Positions 1-64,000 of a stretch of 64,000 nucleotides of DNA are shown here, piece by piece. Origin of the DNA: Tubulanus polymorphus (Eukaryota; Animalia; Nemertea); contig NC_134031.1 in assembly GCF_964204645.1 (NCBI RefSeq), positions 14,123,807 through 14,187,806 of the forward strand, in the 5' to 3' direction. The notes under the pieces were generated by a model, which saw nothing but the letters and a program-made list of their open reading frames with translations, did not search any database and was not told the DNA's origin. The first letter of the stretch is position 1. The number at the start of each line of letters is the position of its first letter. Position numbers and translations under genes: made by a program.

Positions 1-483
1 AATTCCGAGTCTCCCACTCAACTTTTGCAAAGGAGCAGCAACCTAACTGTCGTGACTGTTTTTGTCGTATAGAATTTAGTCCTAATGATTCGCTGATCTA
101 AAAATATTTCTAAAACTGATTTGCTAAACTAACTTTTCTTTTGCCAACCCTGCTGTCACGACGCGAAATGATTTACTCACTCCTTGCTTATCATCGTTGA
201 AAGAACAGCCATTCTCTGCGAGTTACCAACAGACGTATACAACATGAGAAACTTTAGAGAGCTAGTGTTAACATTTAGCACAAATTAATTTAGCACAAAC
301 TTAAACTTTAGCGATTATTAACATTTTGTTGTTAAATAACATCCAGACTACTCAAATTGTATATATTTTCAAAACTTTGTTTTCATCCAAATTAAGGTAC
401 AAACTCATTGTTTCTTTTTCGACTTATTAATATTACTTATTCGGAAATACTTTGTGATTAATGATCAACCCTAAAATCATTAT

Positions 484-1229
484 CAGGGATGAGAACGCCG
501 ACCTGTAAAATCCGCGGGTTATTTTTTTTGAGTGACATACGCGAACCAGCTGACGGCGTAGCCGTCAGCACTAGCGAGCGCCGAAGGCGCGAAGCTATTT
601 CGGGGGGGTTTGGGATTGGGGGGTTTGGGGGTTTGGAAAATTTTAGAAATTAAATACGTTTTCCGAGCACTTAGAGCGATCTCGAACCCATGAACGACTA
701 TTATATTTTGGAAGGTAATGGCTAGTTCCAATGTGGTACATCCTCATTTGATGACATTCAGCATCTCATGCATTACGGGTCGAGCCCTGAATTATTGCAG
801 TAAAAATGCGCCGATGAATGCTCACTAAAAATCATCACCAAGTAGTGTATAATATCCGAAAGCGTTCGCCACACACACGCAGCAACAGTAAGTAGACCTA
901 TATACGTTACTACTGTTGCTGTGCGTGCGTGTCTGCAACCGATCGATAAAATACATACAAACTCATCGTAGTACAAATGTACATACAAAATCACTGTGTT
1001 GCAATGAATATGCATTGAAATGCGATACTTTTACGTGACGATAAGTAAAACAGGCACTGAACGCTTTTACGGTTCACCTGATTACCGATCGCGCCGGACC
1101 AATTGAGTGAGATCATCACCCCCCCCCCCCCCATACTTTTACATCATTTTTGGACTATTTGGAAAATTGATATTTTTCAATACTGAAATCCGCGGGAAAC
1201 CGCGGATCCGCGGGGAATTCTCATCTCTG
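484..1229. mobile_element. Non-autonomous hAT-like DNA transposon (MITE) with 6-bp TSD
   Basis: TIRs CAGGGATGAGAA (484) / TTCTCATCTCTG (ends 1229) match 11/12. CATTAT flanks both sides (478-483, 1230-1235). Subterminal (AAAT)CCGCGG motifs at both ends. Confidence 0.75.
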
Positions 1230-1894
1230 CATTATATAACTTTTTTTTAATTTTTCATCTATAATCCAACCAATTCTATGATGATACAGAATAATGCAAA
1301 ATAAAAATGTCTCCCTATAATTCCGTTTCCTCCTTTTATAGGAAGTAGCCGGGAGTATCAAAAAAGATACAGCGAGATCCCAGTTAACATGTGATGTCGG
1401 GCGTGTTGATGAGTCAGGATAACGACAAAGTCGGCTGTGGGTCGACCCGGGAAGCAGTGCCAACTTACCAAATACATTTTAAAAGTCTCAATTATGTTTT
1501 CTCGCACTAAAAAAACCAATATTCGGCAATGATTCAAATTCCAATAATTTAGAATGAAATATTGGTTCAATGTAAATGAATATATGCAAACGCTTTAAGT
1601 ACGTCGGTCCATCTGCGTAGTCGAGAACTTGCTTCACCGTCTGGTAGCGCCATCTGCACTCCACGCCGGCATCGATCACAAGAATCGCCATTTTGCTGCC
1701 TTTGTTGCCAATTTGAAAACTTCCATTCGTCGCTATTATCTATTATTTGTCGAAGTTATTTACATCACGACAGGTAAGATCAAAATACCATTTACTGTTT
1801 TAACGTAATTGTGTTGCACGTTGGCCAATAATTCGCAGTATTTCTGGTTTATTTCTATTTTATCTGCAATATTCAATAGAATCCCTTGCCGGTG

Positions 1895-3655
1895 ATGGCT
1901 TTTCCTTTCTTGAAGGCCAAGTCATATTGGACTAAATGGCGACACATTAAACGATCAGTCGGAAATCATTTGAGAGATATTGATTTTCAGAAAAGGCTAC
2001 ATACAGCAGATGATGAATCTGTAAATTTGAGGCATGGGCACGTGAATGATTGTATTACTATTAATGACAATGAAAGTGTTGGCAGGCCTTGTTCGAGTCA
2101 TGCAAACGAATCATCTGCTCCTAGACTGGGCTGTAATGATGGCAGAGAATGACTATGAGATGAATAATGATCCCATGAATCCATTGAATGATAGCTTTAG
2201 ACTAGAATCAGCTTTTTTTGAGCGATTTTCATCTGATGCGGAGTCTGAAACTGATAGCATTAAGCCAGGAACCAATAATGATGAAGCACTAAACGATTTG
2301 AATGAACCACTTAAAACAATGGGCATTGAATCACAATATATCGATGATTGCATTGACAAAAGCATCCAAATTTACCCAAAGACCCCAGGACATTACTGGA
2401 AACTCAAGTTACATATGATACAGGCTTTCATATGTGATGCCCCAGCAAGGGCATTTGTTAAATGTATTAAATCACACACTGGGTATTATGGTTGTGAAAA
2501 AATGCACAACCAAGGGAAAGTATTCCAGTCATCGGATGACATTTCCAAGTTTGAATGATCCATTGCGAAATGACTTCGATTTCATTCAAATGAAAGATAT
2601 AAATCATCATACTTCTATATCACCCCTTACTGAACTTGACCTTGGAATGGTGTCTGAATTTCCTTTAGACTACATGCATCTTGTGTGCTTAGGAGTAATG
2701 AAACAGCTCATTTCTACATGGGTTAAAGGACCCTTAGAAATTCGTATCGGTCGTAATACTATCATTGATATATCTGATAGATTACTCTCATTTTTAAGTT
2801 TTATCCCTTATGATTTCAATCGTAAGGGAAGGTCTATGAATGAACTAGCTTATTGGAAAGCCTCTGAGTATCGTCTTTTTTATTGTATACCAGAGTAGTT
2901 GCTCTACATCAACTAATACCGAGGAATTTTACAAAAATGTTCTCTTGCTGTCAACTAGTATAAACATTTTGTGCTGCCCAAGATTATGTATGAATCATGA
3001 TTTTATTAAATATGCACATGATCTTTTGGTGACGTTTGTGGAGCATTATTCAGAGCTGTATGCTCCCGATGTGATAGCATACAATGTTCATAATTTGATT
3101 CATTTGGCAGCAGATGTTTCAACATATGGACCTCTTGATAACTTCTCTGGATTTCCTTTTGAGAATTATTTAGGCAAGTTAAAACAGCAAATAAAAAATG
3201 CTCGTCTCCCGTTGCAGCAGCTTATTCGCCGTATGAGCGAAAGAGAAAACTCAGTAAGGAGATCTCTACCTTTCGGGCAACATTTCAATGGTCCATTGTC
3301 ATTGCGCTGCCTGGCATCCAATATCAAACAATATAAAAAGCTTAGACTTAATAATAGAACCATGGTCAAAGTAACTCAACCTGACAACTGTGTACTACTA
3401 AATGATGAAGTTGCTTTGGTGAGAAATATATTCACATACAGTGAGGGTCAAGAAGTCAAGATTTTGATCGAAAAATTTAGCTCATAAGAAAGTTTTTTTA
3501 CTTATCCAATGGACTCGATACTGTTAGGAATAAGAATGGTTTGCAGACCAAGTGGTCGACTATCTAGTATACCTATGACAGATATAACATCGAAGTTTGT
3601 ACTTCTTCCCTAAATGGACAGATTTATAGCCTTTCCCTTGTTAAATCAGAAATAA
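1895..3655 (+). pseudogene. EnSpm/CACTA-type transposase, frameshifted
   Basis: Motifs ICDAPARAFVKCIKSHTGYYGCEK, FPLDYMHLVCLGVMK, WKASEYR and YNVHNLIHL...GPLDNFSGFPFENYLG are spread over ORFs 2046-2558, 2434-2898 and 2945-3487. Confidence 0.85.
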
Positions 3656-4206
3656 CTTCTTGTAGTATGATTGATAAATACGTAGTGCAGGAAAAACTAT
3701 TTATATCCTGTTAGTTAAAACGCAATCGCTCTCAAACAGGGACTACCAGTATTAAACTTTCGAGTACAATTGATGACTATTTTAAATGATAAAACAAACT
3801 TCTCGCTGCATTTTTTGTTATACATTTCAATTTATAACAGTTCGTGTATCTATAGAAACAGCTAAATAATATGATAAATAAGTTTTGAGTTAATTTTTAA
3901 ATTCATTTTTCCGCCACCCTCGAATATCTATCAAAATTGTGGAGGTCCCGATAGTGGCAGATTTGCAACCTGGTTACATATGTTTAGTTAGTGTAGTACT
4001 ATATTATTTAAAGCAGGCTTCCAGTATTAATGACATTTTTCAGTAGTAAAGACATTATAGTATATTGTATTTGAATGGCTCTTATAAATTATTTTAAATT
4101 TTTGTGTGATCTCCATGGCCTGCTCTTTTTCAGTAATCTAAATTAATTATTAACTAGGTGCTAAAACGTCCCATTGGCTGCATATTGTCAGGTGGGTATG
4201 GGTATG

Positions 4207-4472
4207 TATGGTGGCTGATTCGGGTCACATATAAAAAAAATAGATGACCCTCGATCTCCACCAATTTTTTAATAACATTTGGTTTTAACGCTACGTTAAA
4301 ACCAGTTTTTCGTTTATGTTAAACCAGAATTTTTCGTTTCAACACCGCGTTAAACCAGAATTGTTCGTTTTAACGCCGCGTTAAAACCAGTTGAAAAACT
4401 TGTTTTAACGATGCGTTAAAACGAAAAATGTAGAATTAGAACAAATTGGTGGAGACCGAATCAGCCACCATA
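4207..4472. mobile_element. Small palindromic MITE inside the EnSpm element
   Basis: TATGGTGGCTGATTCGG (4207-4223) / CCGAATCAGCCACCATA (4456-4472); TCTCCACCAATT/AATTGGTGGAGA extends the stem; internal (GCG)TTAAAACCAG repeats; GGTAT flanks both sides. Confidence 0.65.
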
Positions 4473-4558
4473 GGGTATCGGGACCTTCTGAACCTTAGAT
4501 GGTCATGATTTCCGTGGATAACTACAGAAAATTAATTCTTCCTTAATTCTTCCTTTAA

Positions 4559-5145
4559 CCGCGATTGTCGCTGTTTAACGAAATAACACGGGACTCGAAC
4601 CTAGTCTGATTTTAGCGATGCCAGTCGTTTCTGATATAGCAGTTAGTTGGTTAATGAGTAAACATTTCCGGGTAAAGAAAACCAGATATTACTTCACAAA
4701 ATATCGATAAAATACCGGTTTGAAGTGGAACTTTTGTGAATGAACAATGGCGGCCAAACGTCAATACAATATCAACGAAATATTAGGCTTTATTTAGGCT
4801 GACTCGGGCGGCGGATCTGAAGTCGGACAGTAATGATTGCTGGCCCTCTAGGTAACGAAAGAAAAACAGATTCAGTTCATGAAGTCCCTTATTACAGGTC
4901 AAATGATCCTGATTTTGTACCCACCACCACTCAGCAGCTAGGCAGTGGGCGCCCCGGAACTCGATATGTAAAATACAACAAACGATTGTAAGTTAGGATA
5001 TTTTTTCATTGCATTACAAACAAATGTTCTACACAGTTTATGTTTATTTATACCATAACCAAGTCCCTGTAATAAAGAATAGGAGATATGGGGTCTAGAA
5101 TACCCCAAATCTATAGGCTAAAAAATGCATCAGAATATTCCGCGG
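4559..5145 (+). mobile_element. Internally deleted piggyBac-like element
   Basis: TTAA|CCGCG...CGCGG|TTAA ends; contains ATG at ~4747 reading MAAKRQYNINEILGFI*ADSGGGSE, similar to piggyBac transposase N-termini. Confidence 0.5.
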
Positions 5146-5322
5146 TTAAACTGGACCCTGAGAAAAAGTTATTTTGATGTGATTGTTGACTTCATAGAAA
5201 ATTTATGAAAATAGTCTACATTGAAATTGTTACCTAGTAGCCGGAAATTAGGAATGATTATCATCCTAAACACATGAAAGACACATTAATTCGCGGTTTT
5301 GATTAAAAACATTTTCAGGTCA

Positions 5323-7131
5323 TGAGTTTCTTAGTTGTCGAATTTGATGGTCCTGATGGTCTCGAAAGTTAAATTATTCCTGAATGCTAGTGCCTTCGGG
5401 ATTATGCAGGGAGTGAGAAAGAAAGATTTTGCTACTGGCCCCCGTATAAAGGGTTCAAAAAATCTAATAATGCAATACGGCAGCAGATACTCCCCGATAA
5501 TCGTGGACGGACTCAATTGCATTCTGGATGCTGGGCCGTTGCGATATGTAGTATCTGCATCAAATTGTTATTATCTTTTAGTGAATTGTAAAATATATTT
5601 TTCACCAAAATATCTCTACACTTGCAGACACGTATCAGGACGCTAGCAAAAAGCTTCAGAGGGCATTGGAGAGGTCTGATTTAAACAGCACGGATGATCA
5701 GTTACGCAAAACATCAAAACGGCCCATGAAGTGATTGTAATTGGTTAGAAGTTTCTCCGTTTCTTGTATAACTTGATGGAGGTGTAAATTTTCTATTAAC
5801 TATTTATTTCAGACCGAACCCAAAGTATAACAGGATTGCCACTATTAGTAGTAGTAGTGACGATTCGGATGATCATTCTGATGATATCCCTCCGCCGTCA
5901 AAGCGAATACGAATTCCAACAACCATACCATCATTCCCGTTGGCCAAAATCCATGTTCCAATCGCAAATTTCACCACAGGCATCTTCATCATCTGCTGAA
6001 AGAATCTCATCTACAGCCACACCATCTGTTAGAATACCACAGCTATCCATATCGTCCTTTTCATCTCCACCGCTACAACGTGTAACTACGTCTACTCCAC
6101 AGCCGTACCAACAATGCAACAGTGTACTCCGATAAGACATTCATCATCAGATGCAGCCAGTAAGTATTGTAATAAATTTCGAATACTTAAACTGGCATTA
6201 TTCCATTGGATTTGACCCTTTATTTGATGTGATTCATGATTTGAACATTCTGTTTCCAGAAGTGGTATCCAAATATCTATACAGTTAATAAGTAATTATG
6301 TCTTTAATGTATTAAACTTAATTTTCTTCAATCCTTCAGCTAAGAAGCGGCTTGAATTATTGGAGGAGCTGAAAGTAGATATAAAATTTTTGGGAAGAGT
6401 TATGTGTCGTGTCCTCCTCATCTCAACTTAGAAGAGCGAGATAATATTCTTCCCGAGGGATTCATCCTGCCAGCTGCAGATATCGAAGATGTACTCACCA
6501 ATGAGAGAATTCTCAGTGATGAGAAGAACATTACAGATCTGGTAGGTTTTGCCTGCGCATGTATTTTGTTGATTTACTTTCAACTGCAGTTAGATCAATG
6601 CATAAATGGGATGAAAAGCAGGTTAAATACTATCCCTCAAAAAAAAAAATTATACCTGGTCAACCGTCCTTTTACCTTTGTTCAAAATTGCTGATATTGT
6701 GTCCAATTTTTATAATTGCAGGCAGCATACATACGTACATATGGTGGAGCGGATGTGAAGGAAGTTGTACGGAGGATCATGGGAAACCTTTTTACCCCCC
6801 AACTTGCCCTCAAATTTAACTGGACTGGAAAAAACCAGAAGCATTGTTTTTCTGGGCTCAAATTGGTGAGGGCATTAAATGGTGAGAATGAAATGATTAA
6901 TTAACTAGGATTGAAAAGGTGGAAAAGGTGGAAAAGTTTCTGTCATTCTTGATATTTAATTTCATTATCCATATCGTTACAGAAGCAGTGAGGAAAAATC
7001 CACCGACTCGAAAAGTTGCTAATGATGAAATTGAGAAGGTTGTTCAGGGATGGTTTAAACATACGAAGGACAGGAATGGTGGCCGGGAACGAAGACGAAG
7101 ACGAGAAGAAGAACAAAATGAAAATCTGTAG
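5323..7131 (+). pseudogene. Multi-exon accessory gene of the EnSpm element (DUF4806-like)
   Basis: N-terminus MSFLVVEF...CYWPP with in-frame stops; Ser/Pro-rich middle; C-terminal GGADVKEVVRRIMGNLFT..LA.KFNWTG and IEKVVQGWFKHTKDRNGGR; GT-AG introns. Confidence 0.7.
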
Positions 7132-8789
7132 AGTCAATTTTATACGAGACAACTGGTGGGGGGCATAGTCCTACTGGGCTGTTGTGTTTACTTTTCATTA
7201 ATTTCTGTGGGTCATTTCCAGTGTATTTGGATAATGATACCTGAATATTTTCCATTTATTGCCTATACTACAGGCCCGTACCCAGAAGGATGTGAATGCA
7301 TCCCCACGAAAGAAAAGGTCCGCAATTTTAGTAATGAAATAAATTGTCCCTAAGAATCTAAAACTGGTTGATCTATTTGTTACTCTGCACCAGAGTCGTG
7401 CGACTGCAAATTGTCTTATTGTAAAATTTTTTATTCAGTGTTTTGATGTTTTCTGATCAATGTACTAAATATTGAAACCAAATGAGTGCTGACCTCGCAT
7501 CAAAACTTAGAGCCTTCGTCAAAATTAATTTTTTTACACCTAGAAATCAGAGAAGTTTGGCGGATCCGTAAACGAACTAACAAACCAATGGTGTTTTGAA
7601 TCATTTAAAAATGTGTTTCAGAAGTGTTAATTTGGCCATTCATAGTGTTTTTTATCTTAAAGTAGGGGTGCATAGTGTAAGAGTCAGAGTTGCTAATGAT
7701 ATCTGGTCTGTATTAATCTGTAGTTTGAAATTATTGTCAATTTTTTAAGGTTCTTTTATAATAATCATATACCAGTTGCATTTGCCGTGTACATACACAT
7801 GTATTTTAAAGCATATAATATTGTTTAATGGTCACAATTGTAAAGGGGATTTTGGGATGTAATGTTTTATACAAATATTCTGAAAATGTTTGATATTTTT
7901 TGAAGATTTTAATGTATATATATTAAATAAGTTCTACGTATTTAGAAAAATAAACACAAAATTAGGTCGCATTGACATAGTAATTTCTCGTTTTTTTTGC
8001 ATGGACATCTGAAGGTTGGATTTACGTCGGAATGCAGTCGTAACACATACGGATCAAAGGAGGTTGGAGGTCGGCAAAAGTATTTGTGGTACTTAGTAAT
8101 TCGGGATGTGGTCGGATTTACAGCGGAATTTCGATGTAAAGGTGGGATTAAGTCGGGTAATTGGTGGCAGGGGGTCGGAAATCACCGTCGGGCCACCGTA
8201 AATTGGATGAGCAAAAAGTCCGTCGGACCCATTGTCGTGTACGACTCCGGGCCGACTTCATGGCCGACTCAAAGCCGATGTAGGCACGACCAAAAATGTT
8301 AACTGGGATCCCTTCACCAGCCACATTATTAATACACCATTGTTCGGACCCAACCAAATACGGTTCCGTTTGTTCTTAAGATTTTATAAAAAGATTCTGA
8401 ATGTTTGCCAGATATTGCAGCAGAAGAACCGAGAAGAATTACTTTTACACCAGGCTGATTTATGGTCACCGCTGATAGATTAAAGCATCAAACACAACCT
8501 GCCTACTACATCATATACCATACCCATAACCACCAACGCATACAGGAAATCAACATTACAAACATTTTTTAGATAAAATCTTGCCGCGGATCGACAGGCA
8601 ATGCTGTCATCTTCTAACGATATCATAAACTATTCTGAATTCATTATCCAACTCATTCAGCCGTGCCGTGATATGTTAAAACCAAATCTAAAAATAAATT
8701 CAAGCACGACAGTGATGGACTATTACAAGAAGAATATTACAGCCACAATTCTGATATTGATAAACAATCCTATTGATAAGAATCTCTTT

Positions 8790-9222
8790 GAAATATATGT
8801 CTTCATTGATGGATCTATTAGATTGATAAAAAGGGAAAAAACCTAAAATTCTACATTATGTGCGCTTCCACAAAGATGTTGACGGAGAAAAGTATTATCG
8901 TGAGAAAATAATGCTTTTCAATCCATGGAGACAAGAAGAAGACTTACTGAAATCTTCTTCCTCTTATGAACAACATTATAATTCCAGGAAACCTAGAAAT
9001 TATATACAAGAAAATGTGTACAACAAACTGGATCTATCTATGGAGGCTGCCCAAAAAGAATTGATCAAGCTCCAGTCCAATGAAATTGGCATAGAGGTTG
9101 AAGATCAAGGCACATTCCCGAGCCCACCTTATATGTCTTATCATCCAAGTAAGACATACGTGCAGATATTGGCCCAAACCTTGGTCTTAAATCATCAAAT
9201 ACACAGGAAAATTTTATCATTT
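8790..9222 (+). pseudogene. Helitron/Helentron RepHel fragment (linker before the helicase)
   Basis: ILHYVRFHKDVDGEKYYREKIMLFNPWRQEEDLL motif; continues after an insertion at 10286 (MADAEYLRLMRNMNLRQKQV). Confidence 0.7.
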
Positions 9223-10285
9223 AAACAAGAGGCCCACGGGCCTTATACCTTCATGACGCAGTAGAAGAAAATGATTCAGTATTCAAAGTTTTACAGAATC
9301 ATTAACATTGTAACGATGTAACAAGTTTTAAAGCAGTTACGATGGTAGTGGAGATAATGTTCATTTTCTCTTAATATATCTTAGCATGAAAAGACTAGCC
9401 CATTTTAGCTGCCCCAAACATCACCCTACATGAAAAAATGCATAAAAAATTGTAAATCTAAGATGGAAGGTAGCTTTGGCCGCCATACTTTTCAACCTAC
9501 CAAAATTCTTACACTGATGAAAATGCATCAAGTATTGCGAGCCGTTTCCTGCTAGAAATTCAAGATGGCTGCCCTGGCGGCCATATTTGAAAGCCAATGA
9601 TCTAAATATACAATAGGCATGGACATCTTACCTACCCTGATCCTCACACAAAATTTTGGAATTTTCGGAAATCCATCAAGAATTGCGGACTGCATCACGC
9701 AAACAAGAAATTCAAGATGGCCACCCTACTGGCAGCCATATTTGATCACCAATGACCTTTTTTCAATAGGGGTGGATATCTCGCCTTACCCAAACCTCAT
9801 GCTAATTTTCAAAAAGATGCATTTCAGGCGAATTGCTGTCGAATTCAATTCAATTTCATACACACGGGGGCCACGAGAAACGATGGCAATCTAGCAATTT
9901 GATTTGGAAAATATCAGCACTATAGTTCAAAAGGGTTGATAAACCGCATCCGACTATCTAATCATTTAAAGGCTATGCCCTCATATGGAACATATATTCC
10001 CACCTCATATATTCCCACCTTATCTCAGGTGCATTCAGCCGCCATGATTCGCCCATTCAACCATAGAAACTTTCCCACTGTCTTACTATCGACATTTTCT
10101 AATAATTTAGCGAAATAATTAAAAAAGCAAAATTTCCCACTCTGCATTGATAAGGTCTAAGTATTTATTCATTTCAAAAATCTTCATCTGAACTCCCACC
10201 AACAAGTTATTAGTGGTGACTCTAAAATGACGTCATTGACTCACAACCATCTTATAACCTTCATGACTACATAATGAAGGTAAAA
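9223..10285 (-). mobile_element. Helentron-associated non-autonomous element (HINE/DINE-like)
   Basis: One end AACAAGAGGCCCACGGGCCT palindrome + subTIR TACCTTCATGAC; other end ACCTTCATGAC...ATGAAGGTAAAA hairpin/subTIR; inserted in an A/T run with no TSD. Confidence 0.75.
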
Positions 10286-10385
10286 ATGGCGGATGCTGAA
10301 TATTTAAGATTGATGCGTAATATGAACCTCAGACAAAAACAAGTAGTCCTCGTCCTGTTGCATCATTTTAAGAGTTCGGATAGTT
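10286..10385 (+). pseudogene. Continuation of Helentron RepHel (pre-PIF1 helicase segment)
   Basis: MADAEYLRLMRNMNLRQKQVVLVLLHHFKSSD resembles the segment just before Walker A in RepHel proteins. Confidence 0.55.
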
Positions 10386-11829
10386 TAAAGTTCATTTTTT
10401 CATTTATTTTTTGTAACTATATATATATATATTTGTTATTATTTACTATGATTTCAGTTACAAAATCTAATTCTAACAACTTGTTAATTACTCGTTACTT
10501 TTTTATATTTAAAAATTTGATCGATTTACTATGTTTTTAGATAAGAAATCTAATTCTAACAACTAAAATTCATTCAAAATCTATATCATGATGTCCTTTT
10601 AAGCTTTTCTTTTAATATATTAAAAGTAAATGGATATATCTTGTTTCATATCAGAGGTTGATTGGTCGAGTTTTGAAAAAATATACAACCTCTGGTATGA
10701 AACAAGATATAGCCATTTACTCACATAAAAAGAATAATTTGTGTCATCATGCACAAGGTGCAGAAGACTTGATGCCGCTCGATTCAATTGCAGCCATACA
10801 AGTGTCGATCAAACATTTTATAATTCGCACCGAATGTAATTCAAAGCAGCATTTCATGCAGTACTACATGAACGGATTAAAATATCCAAACATTTATTCA
10901 TTGAATCGGAAACATAGGCCTGTTGTATTGGAATGTCACTCGGCTTGAAAAAAAGTACCTTCGCCGTTACCGTGCGTTGTCATACATCGTGCATGCACCA
11001 CCAGTGGAAGAGCTGAATTATTTTAATCTGCTGGGGTCCATTTACGCGAAGGAAATTAAAACTCAAAGTCGAAGTCAATGTGGAACACCAACAATTCAGC
11101 TAAAAGGAACACCAGGGAAATGTGGTACGTAATGAATTAACAGTACTGAAAGATCCTAGGGCATTTCAGTGGCCGATCAAGTCAAAATATGTCCCAGTTT
11201 CTTGGGTGATTTCAGATGACATGGATACCTGCACGACCATTAATTCCTCCAGCAATGTCAAAACACTTTAGTCCCAGTTTATCAGAGAGGTTTTGATTTT
11301 TTAGGGGGAGGACTGGAATCATCAAGGTCAGATGAAATACAGATGTCATTTATGTGGATCGTCTCTCAGGTCTTAAAAAGCCTATTGTAGACATTATTCT
11401 CAACATCGACATCTGCCAAACATCAAATTTCAAATAAAATTTGCAATTCGCGAGCGTAAGCACCTAGCCCAATGAATCCGACAAACTGTGCAGTAACAAT
11501 CTACTGATCCTCTCCTACCCAGTGTAAACCACGAACTGCGCAGTTTCTATGAACTACCTACAAAAATGTATCAGTGCTCAAGCACGTGTGAGGATAGTGA
11601 TGAGGATAACACTTCATTGCCGGGTAAAACTGATATAGATAATTCACGGACAAGTAGGCCCTATATGTGCCTTTAAACTTTCCATAATTCATCACGATTT
11701 CGGGAACCTAAGTACAACAGGCTATGATAGTCATAGCTAGGATCATGGATACAGGCGCATTACAATCGACACGTTGCAGGTTATCTGCTGAATATTGTCA
11801 TGTACCTCGGTCGCAACGACAATCTCGTA

Positions 11830-12300
11830 GTTGAGCGTGGCTCTCAAAAACATGACGGATCGTGTTGGAAATCGCTAGACCGTTTTTTGAATGTGGCCAT
11901 CATACTACTGCGATTGTCTCAGTATTGAATTTGTGGAGAAACTCTACAAAAATGGGCGTCACCGCACCAGCACGATCACGTTGAATAGGTGAGGCTTTCC
12001 GGCAGCGATAAAAACTGCGTGCGTTTGAATCGTGGCGACATCGTTGCGTATCAAAAAGACAATGTCTTGGCCTTGAATAGGCAAGATAAACATCTTATTT
12101 TGGTCATCTCCACCCATAGCAACGATGATGAAAGCGAGGAAGTGAATGTGCGTGGCAGCAGGAGCCAATTAGTGAAACCACGGGTCGTTCTTGATTACAA
12201 CCACCATATGTCTGGCGTCGATCTGCATGATCAGTACAATTAGTATTATGAGAGTCCCTGTTAATCCGTCAATTGGTGGAAGCTAGTCACGAACTGTCCT
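11830..12300 (+). pseudogene. Degenerate piggyBac transposase fragment
   Basis: GHH.Y.D, NR.GFP and VKPRVVLDYNHHMSGVDLHDQY*...WWK motifs. Confidence 0.7.
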
Positions 12301-12569
12301 GATTGAGTGTACAGCTGCCAAAAACATATAAATTTGCGTAGTTACATAACTATTTGCCGTGAATTGCAGATGAAACATGAGGCCTTAATCACCGTTTACA
12401 AAAACATTATAGCAATAACCATTGAAAGATTATAATGACATACAACTAAAGTGAAAATGGCCATTTCTAAAATTATATTACTATTTGTAGTCAGTGTGGA
12501 ACGTTTGGCTTTGAATCAATAATGAGGGGTGGTAGGTTTTTCTTACTATAGATGGTGCAAAGATCTATC

Positions 12570-13290
12570 CATCTCAATGTATTCGTAATTTACGTGTTTT
12601 ATTTGACGATTCTTTGTCACTCGTTGACCATGTTAGTAATGTATGTAAAGCTGCGAATTTTCACTTATTATATACTATTGGTAAGATACGTAACCTACTT
12701 GATGATAAATCATGTAAAACTGCTGTAAATTCTCTGGTCACATCTCGTTTGGACTACGCAAACTCATTATTTGTTGGATCCAATAACACACTTGTTAATC
12801 GCCTGCAACTAATTCAAAATAATGCTGCAAGGCTTATAACAAGAACTAGAAAGTTTGAACATATTACACCTATTCTAATGGATCTACATTGGCTGCCAAA
12901 TGCTGTTCGATCAGAGTTCAAAATTCTTTTAACTGTCTATAAATGTCTTAATGATACTGCCCCTCAGTATTTAAAATCTCTTTTAACTGTTTACACTCAA
13001 TCACGACAACTTAGATCCAATTCAGTAACCAATAATCTAGTCATATCTAAGTCAAATCGGAAATTTGGTGAGAGGGCTTTTAGGTGTGCGGCGCCAGCAT
13101 TATGGAATGGGCTTCCTAGTCACGTTAAAACTAGTCCTACAGTTCAATCTTTTAAAAAAATAGTCTCAAAACTTTTCTTTTTAATCGAACATATTTGTCA
13201 TAACTTCTAGTCAAGTATTCCACTTAATATGTAAATTTGTTCAAATGTGTCTCTATTTTATGCATGTTTTCTTTTTAATGTCAAGCGCAA
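12570..13290 (+). mobile_element. 5'-truncated L2-clade LINE (RT C-terminus)
   Basis: ORF 12614-13210: LVTSRLDYANSLF, LQLIQNNAARLI, HITPILMDLHWLP, GERAF..AAP.LWN.LP. Confidence 0.85.
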
Positions 13291-15574
13291 TGATAATGTT
13301 TTAGACTTGGACTCTAATGACAGTGACTCAAACGCTAAAAGTGGTTCAGAAAGCGATTTTAAACCCGGAAAGAAACCGAAAGTGAACCCGGAAGTGATTT
13401 AGATGCGGAAGTAAGTGACAATAATGGTGAAAATAGTCCTGTAAGTGACGATAATACTCCTGATAGTGATGATAATCAGTCTGCTGATAGTGACAGTACT
13501 GATAATGACAATCCCCAACCCCCACCAGCACCTGTCGTCCGTGGTCGGGGACGCGGACGTGGTCGAGCTACTGCTGCTGTTAGAGGCAGGCAGGGTCGTG
13601 GAACTGGGAGAGGTCATGCCCCAGTGGTCGTAGTGGACGTGGTGGACGTGGTGGACGTGGAGGACGTGCACAAGGTGCCAACATTGATCAGGATCCTGAT
13701 TGGGCTGAAGATAGAAACCACCCCCCTCCTAACTGGTTGCCGCAGTACAACTGTCCGAATCCAGGTGAGCCAAAGTTCGTTACTACGGACTACACGCCAA
13801 TTGACTTTTTCACAAAAGCTTTTCCGGACACTATTATAGACATGCTAGTGACTGAAACAAATCGTTATTTTCAACAATATCAAAACAGTGGAAATACTAC
13901 TGATAGTGTTCTAGAAACCTGGTATAATGTCACTAGTGACGAAATGAAAGCATTCCTGGCATTGTTGTTACTGACGGGATATGGAGATCGGGGATCTTTT
14001 CGTGCACATTGGTCTACTGATAAACCAGGATTCCGAGCCGTAATGAGCCGCAATCGGTTTTTGATGCTATTACGATTCTTGCACCCTGTGAATAACAAAA
14101 CACAAATTCAAAGAGGGCAGCCTGGTTATGACAGGACATTCAAGGTCAAGTCTTTGATTGAACAGCTAGTTCGCGCATGGAATGACGCCTTCCATATGGA
14201 AATGTTTCTGTCCGTGGATGAAGGCATGATAGCCTTTAAGGGTCGAACTTCTATGTTGCAATACATCAAGAGTAAGCCTGTCAAGTGGGGCATGAAAGCA
14301 TGGATACTGGCTGGGTCGAAAACTGGTTACGCCCAACTGGTTGGACGCTGTACAAAGGAGCGGACGGTGGTCAAGTTGACCTTGGGTATCGAGTTGTTAT
14401 GGACGCATCTCAGAATGTTCGGGCTGGCCAGGTCATAACATGTGACAATTTCTTCACTAGTGTGAAACCATTTGTGGACCTAAAAGATCGAAACATTGGT
14501 GCCTGTGGCACAGTTAGGGCGAATCGTGCAGGAAATCCACTAAAACTGAAGCAGCAATTCACGGCCCGCACCAACAAACGACAATTGCAGGACATGTCGC
14601 CTTTGATGTTATGGCATAACGCGTCAGACATGTTAGCAATTAGTTGGTATGACAAACGCCCAGTTTGTGTATTGTCTACTGTTAGCAATGCAGGTGTTAC
14701 TGTGAAGCATATTCGTTCACGTGAAGGAAAGGACGGTTACAGACAAATTGAAAAACCCAATGCAATTGAGGACTACAACACATATATGGGTGGAGTTGAT
14801 CTGAATGATCAATACAACTCCTATTTCAGCATACTACATCGTTCAGTGAAATGGTGGAAAAAGGTTTTTTGCCACCTGCTTATCACAGCAGTAACAAATG
14901 CATACATAATGCACAAGGTGTCCAATGCTGCTGATGCATTGACCAGTAGACAGTTTCGTTTGGAGTTATGCCATGAACTTATTGCTGACTACCAACGTGC
15001 ACCTCATCAACCCGGTCGTCAGATTTGGCATAACGATGCACCACAGCATTAGAATGGAGGAGCACATTTTATGGAAAAACTAATGGCAGGCCTGATTGTG
15101 TTGTGTGCACACTTAGAGAGAACAAAAAGTATGTTCGCTGGCATCAGACACAAAGGCAGTGTAAAACATGTGTACCTCCTGTACCTTTGTGTGACGTACC
15201 ATGCTTTGAGATTTATCATCGTTTTGTGGATTATAAGCTGTATTGGAGGCAGAATCACATGAATAATCAGTAAGGTGAGACAAATCATGTTTATTTCAGT
15301 CTCTAAAATACTTTTATGCTTTATTTCTTGAACAGCTAATGATTTTGAGACAAAAACGACAATTTTCGTCAGAATTTTTTTTAAATATGACAAATTTGGT
15401 ATCATTAAAAAGCTTATAAAGAACTGTGCAAAAGTTTCTCATACACCAAAGCTGTATCTCTAATAGGCTGGGAGCTACAAGCATTTGAATATAGGACGTT
15501 TTCGCCTTGCAATTACCTTAAATTAATCTGGGACTGGGATAGCATGTGTAATAATTAATCCGGATATCAAAGGG
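13290..15574 (+). mobile_element. piggyBac transposon (frameshifted transposase; right end intact)
   Basis: Acidic then RG/RGG N-terminus; SVDEGMIAFKGR, KPVKWGMK, TCDNFFTS, YNTYMGGVDLNDQY; C-terminal Cys-rich domain; ends ...CAAAGGG|TTAA (15575-15578). Confidence 0.85.
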
Positions 15575-15786
15575 TTAATGGGGTTAATAAGTCTTTAGAT
15601 AATTTTATGAAAAATCTTACAAAAGAAAATCAATCTAATGACAATTTTTTCATCATTCCACAGTTCTAGCTTTGAGGTATCCACTCACTACACATGTCGC
15701 GTGCACAATCCTAATTTTCTAAGGAGTAAAAGACCAACAGGGAATGAGGATAAATTTAATAGAAATTTTTCGTCACGTAACCTCCC

Positions 15787-16630
15787 TGATGTGTCCCTCC
15801 AAAATGAAAATGAGCTTCATGATGCAGAGTTCGTAACTAGTAAGTTCAATATGTCAGAATACCGGGAACGACATAATTTATTGCAAGATACATATGGATA
15901 AGAGACGGAGAAAAACATTCACCAAGGAATCATTGTGACAGGCCTACTGTAGTAGAAAGCTAGTACTATGAAATAGAATACCACAGCATGTAACAACAAA
16001 GCTGCAGGTCTGTTTCTATTTCTTAATTCTATTCAATCAGATTACTAATTTGATGTAGCGTATTTGTGATCACGAACATAATTAATACTTTTCACATATT
16101 TGAATTTAGTTATTACATCTATATAGGTTATGTTTTGACGATTACATTGACTTTTCTAGGAGGAAAGATGGAGTTACTGAAAAAGCAAAGAACTAGTTCA
16201 CAAGGAAAAGATATAGGTAATTTGAAAATAACGACATGAAAGCTGTAACACGTCTCATTTTAGCGCTTTAACATATTAATAATCTACTATTTTTAGACGC
16301 CATTTTTCATGGAGGAAAGATCGACGAGGGTAAAGCGATGCCAAGGCTGCCCTACAGATCTTAAATGGTTAGTTGGTTATTTCCACCCTGACGCCACTGG
16401 TATTTTGAGAAAATACCCTGAATTTGATGGAAATATATTTATGCCTTCAGATCTTGTTATATCTGATGAAGAATGTATTGAAATTTTGCAAAAGGGCTTA
16501 AAACCAATGTATTAATGGTTTGTCATTTTATGAAATTCTATCTTCGTAAGAATCTAAATATTATCATAGTGGATTTTCCATTTTGCAGTTATGAATTCCA
16601 ATTATTAATTGTGATATTGATTATTGATTG
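15787..16630 (+). repeat. Tandem duplication unit 1 (844 bp)
   Basis: Near-identical to 16631-16725 + 25039-25774; both copies give the ORF MEERSTRVKRCQ(G/S)CPTDL.... Confidence 0.9.
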
Positions 16631-19600
16631 TGATGTGTCCCCCCAAAATGAAAATGAGCTTCATGATGCAGAGTTCGTAAGTAGTAAGTTCAATATGTCA
16701 GAATACCGGGAACGACATAATTTAAAGGGTAACTGACACTTTTTTTTTTATTTCAAAATTCGATAAGTTCTATCGAACTAAGGAAGACTTTGAAATAGTT
16801 CTGTTCAAAAATGTGTAGTTTCCGCGAAAATCGTGATTTTGTAAGACAATTTTTGACCTCATTTCGTTGTATACATCGCGTTAGAAATCATCGGCAATTT
16901 CCGTCGATCTCCGGCGCTGTGACGTCAATAAAGTGAGCACTGAAAATTCTCTTCTATGAGATAACGTTGCGTTTTTACTACTCGGCGTGTTTTCACTGCT
17001 TTTTCTCAAATGCCAAATCGTTGTGTTTGCTTTGGGTGCGATTATTCGGATAGGGGTATATATCCTGTTCTTCGAGAAAAATGGGCTTCTTTTGTAGGTT
17101 TAAAGCGATTGAATTGGAGCGGCCCAACGTCGAATAGCGTCGTGTGTTACCGGCATTTTACCAACGATGATTTCGTTAATAAAATGCAGTATGATGCACA
17201 ATTTGCAAAGAGGTAAGTTTCATTCAGTCATCTTAACATTTATTCGAGACATGGTTTGAGAATAATTATTGTATGGGCTTGAAAATCACTGTTAAAAGGG
17301 TCGCATTTTCAAGTCCAATTCAAATCAATAAAATTTATTTTTTCCACGCGCGGTATCCAATTCATAATTTTTTATGTCAAAATGCCGTTTAACTTTTGTT
17401 TGCTAAGCGTGATTGTAAAACCATGCCTTCTAGGTCAGCTTACATCGTGTGACAATAGAAACATCTTTTCATTGAACTACTACTATAGGCCACAGTGCAT
17501 TGGCCATCGTACAATAGGCTTTTATTGTCATTGTGAGTGCCTTACTTCACTCACTAACTACAATAACAAAATGAATATTTCACGAGCCTTGTGAATTAAC
17601 GGTTGCCTTTTGCTTGAAATAGATTGTTGCTGAAACAAGGAGCCGTGCCATCGATCCACACTGTGATAGAAACCCCTGAATCTACATCTCAACCAGAGGA
17701 TTTCTTCTCGCCACCACGAAAGCCTGGACGAAAAGTGTTTGAGAAGAGGGAGAGACGGCGAGTCATTGCTGAGACTGAGAGCCAGGTTTTGCATAATCTT
17801 CAACCAAATTTGGTTGAAGATTATGCAAAACCTGGTGAAGATGACGGCGGGGAAGTGTATGCGGAACCCGGTATCAAATCAGAGTTCGAGGCGACAAGAG
17901 AATTTGCTGTGCAGGCTGAACCGGATTGTAAATCTCGAGGTAGGATTTTCATGATGGTATGGTGTATCATTGTCATTCAGTTTTGAATATATCACTGTAA
18001 TCATTGAATTTCATGTTATTTAATGATAATTTTTTCTAGGGATGCAAACGCTGAAAGAAACTGCACAGGTGAAGACCAAAATTGTGTACCGCATCAAACC
18101 TAAGATTATCTACAGAACGCCATTTAAGGCTCAGCGTTCAGTTGGAATCCAGGAAAATGCATTGAGTGAGTATTCTTTATTCAGTCTATATCGTATTATG
18201 GTACGGCTTGTATTATGGGGTTTTTTATGATATCATCTATTCTCCCTATCTATTTAATCCTACTACTGTGATTGGTCTGTTTTAGCCCGAAACATTGGTA
18301 TTCAATGTAAGCGACCTGCTGAAGAACTTACAAATACCTCAAAAGCCATTTGTATTGGAGAAGAATCAGATTTAGGGAGTGACAGTGAAGATGATGACTA
18401 TCATCCAGATTCGGCAGAAGAGTCAGAGATGGACAGTGGCTCTGAGGATGATTCTGAAGGCAGAGTTATGTTTGAAGAAATGAGGTTAGTAAAGTATAAT
18501 ATTTTAATCATGAATGATATTTTCCTTTCTTTTGTATAAAACTTCATTTATCATTGCAGTGATGAATCGGATAAGTCGTATAAAGACCAAACCAAGATTA
18601 TTGTGTTCCAGTCAGCAATTCTGCAGCTGTTACAATACTGCCGGCGCTGTGGAAGAGAGAACCAAGTTTGGAAGAGGCACAGAGGAACAATGTTGACTGT
18701 CAGAACAAATTGTTTGAATTGTGGTGAAACTACTGAATGGTCCAGCCAACCAACAGTTGCTCGAGGAATTCCTATATTGGATGTTTTATTAAGTGCCATG
18801 GTTCTTTTAACAGGAAGTTTGCCCACAAAAGTTTTTCGACTGTTCAAGTAAGTTGCAGTAAAAACAATACTTTCAGTCTAATCAAACATAATTTTTTAAA
18901 GTTATAAATGTAATGGTCAATCCAATTTCAGTTTCATGAATATAAAGGCTCAGAGTACGAGGACATATTTCCGGTACCAGAAAAACTATCTTCACGATGC
19001 TGTTTCATCTGTGTGGGAAGCAAGTAGATCGGCACTTGTCAACAAATTACCAGGGCCACGATTGCTTGCTGGTGATGGACGTTGCGATTCTATGGGTCAT
19101 TCTGCTAAATTTGGAAGTTACACTCTGATGGATTTAATAACTAACAAAGTGATCGCGTTTCAACTTGTTCAGGTATGTCAGAACCATAAAATCTTGCTTT
19201 TTCCTGAATTTAAAACAGTGAAAGGTTTACGTCTATCTTTGTTATTGATTTTTTTAGTCGAATGAGGTAAAGAATTCAAATGCAATGGAATTGGAAGGCT
19301 TAAAGCGTTGCCGAATACAGATAGGAAACCTGAAAGTGATGGCATTTATTTCGGATATGCACATTCAAATTACTAAATGGACAAGGGAAGTTTGGAATGT
19401 AGCTCACTATTATGACTGCTGGCACGTTGTTAAAAGTAAGTTCAAAAATTCTTTGTGTAGAATTTACATATCACTCACGGAATCAAAAATGAGACGAAAT
19501 ACTAATTTTTCATTTCAAGGTATAACTAAGAAACTAGAAATAATGTCGAGGAAAAAGGAATGTGAAGAAATCAAGGATTGGATAAAGTCAATAAAATGTC

Positions 19601-20256
19601 ATTTGTACTGGTGCGCTGCATGCATCATCATCACCCGGGGATAAAGAAGGCATCAGTAAAAAATGGTCATCAGCAGTCAAACACATCCAAGACAATCATG
19701 AAGACTGCAGCCATGAACCCATAACATCAGAAAAGAAATGGCTTTATCCAGGTAAGATATTATCTATTGCAACTACTGAATCAGAAATTATATCTAATTT
19801 CATGTGATGAAACATTTGATGTACTATTTACAGGATCTTTGGTTGGTGATTCTATGCAAAAATATCTGACGAATACACGGGTTATAAATAAAGTGAAGAT
19901 GATGTCACCATACGGCCAGACCAGTAAACTGGAGTGTCTTCACAGTTTATTCAATCATTTTGCCCCGAAGATGATTCAGTTTTCTTACAATGGAATGACA
20001 AGCAGGTAAGCAAAGTATATAACAATTGAGTGATTTCTATTTTTTCATACATATGTCCCTGCTAAGACTTATATCAATGTCTTATGTCTTCTCTTAGGTT
20101 ACAAATAGCTGCCCTACATTTCAATGAGAATAGTGACAGAATACAAGGCACAAAGATTGATGGGACAAAAAAATATAGCATTGTCTATCCAAAATACAAG
20201 GACACCCACACATTACGAAAACTACTCACTGATGCCACTTATGGTGAATATTAAAA

Positions 20257-22937
20257 CCCTGGGACGCCCACCGTCCCATATATGGAACACCCCCTTCAAC
20301 CCCCCTTTAAAAAAAATTGTGTGAAGATTTGATCGAATTATAATATTTTGCTACCACTTCTGCCCGGTGTCCCACCCGCGGCACACGAACAGAAGCTGGT
20401 TGCGACATCTTCCGTCTGTGCAGTGCATTCAACATGGCCGCGCCCATGAAATTGGGATGACGCAAATTCGAATCAAAATTATCGTGAAAATTTCGCATGG
20501 AATCAGGTAATTAGACCACTTTTGTAATGTTATTTTACTAAAACAAATAATAAAGAATAATTAGAGTCATTGTTATCGCGTGTAGCTGATAAAGTGAAGT
20601 GTGTAAAGCCGATGTTTTAGTGGTGTCCCACCCGTGGAACACCGGGCAGAAATGTTTGGTGTCAGCATGATTGATAAGATTTTTTGTATGGAACTTTTTG
20701 GGTTTGTATGGACTGCAGCACTATGATTTAGCCTTTTTATGCCCTCATGGCTAATGTTTTGATTCTTTTCTGTATTTTTAGTGATTTGGTGAATACTTGA
20801 GTCTCATCATGAAAAACCATGTCTAGACAAAATAAAAAAGCATTCAGTTTGGTTCAAGTTCTGGATGTAATTGATGACGACGATAGTGATTTTGGCAATG
20901 ACCCTAAATCTGATGATGATGATGGCTGGGGCAGCGATGATGATTATGACGGAAATGCAGGGGAATCTGATATTGATAGCGACGATGGTGATGAGGATGC
21001 CGATGGCGAAAGCGATGACGATGTTCCGCTTGCTCAATTAGCTGGTGTGAGTCAGGTAGTGAGCCGTACAAAAACTGATTGTAAGTGGGTGAAAAAAAAA
21101 TTCACACCTCCAGTTATAAACTTTACTGGCCCAGCCGTTGAACCTATATGCCGTGGGGTTGAACTTGAGACGCCGTTGTGGTATTTTAGCCAGTTCATAA
21201 CAAGGGACATGTTAGATTTGATTGTGGAAAATACAAATTTATATAGTGCACAAGTATTAGGCCCAGATAAATCGGTAAATACAAACTACAAAGAGATTGA
21301 ACTATTCCTAGGAATTTATTTGAGAATGGGTCTAATACAGTTGAGATCTGTTCGCATGTATTGGGAAGTGAATCTTCGCATCCCGTTTATCGCAGATGTG
21401 ATGCCGCGAAATAGGTTCGAGACCTTGCAGCGGTATTTACACTTTGTCAATAATGAAGCTGTAACGGATGATATGAAGAAAAATAAAGTGTGGAAGTTGC
21501 AGCCATTTATTGATAAATTTCGACAACAATGTCTTCTCGTGACTCCAGAACAGTACCAGTGCGTTGACGAGCAAATGATCAGCTATAAAGGGAAGTTTAG
21601 TGGAATTCGTCAATATATCCGAGGAAAACCTCATCCGTGGGGGTTCAAAATGTGGGCCAGGTGCGGTAGCGATGGCTTTTTACATGATTTCGAGATGTAT
21701 CAAGGAAAAAATAGTGCCGAACAACGGGTTGATTCTCTTGGAACTCATATTGTCTTCAAACTATGCCAATCCCTTGCCGATAACTGTGGTTATATAGTTT
21801 TTGCTGATAACCTGTTCACCTCATTACAACTTTTGTTGAAGTTGGTACAACGCGGAATTTATTATGTTGGTACAGTTAGGGCAAATCGTGTTAGTGGTTG
21901 TCCACTCAAAACCGATAATCAGCTGAAAACCAGAGGTGAATATGATTATTATGTAGAGAACAAAGAAAATGTAGTATGCTGTCGCTGGAAGGACACAAAG
22001 GCGGTAACTTTGATGTCAACGTATGTAGGACCTGAACCGTTGGACCTGAACCGTTAGACAAATGTAAACGATGGGATAAGACTGCCAAAGCCTATAAGGA
22101 GATCAGTCGGCCATTCATGGTAAAAGAGTATAATAACCACATGGGTGGTGAAGATATGCTAGACGCATATTTGGCTAAATGTAAATTTCGTATGAGAACG
22201 AAACGATGGTATACCATATTGTTTTGGAATTATGTTAGTATAGCTTGTATCAATGCATGGCTACTTTATAAGCGCGATGCAAATCTCCTTGGTACGCCCA
22301 GTAAAATAAAACTCCGCGTATTTCAAACTCAGGTAGCAAAAGCATTAGTTACATGTGGCATGGCAAAGAGAAGGGGACGGCCATCGGATGCAGCAGGTTC
22401 ACCATCACAATATGTTCCTCCAAAAATGATACGCGTTTTGCCAGACGTTGACAGCCGATATGATCAGGTTGCTCATTGGCCTGTGAAGGCAGATAAAAGG
22501 GCCCGTTGCGTAGTTTGTAGTTCTAAAACGGACACCAGATGTGAGAAATGTGAAGTTCTCCTTTGTTTTACTGAAAACCGTAACTGTTATAGAGCATATC
22601 ATATAAAATAACTGTAAATTGAGCGATGTCCGAGGTTAGCCGAGGAGTTCATTTATAGCCATTTGTAGTTATTATACAATAGTGGAATAAGAATAAAAGT
22701 TGATTGATATTATAGCATACATTAGTGGCCTAATTAGTGTTCTTTGTTGAATCAAGTTAAGTATTAGTACAAGTCATAAATGCCCGGTGTTCCATATATG
22801 GGACAGCTCAGAAAAGTAGGTCATCACCCTTGGTTACCAAAATTTTTGATAGGGATAAACTATTTGCACCATATTTAGGCTAGTCCCAAAGGTATATAAT
22901 TTTCAGCAAATTTTTTGGTACTTTGGGCATCCCAGGG
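20257..22937 (+). mobile_element. piggyBac transposon nested in a Kolobok intron
   Basis: TIR CCCTGGGACGCCCA / TGGGCATCCCAGGG; right flank TTAA, left flank TTAAAA; subterminal IR GTCCCATATATGGAACACC. Confidence 0.92.
20819..22611 (+). pseudogene. piggyBac transposase broken by a 14-bp tandem duplication
   Basis: CVDEQM, FADNLFTS, YNNHMGGED, C-terminal Cys-rich domain; GGACCTGAACCGTT duplicated at 22028-22055. Confidence 0.9.
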
Positions 22938-23859
22938 TTAAAGTCATTAACTAAACTTATGTAAATAATTCATTACCAAACACATTGTTGGCTAACAGTG
23001 TTTTTTATTTCAGAATATGTCGACATTTGCTGGAACAAGATACTCGAGGACGTGGAAGAAGCAGATAGGCCGAGGAAAATAATCACAGTACCACCAAATC
23101 TCACATCAAACAAAGAAAAAATCACCAAAGAGGAAGCCATCGCAATGCACAGGACAAGATTCAAAAAAACTAATAGATGATTGAATGGTAAGTCTCTTGA
23201 CATTTGTATTGAAGGTATAATTTCATTTAAAATTGTAATACATGCACATGAAAACATGACAATTATATTGATTTTCTTAAAAAATACATTCTTTTTAGGT
23301 CTGCGGAAAAAATGATGACCCGAAGTGATGATTTAATTCGAAAAATAATGTACGAAGAAATATATTTGAAATTTGGCAGTTCAAAGATACCGAGTACGTT
23401 TTATTTCAACATCAGGAATCATGATATATCTTGTATTCGTTTTATAATTCAACCTAAAATATTTTTCATGTCTTTTTCAGGTGATAAAGACAAAATATCT
23501 ACATTTGCATGGGAAGATTAATGGTGAAACTACAAGTCTAAGTGAAAGTTGTAGACACCAGTTCACTCAATAAATGATCTGTAGAAAATTGATAGGAAAC
23601 TGAAAATAAAATTATTGATCTGCTTAAGCATAACAAAACTGCTCCTTACTTGAACAATTAATTGCGATCAGATGTTTAAATTAGAACTCAATGGATTGAA
23701 AGCAAAACGTTTTATACATTATAAATATGCAATAAAATTTATATTTTATATCTAAGCGATGTCATTGTTTTATTAAAATATCTGTAAGAAAAGCACAAGT
23801 TAAGAAGAATATATAAACATCGTTAGAATTTTTAAGTTGAATTCTTCTATTTTAATTCA

Positions 23860-24809
23860 TTATGGTCCATCAATCGACACATTACGAAATCCTTTATATA
23901 AATGGTCCTCCTCATAACCGTCCTCAGGGAAATGTGCGCGGATGCACGAAACGACACAAGCAGGCAAAATTCTCCTATTCTCCTTGCCCAAATATCCCCA
24001 ACACCACCGAACAAATGATCTGTATGCTACATGTCTTAATTTCGCATTTGCTGGCCCTTCAAAACTTTTCCGTCCGTACTGCCGTTGAAATTCGGTCCAC
24101 ATCAGCTGCAGGACCCAAGGGTTCAAACAGATCGAAGCGAAAGCTGCTGTGTCCGTCATGCAGGTCTCTTCATTTTGTCCGGACTCCTCCCAAACCCATT
24201 CCAGTCTTCTTTTCACGACATCAATCTCCATACAGCACACACACTCTTGCTCCGTCTCTAAGATCTGACAGTGTCCACATTGGCACCTAAAAACATTATC
24301 CATAAAAATATTTTTAAGGTATGGATATAGGTATCTACTTGTTGTAAGCCTATGCTGATGCAATGCAGTGCAAGAATAGTCCAGCAGTGCCAGCACAACG
24401 ACGTTGAATCGCACTGAGCTTTTGAAACGAACATGATAAGATTCTCTCAACTTCGCCAACAAAGCTCAAAAACCTATAATTAAATCTACGGCTTAATGAA
24501 TCTTAAAATATATATTTTTAAGTTAATTGTTATATGAACATACCACTGATTCAGATTATCCAGCTCCAAACGGTTTATTCGGCCTTCGTCGTCGTCTCCC
24601 TCTGCCTCCGGTCTGGGTCCATCGCCGTTTCGCTTCGGTTCTGCCTCTGGTTCGTATAAATACGGCCCGATCATTAATTCCTCTTCGTCACTTGTTTCCT
24701 GCCATTCAAAATCACTAAGCGATTCATCTGAATTTGATGCCGAAGTGGCATTAAATTCAGATGAATCGCTCCCATTGTCCGATTCTCTATTCATTTCTAT
24801 AGACGCCAT
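23860..24809 (-). CDS. KolX-like / P2X7 C-terminal ballast (Zn-coordinating) domain protein, 2 exons (24809-24544, 24286-23860), ~230 aa
   Basis: Spliced W|CQCGHC, ECVCCMEI, C.T..F..ICLN, LRHVAYRSFVRWCWGYLGKENRRILPACVVSCIRAHFP...YKGF; acidic N-terminus with PYLYEP; open frame after GT-AG splicing. Confidence 0.85.
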
Positions 24810-25038
24810 TATTGAGTCGCTGCCTTTAATGACGTAGTTCTATAAATAGCCCGCAGTACACGTGTTTTTCCGGAACGATGTAAACAAAACGAGGCGCGCG
24901 AAAATCAAAATCATCAAATATCATTATAAATTGAAATTTTTTCCGATCTTTCAAATTGTCAATCTCAATAGTATACTATAATGAATCATTTTATTCCAAA
25001 AGTAGAAAATTCTTGAAAAAGTGTCAGTTACCCTTTAA

Positions 25039-25774
25039 TGCAAGATACATACGGATAAGAGACGGAGAAAAACATTCACCAAGGAATCATTGTGACAGGC
25101 CTACTGTAGTAGAAAGCTAGTACTATGAAATAGAATACCACAGCATGTAACAACAAAGCTGCAGGTCTGTTTCTATTTCTTAATTCTATTCAATCAGATT
25201 ACTAATTTGATGTAGCGTATTTGTGCTCACGAACATAATTAATACTTTTCACATATTTGAATTTAGTTATTACATCTATATAGGTTATGTTTTGACGATT
25301 ACATTGACTTTTCTAGGAGGAAAGATGGAGTTACTGAAAAAGCAAAGAACTAGTTAACAAGGAAAAGATATAGGTAATTTGAAATTAACGACATGAAAGC
25401 TGTAACACGTCTCATTTTAGCGCTTTAACATATTAATAATCTACTATTTTTAGACGCCATTTTTCATGGAGGAAAGATCGACGAGGGTAAAGCGATGCCA
25501 AAGCTGCCCTACAGATCTTAAATGGTTAGTTGGTTATTTCCACCCTGACGCCACTGGTATCTTGAGAAAATACCCTGAATTTGATGGAAATATCTTTATG
25601 CCTTCAGATCTTGTTATATCTGATGAAGAATGTATTGAAATTTTGCAAAAGGGCTTAAAACCAATGTATTAATGGTTTGTCATTTTATGAAATTCTATCT
25701 TCGTAAGAATCTAAATATTATCATAGTGGATATTCCATTTAGCAGTTATGAATTCCAATTATTAATTGTGATAT
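25039..25774 (+). repeat. Remainder of tandem duplication unit 2 (split by the Kolobok insertion)
   Basis: Near-identical to 15882-16617. Confidence 0.9.
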
Positions 25775-26759
25775 CATTTTGAGCTATACTATCGTCAGGT
25801 CTGGTACAGTATGAACTTAAAAAATGTCCTTTATGTTTTGATATCATTTTATCTATCATTCTATAATGTGATAGCTCTAACACTATTAACTCTGGTACGG
25901 TATGACATACTCCCCCTAAAGTTAAATGTAATAGTTAGAATGTACCTTATTCAAAATCGTATTAATATCATGTTTTATCTTGGATTTTTAAGTTATCAAT
26001 TGCCCTGGGTGATTTAATATCAATCTAATAAATGGTAGCTCTAACACTGTCAGCTGGTACGGTATAACATGCATCCCTTTAAAATCGAATATAATAGGTA
26101 ATATAAAATTCTCTGAGAGACACAATTTTCAGAGGGGATTTTGAGGGACCAAAGGCCATAACTCAGAATTTGAGGGATTTTGTACCCTCAAAAATGGATT
26201 TTGGAATTTGAGGGGTTTTTGAGGGATTTGAGGGGCTGTAGGAACCATGGTTATGTAATACACGTTTATTGCACTGTATACACGTGTATATGTAGGCCAA
26301 TTTTACATGTGTACTTGATGAAATATACGTGTGATCATTATTCATAGCACACGTGTAACATTTTAATAAGGGTGGATTCGAACCATCCCAACTAGTTTAT
26401 TGCGAACTCTTAGACATGTTTGGTGTAAAACATTTTGATATGTAGGGGAAAATCTACTTCTAAGAGTGCGAGTTTAGTACCGGTAATGATGGCCAGACTT
26501 GTCGATTATCCATTGTCGGCCTATAAATGAAAACTTGGCAGCCCATATTATCAGTTTGGTATCTATTTCATTTCAGACGTTGAATAGTTTTAATTAAAAC
26601 AACTATATGATAAGGACTTCACGTAGTTATTCAAAGGGATGTCTGGCGCTGATCTGGAAAATCTCAATCGAGAGCGAACCTTATTTTACCCGCTGTGAAA
26701 ATTCATTGCTGTCACTCATTAAGAAATAATTGCCACAAAGAATCGACTTTCAATCATGG

Positions 26760-28130
26760 TAGTTGGTAACAACAACAATATTAAAAAGTCTCTTGGATAC
26801 TTTGCTACGAAGACAGCAACATCTGATGTTTTGTATCCCTTTCTATGGGAAGCTATTTTCTATCTGGAACAACAGGGCTTAAAGGTAAATAATCCAACCA
26901 TGGAATGGTATTATACTTTGCGATAATTTATCATGAGTAATACATGAAGTTAAGTTTGTCATAGGTTATATCAAGTACTTCAGACTAGGCATCCCCAAAT
27001 CAACGCTTGTACCGTATACATGCGGATGGAAGTAACCTTGTTAGTGAGACTGTCAACTGGATGTCAGTACAAAAACGCCCGTTGTATTTCATTTCTGATC
27101 CTCCTCATTTGATGAAAACCATCAGAAACAACTTAGAGAAATCAAAGCCAGGTGGTACCAGATGTCTTTGGGTAAATATATTACCAATTGAGTTTTTTAA
27201 TGACCTTGCTCTGGCACTGATCCAGAGGGGGGTTTGAGGGGTCCGGACCCCCCTCCCCTCTTCTGACCAAGTGCCCTTTTGAAAATCACATGTGAAAAAT
27301 TCCACCCAACATTTATCTATGACAAGAGTCCACAGTACTTCTTCAAGCTGTAATATGCACTAAAATTTTCTGGGGGAGGACCTCCAGACCTCCCTTCAAG
27401 GGCATTTCTATGAAAGAAAGTACAGATTATGATTCTTTTTTTTACAGAACAATGGTCAACATCTTTGGTGGAGTAGTATTTACAACGTGTATCGAGAAGA
27501 CAGTACTAATCAGCTCAGAATGACAAAATTGAGAGATGAGCACGTACGGCTTACACCAGTAGCCAGAATGTCAGTTAGACTTGCAGTGCAGGTGGTTAAT
27601 TGTTGCCACGCTAGATTTAGTAAACGTAGATGTAGAATAATATTTAGGATCTACGTAGTTCCACGAAAGATTTTAATTCAAACTTTTTCATGAAATTGAC
27701 ACCAGGACCCTTAAAGTCACCATTAAATGATATCTCTCCAATTTTAGGTCCTTAGTCGTTCAGTTGGACTAGTTCTCCAACAGTATGGTGGTCCTGATGT
27801 TATTGAACTCTCGAAGTTTATTGTGATGTCCGACCGGTTCTTTGACTGCTTAAATGTGAGATCTTTCAATGAACATATCACAAAAGAAAACCAGACTTGG
27901 CCCCATATCGAAGACTTGATGATGAGCGTTTCCAAGTGAGACAAATTTGAACAAAAATTCCTGAATTGTGGTACCTGCTTTAAAAATTGAGATGATAATC
28001 TATATTTTCCAGTTCCTTGAATCCTACCTGGAATACCTTGATCTATGGAAGACTTTAGTTAGTAACAGGGAGGGATTTACCAAGGCAGAGAAAGAGAAGA
28101 TGTCTTTGTCAAATCAGACATTTCATTCCA
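26760..28130 (+). pseudogene. P-element-family (THAP9-like) transposase relic, multi-exon
   Basis: WEAI.YLE..GLKV, YFISDPPHLMKTIRNNL, MSVRLAVQVLS.SV, DRFFDCLNVR, YL..WK, LS.QT motifs. Confidence 0.8.
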
Positions 28131-28636
28131 TAGACAGCACCATCTTGATTTTTCACTACAGAAAGAAGACTCCGAACTATAATATACTTGTAGGCCTATT
28201 GACTCTCATGGAGTCCCATTAGAATAATTCATTCATGGGCTTAAAGAAATGTTTGCAAGTGTTAAAGACGAACAGATTAGGGAAACTATACAAATGCAAA
28301 AATCAAGTGAAGGGCCGTTGACATATCATCAGTTATTAATAATTTTGTTACTAAACTAGGCTAATTGGTACGTAAAAAAGCCTAAGTTTTGAATTTGAGT
28401 ATTGTAATTCATTGCATTATGACTAGATTGGAGACCTTTTATCCAAATTCTAATTATGCTTTATTTCCAAAAAATAAACATAACATGAAATCCAGAAGGC
28501 ACATTCATAACTAAAAAACACTACCAAAGAAAATACTGCACATTCATCGAAATGCTCGCTAACAATAAGGGCCCTATATGTTTGTGTATCCAGATCTGAG
28601 GCTAGGCCTTCTAGGCCAGTGAGGGAAGACACACCA

Positions 28637-29507
28637 CAGGGTTGATAGCCTCAAGACCAACCAAAATTCAAGGCCATTCCAGGCCATTAAAATAGACCTT
28701 CCGAGGCTATTACCCAAATCTAAAACCTGTTTACGACAATATATCCTCGCTTCATCCATTCAAAAACAATCAAAGCAGCTTTAACAGGGTTCATTGTGCT
28801 ACAGCTGACCCAAATTCACTCCCCCATGTTATGCCAAATTCACTGCCAACTTCAGCAATTTTTTGAAAAACTTGCAAATTGTGTGCCAGTGACTATATGG
28901 CCACACTAATGCCTTTTTAATTTAATGGACTTTGGATTTTACCAGCAAAAATGAAAGGGTGTTTGGGAAAAATAAAATATCAATCATTACGACCACAGAC
29001 ATAAACGGAAGGGATAATTAGGACGAAAGTATCAAGAAAAAAAATTCGACATGACGTTTTTGGCAGAATTTCAGAGGGGGATCCATTGCTGTAAGCAATT
29101 CCAAAAAGCCCTACATTTGCCCCTTTGAACCAAGAAATTTGTAACAGACACAATCTCCCTGAAGCGCAGTTCATGTAGTAACATGTAGTAACCGCATGTA
29201 GCATGTAACATGTAGTAACATGTAGTAACCGCATACAACTAACTGCATGATGATTCATCATACCCAGTAGTGGGTTTTGTCCAAAGACTCAGATCATGAA
29301 ATCAAAAATCAAAATGATTTATACACAGTGCATTAAACATCGTCAGGCTGTTACCAAAATTTACAACCCTACAGAAAAACAATCATAAATCTACAGATTC
29401 ACTACATTGTTAAAATTAAGTGCTGAATTCAAGGCTTTTCAATGCCTTAAATTTCCTTTTGACAATTCAAGGGTATTCAAGAATTTTAAGGCCCGCTACG
29501 AACCCTG
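28637..29507. mobile_element. Non-autonomous CAG...CTG (hAT-like) element
   Basis: CAGGGTTGATAG / CTACGAACCCTG (10/12); repeated ATTCAAGG motifs near both ends; flanks ACACCA / ACACCT. Confidence 0.6.
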
Positions 29508-29889
29508 ACACCTCAAGTGGGAGAGATAGACGAGGAAAACAGTGCTTCAAGTACATTTCAGGAGGATAATACAGAAATGCTGATGGTTAAAATTGACATG
29601 CAGCAACCATCTTCTAATACATCTCACAGTACAGGAGCTAATGTCTAAGTTAACAATACCAACACATTGTAGTTTCTGTGACTATTTGAAAATTTGAACT
29701 TGAGTCTGACTTCAAATTTTTCTAAGCAATGAGGCTAAAGGGCTAAATCAGGTGAAAAGCTCTGGGGTCATATTTGAATAAAATTTACTATTGATTCTGT
29801 CCTGATTTAGGGATGAAGTAATGCATTCTAGAAGGTAATTCTGTGTTAATTTTAAGACAATCTTGTATATCCGCAAAGTAATGACATTT

Positions 29890-30334
29890 GTACGTTCTGT
29901 ATAGATTCCAGTTCCGCTCGGTGTTGACAGGACTTTTATCATTGGTGCGTGATTTTGACAGTTACCACTGTCGACCCTAAGTTTCTGCATCGAGATGGGG
30001 AGACCGAAACTTATCAGTGTTTCTTCACGCATATCGAAGGGAGGCTTGATGCGGAAATTACAACGATGGAAACAGCCTACAGTGAAGACCTGACTTTTTG
30101 GATTGGATGAAGAGAAAGCGATGCTTAAGGCAGTGAAACTTGTATACACTCAGCAAACCAAATTCTGTGTCACCAGTATCTCAAAGAAAATGTAAAAAGG
30201 CATTTGCTACATAAGACTGGTGTCAAACTCAAAGTGAAAAATAAAATAGTAAAAGCGATATTTGATAAAATTTGAGTGTTGCACTAGGATAATGAATTTG
30301 ACTGTGAATGAAAATGATTAAAATTAGAGCTGAC
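29890..30334 (+). pseudogene. MULE transposase relic
   Basis: LGVDRTF..., FLHRDGETETY, FGLDEEKAMLKAVKLV...LKENVKRHL across frameshifts. Confidence 0.6.
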
Positions 30335-30338
30335 TTAA

Positions 30339-32708
30339 GTAGCTTTATACTAATTAAATCAAATATTTTTATTTTCCACCAAAATTGGGAAAACTACATT
30401 TTTCATTAGTTTATTATGTTCATTTTAACATACAAATGATAATTTCTCCATGGAAATAGTATTTAGGTGAAAAAAATTGATTTTAAAATTTTATCTATGT
30501 CCCCTCTGGATCTGAAAATCACCCCTCTATCCTGCAAAAATCCCTCACCAATTGAGTTATTATTGCTCAAAACTTCCCCATGAGGTGGCAACATCTACAG
30601 GACATGTAAGGTGTTGTTTTAACCTAAGCCAATGACATTTCAAGGTCGTTGAGCCACTTGTGGAGTCACACAATTGTTCACAAAAGTCATGAAAAAATTT
30701 TATTTTCTGTCAAATTCAGCGTATTTACAGCATTTTTAAACAAAAGTAAGAGAAGGACAATATTTATTGTGGTTATTTGTGAAGTGTGCGTGTTTTAAAT
30801 CATTTATAATGGGAAAGAAAAAGCCCAGGACTCCAAAACGAAAGTTTAAAGGCAATCAATTTACCCAACCCCAAAAAATCAAAGATGGCGGCGAAGATTT
30901 AGAAACTTCTGCTTCTGGATCAAAGTTTGGACATTTGTTGAACAATCGTTACGATGAAATTGATCCTACTGATACCTATGAACTTAAAGAAGGCAACATA
31001 ATTATGGATTTGTCAGTTTTGTCATCTGTTATGGAGAAAATTGTTGTTTGTTTGGAATGCGGCCGCTCCAATACTTGCTTTTCCGACATCTCAAAGAAGT
31101 CTGGATTCTCCCACAGTTTAGTTATTAAGTGTTCTGGCAAAAAGTGTTCTTGGTCTGAAACTTTCCAGACAAGTAAAAGTGTTGACATTGGAGCTCCCAA
31201 GATAACAGGACAAGGGAGGAAACACATGGAAGTCAACGTCAGGATGGTAAGCGCGTTCCGTAATTTTGGTCAAGGTCATCGGTCTATGTTCTGTACACTA
31301 ATGAATATGCCACCACCTATGCAGCCAAAAGCATATGACAAAATAGTAGGTATGATGGCTGATAAATATGATGTTGAAATTGGAATGCGTCGGCCATGTT
31401 CAAAAACGTCTGAAAACTCGTATGAGAAACTTACTTTTTGAACTACAAAAGGGAAGTTAAGTGATGGAAAGGGGATATCTGGGAGAGGCAGATTGACTCA
31501 AAAAGTCTAGGGCAAGCTGCAAAACTACTATGGACTAGCCATAAGAGAAAATAGTGATAATATTGAAAATATGAAAAAATCAATTATGGCCGGTCTCTAT
31601 CATGTTGCATCTACTGACGCCAAGCCACAGCATGATAAGTGCCCAGATGGAGAAAATAGTTGGTGCGGTTATAAAACTAAGAATCCCAACTTCAAACACA
31701 AAGATGGCTTGCCTGACTGTATTATAAAACTACTTCTTCCCATCTATCAGGATCTCAGCCGAACAGAATTGCTCGAGAAGTGTACGCATGGCGCACCCAA
31801 AATGTGAATGAATGTTTTTTGTGAATGGTTGTGTGGGATTATTACCCTAAAAATATATATACTAATAGAACATCATTCTCCTTGGCAGCTTCCATGGCTG
31901 TCTGTCAGTTTAATGATGGTAATACATCTATTATAAGCTTTTTAGAGTCAGTTAACATTGAACCTGGTAAATTTACGCGTAGATTTGCGAACTCCGCAAT
32001 AATAGACGTATTCGTGAATCCATTTGTAAGGGGTCAAAAAAAGCTGTAAAACGTAGAAAACAGATCAGAGCAGTCAGAAAAGGCTTTCTGGACAATAGAG
32101 CAGAGGTGGAAGGAAACACCTATGAACCTGGTGGTCATAAGGACTAATTTTATGGCAAGTAATTAAGATGATGGTCTAAATCTTTTGTTTTAAATGCTAA
32201 TTACTCGTTAACTGATTGTCATGTTTTTTTTGCCGCGGTTACGGCTCTAGTTCGCAGAATATTTATTGAAATGACTTGAAATTTTGTATGTAGGCTCTCA
32301 AGATGTAGTAGAATGGAATGAACCTATGAAATACACATTATCTGATGTACGTTTAATGCCATGTCCAATGAAATTATAATTTGGGCACAAAATTTCAGAC
32401 GCCTGGGCTTAGGATCTTCAAAAAAATTTTTGGGTGTGATATCTAATAATATTTTAGGTTCAGGCCATAGCTATAGCTATTGTGATTACAAAGAAACTTA
32501 TTTGGAGAACTTGGTTGCATTTGGTGAGCTACAGCTGTAACGCTGAATTTGTATATTTAACCTAATTTTGACCTAATTAGCATAATTATAATTAGTTTAT
32601 GCAAAAAAATTTTTAATTCTTATTTTTTAACCATGGGCGATATGTTAAAGTATGTTTCAGTAATCAAAACCCAATCCTTAAAATAAATTTAATTAGTATA
32701 AAGCAACC
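30339..32708 (+). mobile_element. TTAA-specific element (Kolobok-Hydra-like) with an internally deleted 'Mutator-like' transposase
   Basis: TIR GTAGCTTTATACTAATTAAAT / ATTTAATTAGTATAAAGCAACC; TTAA on both sides; RKFKGNQF, CxxC...GF..L..C..C, VN.RMV...MNMPPP, GRGRLT, HDKCPDGENSWCGY. Confidence 0.82.
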
Positions 32709-32724
32709 TTAAGAATCAGCACTA

Positions 32725-32864
32725 GAGGCCAGTTGCACAGTCGTGACTTCAGTCCAAAAGTGGTCTTAAATGATAAGACTGGTCTTAAGTTGTTAGATTG
32801 GCTATTGAACTAATTTGGTCTTAGAATTATCTTAGGTCTATGCCATGACTATGCAACCAGCCCC
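32725..32864. mobile_element. PIF/Harbinger-like MITE
   Basis: GAGGCCAGTTGCACAGTCGTG / CATGACTATGCAACCAGCCCC imperfect TIRs; flanks CTA / CTG. Confidence 0.55.
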
Positions 32865-33029
32865 CTGAGTTCATCAGTTATCAGATCCTCACTGACTTAA
32901 ACTGCCATTTACATCTATTAGACACCATTGCTACACAAGTTTGTTCAACTCTATAAGACAATGAAAATTAAAATGCGAAAAAGAAGTTATGGGGTAATGA
33001 CTGTTACATAGACACTATAGTTCTCCAGA

Positions 33030-33740
33030 TTAAATGCGTTATAATGAAGGAAAAGGTGACCCTCAAGGCTTCAAGGTATTCTTGAAAAAAAGTCAACTGC
33101 CATTAGGATTTATCCCTTGTTACCATGGCAATCGCCTTCATATATCTTTTAATAAATGCAGAAAGTTGTATGCGTACCATACCAAATTTTTCACTACCTT
33201 AAATCTAGAACTACCAGTGGTGGACTCCGGTATAGTCTCCGTGACGATTTTTATAATGGATAACTTGGAAAACTTTTAACCGGACCATGGATGAAACTTT
33301 TATTCATCATATCAAACAGAGATCAACCACTATGATGGAATTGATGTTGTGCGCAATATAATAGATGTAGTCAAAGTATAGATAGCTCAAATTCTGACCA
33401 TCTGGAGCGGTAAAAGTGATTTCTTTGGGAATCTGTTAGATATCAACCCTGATGATCGTATTCTATCATCTTTATGCCAAATTCCGTCGAATGTTGAGAT
33501 GTTTAGTCAAATTATGACTAGATGTTTGATGACAGTTGTAACAGTTCTTGGATGTCAGTACATACTTAAATCTTGAAATCTCTGAACTGCTCAAAGAACA
33601 GGTTGCCTCTTCAAGATCGCACAATATAGACGCCGAGCAGGTCATGGGCACGCTTAGTGCAGCCCAGAAGAAATCACAAAATGCAACCATGGCATACCAT
33701 TCTGCAAACATTCAGAGTACTGATAAACCACTGTAACTTA
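33030..33740 (+). pseudogene. Degenerate transposase-like relic, family uncertain
   Basis: RY..GKGDP.GF..FL, GNRLHI, GKLL.GPWM and SHNIDAEQVMG motifs across stops and frameshifts. Confidence 0.35.
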
Positions 33741-34425
33741 TCTCAACAACCTATCCAATAATTCATGGTAAAATAAAATGTATTTGGCCTTCTTTTTTGA
33801 AACATTTTTACCGAAGTGTTCAGCATAGATTCCCTTAGTATCAATTTTGTCAATTCACAAATTCTCTGCTTGATTTGCGCCTTAATAACATTTTTTTATA
33901 TTTTGCCCCGCAGCCTCTTCACTTTGAGTCTTCACAAATTATATATTGTTCCGTAGACTTATGTCATGAACTAAACAATTCTGATAATAAAACTTTTGAG
34001 CTTTGCTTGATAATTCCGTGAACCAATGTAGATCATCACTAACTTTAGAGAACATCCATATGATCATCAACACGCTTGTTATCCAAATAATACTTATTTC
34101 TGAATAACATCTTGACAGAAGTAACTTCGTAGCTAGGTGACATCATGTGTGCCAATGTCTCTTGTCTCGTCATATTGGAAATTAATTTTCCGACTTTCCT
34201 ATCTTCGAAGAAATCAAATGAGAAATGTATTGGTATCATTGTTATATGAATATATGAAGACTACGAATTTTTGATATCATATATATTGAGTGGCATTTAT
34301 ATTGTTTTTTCAGGCTAAAGAGGTGCACGACCTAACTGGTGCAAAAGTCTCCGTGAAAATGGAATACACAAAGAACACACCAAAGAAACCCAACGAGAAT
34401 AAATTCAGAGAATATAAGTCGTTAA

Positions 34426-37400
34426 AGGGGGTACTCGGGTCGAAAATTTGACTGAAACATGAATTTCATTGATTTTGAGATTTGTAAGTTTACTAACACG
34501 ATTTGACACCATTTGTCTCATAAAACCTTCTTTTATCAAATAAAATTAATCTTTGTCAACTCACTCGAATTCAGATTCTTTTGTTTTCACTAAATGAGTC
34601 TATTGTTACCACATTTTTGATCAATCATACACGATTATCGCGAAAATAATATCCGACATGGCGGGTATCGGTGTAATCCTTGAATTGAAAGTTCGCTAGC
34701 ACGCATGTGCGCATGTCACTATGCGTCATTTACATGAAATTCGTGGATAAATCCTGTCAATATCCCTCCGGAAATTTCCTTTTATGGATCCATGAATAAT
34801 AAATGAGTGAAGTCGGCCACTGATTGGCTAACCAGAAACTACAGACTCCCGAAGCATCTCCGTAGATGTTCGTGACTCGCCGTCATCGCCGCTGATTGGC
34901 TCTCCGACAATACAGGATATCAACAAATTCAAGTTCTTGAGGTACTCGTTTGATGGCGCTAGTCAGAACTGGAAATTGGAACCTAAATCCTCCATGCTCT
35001 AGTTCACTTGCGATGAAAATCTCTCGCTTCAAGTTTTCAATGAGCGATATTTTACTTACTATATATCGTCACGTGTAATCCTTTAAATATGATATCCTAC
35101 CGCTATGTTGGATATGATAAAACCTCACTGCAACAGCTAGAAATCACTATTAGTGTCCTAAAATATCAAAAAACATTTTGTAACGGCTGAAGATGTAAAG
35201 ACTTGTTGCCAGGTATCACATGGTGGCAGCACTTGACAGCCCAATTTCGATTGTTGGTTCGAGTCCTGGTACTTTTCATATTTCTATTATGAACGTACGA
35301 GTGTAGTCCTTCTAAAATCAATTTTATTTTGCAATATTATTTCATATTCATCAGTGTAGCCTGCAATAAATTCACCTTAGAGTCATGAACTCAACAACAA
35401 AGTAATGCCACCCGGCACCAGTCATTACTTCCGTTAGCTGCTTCGAGCGTCATCGCTAAATTTGTGATTTTTGGTAGTTTTTTACATTTCTAGTGATCTT
35501 TAGCGTTCAAAGTGAGGTTTTATCGAATTCAACACATTGTCAGGGTATCATACTTAAAGGATTATGCGTGCCTATGTATAGTAAGTAAAATATCGCTGAC
35601 TAAAAGCTTGAAGCGAGATACTTTTGTCGCAAATGAACTAGAACATGGCGGATTTAGGTTCCAATTTCCGGTTCTGACTAGCGCCATCAAACAAGTAATT
35701 CATGAACTTGAATTTGTCGATATCCCGTATTCACGCTATATCCGGTCTTCGCTTCCGGGTTTAAAATCGTTGCGATAAAGGTAAATTTACATCACAAAAG
35801 CAACAATTCTTTAGTTGAGAAGCGAAATATTATTTGATCAGCATGCCAATTGCGAAAAGAAATACAAAAGCCACTAGGAAAAGAGTCAAGGTTGGGTACG
35901 CAAAATGTCGCGAGTTGCCTGACGGCGACAATGATGCCGGTTCTGGTGGAGAAAGCTCTCAGAATGAAATCGAAAGTTAATGTGTCACAGGTAACGCACA
36001 GGATACTGAATCGCCAGAAATGATCAATTTAGCTGAAATAGATATAAACCTCCAGTTAAAGCACGCCTCTGCAACCAAATTGAATTTTTTGAATCGTGTG
36101 ACAGATGAAGCATCGGGAGTAGGAGGTCTTGGGGAAAACATTCCAGTACCGAAATACAGCATCATAGACACAAAACAGATAAATATGCTTATTTCAGATT
36201 TATTGCGTCCACTGTGTCAAAATACATCTGTACAATACAAATTGAAGATTGCAATGTGGATCAATCTCGGGGCATGGCAGTCAACATGAGGCTCATGTGC
36301 GTTCACAATGTGATTATTCGAAGAATATGTTTTCGTCACAGAAGGTAATTGAACACCGTGAAGATGGCGAAAGTATATATAATGACAGCTCCAAATTACC
36401 ATTTGATATCAACCACAGAATGACGTAAGCCATGAGATCAATTGGATGCGATTATGCAGATCTGTCATGCACATATTTTATTTGAACATGCCATCGCCAA
36501 TGCATCATACATCATACGAAAATACACTGAAGGATCTCATGGCAAATCTCAATCAACTAAAGGACGCTGTATTAGAAGAAAATACGAGAATAGTACGAGA
36601 ACTATATTTCCCAGAGAATGAGGACCACAACGCTGCTGATCCAATTGATCTCACTGTATCACTCGACGTAACCTGGCACCGTTGTGGGCACTGTTCAAAT
36701 TATGGTTGTGGTTTTATCATTGAAGTGAACACTGGACTCATTCTAGACTACCATATAGTTTCTAAATATTGTAAGGGCTGTGAATATTCTCCATCTAAAG
36801 AAAAACCTGAAGAATACAGGGCATGGTTATTGAAGCACCAACCAGTTTGCCTTCAAAAATACAAGGGGAGTTCCAATGCGATGGAACAGGAAATAGGAAA
36901 AACAATTTGGTCTCGGTCACTTCGACTTCCTAACTTCCGTTATCGAAATTTGATCTGTGATGGTGACACAAAGACTCACAAATGCCTAAATGACCATAAT
37001 CTTTATAATGGTATGGAGATAGTAAAAGAAGATTGTGTCAACCATGTGTCAAAACGAATGTACACAGCCCTGATGAATTTAGTAAAAGACTACAATGCTC
37101 GAGGCAAACGCTTGGGTGGACGGTCACGACTCATCCAAGCTCGTACAAAAAAACTTCAGAATTTATGGTAATGCCATAAAGAATAATCCTGGAAATTTAG
37201 AAGCAATGCATTCCGGGTGTGGGCAACATTCTTTCATTCAATGTCCACCGATGATGATCCACATCACAAACATTGTCGAACTGGTGAAGAATCCTGGTGC
37301 TTCTTCAATCGCCAAGTGACATAGTAATGCACTCCCGAGAGATGTCGCAGAGAAAATTTTGGTTGTTTGGAGGAGGCTTTCGGATAAAGAGCTTCTGCGT

Positions 37401-38120
37401 CGATACTTGAGTGGCAAAACATCCCAACCCAAATGAAAGCCTACAAGCAGTGCTTTGGAAGAAAGTTCCGAAAGCAAAGTTTGTATCGGCTGTACAAATA
37501 AATATCGGAGCAATATTAGCTGTATCTGAGTTTTGTAGAGGTGGAACAGCAGTTGTCGAACAAATGTTTCTTCTAGGGCTGCCTCATAGTATGTCAACTG
37601 CAGTTTCCCTTCAACGCCGGGATGACTTTCGTCTTCGTCAGTCTGCTACAAAAGCTCGACCGGAAATAAAGAGACAGCGAAAGGTCCGCAAAATCAGTTA
37701 AGTGAAAGATAGTGATAAAAATTACAAAAAGGAGGGAGAAACGTATGGCCCTGATATAGACAATGGGGAACCCACGTCCAGATGGCACTGCTGTTAAGTA
37801 CAACATCGTTCGCTAAGAATAATACGGCGTGGTATCTTTTTTCACATCGTTGAAATGGATCACGCAGATGTTGAGAGTAGATACTGTGATAAATCACTGA
37901 CAGAATTGAAAGTAATCCTGCGGAACCAAAAATTAAAAGTTTCGGGCAAGAAAAAAGATTTAATTGATCGGTAAGGAAGACCTGTCGTTTTTACTTCCGG
38001 GTTCTTCTTAGCCCAAAAAACATCAGAAAAACTAGCAATAATCTATTAGGTAATGCTAAGAATAAGATCCGAGAAATTCCAGGTGTTCTTTCAGATGAAG
38101 TATAATATCAGAGTACCCCC
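34426..38120 (+). mobile_element. TTAA-specific element (Kolobok-Hydra-like) with a degenerate 'Mutator-like' transposase
   Basis: TTAA|AGGGGGTACTC ... GAGTACCCCC|TTAA; LTVSLDVTWHRCGH.SNYG, GSSNAMEQE, ICDGDTKT, KEDCVNHVSKRM, NPNESL. Confidence 0.85.
37895..37975 (+). other. SAP-domain coding segment at the 3' end of the transposase region
   Basis: LTELKVILRNQKLKVSGKKKDLIDR matches the SAP pattern L.ELK..L....L..SGKK.DLI.R. Confidence 0.65.
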
Positions 38121-38917
38121 TTAACATGGATGACAAAGCTGTACTAAGTGATATGTGGGAAATACAGCTATTAAGAAAAGCATCATCCCTAGACCGAAGA
38201 AAACTGCGACACCAGCACAAATGAAAAGGAAGACTACGAATGTGCCTATAATAAATTTACCGTGCAAACGCAGAATCCTTACTGATTAAACTGTCGAAAT
38301 TCCCAAAAACCCGAAGAAAAATCGCTGTGGTGTGAGAAGTCATTTACTTGCCGCCAGAAGACAAGGCACTTTAAAAAAATACACGGAAAATGTCAGTGCA
38401 CCTGGCTCGAATGCGACATGCACAGTGCGGGGTGCGATTATTCTGTACACCCTGTTTCTACAGGAATTAAAGTTCCAGCTCGAGGGCCTTTGGAGTTATC
38501 GTCCATCTTAGTGAAGTGTAGTAGATAGGCAACCTTCCACTTCTATCAGTTGTAAGTATAGAAAAAGCCGATGTATTTATGATGTTCTGAGGGTGGCCCA
38601 GATATTCAAAAGTTGACTGTATTATAATCAATATCATAATAAATGCAGTTGTGACAGTCAAATGGAAAATCGTTTGTTTGCCAATAATATCCTGAAGGTA
38701 TTCACCAACGTCAACCCAAAAAGATTCGTTAATGGCAAACGGGTATGGAAAGTTGTTGAATTTGAAAAAGGTGGATATTCGCATCACATGCAATGGAGAG
38801 TCTACAGGTAATTGATAGTTAATCATTTTTAGATTAAAAAGATACATGACTTTTTTATTTTAAAGATTAATGCTAATATGGAAGGCACAATGAAAACTAG
38901 TCTGACAAAAGGTTTGG

Positions 38918-39250
38918 GAATTGGTCATTTGTGGTCATCAGTGGTGGTCAACTTTTGAAGTTGCAATGATGAATCTTTTTAGCCGAAATCAAATCTTTCT
39001 CATATTCGAGAAGTTTGAATTGGTCAGTGGTGGTCAATTTATAAATTTGCAATGGTTAATCCTTTTTAGTCTGACACTAAATGCGGTATATCGTTCTCAT
39101 GTTCGAGAAGTTTGAATTGGCCAGTGGTGTTCAGTGATGGTCAATTTATATATTTGCACTGGTGAATCCTTTTTAGTATGACACTAACACGGTTTATCGT
39201 TCTCATATTCGAGAAATGTAATTGGTCAGTGGTGGTCAGTGATGGTCAAT
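38918..39250. repeat. Minisatellite, ~3.3 units of ~97-105 bp
   Basis: Recurrent AATTGGTCAGTGGTGGTCAA...CCTTTTTAG..TGACACTAA...TCTCAT.TTCGAGAA. Confidence 0.75.
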
Positions 39251-39491
39251 CTATGAACTTATTAATGAAATTTGTGCTTTGAATAGTACAGCGACCAGTG
39301 ATTGGCTGACTTGGCGAACTTGTCAGGCCCCGCGCTATTTAAATTGACTTGATATATTATGGCTGCTGACTAGCTTTATCTCCCGATAGCTGTCATCATA
39401 AAGCAATTCTGTCGTTTTAGTAGCAATGCCAATATCTAAATAGACCCCCGGAAAATGGATGTATTAGGATCTCAGCTATATCGGCATGTAA

Positions 39492-40294
39492 ATAACACAA
39501 CACAATGTCACTATTTCTAATACCAATTCAACTTCTATTTTGAGATCAAGGTTTTTCTTCGGTTAAGGTTTTAGGGTACATATATAGTCTGTTTTTTTTT
39601 TTTGCTGGCCTGTGGCGTCCACCACTCAGATTTCATTTATAAGATGGACGCGGGGTGCCGCAGGCGCCCGGAGGATGTCCCTTTAGTAAACCCGTATATG
39701 TAGATACTACGAAGTGTCTTCTTAACCGATTCTGACTAGCTGACAAAGTCAGAAAAATGACGTCACTTGACGTCCGGTTTGAATCTCATGGGGATATTGG
39801 AAGTAGAATTACGTCACCCTAAAATCCGGCAGCAAAATAACTAAAATCTGGCAACTTTTGGATAGGTTGATTTCAGAATTTATTCATTTTGTGATAACAC
39901 AACACAATGTCACTATTTCTAATACCAATTCAACTTCTATTTTGAGATCAAGGTTTTTCTTCGGTTAAGGTTTTAGGGTACATATATAGTCTGTTTTTTT
40001 TTTTGCTGGCCTGTGGCGTCCACCACTCAGATTTCATTTATAAGATGGACGCGGGGTGCCGCAGGCGCCCGGAGGATGTCCCTTTAGTAAACCCGTATAT
40101 GTAGATACTACGAAGTGTCTTCTTAACCGATTCTGACTAGCTGACAAAGTCAGAAAAATGACGTCACTTGACCTCCGGTTTGAATCTCATGGGGATATTG
40201 GAAGTAGAATTACGTCACAAAATCCGGCAGCAAAATAACTAAAATCTGGCAACTTTTGGATAGGTTGATTTCAGAATTTATTCATTTTGTGATA
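39492..40294. repeat. Direct tandem duplication, ~402-bp unit x2
   Basis: Copy 2 starts at 39894; differences seen: GACGTCC/GACCTCC and a 3-bp indel. Confidence 0.92.
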
Positions 40295-40899
40295 GTTAGA
40301 ACAAGATTGGGTTGTTGAATAGTTTAACAATGAACCACGTTGATGGAACGAGTTGAAAAGAGCTGAAATCCCCTTAGCAAAATAACAAACAACGCCCGCT
40401 GGTTCAGCGCCGCAGGTTCAAATCCTGGAGAATTATGCTAGCGCACGGAGTAGTTAATCCCAAGCCACGGCACAAAAGAAACGTTTATTTCATAAAATCG
40501 GCAAGGAAGAGTGCCCCAAAACGTCACTTTTCTGACGCCTTGGTATTTTCTGAAGTGACATATGCATGTAATTCATGGAGGGAGGCAGGCTAAGTCAACG
40601 TCGAAGCGACCGAACCAAAAGTAGGTTATTTTATTCAAACATATATTTAGTTGGAGTTATTCCACTTAGTGTATTTAGTTTCTTCTACAAAAAATTACTA
40701 CTCACAGTCTACGATAAAATGATAATGAAATCTAATACGAGCTGAGAGCGTGTGTGAGACAGGCTCTAAAGACTAGGTCATTACCCGAACACCAAAAGTA
40801 TTAAATGGTCTGGTGTTAAACCTTTAAACGGAAAAACTCGGCATTTCCACAAGGCTCTGTGTAAGATAGATATTCAAAACTACTGACACCATATGCGTC

Positions 40900-41280
40900 C
40901 AGTTATGTTCAGCGGCAATTAGATCGAATGACTAATGTAAAAATGCTAGAAAAGATAGCGGATAACGTTGCCAAAATTGATTCTGTGTCATTGACAGATA
41001 ACTTGACTGTTAGCGACGTTAATTGTGAATGTGGTTTTATGACTTGTATGCGTCTTCCTTGTCGCCATGCCCTCGCCACCAGAAAGTTTCTTGATATGGA
41101 TGTGTTTTCCGTGGACCTTTGCAATAAGTGATGGTGGCAAAGTGAATATTTCAAGGAGCAAAGAGTGTTCGTGATGACCGATGAAAATGTAAATCCAAGT
41201 CACGATGTTATCGTCCATAATACTAGCCAGTCTCGTGTATTGAATGAGCATGAAAATTACAGAAAGGCATTTAAGGTGGT
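40900..41280 (+). pseudogene. MULE transposase C-terminal relic with SWIM finger
   Basis: CECGFMTCMRLPCRHALA (CxC...CxH), followed by VLNEHE.YRKA. Confidence 0.6.
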
Positions 41281-41399
41281 ACTATGCCAGAAATTCAGCA
41301 ATTTTTAAAGAATTTTCAAAATCGAGATAGCTCATTTAGATACATTTTAATGTGTAGAATGTGCCCATAATATGAGGAGCTGTGCCCATAATATGAGTA

Positions 41400-41690
41400 G
41401 CACCCATAAGTTGAGTAGTTGTGAAGAAAAAATTGGTTCTGTAAGTGATAATTATGTGAACTTTCCTACTGATAACAACTTAAAACAAGTTAAAGAAGGC
41501 TTTATGTTCATTGATGTATCAATTTTAACAAACATTGTGATAAATATTGCTAGCTGCCATGATTGTTGTGCGAAAGTTGATAGTTGGGTTGACGTTGTAG
41601 ATAAGGTTTTGCTAAAAAAAATAGTGATTTCGTGTGTTGCATGTCCATGTAAACAGACTTCTTATACATTCAAATCAATTAAGATACCAT
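41400..41690 (+). pseudogene. N-terminal fragment of a Kolobok-Hydra-like transposase
   Basis: GFMFIDVSIL...SCHDC...ISCVACP parallels GNIIMDLSVL...CLEC...KC...C of the 30767 ORF. Confidence 0.5.
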
Positions 41691-42557
41691 CATTTCTTTC
41701 ATTGAAAGGAGTTTCAAGAATACTTTTCATCTAAAGTTCCTTTATGATTTAAAACTGTATTAAATATGTTAGGATTTTTGATTCGATTATCTATTAGTTC
41801 AATAATTACATATGCTTCATTTGATTGATTGATTGATTATAGTAGTATTATCGATTTGTCTTCCATACACTAAATTTGTTGCTGAAATATAACTTTTAAT
41901 GTTAAATGATGAAAATAAGTTATCATAATTCCTTTTTCTAATATGATTTTTAGATTTTAAATGTTCTTGATAATATCTTTTGTTAATGAATGATTGATTA
42001 CACGTATCACATTTATATATTTCTTTTTCATTCTTTAATTCATCTAATTTAGTTTCTAATATGTCATCTTCATATTCTAATTTCAATTAATCTTCTAAAT
42101 GAGATTTAGTTTTATTATGTCTTGCTTTTGAGATTTATCTATATTGATTTTACATGGTGGACAGTAGTACTTCGTATTTGCTTCAATTTTAATATCAAAT
42201 TTTCTATTAAAATTGATTTAATATTATTCAAAATCTATATCATGGTGTCCTTTTTCATTCTTATCTTTATATATAAAATAGAAATCACCAGAACATAAAT
42301 CTTCACTAGATAATCTATGAAATCTATCCAGTAAATATGTTCTGAATTTATATTTATTTCCTTTTAATCCTTCATATTCTAAGTGAATAACTAATTTAAC
42401 TCCATATTTGTTAGTAATTGTTTCAATATTTGTAATTAAATATTTCTTATGTAATGTTAATTCTGTAAATTTTTTTGAATTTATAATCTACAGATTTGAC
42501 ATTTGTAGTATCTTTGATTCTATTTAAGAATTCACTGTGTATTTGTTTACTCTCCAT
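41690..42557 (-). pseudogene. AT-rich virus/Polinton-like relic: small TNKYG protein plus a double Zn-finger protein
   Basis: 42557-42224: MESKQ...KK/FTELTLHKKYLITNIETITNKYG...YFIYKDKNEKGHHDIDFE* (one frameshift); then YYCPPC...H.KTKSH and YKCDTCNQSF...HLKSKNH; intronless and compact. Confidence 0.45.
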
Positions 42558-42660
42558 TTTAATAACATATTTTTCATTAAATTGATTTCATTTAATATAA
42601 TATTCATAAATTTGAATATTATTAGAGTAATAGGGAATGAGTTGTTTCATATCAAATGTT

Positions 42661-42743
42661 GAAGGGGCGAGTGAGAAAAAAATAAAAAATAAATTCGAGC
42701 ATGCGAGAATTTATTTTTTATTTTTTATTAAGCTCGACCCTTC
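42661..42743. repeat. Long hairpin / palindrome
   Basis: 20-bp perfect stem AAAAAATAAAAAATAAATTC / GAATTTATTTTTTATTTTTT with a GCATGC-containing loop; outer GAAGGGGCGAG / CTCGACCCTTC (10/11). Confidence 0.85.
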
Positions 42744-43706
42744 GAAAAAAACATTGACATCCTGTCGCCAGAACTAGAATAGCTAAAAAAGTATGTAAAA
42801 TTACGTCAGTCGTGTAAAGAATGTCAAAGGAGACAGTCCAACGTTATAGAAAGTAAAATAAAATAGCGATATATCGGTAAAGAAAGTTTAAGTATTTTAA
42901 AATCCTAGATCCACTCCTATAATCGAGTATCCCTCCGTCTGTGTTTATGTTGTGGCTATACAAACTAAAACATGCAAGGAGAGGCATCATGTTTATTACT
43001 CAAGATGACACTTAAATTTTAAGTGTCATCTATAACGTTCAGGACATTTTTGATTGTTATAGTCCCGTGATATTTTAGGGCTAACCGGAATAGCCGTTGC
43101 ACCAGCAGTTCACATAGATACCTGGTGCAAAAATAAACGATATCTCCATTAGAACCACTTACTGGTAACAGCAAGTACTTGTGGGCCTGTAGGTGATCAT
43201 AGCAAGGTGTACGCAATAAATTAGCAGAAGCCGATGACAAGTAATTAATTAAGCCTTTGCGCAGCATTCGTAGTCAATGCCCATGCGTAATTACTCCAAA
43301 AGTGATGACAGCAAAATGCGCTCTTGTGCGAGGGCTGAAAATTCTGCTACTGGTGTTTAGGCTAAGAAATAATCCCCTCTTCAAATCACCACTGATTTTA
43401 AATCCCCCTCTCTGATGCTTGAAGAAAGCAAGTTATTACCATTGTCCACCCGTAAATTAAATAATGTTTGGTATAAAACTCAACTTGGCGTATTTTGCTG
43501 TTGTTTCCGCATTTTATCATTTATTGATTGTTTCAGTTTCTCAGTTTTAGGCAAAAAAATGATACCTTGTTACCCATTCTCCGACCGAGTCACATAAATT
43601 AACGGCAAAAATCCAAAAAATAAATGCTGCCGACCGGGCCTATTACCTTCTTATTTTTATGATGCAGATAAAAACCGGCCGGGTGGGTCAATATAAGTAG
43701 TATGTA

Positions 43707-44561
43707 CAGAGAGTCTAGAGCCAAAGTACCAAAATTCCGGAATTTAGAACGGGGGTCTTTTTGCGTTTTTCCTTCGCCGGAAATGCGTTCTAGAGCGATC
43801 TGAAAATACAACGGCAGGCATTCGTTGTGCTTCACATCCCTCGCTGCTTATGCCGCGCGCTATCCGGGTGACGAAGAATATCTTTTTTCCCGCCACTACC
43901 GAATTTGACCTGGTCTTTACAAACGACGCAGTACGCCACGCCAGCTAAGTCTAACTTACGAATGTAGTTCGATAAGTAGTCCCCATTACTGTCCTTACAC
44001 TCTAGCCAGTGCCAGTTAAATATATTTTTTACACCGCTGTCAATTGCCTTTATATCGGCCGACTCCCGACTGACAATCTTTCCATGCGGGCTCATTTTGC
44101 AGACCGTCCCGCTTGACAGCTGCAGGCAAAAAGAAAGTTTCAAAGCTGCGTGCCTCAGGACATAGCACGCACGTGGTAATAATTAAGATGATATTTATTA
44201 GATATCATCTTAATTAGTACCACGTGCATCTTCACATTGTTGGCTGTCAGCGGGACGATGTACAACGGCGCGTAAAGATAATTGACTTTTAATTGGAAAT
44301 GGCGTCACAACAGTGGCGCTCCGCCTACGCACGCACAGATACCACAACAAGCACACATATATACATTGTAGCAGAACGTCCTCGGAAACAGAGACCAAGA
44401 TAAAATAACACAGAAGCGACGACGAGTACAAGCAAACGAACGCTTTTACGGTCCGTGCCATTACTGGTCGCCGCGAAGAATTCTCACCCAATTTCCGGAA
44501 TTGACATCGGCGATCCTAAATTTCCGGAATTCCGGATTTTTCCGGAAAACTAGCATCACTG
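43707..44561 (-). mobile_element. Internally deleted hAT-like element with 6-bp TSD
   Basis: CAGAGAGTCTAG / CTAGCATCACTG; TATGTA on both sides; TTCCGGAA subterminal motifs; retains a Zn-finger N-terminus AYCVVCK...GKKDILRH..S.RH (44143-43832). Confidence 0.8.
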
Positions 44562-45725
44562 TATGTAACGATTTTACTTGTTTGAAATCAGATGCCGAAT
44601 AGTGTGAGGTCGGGACTCGAACCTATGACAACACTCCTGGTTTAGTATCGCCGATGTTCCAGAACCCGTAACGTCGACTGGTGTCCAGACTTCTGGATTA
44701 GTCTTGACACCTTTGCTACCAGAAATACACTCAATCATTTTGACTTTGTCACTCAATCATTTTGACTTTCGAAACTCTAGTTTCATAAAGAAATTTAATA
44801 AAAATGTTTTTGAAGTTGAAATTTAAAATCAGATTCAAATTGGAAATATAAGGTAATTTATATTTGGTTCATGCTAATGATAATGATTCTTGTCTGGGAT
44901 TTGGAGATTTTTATAATTTCATTTTTTATTCATAGCATTTGATTAGTATTTTCGCCCGATTGAATCACGGCAACTTCCCATACTAATTGCATTTCTTCGA
45001 TATTTACTAAAGCTTATTCTATAGAACGCTTTGTGGCCACGGGAGAAAAAATCACGGTAGTTGGGAATGGTCTGGCTGCTAAACTAGGCAGAGTCTCTTG
45101 CTTATTGTTTCCATTCTGGCTATTTAGAAAAATAGTTGATTAGTTAACGTACCCTCGAAGATAGGAATGATCCAACATCTGGAAATCAAACTAGACCTAC
45201 AGGTATACTATAATGGTATTTGACAAACAGTAAGAACTTCTAAAAACCATATCCTGTACATCTTTTTTATCTTAAAAATTTCAGTGGAAACTGTAAAAGG
45301 CCGGCCTGATGGAAATATGTCAAGTTTCATACTTTTTTATGGATAAAAATAAAATGCTGCCTGCCTGGTCACTTATGGGCATACAGTTTTTCTCTATAGA
45401 TGAGAAACAAGGTATCATTTTTGGCCTTATATATAGGTTTCGAAAGGTTTCGAATTGTTTTACCAGTGTCCCCGTACACAATCACAGTTCGGTAATGTGC
45501 AGCAATACGCCATCTATCAAAAAAGAAGTATTTTTCGAACTGATCTGCAATTTTGCACCGTGACTGATAGTTATATTTATTTGTAGGAATCCTGCAATAA
45601 CATTCAAAATGAAGTTGATTTGACTAGCTCATCGAATTCGAGTTGCATAGAATCGACCATATCCTCACTGATAACATATGCTGATATTGTTAAAGTCATG
45701 CAAACCTCTTTGTTAGTCGCTTCTG

Positions 45726-46887
45726 AAGACCAGAAAGAAACTTTCCATGATGGGTTTCTGTGTAATTGTTTCTGTTTCATTCACCGAACTCGCTGTCAAA
45801 AAGGCGATTCTCGATATAAATAGTAATGGGTTTTCCCCGCGGGATACCCGCTTTGGGAAAGGCACCTGAATCGATGCTACGAGTTCGAATCCCAATATTA
45901 AGACGTAATCTATTATTCTTTGAAATAAATTCTTAGAATTTCTATTTATGATAGGATGTGCAGGTTTTGATTTGGTAATGATGTTAATAAAAGTTAACCT
46001 CTTGAGGTATTGTTTTCTATCTATTATTTGTGACGGATTAGTTTCGATGCTCCTCACAACCCGCCCCACCACGTGTCACTTATTCACGGACACGCGGATT
46101 GCATCATATGTAATAGGCCTACCACATGACAGAGTCCATGGCCTACCATAGAATAGTAGGGCCTACCGATCACGCTATGTGCGATGAAAGTAGTGATTGA
46201 ATAAAACAAATTTTTAATGAAATAAACATTATTTATCATAATTAATCAATAGATCAGGTGCCGCCTAAATAATTGTTTGGTTCGTGAAATTTGTACAAAA
46301 CTTTGCGACTTCGTCATGTCTTGTGACCCTGAAAATACTAGAAGAATCATCGGTAAGCTTATAAAACGGCGAGGTCAACATAGTAACAACAACTTCGGGG
46401 ATTGAAAAAAAAAACTCGAAAGAATTAATTCTTATACTGATGAGTTATACTGATGGGGAGTAGCGACCGTCATTGACACCGGTTATTTATCCATTCACTA
46501 TCAAATGTGACGAGCCCAATAAATGATTGCGCATAGATTCGGCCTCTCAGCATTTAGCACAGCAGTTCCGAGAAGTGTTAAGACCGATCAGCGCGCGCGC
46601 TATCTAAAACCGGTGCTAGTACGATCAATATCTACAGGTATATACGTGTTCAGTATTACACAGCGAGTACCAGTATGTTGATCGAGCGTCGTCGTAGCAA
46701 CGCGCTATACAGCGGCTTGAACTAGCGAGTAACGTTAATTATCTTTTAACCAAAATAGAGCACTTATAACCATCGGAATCAAATATAAACCAAGCTGCAC
46801 CATCTACATCAAGTAGAGAATACCTGTGTGAAATTACAGAATTGTCGGTCCACACAAACAGCTTATATCGTGTCATAAAGAAACATC

Positions 46888-46927
<40 letters not shown>

Positions 46928-46977
46928 TGACGACGATGCCATAGATGGGTTCGTCTGACGACGAAACCCATCAAAAA
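45726..46977 (-). mobile_element. HINE-type Helentron non-autonomous element
   Basis: GAAAGAAACTTTC palindrome + subTIR TGATGGGTTTC (45748); other end (ACAG)n microsatellite, hairpin GATGGGTT...AACCCATC and subTIR GAAACCCATCA. Confidence 0.75.
46890..46927. repeat. (ACAG)n microsatellite within the HINE
   Basis: ACAGACGGACAGACAGACAG... about 9 units. Confidence 0.9.
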
Positions 46978-47278
46978 CAACAGCAGCAGTAGCAGCATTG
47001 ACAAGGAAATTGATAAAGATGCATTTAAAAAAATAAGGCCAAATATATTCGGCTGACATCGAATGCAGCAACATCGTTATGGTCAAAATCCTCATTGATG
47101 TCCCCAACGTATGCTGACATATTGAAGGCTAAACCACAATCAAGCAGTGGGTCTAAAAGTCAACCGGAAATGGAATCTAGAGCTGTGCCAGAAAGTAAGA
47201 ATAAAGCCGATTCAGTAGTGAAACACTACCTGTATGTGTTGATCAAAGGAATAGTGAAATAATGCACACAACCAGCGA

Positions 47279-50200
47279 GTGAAATCACCCTCTAATGATT
47301 TTTCTACACATAGCTCGCTGGATGAATCGGAAATTGAGCCTATGGAACGCTCAAATGAATCAGCAGTGCGAAACGATATAGAGTCGTTGAATGATATTTC
47401 ATCACTTTCGCCATATCGCCATTCCGACATATTGAGAACAAATCCACAATCAAGCGGCGAGACTAAAAAAGAATCCGAACGGGAATCTACACCTGAAATA
47501 ACAGTAGCACCGGAAGTAAGGACACCACCTCAATATGCGGAGCAACAAAGAACTGTAAAACCCCCATCGTAGGACAAAGTTATGCGAAACCAACAGGCGT
47601 ATGTCCGCCATGAAGAAAAAATAAACGGACCTAATCGGATGACAACAATTGACGAACATGACGTTGAACCAATCAATACAAAAAACATAGAATTTAAACG
47701 GAATCCACCACGGCATAAACGTGAACGTTATACCGACTTTTATCGTCCAACGGTCTTCCATCGCTTAGACAGTGGGAATATTAAATACTGCTACTGCCAG
47801 GAACCGAACGATGGGGATCCTATGGTGGAGTGCGATTATTGTTGCAAATGGTATCACTATCGATGTCTGTTTTCAGACATTGACACGCAAAATTTTACAG
47901 ATGAAACAGCCGTATTCTGCTGTTCCAGATGCACCTCTACTTTCATTCGTGGTTCTAGCAAACGGGGCATCGAGAACATAAAAAACACATGTTGGCTAAT
48001 ATCGGCAATACAGGCATTTTTGTCAACAAGTTATGCCGGATTTCTGCGGACAATGGATGTCGAGCAACCTGTGCAACGGGTAACTGATGTTGTTCAAAGG
48101 AAAATCCTTCGGATAAAAGATCAACTGTCATGCATTATACAAATGGTTTGTACTGATACGTTTGATGAACCGTATGTGGGAAGAGAATTTATGGACACCT
48201 TGATTGAAAGTGTTAATGAACTCCTTCCTGGAGTAACTAACGCTATCATGTTTGATTGTGACGATTTTGTACGCCAAATATTGACAAAACTGCTTGTGAT
48301 GTTCGATCGCAAGGAAAAACTTTGAAGAAGAACACAGAGACTGTCGATGCCCATGTCAACATTGTGAACCACTGAGTCAGCGTGAAACAGAAGTCAGATA
48401 TGTACAAAAGATAATTAATCTGCCAAAAACGCTGATCGTAAGTATGGCCCGTTGCAGGATTAACTATGAGGACGGATCACTTTTTAAGAACATGGACCCG
48501 ATGAAGCCGTCGTCGATATTAGATATGACATCATTCATGGGTGCTGACGCACCGCAGTATGCACCTCGGTGTTACTGGTTGTCCGCAGTTATTGTGCATC
48601 GAGGTTTCGCAGCAGATAGTGGTCATTATGTAACCTATCGATTCAACCGCGATGGTACCATAACTTTATTCGGTGACAGCGCGGTCAAAATTGTTCACCC
48701 ACAATTAGCGAATGTGGATATCACTATCAATGGACAAATGTTCATATATACAATAGATAACATCCACTGTGACGGGATACCAAAAACACAGGCCGAATAT
48801 TTGAAAGAAGGTAAACAAATGGAAAACCTATCTATTTCACCACGGAAGTGCCGGTCACCAAATTCTCCTGAAACGATTCATGAATACAAAAGTCCATCGT
48901 TCGAAGATAAAACGGTAAGTAGCGTAACGATGACAGACGATGACATTCCGAGTCACAGGACATTGGAGGCGCTTTCAAATACAATAGTAGAAATTGATGC
49001 ATATGAAGCTCCGAGACCCGAACCGGCACTATTTCAGTTAAAGGTTGACGAATGGAATGAACTCATAAAAAATGCAACTGTTATAACATCAAAGAAAAAG
49101 CCAGCTCAAAGACAAAGATATCTACCACCTAGTTGGTTAAACATTTTTTATGAGTATATAAAAGAAAGCAATCCACATTGTACCATACAATTCAAGGGTC
49201 ACCGAGTACGAGCAGCAAAATCAAGAAAAAGAAATGCTCCCTTATTTACAGCAACGGGTTATTGCAGCATTGGAAAGAACGAAGAATATGTGAGGGAGTG
49301 TCCTTGTTCTATAAAACTGGTGATGAATGTTCAATTAAATTACATAGTTACATACACAGGTACACGAGAAAGGTTGCTATAGCCGTAGATATTTCAGAGC
49401 AAATGAGGAGATGAGATGAAAGCACAATTACTGGATGAAAAGCACCCCAGTAAATTACAAGATAGACATACCAGTCAACTTACAAAAACACAGCTAGCTT
49501 CCGGCAATTGGTCAGGTGCAACTGTATCCAGTGATGTTTATAGAAGTATACAACATGAAGGCAGAAGAGGACTTCAAATGAATGATGATGTGTGGAAGAG
49601 TCTTCAAAATTGAAGATGGACTCGATGATGAGGACTTACCAGGATATATACATCATATTGTAATAGATCCGGCCACCATACATCTCTATTCCCACGCAGG
49701 AATTAAAGCATATCACGACCTTGCAACAAACTTTCCCATATATTATGATTTAACGGGGTCAATTAAAAGGAAGCAAAAAGATGGACCAGATTACTACTAT
49801 CATGCATTAGTTATTCATAATCCAAACGTCAAACCAAGCACTCCTTTAGCAATAGCTGAGATGATAACCCGAAGCCAAAATGCACCAACAATTATATCAT
49901 TGTTGGCAAACATCCAGCACGCTGAAAAACGAATTTACGGGTACAAAAATACGATATCGCCATGCATTATTTCAGCTGATAGAAGCGCAACATTTTTGTT
50001 AGCCTGGTCGAAAATGATTAATTCTCAAGATGTTGCAGATCACCTGCAGAGAGCGTACCGAATAGTAACCGGTGAAGCTTCAAAAGATGATTTAGGAAAA
50101 ACCATATACCATATGGGATGTTGCCACCTTATGAAGGATGCTTAAGTAATGGTGAAAAAGTACTATGTAGCAAATTATCGACTCGGCATATAGATTTTCA

Positions 50201-53200
50201 GCTTACTGGCAAATGTCTCTAACCCTGTGCGTACATATGATGCACCGGTGCATCACTAAATTTGGGGGTTCATAGGTCACATGAGAGTAACTAAAATATC
50301 CTCTTCATACCGTTGATTCATCTGAGAATCACTTGTAGTTCCTCTAGCTGTGCACAGATGGCAGCACCATACGACACTGTTCAGTTCTCACCGAACAAAG
50401 ATGGCAGCCTCCATGGAAGCTTTTGTTTCATGAAAATTGCTGTTCAATCAGACCCCAATATACCTACATAAAGGTAAGTAAGCCACTGAAACCAAGTTAT
50501 AATAAAAATATAACTACTATAGTATATATAGAATGACTTAAGAGTTATATATAAGCAAAAGTCACTTTTTAATAACTTGGATTATTTAACTGATCCACCA
50601 GTGCATCAAAGGTGTGTCGAGTGTCAGTGACACACAAGTCGGCGCCCACAAGTCTTGTCGAATTTTGCAGCGACTACTATGCAATTTTTTTTTACAGATG
50701 GAAAGAAAGAAAAGACTACAGGTGAATGATATCTTAGAAGCTGTACTGGCCTCAGACAGTGAATTTGAAGGCCTGTCAGATGAAGAGAATGATGAAGATG
50801 ATGCCTGGCCAGATGATCATGACGCTGTTTCTGTAGAATCTGATGATGATGATGAAACATGGAGTTCTTCTGACGATGAATTATTGTCTTCAAATGCGTC
50901 AAGTTCTAATATTCGCCAAAATATATGACTGTCGGTAAACAAAAAGAACATTTTAATTTTGAAGAACGCAGACCATTTGTGCCTCCTATATATACTGCGT
51001 TCAAACCAGTTCCAATAACTCCGCCACCAGATATAGAGATGACTCCCTATGAACGTTTCAAATCCTTAGTTACTGATGAAATGCTACAAAACATTGTTTC
51101 AGAAACCAACAAATACTCGGTTGAGAAAGATGGACAGTCTATGAAAATAACAGTCCATGAACTGGAGACATACATCGGTATCTATTTCTACATGGGATTG
51201 GTGAAAATGCCAGCAGTGACATCCTATTGGGAAGGTGGGACCAAGTATCCCAATATTTCTGATGAAATGGGGCGAAAATCGATTTACAAAGATTGCATCG
51301 AGGTTGCATTTTGTCGACAACAATAAAATAACCGACGATGAAAAGAATGATGATCATGTTTGGAAATAGAGACCTTGGATAAAAGCGTTACGCTCTAACT
51401 TTCGAGATATTTCTAGCGAAGAATATCAAAGCATTGATGAAATTATGGTTGCATTTAAGGGCCATAACCTTCTGCGACAATACATGCAGAAAAAACCGAA
51501 AAAGTGGCGATTTAAACTGTGGGGCCGCTGTGGTGTCTCTGGTATATGTCAGGATTTTGAAGTCTACCAAGGAAAAGGCACTGGCATTGATAATGAACTA
51601 GCTCCTGGCTGTGGTTTAGGGGGCAGTGTAGTCCTGCAGTTGTGCGCGGGTCTACCCCTAGGTCACCAGTACAAGATATTTAGCGATAATTATTTTACAA
51701 ATTTTGAAGTTGCTGTTCAAGTCAGAGAGCGGCGTATTGGACAGTTTCTAGGAACCATCCAGGCAAACAGAACACATAAAGCTCCATTAAAAACTGACAA
51801 GCAAATGGCGAAGCTTCCCTGCGGTTCAGTTAGTTCAGTTTATGACAAAGACTGACAGCTTGTGCTTGTGAGGTGGATGGACAATAAATGTGTCACACTG
51901 CTCTCAACATATGTAGGTGTCGAACCTACAGACACTGTGAATCGTTACGACAAGTCGACAAAAACCAAAATTGATGTGAAACATCCAGCCATTGTCCAAG
52001 TCTATAATGAAAACATGGGCGGATTGGACTTGCTTGATATGTTATGTACATTGTATAAATAGCTTAATCGAAGCAAACGGTGGTATCTTTACATATATTA
52101 CCACACCCTTACAATGGCTATGGTCAATTCATGGCTACTCTATCGGAGAGACTGCAGGCTACTAAATGTGAAAAAGACTATTCCACTGAAAGTGTTTCAA
52201 GCTGATGTTGCTGCAGCCCTCATAAAAGCTGGTAAAATCGCCCGTGTTGGACGGCCATCACTCGCAACTCTGAAGTCGCCACCTGCAAAAAGGAAGCGTG
52301 CAGTTCCAATACCAGTGAATGACGTACTCATTGGCCAGTGTATGATGAAAAGCGACTAAGATGCAGACATTGTACAAAGTATACGAACATTAAGTGCACA
52401 AAATGCCAAGTGGCTTTATGCCTTGTAAACACTAGGAATTGCTTTGTGGCATTCCATCAGAAATAAATTTCTATTACTGTAGATTATATTAGATATGATT
52501 TTTTGACTCATTTTAATTGAAAAAAAAACAAGCGAAGATAATTTTTAGTGGGTAAATTATTCAACCATAGTTACCAGTACATACCAATGATTCACCGGTG
52601 CATCAAATGTAAAAAGTAGGTCAACTGAGGTGATTTTTTAAAATTAAATTGTTTTTGGCATTCCCCTAGGATGTAAGTTTTCAAAGGTTATAATTTTTGC
52701 AACAGTAGAACTGGTGGTGGTATGCGTAGGGTTTTAACCTGAAATGTTTTGAAGATCTATACTACAGTATTTGTTACGTATTGATTTCACAAAAAAACTC
52801 ACCAAAAACTGCTGAGCACATGAATAGACAGCAAGCTGCACCGGAAACATTGGGCACAGAGGAAGAAGATGTTATAAAAAGCACCTATGTTGAACCCGAG
52901 GTAAAAAATAACAATGGGGATGTCTAATCGTTTGACAGAAGAAGAATTCATTCATTTGAACAAAACTTCGTCATTTGCTAAAATGGGTAAGAAAATACTG
53001 GAGAGTATGCGAGCGGATATCTTGACAGAACGTGCAAACGAGTACATTGAGGAAAACCCTACAGTATCAGAAACATTAATGAAGAAGATACAAAGTCATT
53101 ACATTCCGACTATACCATTATGGTCTAACATGCTGCATGGGGACCTAAGACGACACTTCCCAAACGGAAGTTTGCAGCGTGAATTCGTTCGCCTCACCGT

Positions 53201-53225
53201 ACCGTACCTAAAACACAAGGATTGA
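47279..53225 (+). pseudogene. PHD finger + USP (C19)-like peptidase + NOF/MULE-like transposase, degenerate, split by a piggyBac
   Basis: PHD YCYC...MVECDYC.KWYH..C...CSRC; Cys box GIENIKNTCWLISAIQAF; CQHC...LPKTL; His box SAVIVHRG...SGHYVTY...FGD; transposase-like IYYDLTGS, PLAIAEMIT, ISADRS, CCHLMK, IPLWSNML.GDL.RH. Confidence 0.7.
50223..52731 (+). mobile_element. piggyBac transposon (degenerate transposase 50698-52466)
   Basis: CCCTGTGCGTAC / GTATGCGTAGGG ends; SIDEIMVAFKG, FSDNYFT, YNENMGGLD, C-terminal Cys-rich domain; palindromic TGATGCACCGGTGCATCA-like internal repeats. Confidence 0.88.
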
Positions 53226-53445
53226 TTGAAGAATTTCGGAAAGATGTCAAAGGTTTGATGACCAATTATATTTGCTGGTGACCGGATGTATTTGATTCTA
53301 AAGCCAAAGATTTCCATGTATCCAGGTGGATTGGTATCCAGGTTGTATTGTTCTGTCTTAAGACTCAATAAATTTCTTGTATCTTGTAGGTAAACGAGGT
53401 TGTTTTTCGAATCGCTATTTACGATTTCTTACTCTTCTTAGTATG

Positions 53446-55144
53446 AACAAGAGGCCCATGGGCCTTGAAGCATTGGTAGATTATACCGTGGTATTGAGTG
53501 GTTATAATGTTTTACATCTGCCGGCAAATCTTCTATGACGATGTTGATTGGGTGGACCACAGACTTAAAGGTCTTTTTGTCTAGTACGATTTTATTCCTG
53601 AAAATGAATTTATTTTCTGCCGAACGATTTAGCCTAGGCTATTTGTGCTGTTAAACCTCATTAATGCGATTCTGTTAAAAAGACGAAACTAGTTTATTCT
53701 GATGTTATCCATCATGTTCCAGCCAAGATATTTATATCAATAAAGATTTGGATACGAAAACCCATTCCTACGCATGAACTGTTAGGCCCCACTGAATAAT
53801 GAAAACATAAACAGAACGATTTTTCTGATTGCAATTGCAAGACCCTCTGATCTTGAGCTCCAAGCTCTGATGCATGTACGCATGCAAAACGTCGCAGAGA
53901 GCAATGCCGGCGTTGGTGTCACTGGGGCCGGCTGATGATTGTTTGCTTGGCTTTACGTACGTCGTTTGGATCTTGGTTTCCCAAGACTATTCCTATTGGA
54001 TTGTTCATTTAACCTCACGACGGTACGGCCTTTGAAGTGTTGCTCGCACACTGTTCGCAGCCAGCAGGACTCGAACCCACTCGTCACTCAGCATTGATAG
54101 TGGATTCAACAGCATCACGCCTTATCTCACTGAGCTACCGAGGCCGCTCGACTTAATTCCAAAAAAACTACAGCAGCGGCAAATAACCATCGCGTGTTGC
54201 AATTAACGACAAACAACGCGTAAATTCAATCACTGTTGTTTAACGCGTGGAAAAGTTAATAAAAGGTTTTTTTCCCGGCAGGCATTACAAAGCGAATCTC
54301 TGCCGAGTGCGTAAGAGGGTGCTACCGCCTTATGAGTGTGCAGCAGGCGGGTAGGGCATCCTAAAGTGAAAACTTATATTAGAATATAGCCGAATCGAAT
54401 TTCACAATGTCAGTCAACTGATTGATGATACTACATGGTTGTTCTCGGCGTTCTTAACAATGATATTTCCTCCAATAAACAACTCTGGTAAAATTGAATA
54501 AAATGATCTATCTTTATTGGTGATATCGTATCATGGTGGTAGCCTACCGTTTACCGTTTGATGTTTCGTGTCATCATGAAATGGTTTTAACTTTAGTAAA
54601 GACGTTCCCGCAAGATCACATACGGGTTTCAGTCACGAGTAGGCTGCCGTTCCACTGCTCTAGAAATACGTATTCTGACGCCAAGAATTAATCCCAAATA
54701 ATCCCATGGATACTGATAGTTGGAATCGCAGTGATATCCAAACACTGTGATATTTATAAACCAGAGGTACATAATCTTATGTTTTTCCATTCGGAAGAGG
54801 CTCTTACCCATTCTTTACTGCCAATGTCAATGCGGACATATCGCTACGCGATTGTTTAACCCACTCTCATCTACCAGATAATGAATGAGAAAAATGCGAT
54901 CGAATATGCGATCGAATAACTTTTTGGACCATTAAATCAGAAATCAGGCAACGCTTTGTTGTGGGGAATAATTGAAACATTTTTTTTAATCATTTTCAGC
55001 TGTTTCTAATGTTTTACATGAACAGAGTGACAGTTTGAAGTTACTATTAACATGAGAAGAGTCGGCGCTGTTTTTTCGTACTACTATTTTCGATCCATTT
55101 TACTAGCATTGGCATGACGTCATAGACGTCAACCAATGCTAAAA
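53446..55144 (-). mobile_element. HINE-type Helentron non-autonomous element
   Basis: AACAAGAGGCCCATGGGCCT palindrome + AGCATTGGT; other end AGCATTGG...ACCAATGCTAAAA hairpin/subTIR. Confidence 0.7.
54056..54144 (-). other. tRNA-derived Pol III head (SINE-like or tRNA pseudogene)
   Basis: Minus strand GCCTCGGTAGCTCAGTGAG (A box) ... GGTTCGAGTCC (B box); cloverleaf is poor. Confidence 0.55.
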
Positions 55145-55509
55145 ATTAAATCAAGCCGCAGAGACGAAGCGAATTATACCGGTGCGAGTAATTACATGCT
55201 ATTGTCATCACTTCCGATACGTCACTATTCACAGATTTAGGCGAAAGGATTAACTGGAGAGAACCCAGAAAAAACCCCAACAAGAAATAAATTAAAACAA
55301 ATCATTAATAGGATGGGAAAATCACCTCATAGGGAGGGCATGTAATTACTCGCACCGGTATAATTCGGAGAATTATAGTCAAACTTCAACTTACAGGTAA
55401 GTTTCGTTTAACTCTCAAATTCTCCTGCATTATACCTAATGCTCGTAATTCCATGAGATTTCAAAGCATCCTAATTGCCTAAATAAATTCATACTTTGAA
55501 CAAGAATAA

Positions 55510-56480
55510 TCAAAGATGAGAATCTAAAACAGTAGACGCAAACTGCTGAGCTGAGTGGAGTTGAATTGGCTTATGATAATAAGTCGCAAAAGTCTTCTCA
55601 CATGACCATCCAACCGCGTTCATAATAGTCAAAATTGGAACAGTCTTAGCTGCAGCTGACGCCGACGCCGATCTCGTTGAATGGGCCAAATATCGGGCAA
55701 TATCAATACCAGCTGCTCGTAACACACTTTTGATCCGATTTGATAAAGTCTGGCTCGACGCACTTGTATAAGGCTTTCTAGTTATGATCAAGAAACCATC
55801 ATCTCCTTCGCATCGCAAATCTCGAGTTACATGAAGATATGTTTTAATACAACGAAAAACACAGATTCGTTCATCTGACGTATATTCATAAAACGAAATA
55901 GGTTCTATAACCTTTCCTGGCCGATCTTGTTTTTGCTTAATAAACGAAAAGCAAAATCATCGCAGATTTTCACATTCGAAATAGATAATTGTTGTAAAAC
56001 ATTATACCGCTTTCCCGATAATAATGACATAAGCATTAAGGTCTTTTTCGTCAGATTGGATAGACATAAGTCTTCTAGAGGTTCGATAGTCTTAAGAAAC
56101 CGTAAAACAATTCCAACATCCCACGTTTGATCATAACGAGGAGTAGGCGGTCTATTTTCAAACACCCCTTTCAATAATCTTGTAACGATAGGGTGCGAAC
56201 CAATGTTCACATGTGCTGACGCAAAGCAAAAAGTCGAAATCGCAGATCTTGCTGTGTTAATCGCACTATAAGAAAGCCCTCTTCTAAACAAAGAGCTTAA
56301 AATTTCAGCCAGCTATTCTGGCTCAGGAGAAGTAAAAATTGAAACCGTTATCAAATGCAAAATTAACCCATTGTTTATAATATACCTCATATTGGTCCCG
56401 CGTAGACTGTCGAAGCGACGAAATAATCAAATTAACAGTTTGTTGCGACAATCCTCTTGCCTTTAAATTCGACTTAAAAC
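55510..56480 (-). pseudogene. DIRS tyrosine recombinase (frameshifted)
   Basis: LSYSAINTARSAIS, HPIVTRLLKGVF..RPP.PRY..TWDV, HSTR...Y catalytic motifs. Confidence 0.85.
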
Positions 56481-56957
56481 TAAACACCCGTAAACTCATT
56501 CCGTCGTAAATCGCGTGACGTCGACTCAAGTCTTGCGGTAACTGCAACAGATCTGCTCTACAAGAAAGAATGAGATTCGATTTACTCATTGCCATCTATT
56601 TCGGAAACCAAGGTTGAGTTGGCCAATTTGGCTTAACAATAATACCATGTGAACCTTCTGATTTAATCTTAGAAAGACATTTTGCTATGAGATTAAATGG
56701 CGGAAAAGCATACGAAAACCAAACTTTCCATGACCATCCACGGCCAAAGCCTCTGGATCAGGGTTCCAAGACACAAAAGCCTTGACTTGTTTGTTGATAC
56801 GTGTAGCAAATAGATCTATCTCTGGTAATCCAAAATGAGATACTATGTATCGAAAATCTAATGGATTTAACATCCACTCTTTATTTGAAGCCTTTTCTCT
56901 AGAAATTAAATCTGCATCAAAATTGCTAACTCCACTAATATGAGTAGCTGTAGTCCA

Positions 56958-57505
56958 TGTAGTGTTCAATTGTGTAATTTGTAACAGTTAATTTTGCTCT
57001 AGCTAGTGGCGCCCTCATGCGGTATTTCTTTGTACTAAAAGTTAAGATGGTATCCATGTGATTGCAATTTTAAGACAGTTTTAGTTTTTACGTTTGTTTC
57101 TGCCAAATTTATGTTAGATCAATCCCAAAACGTCTGTAAGTACATAGCAGAATATCTTCTAAATGTGTATTAATATTCAGTAATCAGTAACTATAGTTTA
57201 ATGTGCTTTAAATCAGTCGCGAAAGTTTATTAAATTTAATTATTGAGTACGTGACTTCCGGTAAAGATTGAAGACATTTTTTTTTTTACTTTCGATATTA
57301 ATTTCCTATGTTGCAATATTCTTATAGTGTAATATTGTTTATTTTATTAGAAACCAACAACAACATATGTAAAGAACGACGACAAGATATGTCAAGAACA
57401 ACACAAGATTAAGTTGATTCAAGAATAAAAAGTCAAAGAGTTGCGTTTAAACCAAGAAGATTGTTGCGTTAAGTTTATTTGCAAGATTCAAGATTGGCAG
57501 TTACA
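56958..57505 (+). repeat. 5' LTR
   Basis: Differs from the 3' LTR at only 2 positions by eye. Confidence 0.95.
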
Positions 57506-57527
57506 AAAGTTTAGACGGAGACTAAAG

Positions 57528-60500
57528 ATGACGGAAGAACTGAAATTGAAGAAAACTACAAGTAAGACAATACAGGAAGAAGATGCTGACTCCACGATTA
57601 AGTACGGTGACCTCACCCGTGACCTTGATGCATCAGACTCAGTAAGTCAGTGTTCAAGTACATCCTCGATACGTTTAAAGCTGTTAGAAGAAGAAGCTAC
57701 CAGACGTAGCCTAGAAACTAAGTTGCTGAAAGCCAAAGAACAGCAACAACTTCAGCGAGAAAAATTACGTCTCGAACTTAAACATAAAGAACAGCTCCTA
57801 GAGCTCGATGCTGCTGCGGCATTGCTACAAATCGAATCAGAACTGGAACAGTCGGCTGTAAGGCAGCATGTATATAACGAAGCAGATTGTGACAACGACG
57901 GTGCGCCGAGATCATCGAAACCAATTCTTAGTTCCAGTCAAACCGAAACAAAGGTGCCGCCACTATCGGCCGAAGCACGTGAGTGGTATCCGCAGAATGT
58001 TAACTCAAGAAGTGACATGAGTAATATGATGTCTTGCGTAGAACAAATGTTTTCGCACCAAGAGCAGAGTAATCTTGAATTAACTCTTCCGAAACCAGAG
58101 ATGCCCACTTTCGATGGCAATCCGATCGATTATTACCCGTTCATCTCTGCATATGAAAATCTTATTGCATCGAAAACTCAAAATGCAAGTACACGTTTAT
58201 ATATGTTACAACAGTATACGAAGGGTGAAGCCAACGAAGTAGTGAAAGCATTCTTAACCAATGAACCAAATGTTGGTCTCGCCAATGCGCTCGACGCCTT
58301 AAAAAGGCATTATGGCCAGAATTACCGGATCGCAACTGCGTATATCGACAAGGTTACGAATGGCCCTCCAATACGTTCCGAAGACGGAGCAAGTCTCCAG
58401 AAGCTATCTGTGATATTAAATTCTTGTGCGAATGTCCTAAGTCAAATTGGTTACGTGAGTAAAATAGAGAATCCAGACTTTATGCGTCGTTTGATCTACA
58501 GACTGCCTTACGACATGCGAAAGAGATGGCGTACGAAAGCAGATTACATCACGAACCTTGAACGAGAAATAACAATATCAGACATCGCTAGTTTTATTGA
58601 ACATGAAGCACGAGTTCATACTCATCCGATATTCGGGGACATTAATGACTCGAAAGATAAATCGAAACAGAATCATCCGATAAAAAAGAAAACATTTACT
58701 ACGAACGCTGAAGAAATATACTCTAAGGACTCACGAAAGAACTGTGTTTATTGTAGTGAAAATCACTGGCTTGATCAGTGTAAAATATTTTTAGACAAAT
58801 CAGTTGAAGATCGTCGTAAGTTTGCTCGTGAAAAGGCGCTATGCTATAATTGTATGAAGATGAAGCACAGAGCTAGGACATGTCGTAGTCAAGCATCGTG
58901 TCGTACATGTGGCAAACGCCATCATAGTCTGCTGCATACAGAACAGCCTCCACCCCTGAAGAATGCTTTTGTAAGAAATCCAGTTCCTGGAACAGTAAAG
59001 CTACCTATAGTACCAGTTTTGCTGAAAGCTAATGATTGTCAGCTAACAACGTACGCGCTACTCGACAGCGGCTCAACAGTTTCATTCTGTACCGAGAGCT
59101 TGATAGATCGTCTTAAAATTCCTGCTGAGTATAAACGCTATCAGCTGAGCACTTTAGGAAGGGTTGAGACTGTTGAGTGTCGGGAAATATCAATCAATGT
59201 CTATAGTTTGGATGGGTGCAGTTCTCTTCAGCTGCGGAACATGCTATCTACACCGTCCTTACCAATCTCGAAGAATGACATGGTATGTCAAGACGAAGTC
59301 AACAAGTGGCCCCACCTGGATGGCTTTACAGTCTCAAACATCGACTCTCGTGTGGAGCTGCTGATAGGTAACGACAATCCAGCTGCATTGGAACCAATAG
59401 AAGAACGGAAACCGGCTAACAGCAACGGTCCATTTGCTGTACGTACACAGTTCGGCTGGACAGTATATGGTACAGCCCAGCCATATGAAGCGATCAACAA
59501 AGGTTCAGTTAATCTAGTCAAAGGCAGCGATGATGAACTTAATCAGAGATTCCGTGAATTCTGCAATCGTGAATTCAGCGACGCATTTACTGATGCTTCA
59601 GCTATGTCAGTGGATGACAAGAAAGCTCTCTCAGCGATCGAGAGTACAGCTGTTATGAGAGAAAATCATTACGAGGTAGGGTTACCATGGAAATACCCTC
59701 CTTCAGAATTGGTCAACAATAGAGTTATGGCCGAACACAGATTGAATCTACTGAAGGGTCGTCTCCTAAAAAATGAAGGATTACAAGCTAAGTATACAAA
59801 ATATATTGATCGTCTGTTGGAGCTCGGATTCGCCGAACAAGTCCCAGTTGAAGAAGTTGTATCCCCATATGTCTGGTACTTGCCTCACCACCCAGTATGG
59901 CATCCGCGGAAACCAGACAAGCTTAGAGTGGTATTCGACTGTTCAGCTAAATATCAGGGTAGATCACTAAACGACATGCTGTATCAGGGACCAGATCTCA
60001 CTAATTCCTTGATTGGTGTATTAAGTCGCTTCCGACAGGAACATGTCGCATTCATTGGAGACATAGAGAGCATGTTTCACCAGGTGAATGTTGAAGAACG
60101 AGATCGAAACGCGTTACGCTTCCTGTGGTGGCCAGACCACGATATTGAACAGCCACCTATTGACCACCGTATGAAGGTTCACATCTTCGGAGCAGCCTCA
60201 TCACCAAGTGTTTGTAACTATGCTCTACATAGGACAGCAGACGACAACAGAGCGGACTTCGCCGCAGATATAGTTGAAACGGTACATCGAAACTTTTACG
60301 TGGACGATTGTCTCAGGTCTGTGGAATCGTCTCAAGCTGCCACAACAATGAATAATCAGTTAAGCTGTCTATTGTCAAGAGGTGGATTTCGACTGACTAA
60401 GTTTGCTTCAAATTCGAGAGAAGTTGTCGAACATATTCCACCAGAAGAACGAGCACCCCCTCTGCGCGAATTGGGTGATCATGATCTGCCTGGTGACCGC

Positions 60501-62930
60501 GTCCTCGGCGTCTGGTGGGACATGGAAACTGATACGCTACGTTTTAAAGTGAATATTAAGCCACAACCTGTTACTCGACGTGGGATGTTGTCTGTAGTCA
60601 GTGCTATTTACGATCCGCTCGGACTTGCTTCGCCATTACTGCTACCAGCGAAGGTCATATCTCAACACCTGTGTAAGTCCGGACTAGGTTGGGATGACAA
60701 AGTACCCGCGAATTATGAACGTGAGTGGAGTAATTGGCTGCAAGACCTACCCCTGCTGGAAGAGTTCTCAGTCCCAAGATGTATTAGACCTGCTAATTTT
60801 GGTCGCGCGACTTCAACACAGCTTCATCATTTTGCAGACGCATCTGAGAAAGGATTCGGTGCAGTTTCATACGTACGTCTTATTAATGAAAATGGGCACA
60901 TACATTCTGCATTCTTAGCGTCAAGGTCGAGATTGGCCCCACTCAAGGTGATGTCAATACCACGTCTCGAGCTGTCTGCAGCAGTATTAGCAGTGAAACT
61001 AGATCGTATGCTTCGCGAAGAACTCGACCTGGATATCGACAACTCCACATTCTGGTCCGACAGCCAGGCTGTCTTGAAGTACATCAGCAATACGAGTAGT
61101 CGTTTCAAGGTATTCGTCGCAAACAGGTTATCAATTATCCAAGAAGGTTCAAATCCAGAGCAATGGAGATACATACCGGGGGTTTTAAACCCAGCCGATG
61201 AAGTCTCTCGAGGACTCACTGCTCAGCAATTCCTGCAAAATGACAGATGGGTTGCTGGGCCAGAGTTTCTACGAAAACAAGAAAGCGAATGGCCTCGACA
61301 AGAATTCGGAAATCACGATGTATCAATAGAAGATACAGAAGTTAAAAAGACATTTGTTTCAAAGGACTTGGAAATCAACTCATCGTCAACCAGCGTGCTG
61401 CTAAACATAGCAGATAGATCTTCAACGTGGCATAAGGCCAAAATTGTAGCGGCGTTGGTTATGCGTTTTATAGCAAGACTGAAACAATCTGTCTCTAAAC
61501 GGAAGGGACTAAATACTGCAGCTCAAGGTACCGCATACAAACATATAACTGTACCCGAATTGAGAGCTGCCGAAAGCGCCATTGTTGAAGCTGTACAGCG
61601 TAAAGTTTACAGTAAAGAAATGGAAAGACTGGAGCAGAACAGAACGACAGATAGACGTAAATATCGCAAATTCGTTAAGAAGACTAGTGTACTTCGGCGT
61701 CTAAACCCCATAGTGGTAAATGGACAGCTGAGAGTTGGTGGACGTCTGTCTTACTCAACAGTGAACGAGGACCAGAAGCATCCTTTAATCCTTCCACCAA
61801 ATGAACATGTAACTAAGCTTATTATCCGCCATTACCATCGTTATAGGGCTGGACATTCCGGTCGAAACCACGCTCTGTCACTTGTACGCGAGAAGTATTG
61901 GATAGTCCACGGTATGTCAGCAGTATATCGTATTCTGAGGGACTGCATTGACTGCAAAAAGAGACAAGGTCTTCCAGGTCAACAAATGATGGCGGACTTA
62001 CCACCTGAAAGGCTAGTCGCTGATAAACCGCCTTTTTCGAACGTCGGAATTGATTATTTTGGTCCGTATTTGGTAAAGATCGGCAGAAGTCAAGTAAAGC
62101 GATATGGCTGTATTTTTACCTGTATGTCATCGCGAGCAGTCCACTTGGAAATCGCTAATTCTATGGACACCTCTGCGTTCATAAATGCTCTGAGACGTTT
62201 CATAGCCAGGAGGGGCAACCCGGAGTGTATAAGAAGTGATAATGGAGACTTTACTGGAGCTCAACGAGAATTACGTGATTCAATAGCTGGGTGGAACCAG
62301 GAGAAAATCGAAGGATTCATGCTCCAGCGCGAAATTACGTGGGAATTTAATCCGCCAAGTGGATCGCACTTCGGTGGCGTATGGGAGCGTTGCATAAGAA
62401 CAGTTCGAAAGGTGCTTAATGCGTTGTTAAGCCAACAAGTGTTAAACGACGAGAATTTGTCCACTCTTATGTGCGAAGTGGAATCTGCAATTAACTCGCG
62501 TCCACTTACCGCGATTTCTGGAGATGTCAGTGACTTACAGGCCCTAACGCCTAATCATATCTTGCTCTTGCGCGCCGGAGGCACCATGCCGCCAGGTGTC
62601 TTTAAACCTACTGATATGTATATAAAGAGAAAGTGGCGTCAAGTACAGTATCTTGCCAATACGTTTTGGCGACATTGGGTTAAAGAGTATTTGCCTGTGT
62701 TACAGGAGCGCCAGCGATGGCAAAAGCCGAGCGTCAATTTTAGCGTTGGTGACATTGTTTTAGTGATGGACCACACACTCCCTAGGTGTTGTTGGCCGCT
62801 AGGCCGAGTTATTAGCGTACATCCGGGAAAGGACAATAAAGTCAGGGTTGTTACCTTGAAGACAAGGTCGCAAAATTCTCTTGTACGCCCAGTTGATAAA
62901 CTTGTGCACCTCGAGTGTGTACATAAGTAA
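57528..62930 (+). CDS. BEL/Pao Gag-Pol polyprotein (~1800 aa from ATG 57528)
   Basis: Gag with three Cys/His knuckles, protease LLDSGS, RT YLPHH/FYVDD, RNase H FADAS/IPRLEL, integrase GIDYFGP/SDNG/WER, DUF5641-like tail; open frame. Confidence 0.95.
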   Translation: MTEELKLKKTTSKTIQEEDADSTIKYGDLTRDLDASDSVSQCSSTSSIRLKLLEEEATRRSLETKLLKAKEQQQLQREKLRLELKHKEQLLELDAAAALLQIESELEQSAVRQHVYNEADCDNDGAPRSSKPILSSSQTETKVPPLSAEAREWYPQNVNSRSDMSNMMSCVEQMFSHQEQSNLELTLPKPEMPTFDGNPIDYYPFISAYENLIASKTQNASTRLYMLQQYTKGEANEVVKAFLTNEPNVGLANALDALKRHYGQNYRIATAYIDKVTNGPPIRSEDGASLQKLSVILNSCANVLSQIGYVSKIENPDFMRRLIYRLPYDMRKRWRTKADYITNLEREITISDIASFIEHEARVHTHPIFGDINDSKDKSKQNHPIKKKTFTTNAEEIYSKDSRKNCVYCSENHWLDQCKIFLDKSVEDRRKFAREKALCYNCMKMKHRARTCRSQASCRTCGKRHHSLLHTEQPPPLKNAFVRNPVPGTVKLPIVPVLLKANDCQLTTYALLDSGSTVSFCTESLIDRLKIPAEYKRYQLSTLGRVETVECREISINVYSLDGCSSLQLRNMLSTPSLPISKNDMVCQDEVNKWPHLDGFTVSNIDSRVELLIGNDNPAALEPIEERKPANSNGPFAVRTQFGWTVYGTAQPYEAINKGSVNLVKGSDDELNQRFREFCNREFSDAFTDASAMSVDDKKALSAIESTAVMRENHYEVGLPWKYPPSELVNNRVMAEHRLNLLKGRLLKNEGLQAKYTKYIDRLLELGFAEQVPVEEVVSPYVWYLPHHPVWHPRKPDKLRVVFDCSAKYQGRSLNDMLYQGPDLTNSLIGVLSRFRQEHVAFIGDIESMFHQVNVEERDRNALRFLWWPDHDIEQPPIDHRMKVHIFGAASSPSVCNYALHRTADDNRADFAADIVETVHRNFYVDDCLRSVESSQAATTMNNQLSCLLSRGGFRLTKFASNSREVVEHIPPEERAPPLRELGDHDLPGDRVLGVWWDMETDTLRFKVNIKPQPVTRRGMLSVVSAIYDPLGLASPLLLPAKVISQHLCKSGLGWDDKVPANYEREWSNWLQDLPLLEEFSVPRCIRPANFGRATSTQLHHFADASEKGFGAVSYVRLINENGHIHSAFLASRSRLAPLKVMSIPRLELSAAVLAVKLDRMLREELDLDIDNSTFWSDSQAVLKYISNTSSRFKVFVANRLSIIQEGSNPEQWRYIPGVLNPADEVSRGLTAQQFLQNDRWVAGPEFLRKQESEWPRQEFGNHDVSIEDTEVKKTFVSKDLEINSSSTSVLLNIADRSSTWHKAKIVAALVMRFIARLKQSVSKRKGLNTAAQGTAYKHITVPELRAAESAIVEAVQRKVYSKEMERLEQNRTTDRRKYRKFVKKTSVLRRLNPIVVNGQLRVGGRLSYSTVNEDQKHPLILPPNEHVTKLIIRHYHRYRAGHSGRNHALSLVREKYWIVHGMSAVYRILRDCIDCKKRQGLPGQQMMADLPPERLVADKPPFSNVGIDYFGPYLVKIGRSQVKRYGCIFTCMSSRAVHLEIANSMDTSAFINALRRFIARRGNPECIRSDNGDFTGAQRELRDSIAGWNQEKIEGFMLQREITWEFNPPSGSHFGGVWERCIRTVRKVLNALLSQQVLNDENLSTLMCEVESAINSRPLTAISGDVSDLQALTPNHILLLRAGGTMPPGVFKPTDMYIKRKWRQVQYLANTFWRHWVKEYLPVLQERQRWQKPSVNFSVGDIVLVMDHTLPRCCWPLGRVISVHPGKDNKVRVVTLKTRSQNSLVRPVDKLVHLECVHK

Positions 62931-63146
62931 CTTTGTAACAATTTGTATTAATTTGTAATTTTAAAGAGCGTAAACAGAATTTCTTAAGATAAGCCTATAG
63001 TGGTTTAATGTTAAGCTGGTTATGTGATGTTTTTTTTGATAATTTTGTAGTTTGTAGTACTAAGGTTTTTTGGTTTTATAAGCATAAGGCTAGTTTTTTA
63101 AATTTTTTGTTTTAAGCGCCCTACGTGCCCTTAAGGAGGTGGGTGA

Positions 63147-63694
63147 TGTAGTGTTCAATTGTGTAATTTGTAACAGTTAATTTTGCTCTAGCTAGTGGCG
63201 CCCTCATGCGGTATTTCTTTGTACTAAAAGTTAAGATGGTATCCATGTGATTGCAATTTTAAGACAGTTTTAGTTTTTACGTTTGTTTCTGCCAAATTTA
63301 TGTTAGATCAATCCCAAAACGTCTGTAAGTACATAGCAGAATATCTTCTAAATGTGTATTAATATTCAGTAATCAGTAACTATAGTTTAATGTGCTTTAA
63401 ATCAGTCGCGAAAGTTTATTAAATTTAATTATTGAGTACGTGACTTCCGGTAAAGATGGAAGACATTTTTTTTTTTACTTTCGATATTAATTTCCTATGT
63501 TGCAATATTCTTATAGTGTAATATTGTTTATTTTATTAGAAACCAACAACAACATATGTAAAGAACGACAACAAGATATGTCAAGAACAACACAAGATTA
63601 AGTTGATTCAAGAATAAAAAGTCAAAGAGTTGCGTTTAAACCAAGAAGATTGTTGCGTTAAGTTTATTTGCAAGATTCAAGATTGGCAGTTACA
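63147..63694 (+). repeat. 3' LTR
   Basis: Direct repeat of 56958-57505. Confidence 0.95.
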
Positions 63695-64000
63695 GTCCAG
63701 CTTTTGTTTTCAACCATAAATTCCCAAATCAATCCAGCTAAGTCAAACAGGTGATTTTGGTCCACCCTGGTTATTAATGTAGGATACCGAGACTGAATTG
63801 TCAGTTTGAATTAGGATATGTTTATTTCCCAAAAACTTGGAAAAACTCTTTAGACCATAAAGAACTGCCCGTAACTCTAAAACATTGATATGCAATAATT
63901 GTTCTTGTTCAGTCCAGTGACCTCCAGTTCGCAAATCACCCAGAATAGCGCCCCAACCTGACATTGACGCATCAGTGGTCAAAGTGACCTCAGGAGAAAT
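63695..64000 (-). pseudogene. DIRS RNase H domain
   Basis: TTDASMSGWGA, HINVLELRAV, IQTDN, YINNQGG; joins 56952 downwards once the BEL element and one TSD are removed (KSWT|TATHISG). Confidence 0.85.

Follow-up and report, generated by a model that had tools for sequence, protein, structure and literature searches.

Flamenco-like piRNA clusters extend over 227–1,085 kb, and only Gypsy elements account for their strand bias (van Lopik et al. 2023, PMC10643416). One-strand loci are also the common cluster type outside flies, accounting for 402 of the 457 piRNA clusters of Nematostella (PMC5731801). PIWI genes have been reported in other nemerteans (PMC7764242, PMC11114477). Our literature search turned up neither a map of piRNA clusters for any nemertean nor small-RNA data for the species studied here.

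Transposable elements (TEs) also accumulate in pericentromeric or heterochromatic nests, where genes are lacking, elements are nested, young copies lie beside decayed ones, the surroundings are TE-rich on a megabase scale, and orientation is expected to be random. Inside animal introns, an antisense bias of TEs is well established, and DNA transposons usually show little such bias.

Here we analyzed a 64-kb stretch of the genome of Tubulanus polymorphus (hereafter the window; contig C7, 14.12–14.19 Mb, of a 268-Mb genome; negative positions denote the left flank), which the first-pass annotation had proposed as a candidate one-strand, flamenco-like cluster. Like flamenco, the locus is gene-poor, holds fragments of many TE families with one orientation in excess, and lies away from contig ends, close to the border of a TE-rich zone of the chromosome. 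It differs in that the co-oriented block measures only ~80 kb, the bias reverses directly beyond its edges, and the bias carriers are piggyBac, MULE and other DNA transposons rather than Gypsy alone. Our analysis favors ordinary transposon accumulation with co-orientation by chance, a reading to which we assign a probability of about one half.

Transposable elements of the window

A Pfam scan and an ORF survey indicate that the window is a gene-free, nested pile of transposons (Table 1), and an Rfam search of its whole length returned no RNA families. The gene-free zone that includes it measures at least ~230 kb and lies within a TE-rich part of the chromosome of megabase scale. Genome-wide, TE matches concentrate in the central parts of contigs (on C7 at 6.8–14.9 Mb), and TE-dense windows are therefore plentiful. 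The traits of a TE nest are all present: absence of genes, nesting, many families and mixed ages, with decayed MULE, piggyBac and LINE fragments beside copies that are 99–100% identical to others in the genome. Two clear cases of nesting are piggyBac B inside the unclassified element X, and a BEL/Pao element inside a DIRS-like element.

Table 1. Features identified in the 64-kb window (positions count from its first nucleotide)
Feature	Position	Strand	Evidence
~746-bp very high-copy non-coding repeat	484..1229	.	>1,300 first-look candidates
EnSpm/CACTA-like transposase remnant	1880..3484	+	ORFs of 90, 170, 159 and 212 aa
ORF cluster, 98–112 aa, weak coding evidence	5335..6816	+	Own frame favored in 3/4 ORFs
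ORF cluster, 89–144 aa, weak coding evidence	7976..9261	+	Codon model favors plus
Old high-copy interspersed repeat	9224..10287	.	~1,000 candidates, 75–85% identity
piggyBac transposase C-terminal fragment	11989..12240	+	phmmer to piggyBac A ORF, E=6e-8; tblastn agrees
LINE reverse-transcriptase fragment (first-pass 'L2')	12536..13207	+	Homology to flank ORFs
piggyBac copy A, transposase with one frame break	13363..15049	+	DDE_Tnp_1_7
Unclassified young element X	15877..25774	+	741-bp terminal direct repeats
piggyBac copy B, recent, nested in X, same orientation	20256..22937	+	DDE_Tnp_1_7, E=4e-67
X minus-strand gene, P2RX7_C domain	23863..24839	-	P2RX7_C, E=2e-14
MULE fragment 1, internal deletion	30129..31804	+	Pfam Mutator
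MULE fragment 2	35981..37321	+	Mutator profile positions 97–303, E=2e-36
MULE fragment 3 (weak)	41351..41731	+	phmmer to MULE-1 N-terminal ORF, E=7e-5
Virus-like pieces, kin of left-flank Polinton-like virus	41820..42698	-	Flank ORF match
hAT-like zinc-finger ORF cluster	43022..44515	-	Atlas feature matches 0.88–0.91, lead only
piggyBac copy C, several frame breaks	47258..53222	+	PHD-finger and UCH/USP ORFs, then transposase, co-oriented
DIRS-like 3' part (tyrosine recombinase), cut by BEL	55513..56957	-	Phage_integrase, E=6e-6
BEL/Pao LTR retrotransposon, complete, young	56958..63694	+	One open 1,833-codon frame
DIRS-like 5' part	63700..64000, on to ~65378 beyond window	-	Continuity across BEL site

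Among the plus-oriented DNA transposons, piggyBac A matches DDE_Tnp_1_7 on both sides of its frame break (E=1e-36 at profile positions 1–169 and 9e-29 at 191–349). The recency of piggyBac B is evident from its absence in five other copies of X, which are uninterrupted across the junction 20255|22938; it sits in a TTAA target site and has the termini CCCTGGG...CCCAGGG. Copy C combines PHD (E=2e-5) and UCH (E=5e-13) domains with DDE_Tnp_1_7 matches at E=2e-14 and 1e-19, its C-terminal pieces reaching 52463. MULE fragment 1 covers Mutator profile positions 2–116 (E=8e-13) and 312–357 (E=3e-7), with a tblastn match between 30129–30308 and a MULE-OTU ORF in the flank, and it is matched by the C-terminal piece (37187–37321) of MULE fragment 2. 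In the EnSpm-like remnant, DUF4218 scored 22.9 bits (E=8e-5), under the Pfam cut-off of 27, and the segment 2418–3096 has three copies elsewhere that are 96% identical. The LINE fragment matches flank ORFs at E=2e-8 to 3e-22, one of which carries Pfam RVT_1.

Element X has terminal direct repeats 98.65% identical to each other, exon-like plus-strand ORFs at 16.4–20.2 kb, and a minus-strand gene of its own, part of which (24489–24839) gave a codon log-likelihood ratio of +17.9. At least six copies elsewhere are 98–100% identical, and a diverged collinear copy lies in the same orientation at -5666..-751. This other copy has the same minus-gene arrangement (at -1872..-751). We did not count the P2RX7_C ORF as a separate insertion because it is part of an otherwise plus-oriented element. 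The BEL/Pao element encodes Peptidase_A17 (E=5e-46), DUF1759, RVT_1, Integrase_H2C2, rve and DUF5641; its 548-bp LTRs are 99.6% identical, it is flanked by a 5-bp target duplication (GTCCA), and four full copies, 99–100% identical, are present in the genome.

Removal of BEL in silico yields a minus-strand ORF that spans the junction between the two parts of the DIRS-like element. The 5' part contains a 216-aa minus ORF (63746–64393) with a positive codon log-likelihood ratio, and a Pfam RT_RNaseH match on one minus ORF of the window was counted as further evidence for this element. Within the virus-like pieces, 42227–42487 matches a flank ORF (-24340..-23978) at E=2e-41, and the codon model prefers the own frames of the ORFs in these pieces. 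The Atlas matches of the hAT-like cluster are clusters with zf-BED or zf-C2H2_12, and the ORFs' own frame was best in all four; C2H2-type Pfam matches fall on one minus ORF of the window, position not located.

The remaining features are harder to classify. Pfam gave no match for the ORF cluster at 5335..6816, and the one at 7976..9261 has no match in Pfam, PDB or Atlas, its ORF at 8830–9261 having no credible relative in the Atlas search. PDB sequence searches with five unclassified ORFs returned nothing usable. Scored copies of the repeat at 484..1229, which may be one of the HINE-like elements of the first-pass annotation, are 92–97% identical, and the short minus ORFs in or beside it (776–1739) do not count as coding evidence. 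The same is true of the plus ORFs at 9601–10537 in the older repeat, for which the codon log-likelihood ratio is negative. For two minus ORFs coding was not demonstrable: 37241–37645 is unique in the genome, and the matches of 29751–30149 are weak and contain stops.

Strand bias within the window

We assessed strand bias by three independent measures, namely stop-to-stop ORFs, Pfam domains per strand and purine skew. Stop-to-stop ORFs of at least 150 aa number 16 on the plus strand and 1 on the minus strand, compared to shuffle expectations of 0.18 and 0.32, respectively. At a threshold of 100 aa there are 35 plus and 25 minus ORFs, with 4 and 5.7 expected. The Pfam scan took in every ORF of at least 60 aa, with each strand scanned separately. 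On the plus strand, it identified the piggyBac DDE domain in eight ORFs, Mutator in three, and the complete BEL/Pao polyprotein, along with UCH, PHD, THAP, TNP-like_RNaseH_N, DUF4218 and SWIM; on the minus strand, it found only P2RX7_C, RT_RNaseH, Phage_integrase and C2H2 fingers. Between 4 and 76 kb, each of the 8-kb bins had a positive purine skew.

We also applied a codon model, which called the correct strand in 85% of cross-validated pieces. For the sliding strand calls only bin means were used, because single 450-bp windows were too noisy. Coding-like ORF content filtered by this model is ~85–90% plus-stranded in the window and 100% plus-stranded at -83..-36 kb. The asymmetry among long ORFs comes largely from three young insertions, namely X, with 99.5–100% identity to its other copies, piggyBac B and BEL. 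These data show that the plus-strand excess of coding TE sequence in the window is real but modest.

How many independent events this excess represents is a separate matter. The supportable plus-strand insertions are the EnSpm-like remnant, one LINE reverse-transcriptase fragment, four piggyBac copies, three MULE fragments, X, BEL and two ORF clusters. With element calls partly subjective and several ORF clusters lacking a class, we count 10–13 independent plus insertions versus 3 minus insertions (the DIRS-like element, the hAT-like zinc finger and the virus-like piece). Automated clustering of same-strand ORFs was dropped as a counting method, because it fuses adjacent co-oriented elements.

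The first-pass annotation had counted 18 plus-strand elements against 3–4 on the minus strand. The excess itself is borne out, and the minus-strand list of DIRS, hAT zinc finger and virus-like pieces agrees with the elements found here; the figure of 18 was not reproduced. Four copies rather than five are supportable for piggyBac, and the statement that almost every family appears once is incorrect, with piggyBac present four times and MULE three times. A proposed Helentron could not be recovered: all 69 genome-wide candidates for the Helitron Rep domain were scored, and none lies within the window. Four Kolobok-type elements, a NOF-like element and a '33-kb relic' were not verifiable with Pfam.

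In a two-sided binomial test, 10:3 gives P = 0.09 and 13:3 gives P = 0.021; the earlier counts of 18:3 to 18:4 correspond to two-sided P values of 0.0015–0.0043. Even at these latter values, 3–8 of 1,947 windows examined across the genome would be expected to show such a bias by chance. The orientation bias is non-significant after allowing for ~2,000–4,000 windows, and its strength does not exceed what is expected by chance somewhere within 268 Mb.

Orientation in the flanks

The co-oriented block is ~80 kb long, with orientation reversing near -6 kb on the left and +76 kb on the right. To the left, -36..-6 kb is minus-oriented and contains a Polinton-like virus that carries PolB, along with three LINEs. 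The youngest neighbors are two LINEs with open ORFs of 696 and 428 aa, the second of which also has a 223-aa reverse-transcriptase ORF; both are oriented opposite to the window bias. The right flank is mixed in orientation, with 64–100 kb mostly minus. Taken alone, the flanks, which were not chosen for bias, gave 17:9 (P = 0.17), with runs equal to expectation. Followed into the surrounding DNA, as the first-pass annotation had suggested, the bias does not continue.

On a larger scale, three adjacent blocks can be delineated, each fairly pure in orientation: ~-83..-36 kb (plus), -36..-6 kb (minus) and -6..+76 kb (plus). Purine skew likewise keeps one sign across long stretches (-100..-36 kb, -36..-12 kb and 4..76 kb). 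Taken as a whole, -83..+76 kb gives 23:8 (P = 0.011) in 9 runs versus 12.9 expected (permutation P = 0.06). A GC/CpG scan at the block edges revealed no distinctive promoter-like island, and large segmental repeats, whether inverted or direct, were not found there.

Discussion

We consider it about an even bet that ordinary transposon accumulation, with co-orientation by chance, accounts for the locus. The window would be part of a gene-free zone in which transposons land and are tolerated, where many superfamilies have piled up through insertions some of which are very recent and some nested. The plus excess would then be a local fluctuation among ~16 independent insertions, with no dedicated orientation mechanism. 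The bias looks larger than it really is because a few young multi-ORF elements supply most of the long frames, and because plus-strand coding is easier to read by eye. Relative to other TE nests, where random orientation is expected, the window deviates at P ~0.02–0.09 before correction for multiple windows. Counting against chance are the 23:8 ratio over -83..+76 kb, the single-signed skew blocks, and the ~85–90% plus-strand share of coding-like content. Beyond the inventory, nesting, young ages, flank pattern and statistics, all of which are observed, we infer that no orientation-selecting process acts at the locus.

An alternative, which we regard as possible but unlikely, is that the locus is a one-strand piRNA source, with a putative minus-strand precursor running from ~+76 to ~-6 kb such that plus-oriented TEs would yield antisense piRNAs. 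Selection would keep insertions in the plus orientation. In this scheme the neighboring blocks would represent additional units whose directions alternate, with divergent transcription starting near -36 kb. The locus is indeed TE-dense, without genes and diverse in superfamilies; its orientation excess is seen in ORFs, Pfam domains and purine skew; its content of very young, low-copy active families (BEL with four copies, X, piggyBac B) is trap-like; and the genome contains at least six Piwi-domain loci, with AGO and PIWI clades counted together. Tens of kilobases and a possibly alternating direction would also suit the one-strand and bidirectional clusters of non-fly animals, such as those of Nematostella and the pachytene clusters of mammals, although those are defined by small-RNA mapping and the blocks described here by TE orientation. 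Against such a source, the bias shrinks to a marginal one when insertions are counted independently, the flanks do not show it, the two youngest neighboring LINEs point the other way, and the block edges have no conspicuous promoter-like island. The testable features argue against flamenco-likeness in particular: the block is ~80 kb, the bias is marginal, and Pfam detected no Gypsy/ERV element in the window, whose LTR class consists of one BEL/Pao (plus) and one DIRS-like element (minus), the bias being carried by piggyBac, MULE, EnSpm and X. The more specific proposal that the three blocks (plus, minus, plus) would be alternating one-strand precursor units with a divergent start at ~-36 kb, trapping mainly DNA transposons, strikes us as rather doubtful.

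ORF orientation and purine skew change sign block by block at -36, -6 and ~+76 kb, which could instead point to a regional cause, such as inversion of a larger domain that was once uniform, insertion whose orientation is biased by replication or chromatin, or local hopping of related DNA transposons; the three MULE fragments, which lie in an 11-kb interval, and the four piggyBac copies, which lie in one of 40 kb, are all plus-oriented. We judge this improbable: the block edges lack large segmental repeats, the bias is common to unrelated superfamilies with different insertion chemistries, and the divergence among piggyBac and among MULE copies, with no DNA-level match at E<1e-20, is too great for recent local copying. 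Less probable still is orientation selection by a host transcription unit. The block would occupy a giant intron of a minus-strand gene, as raised by the first-pass annotation, or of an lncRNA, or else the read-through tail of either, and sense-oriented TEs, which carry poly(A) and splice signals, would have been purged. Unrelated TEs co-oriented over tens of kilobases do resemble the antisense bias established for animal introns, and the closest host-like gene, which encodes a GH31 glycosidase (137–141 kb), is on the minus strand and transcribed towards the window. However, from -100 kb to +137 kb there are no host-type Pfam domains or single-copy ORFs; the large minus ORFs at 80–83 kb are multi-copy TE genes, and flank ORFs gave only TE domains apart from GH31 and a Kelch ORF (plus, not located). 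The absence of flanking host exons makes a minus-strand intron unlikely. Moreover, at least 80 kb would be an extreme intron length in a genome of 268 Mb, the region from GH31 to the window is mixed in orientation, and DNA transposons, not LINE or LTR elements, carry the bias. The bias might also be an artefact of ascertainment, plus-strand coding being more easily seen unaided and minus remnants under-counted. Minus ORFs reach 100 aa or more in 25 cases where ~6 are expected, and if every ORF cluster is counted as an element the ratio falls to 15:9 (P = 0.31). We find this explanation the hardest to credit of those considered, since the strand-blind measures concur (Pfam tallies, the 16:1 ratio of ORFs of at least 150 aa, and purine skew), most of the unexplained clusters of minus ORFs are antisense shadows by the codon model with its 85% accuracy, and two such clusters sit in non-coding high-copy repeats.

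With chance accumulation as the favored reading, the locus is a cautionary case: in a genome of 268 Mb, chance should yield several 64-kb windows with a P value of ~0.003, and hand counts of TE orientation inflate when multi-ORF or nested elements are counted. A genome-wide orientation scan is preferable to window-by-window claims. Should the blocks prove to be piRNA units, ribbon worms would gain their first mapped piRNA clusters, and a minus-strand precursor here would extend trap-type one-strand clusters to Nemertea. Orientation selection on DNA transposons would then provide a useful contrast to the Gypsy-specific bias of flamenco.

Strand bias and inventory of the window

The first-pass annotation had proposed a uni-strand, flamenco-like piRNA cluster, counting transposons (TEs) at 18:3 to 18:4 (+:–; two-sided p 0.0015–0.0043). 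Stop-to-stop open frames (ORFs) of ≥150 aa number 16 on the plus strand and 1 on the minus strand, compared to 0.18 and 0.32 expected from block-wise shuffles. For the Pfam scan we used all 138 plus and all 128 minus ORFs of ≥60 aa, aligned solely to allow scanning in one pass. The plus set matched piggyBac DDE (8 ORFs), Mutator (3) and the full BEL/Pao set, along with UCH, PHD, THAP, TNP-like_RNaseH_N, DUF4218 and SWIM, and the minus set only P2RX7_C, RT_RNaseH, Phage_integrase and C2H2 fingers; THAP, TNP-like_RNaseH_N, SWIM, zf-Tnp_2, RT_RNaseH and C2H2 fingers were scored at the level of the ORF set. Between 4 and 76 kb, every 8-kb bin has positive purine skew on the plus strand. The plus-strand excess is thus present by three measures that are blind to strand.

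All three minus-strand elements listed earlier (DIRS, hAT zinc finger, virus-like) were found, as were four of the five piggyBac copies. A Helentron had been reported, and the window holds no Helitron Rep domain (all 69 genome candidates scored); four Kolobok elements, a NOF-like element and a '33-kb relic' lack Pfam support. Nor does almost every family appear once, given four piggyBac and three MULE copies.

Elements of the window and flanks (negative positions, left flank; L012 and L013, left-flank pieces; L014 and L021, right-flank pieces)
Element	Position	Strand	Remark
LINE copy	-16728..-13354 (L012:3272-6646)	–	long open frames
LINE copy	-10330..-8394 (L012:9670-L013:1606)	–	long open frames
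Second X copy	-5666..-751 (L013)		diverged, collinear layout
Interspersed repeat, ~746 bp	484-1229		>1,300 candidate copies, 92-97% identity
EnSpm-like remnant	1880-3484	+	DUF4218 match, under Pfam cut-off
ORF cluster, kind unassigned	5.3-6.8 kb	+	
ORF cluster, kind unassigned	8.0-9.3 kb	+	
piggyBac fragment	11989-12240	+	
LINE reverse-transcriptase fragment	12536-13207	+	homology to RVT_1-bearing flank ORF
piggyBac A	13363-15049	+	
Element X (unclassified, young TE)	15877-25774	+	
piggyBac B	20256-22937	+	nested in X
P2RX7_C gene	23863-24839	–	part of X
MULE fragments (n=3)		+	30129-30308, directly upstream of fragment 1, matches ORF 71950-72762, neighbour of OTU ORFs; consistent with a Mutator element bearing an OTU domain
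Virus-like pieces	41820-42698	–	match gene of left-flank Polinton-like virus, E=2e-41
hAT-like zinc-finger cluster, candidate	43.0-44.5 kb	–	Atlas lead
PHD-UCH-piggyBac gene string	47258-53222	+	PHD-finger and UCH/USP deubiquitinase ORFs upstream of piggyBac transposase, same orientation, several frame breaks
DIRS-like element	55513-56957, resumes 63700-65378	–	
BEL/Pao LTR retrotransposon, complete	56958-63694	+	
OTU protease domain	71364-72762 (L014:7364-8762)	+	in ORFs
GH31 frame, 520 aa	139165-140724 (L021:5165-6724)	–	TIM-barrel and C-terminal domains

Age and nesting of elements

Element X is bounded by 741-bp terminal direct repeats (98.65% identical) and shares 99.5–100% identity with at least five other copies; at least six lie elsewhere at 98–100%. 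It carries exon-like plus ORFs and a two-ORF minus gene with a P2RX7_C domain, which we assign to X; the diverged copy is collinear with this arrangement. A domain of RT, integrase or DDE type was not located within X. At least five other X copies are continuous across 20255/22938, so piggyBac B, which has a TTAA site and CCCTGGG...CCCAGGG ends, inserted into X later. BEL is bounded by 548-bp LTRs of 99.6% identity and flanked by a duplicated GTCCA target; the genome has three further full copies (99–100% identity). When BEL and one target-duplication copy were removed in silico, a minus ORF spanned the junction, indicating that BEL is nested in the DIRS-like element in opposite orientation. 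Thus one nesting case is same-sense and one opposite.

Under-reading of the minus strand

Minus ORFs of ≥100 aa are in excess (25 seen, ∼6 expected), and we therefore tested for under-reading of the minus strand. A codon-usage model trained on Pfam- or homology-supported ORFs chose the correct strand in 85% of cases (leave-one-element-out, 100-codon pieces). It classed the minus clusters at 27.7–30.1, 37.7–38.9, 40.9–41.3 and 46.7–47.8 kb as antisense shadows. The ORFs of the DIRS-like element, the virus-like pieces, the zinc-finger cluster and X's own minus gene scored as genuine. Minus ORFs at 776–1739 lie within or adjoin the ∼746-bp repeat, and plus ORFs at 9.6–10.5 kb lie within a second high-copy repeat; both were accordingly discounted as coding evidence. 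Together, model and repeat filter leave 10–13 insertions with coding evidence on the plus strand and 3 on the minus strand (two-sided p 0.092–0.021).

Orientation in the flanks

We compared 100 kb on either side of the window, where ORF clusters, Pfam matches and purine skew all show orientation changing block by block. The block at −83 to −36 kb is plus-oriented, with two LINEs, a BEL, a piggyBac, a DUF7869 element and clusters of unassigned kind; the next, at −36 to −6 kb, is minus-oriented, with three LINEs (two with 428–696-aa open frames) and a Polinton-like virus with PolB. The stretch from −6 to +76 kb is plus-oriented; further right, orientation ranges from mixed to minus. At 80–83 kb a minus ORF of 454 aa is multi-copy, hence a TE gene. 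One of the long-frame minus LINEs has a 696-aa ORF (endonuclease and reverse transcriptase) and a 428-aa ORF (coiled coil), the other ORFs of 428 and 223 aa; both are probably recent insertions.

The flanks alone, unselected for bias, gave 17:9 (p 0.17), with 13 runs versus 12.8 expected. The range −83 to +76 kb, picked post hoc, gave 23:8 (p 0.011), with 9 runs versus 12.9 (permutation p 0.06).

Origin of the co-orientation

Ordinary TE accumulation, with co-orientation by chance, is our leading reading, at a probability of about one half; at the first-pass annotation's own p, 3–8 such windows are expected by chance among the 1,947 windows read, of ∼4,184 in the genome. Flamenco-like clusters, defined in 100-kb windows, span 227–1,085 kb and have a bias 'driven exclusively by Gypsy elements' (PMC10643416). 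In contrast, the block here measures only ∼80 kb and is without a Gypsy element, its bias being carried by DNA transposons; it differs from flamenco-like clusters on these two tested features. Less is claimed by a one-strand piRNA source of generic type, a possible but less probable reading. One-strand clusters dominate in non-fly animals, e.g. 402/457 in Nematostella (PMC5731801), PIWI genes are present in nemerteans (PMC7764242, PMC11114477), at least six Piwi-domain loci occur in this genome, and some copies in the block come from families that are very young. These points are not evidence of piRNA production, and the block is only tentatively a putative piRNA source.

A regional structural or mechanistic cause of co-orientation appears unlikely. 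We give still less weight to a host transcript selecting TE orientation, raised earlier as a minus-strand intron: no flanking host exon was found from −100 to +137 kb. The first host-like gene, at 137–141 kb on the minus strand, encodes a GH31 glycosidase; its 520-aa frame is probably the closest host gene and reads towards the window. A pure artefact of ascertainment is the least credible; the claimed 18 plus-strand elements were inflated, but the bias itself stands. We thus rank chance co-orientation ahead of a piRNA source, followed by regional cause, host transcript and artefact.

Genomic setting

The window has a GC content of 35–45%, and an Rfam scan of its whole length found no family. 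CpG observed/expected is 0.92 over the TE-dense 264-kb region (−100000..164000), with no sign of the depletion expected under heavy germline methylation of TEs. Of the young non-autonomous elements nearby, the ∼746-bp repeat is probably the commonest. The assembly comprises 268 Mb in 77 contigs, and the window occupies 14123807–14187806 on the plus strand of contig C7 (21.6 Mb). Genome-wide, TE matches of six unrelated queries lie nearly all in central or one-sided parts of large contigs, on C7 at 6.8–14.9 Mb. This distribution suggests megabase-scale TE-rich domains in the genome, with the window near the right edge of the domain on its contig.
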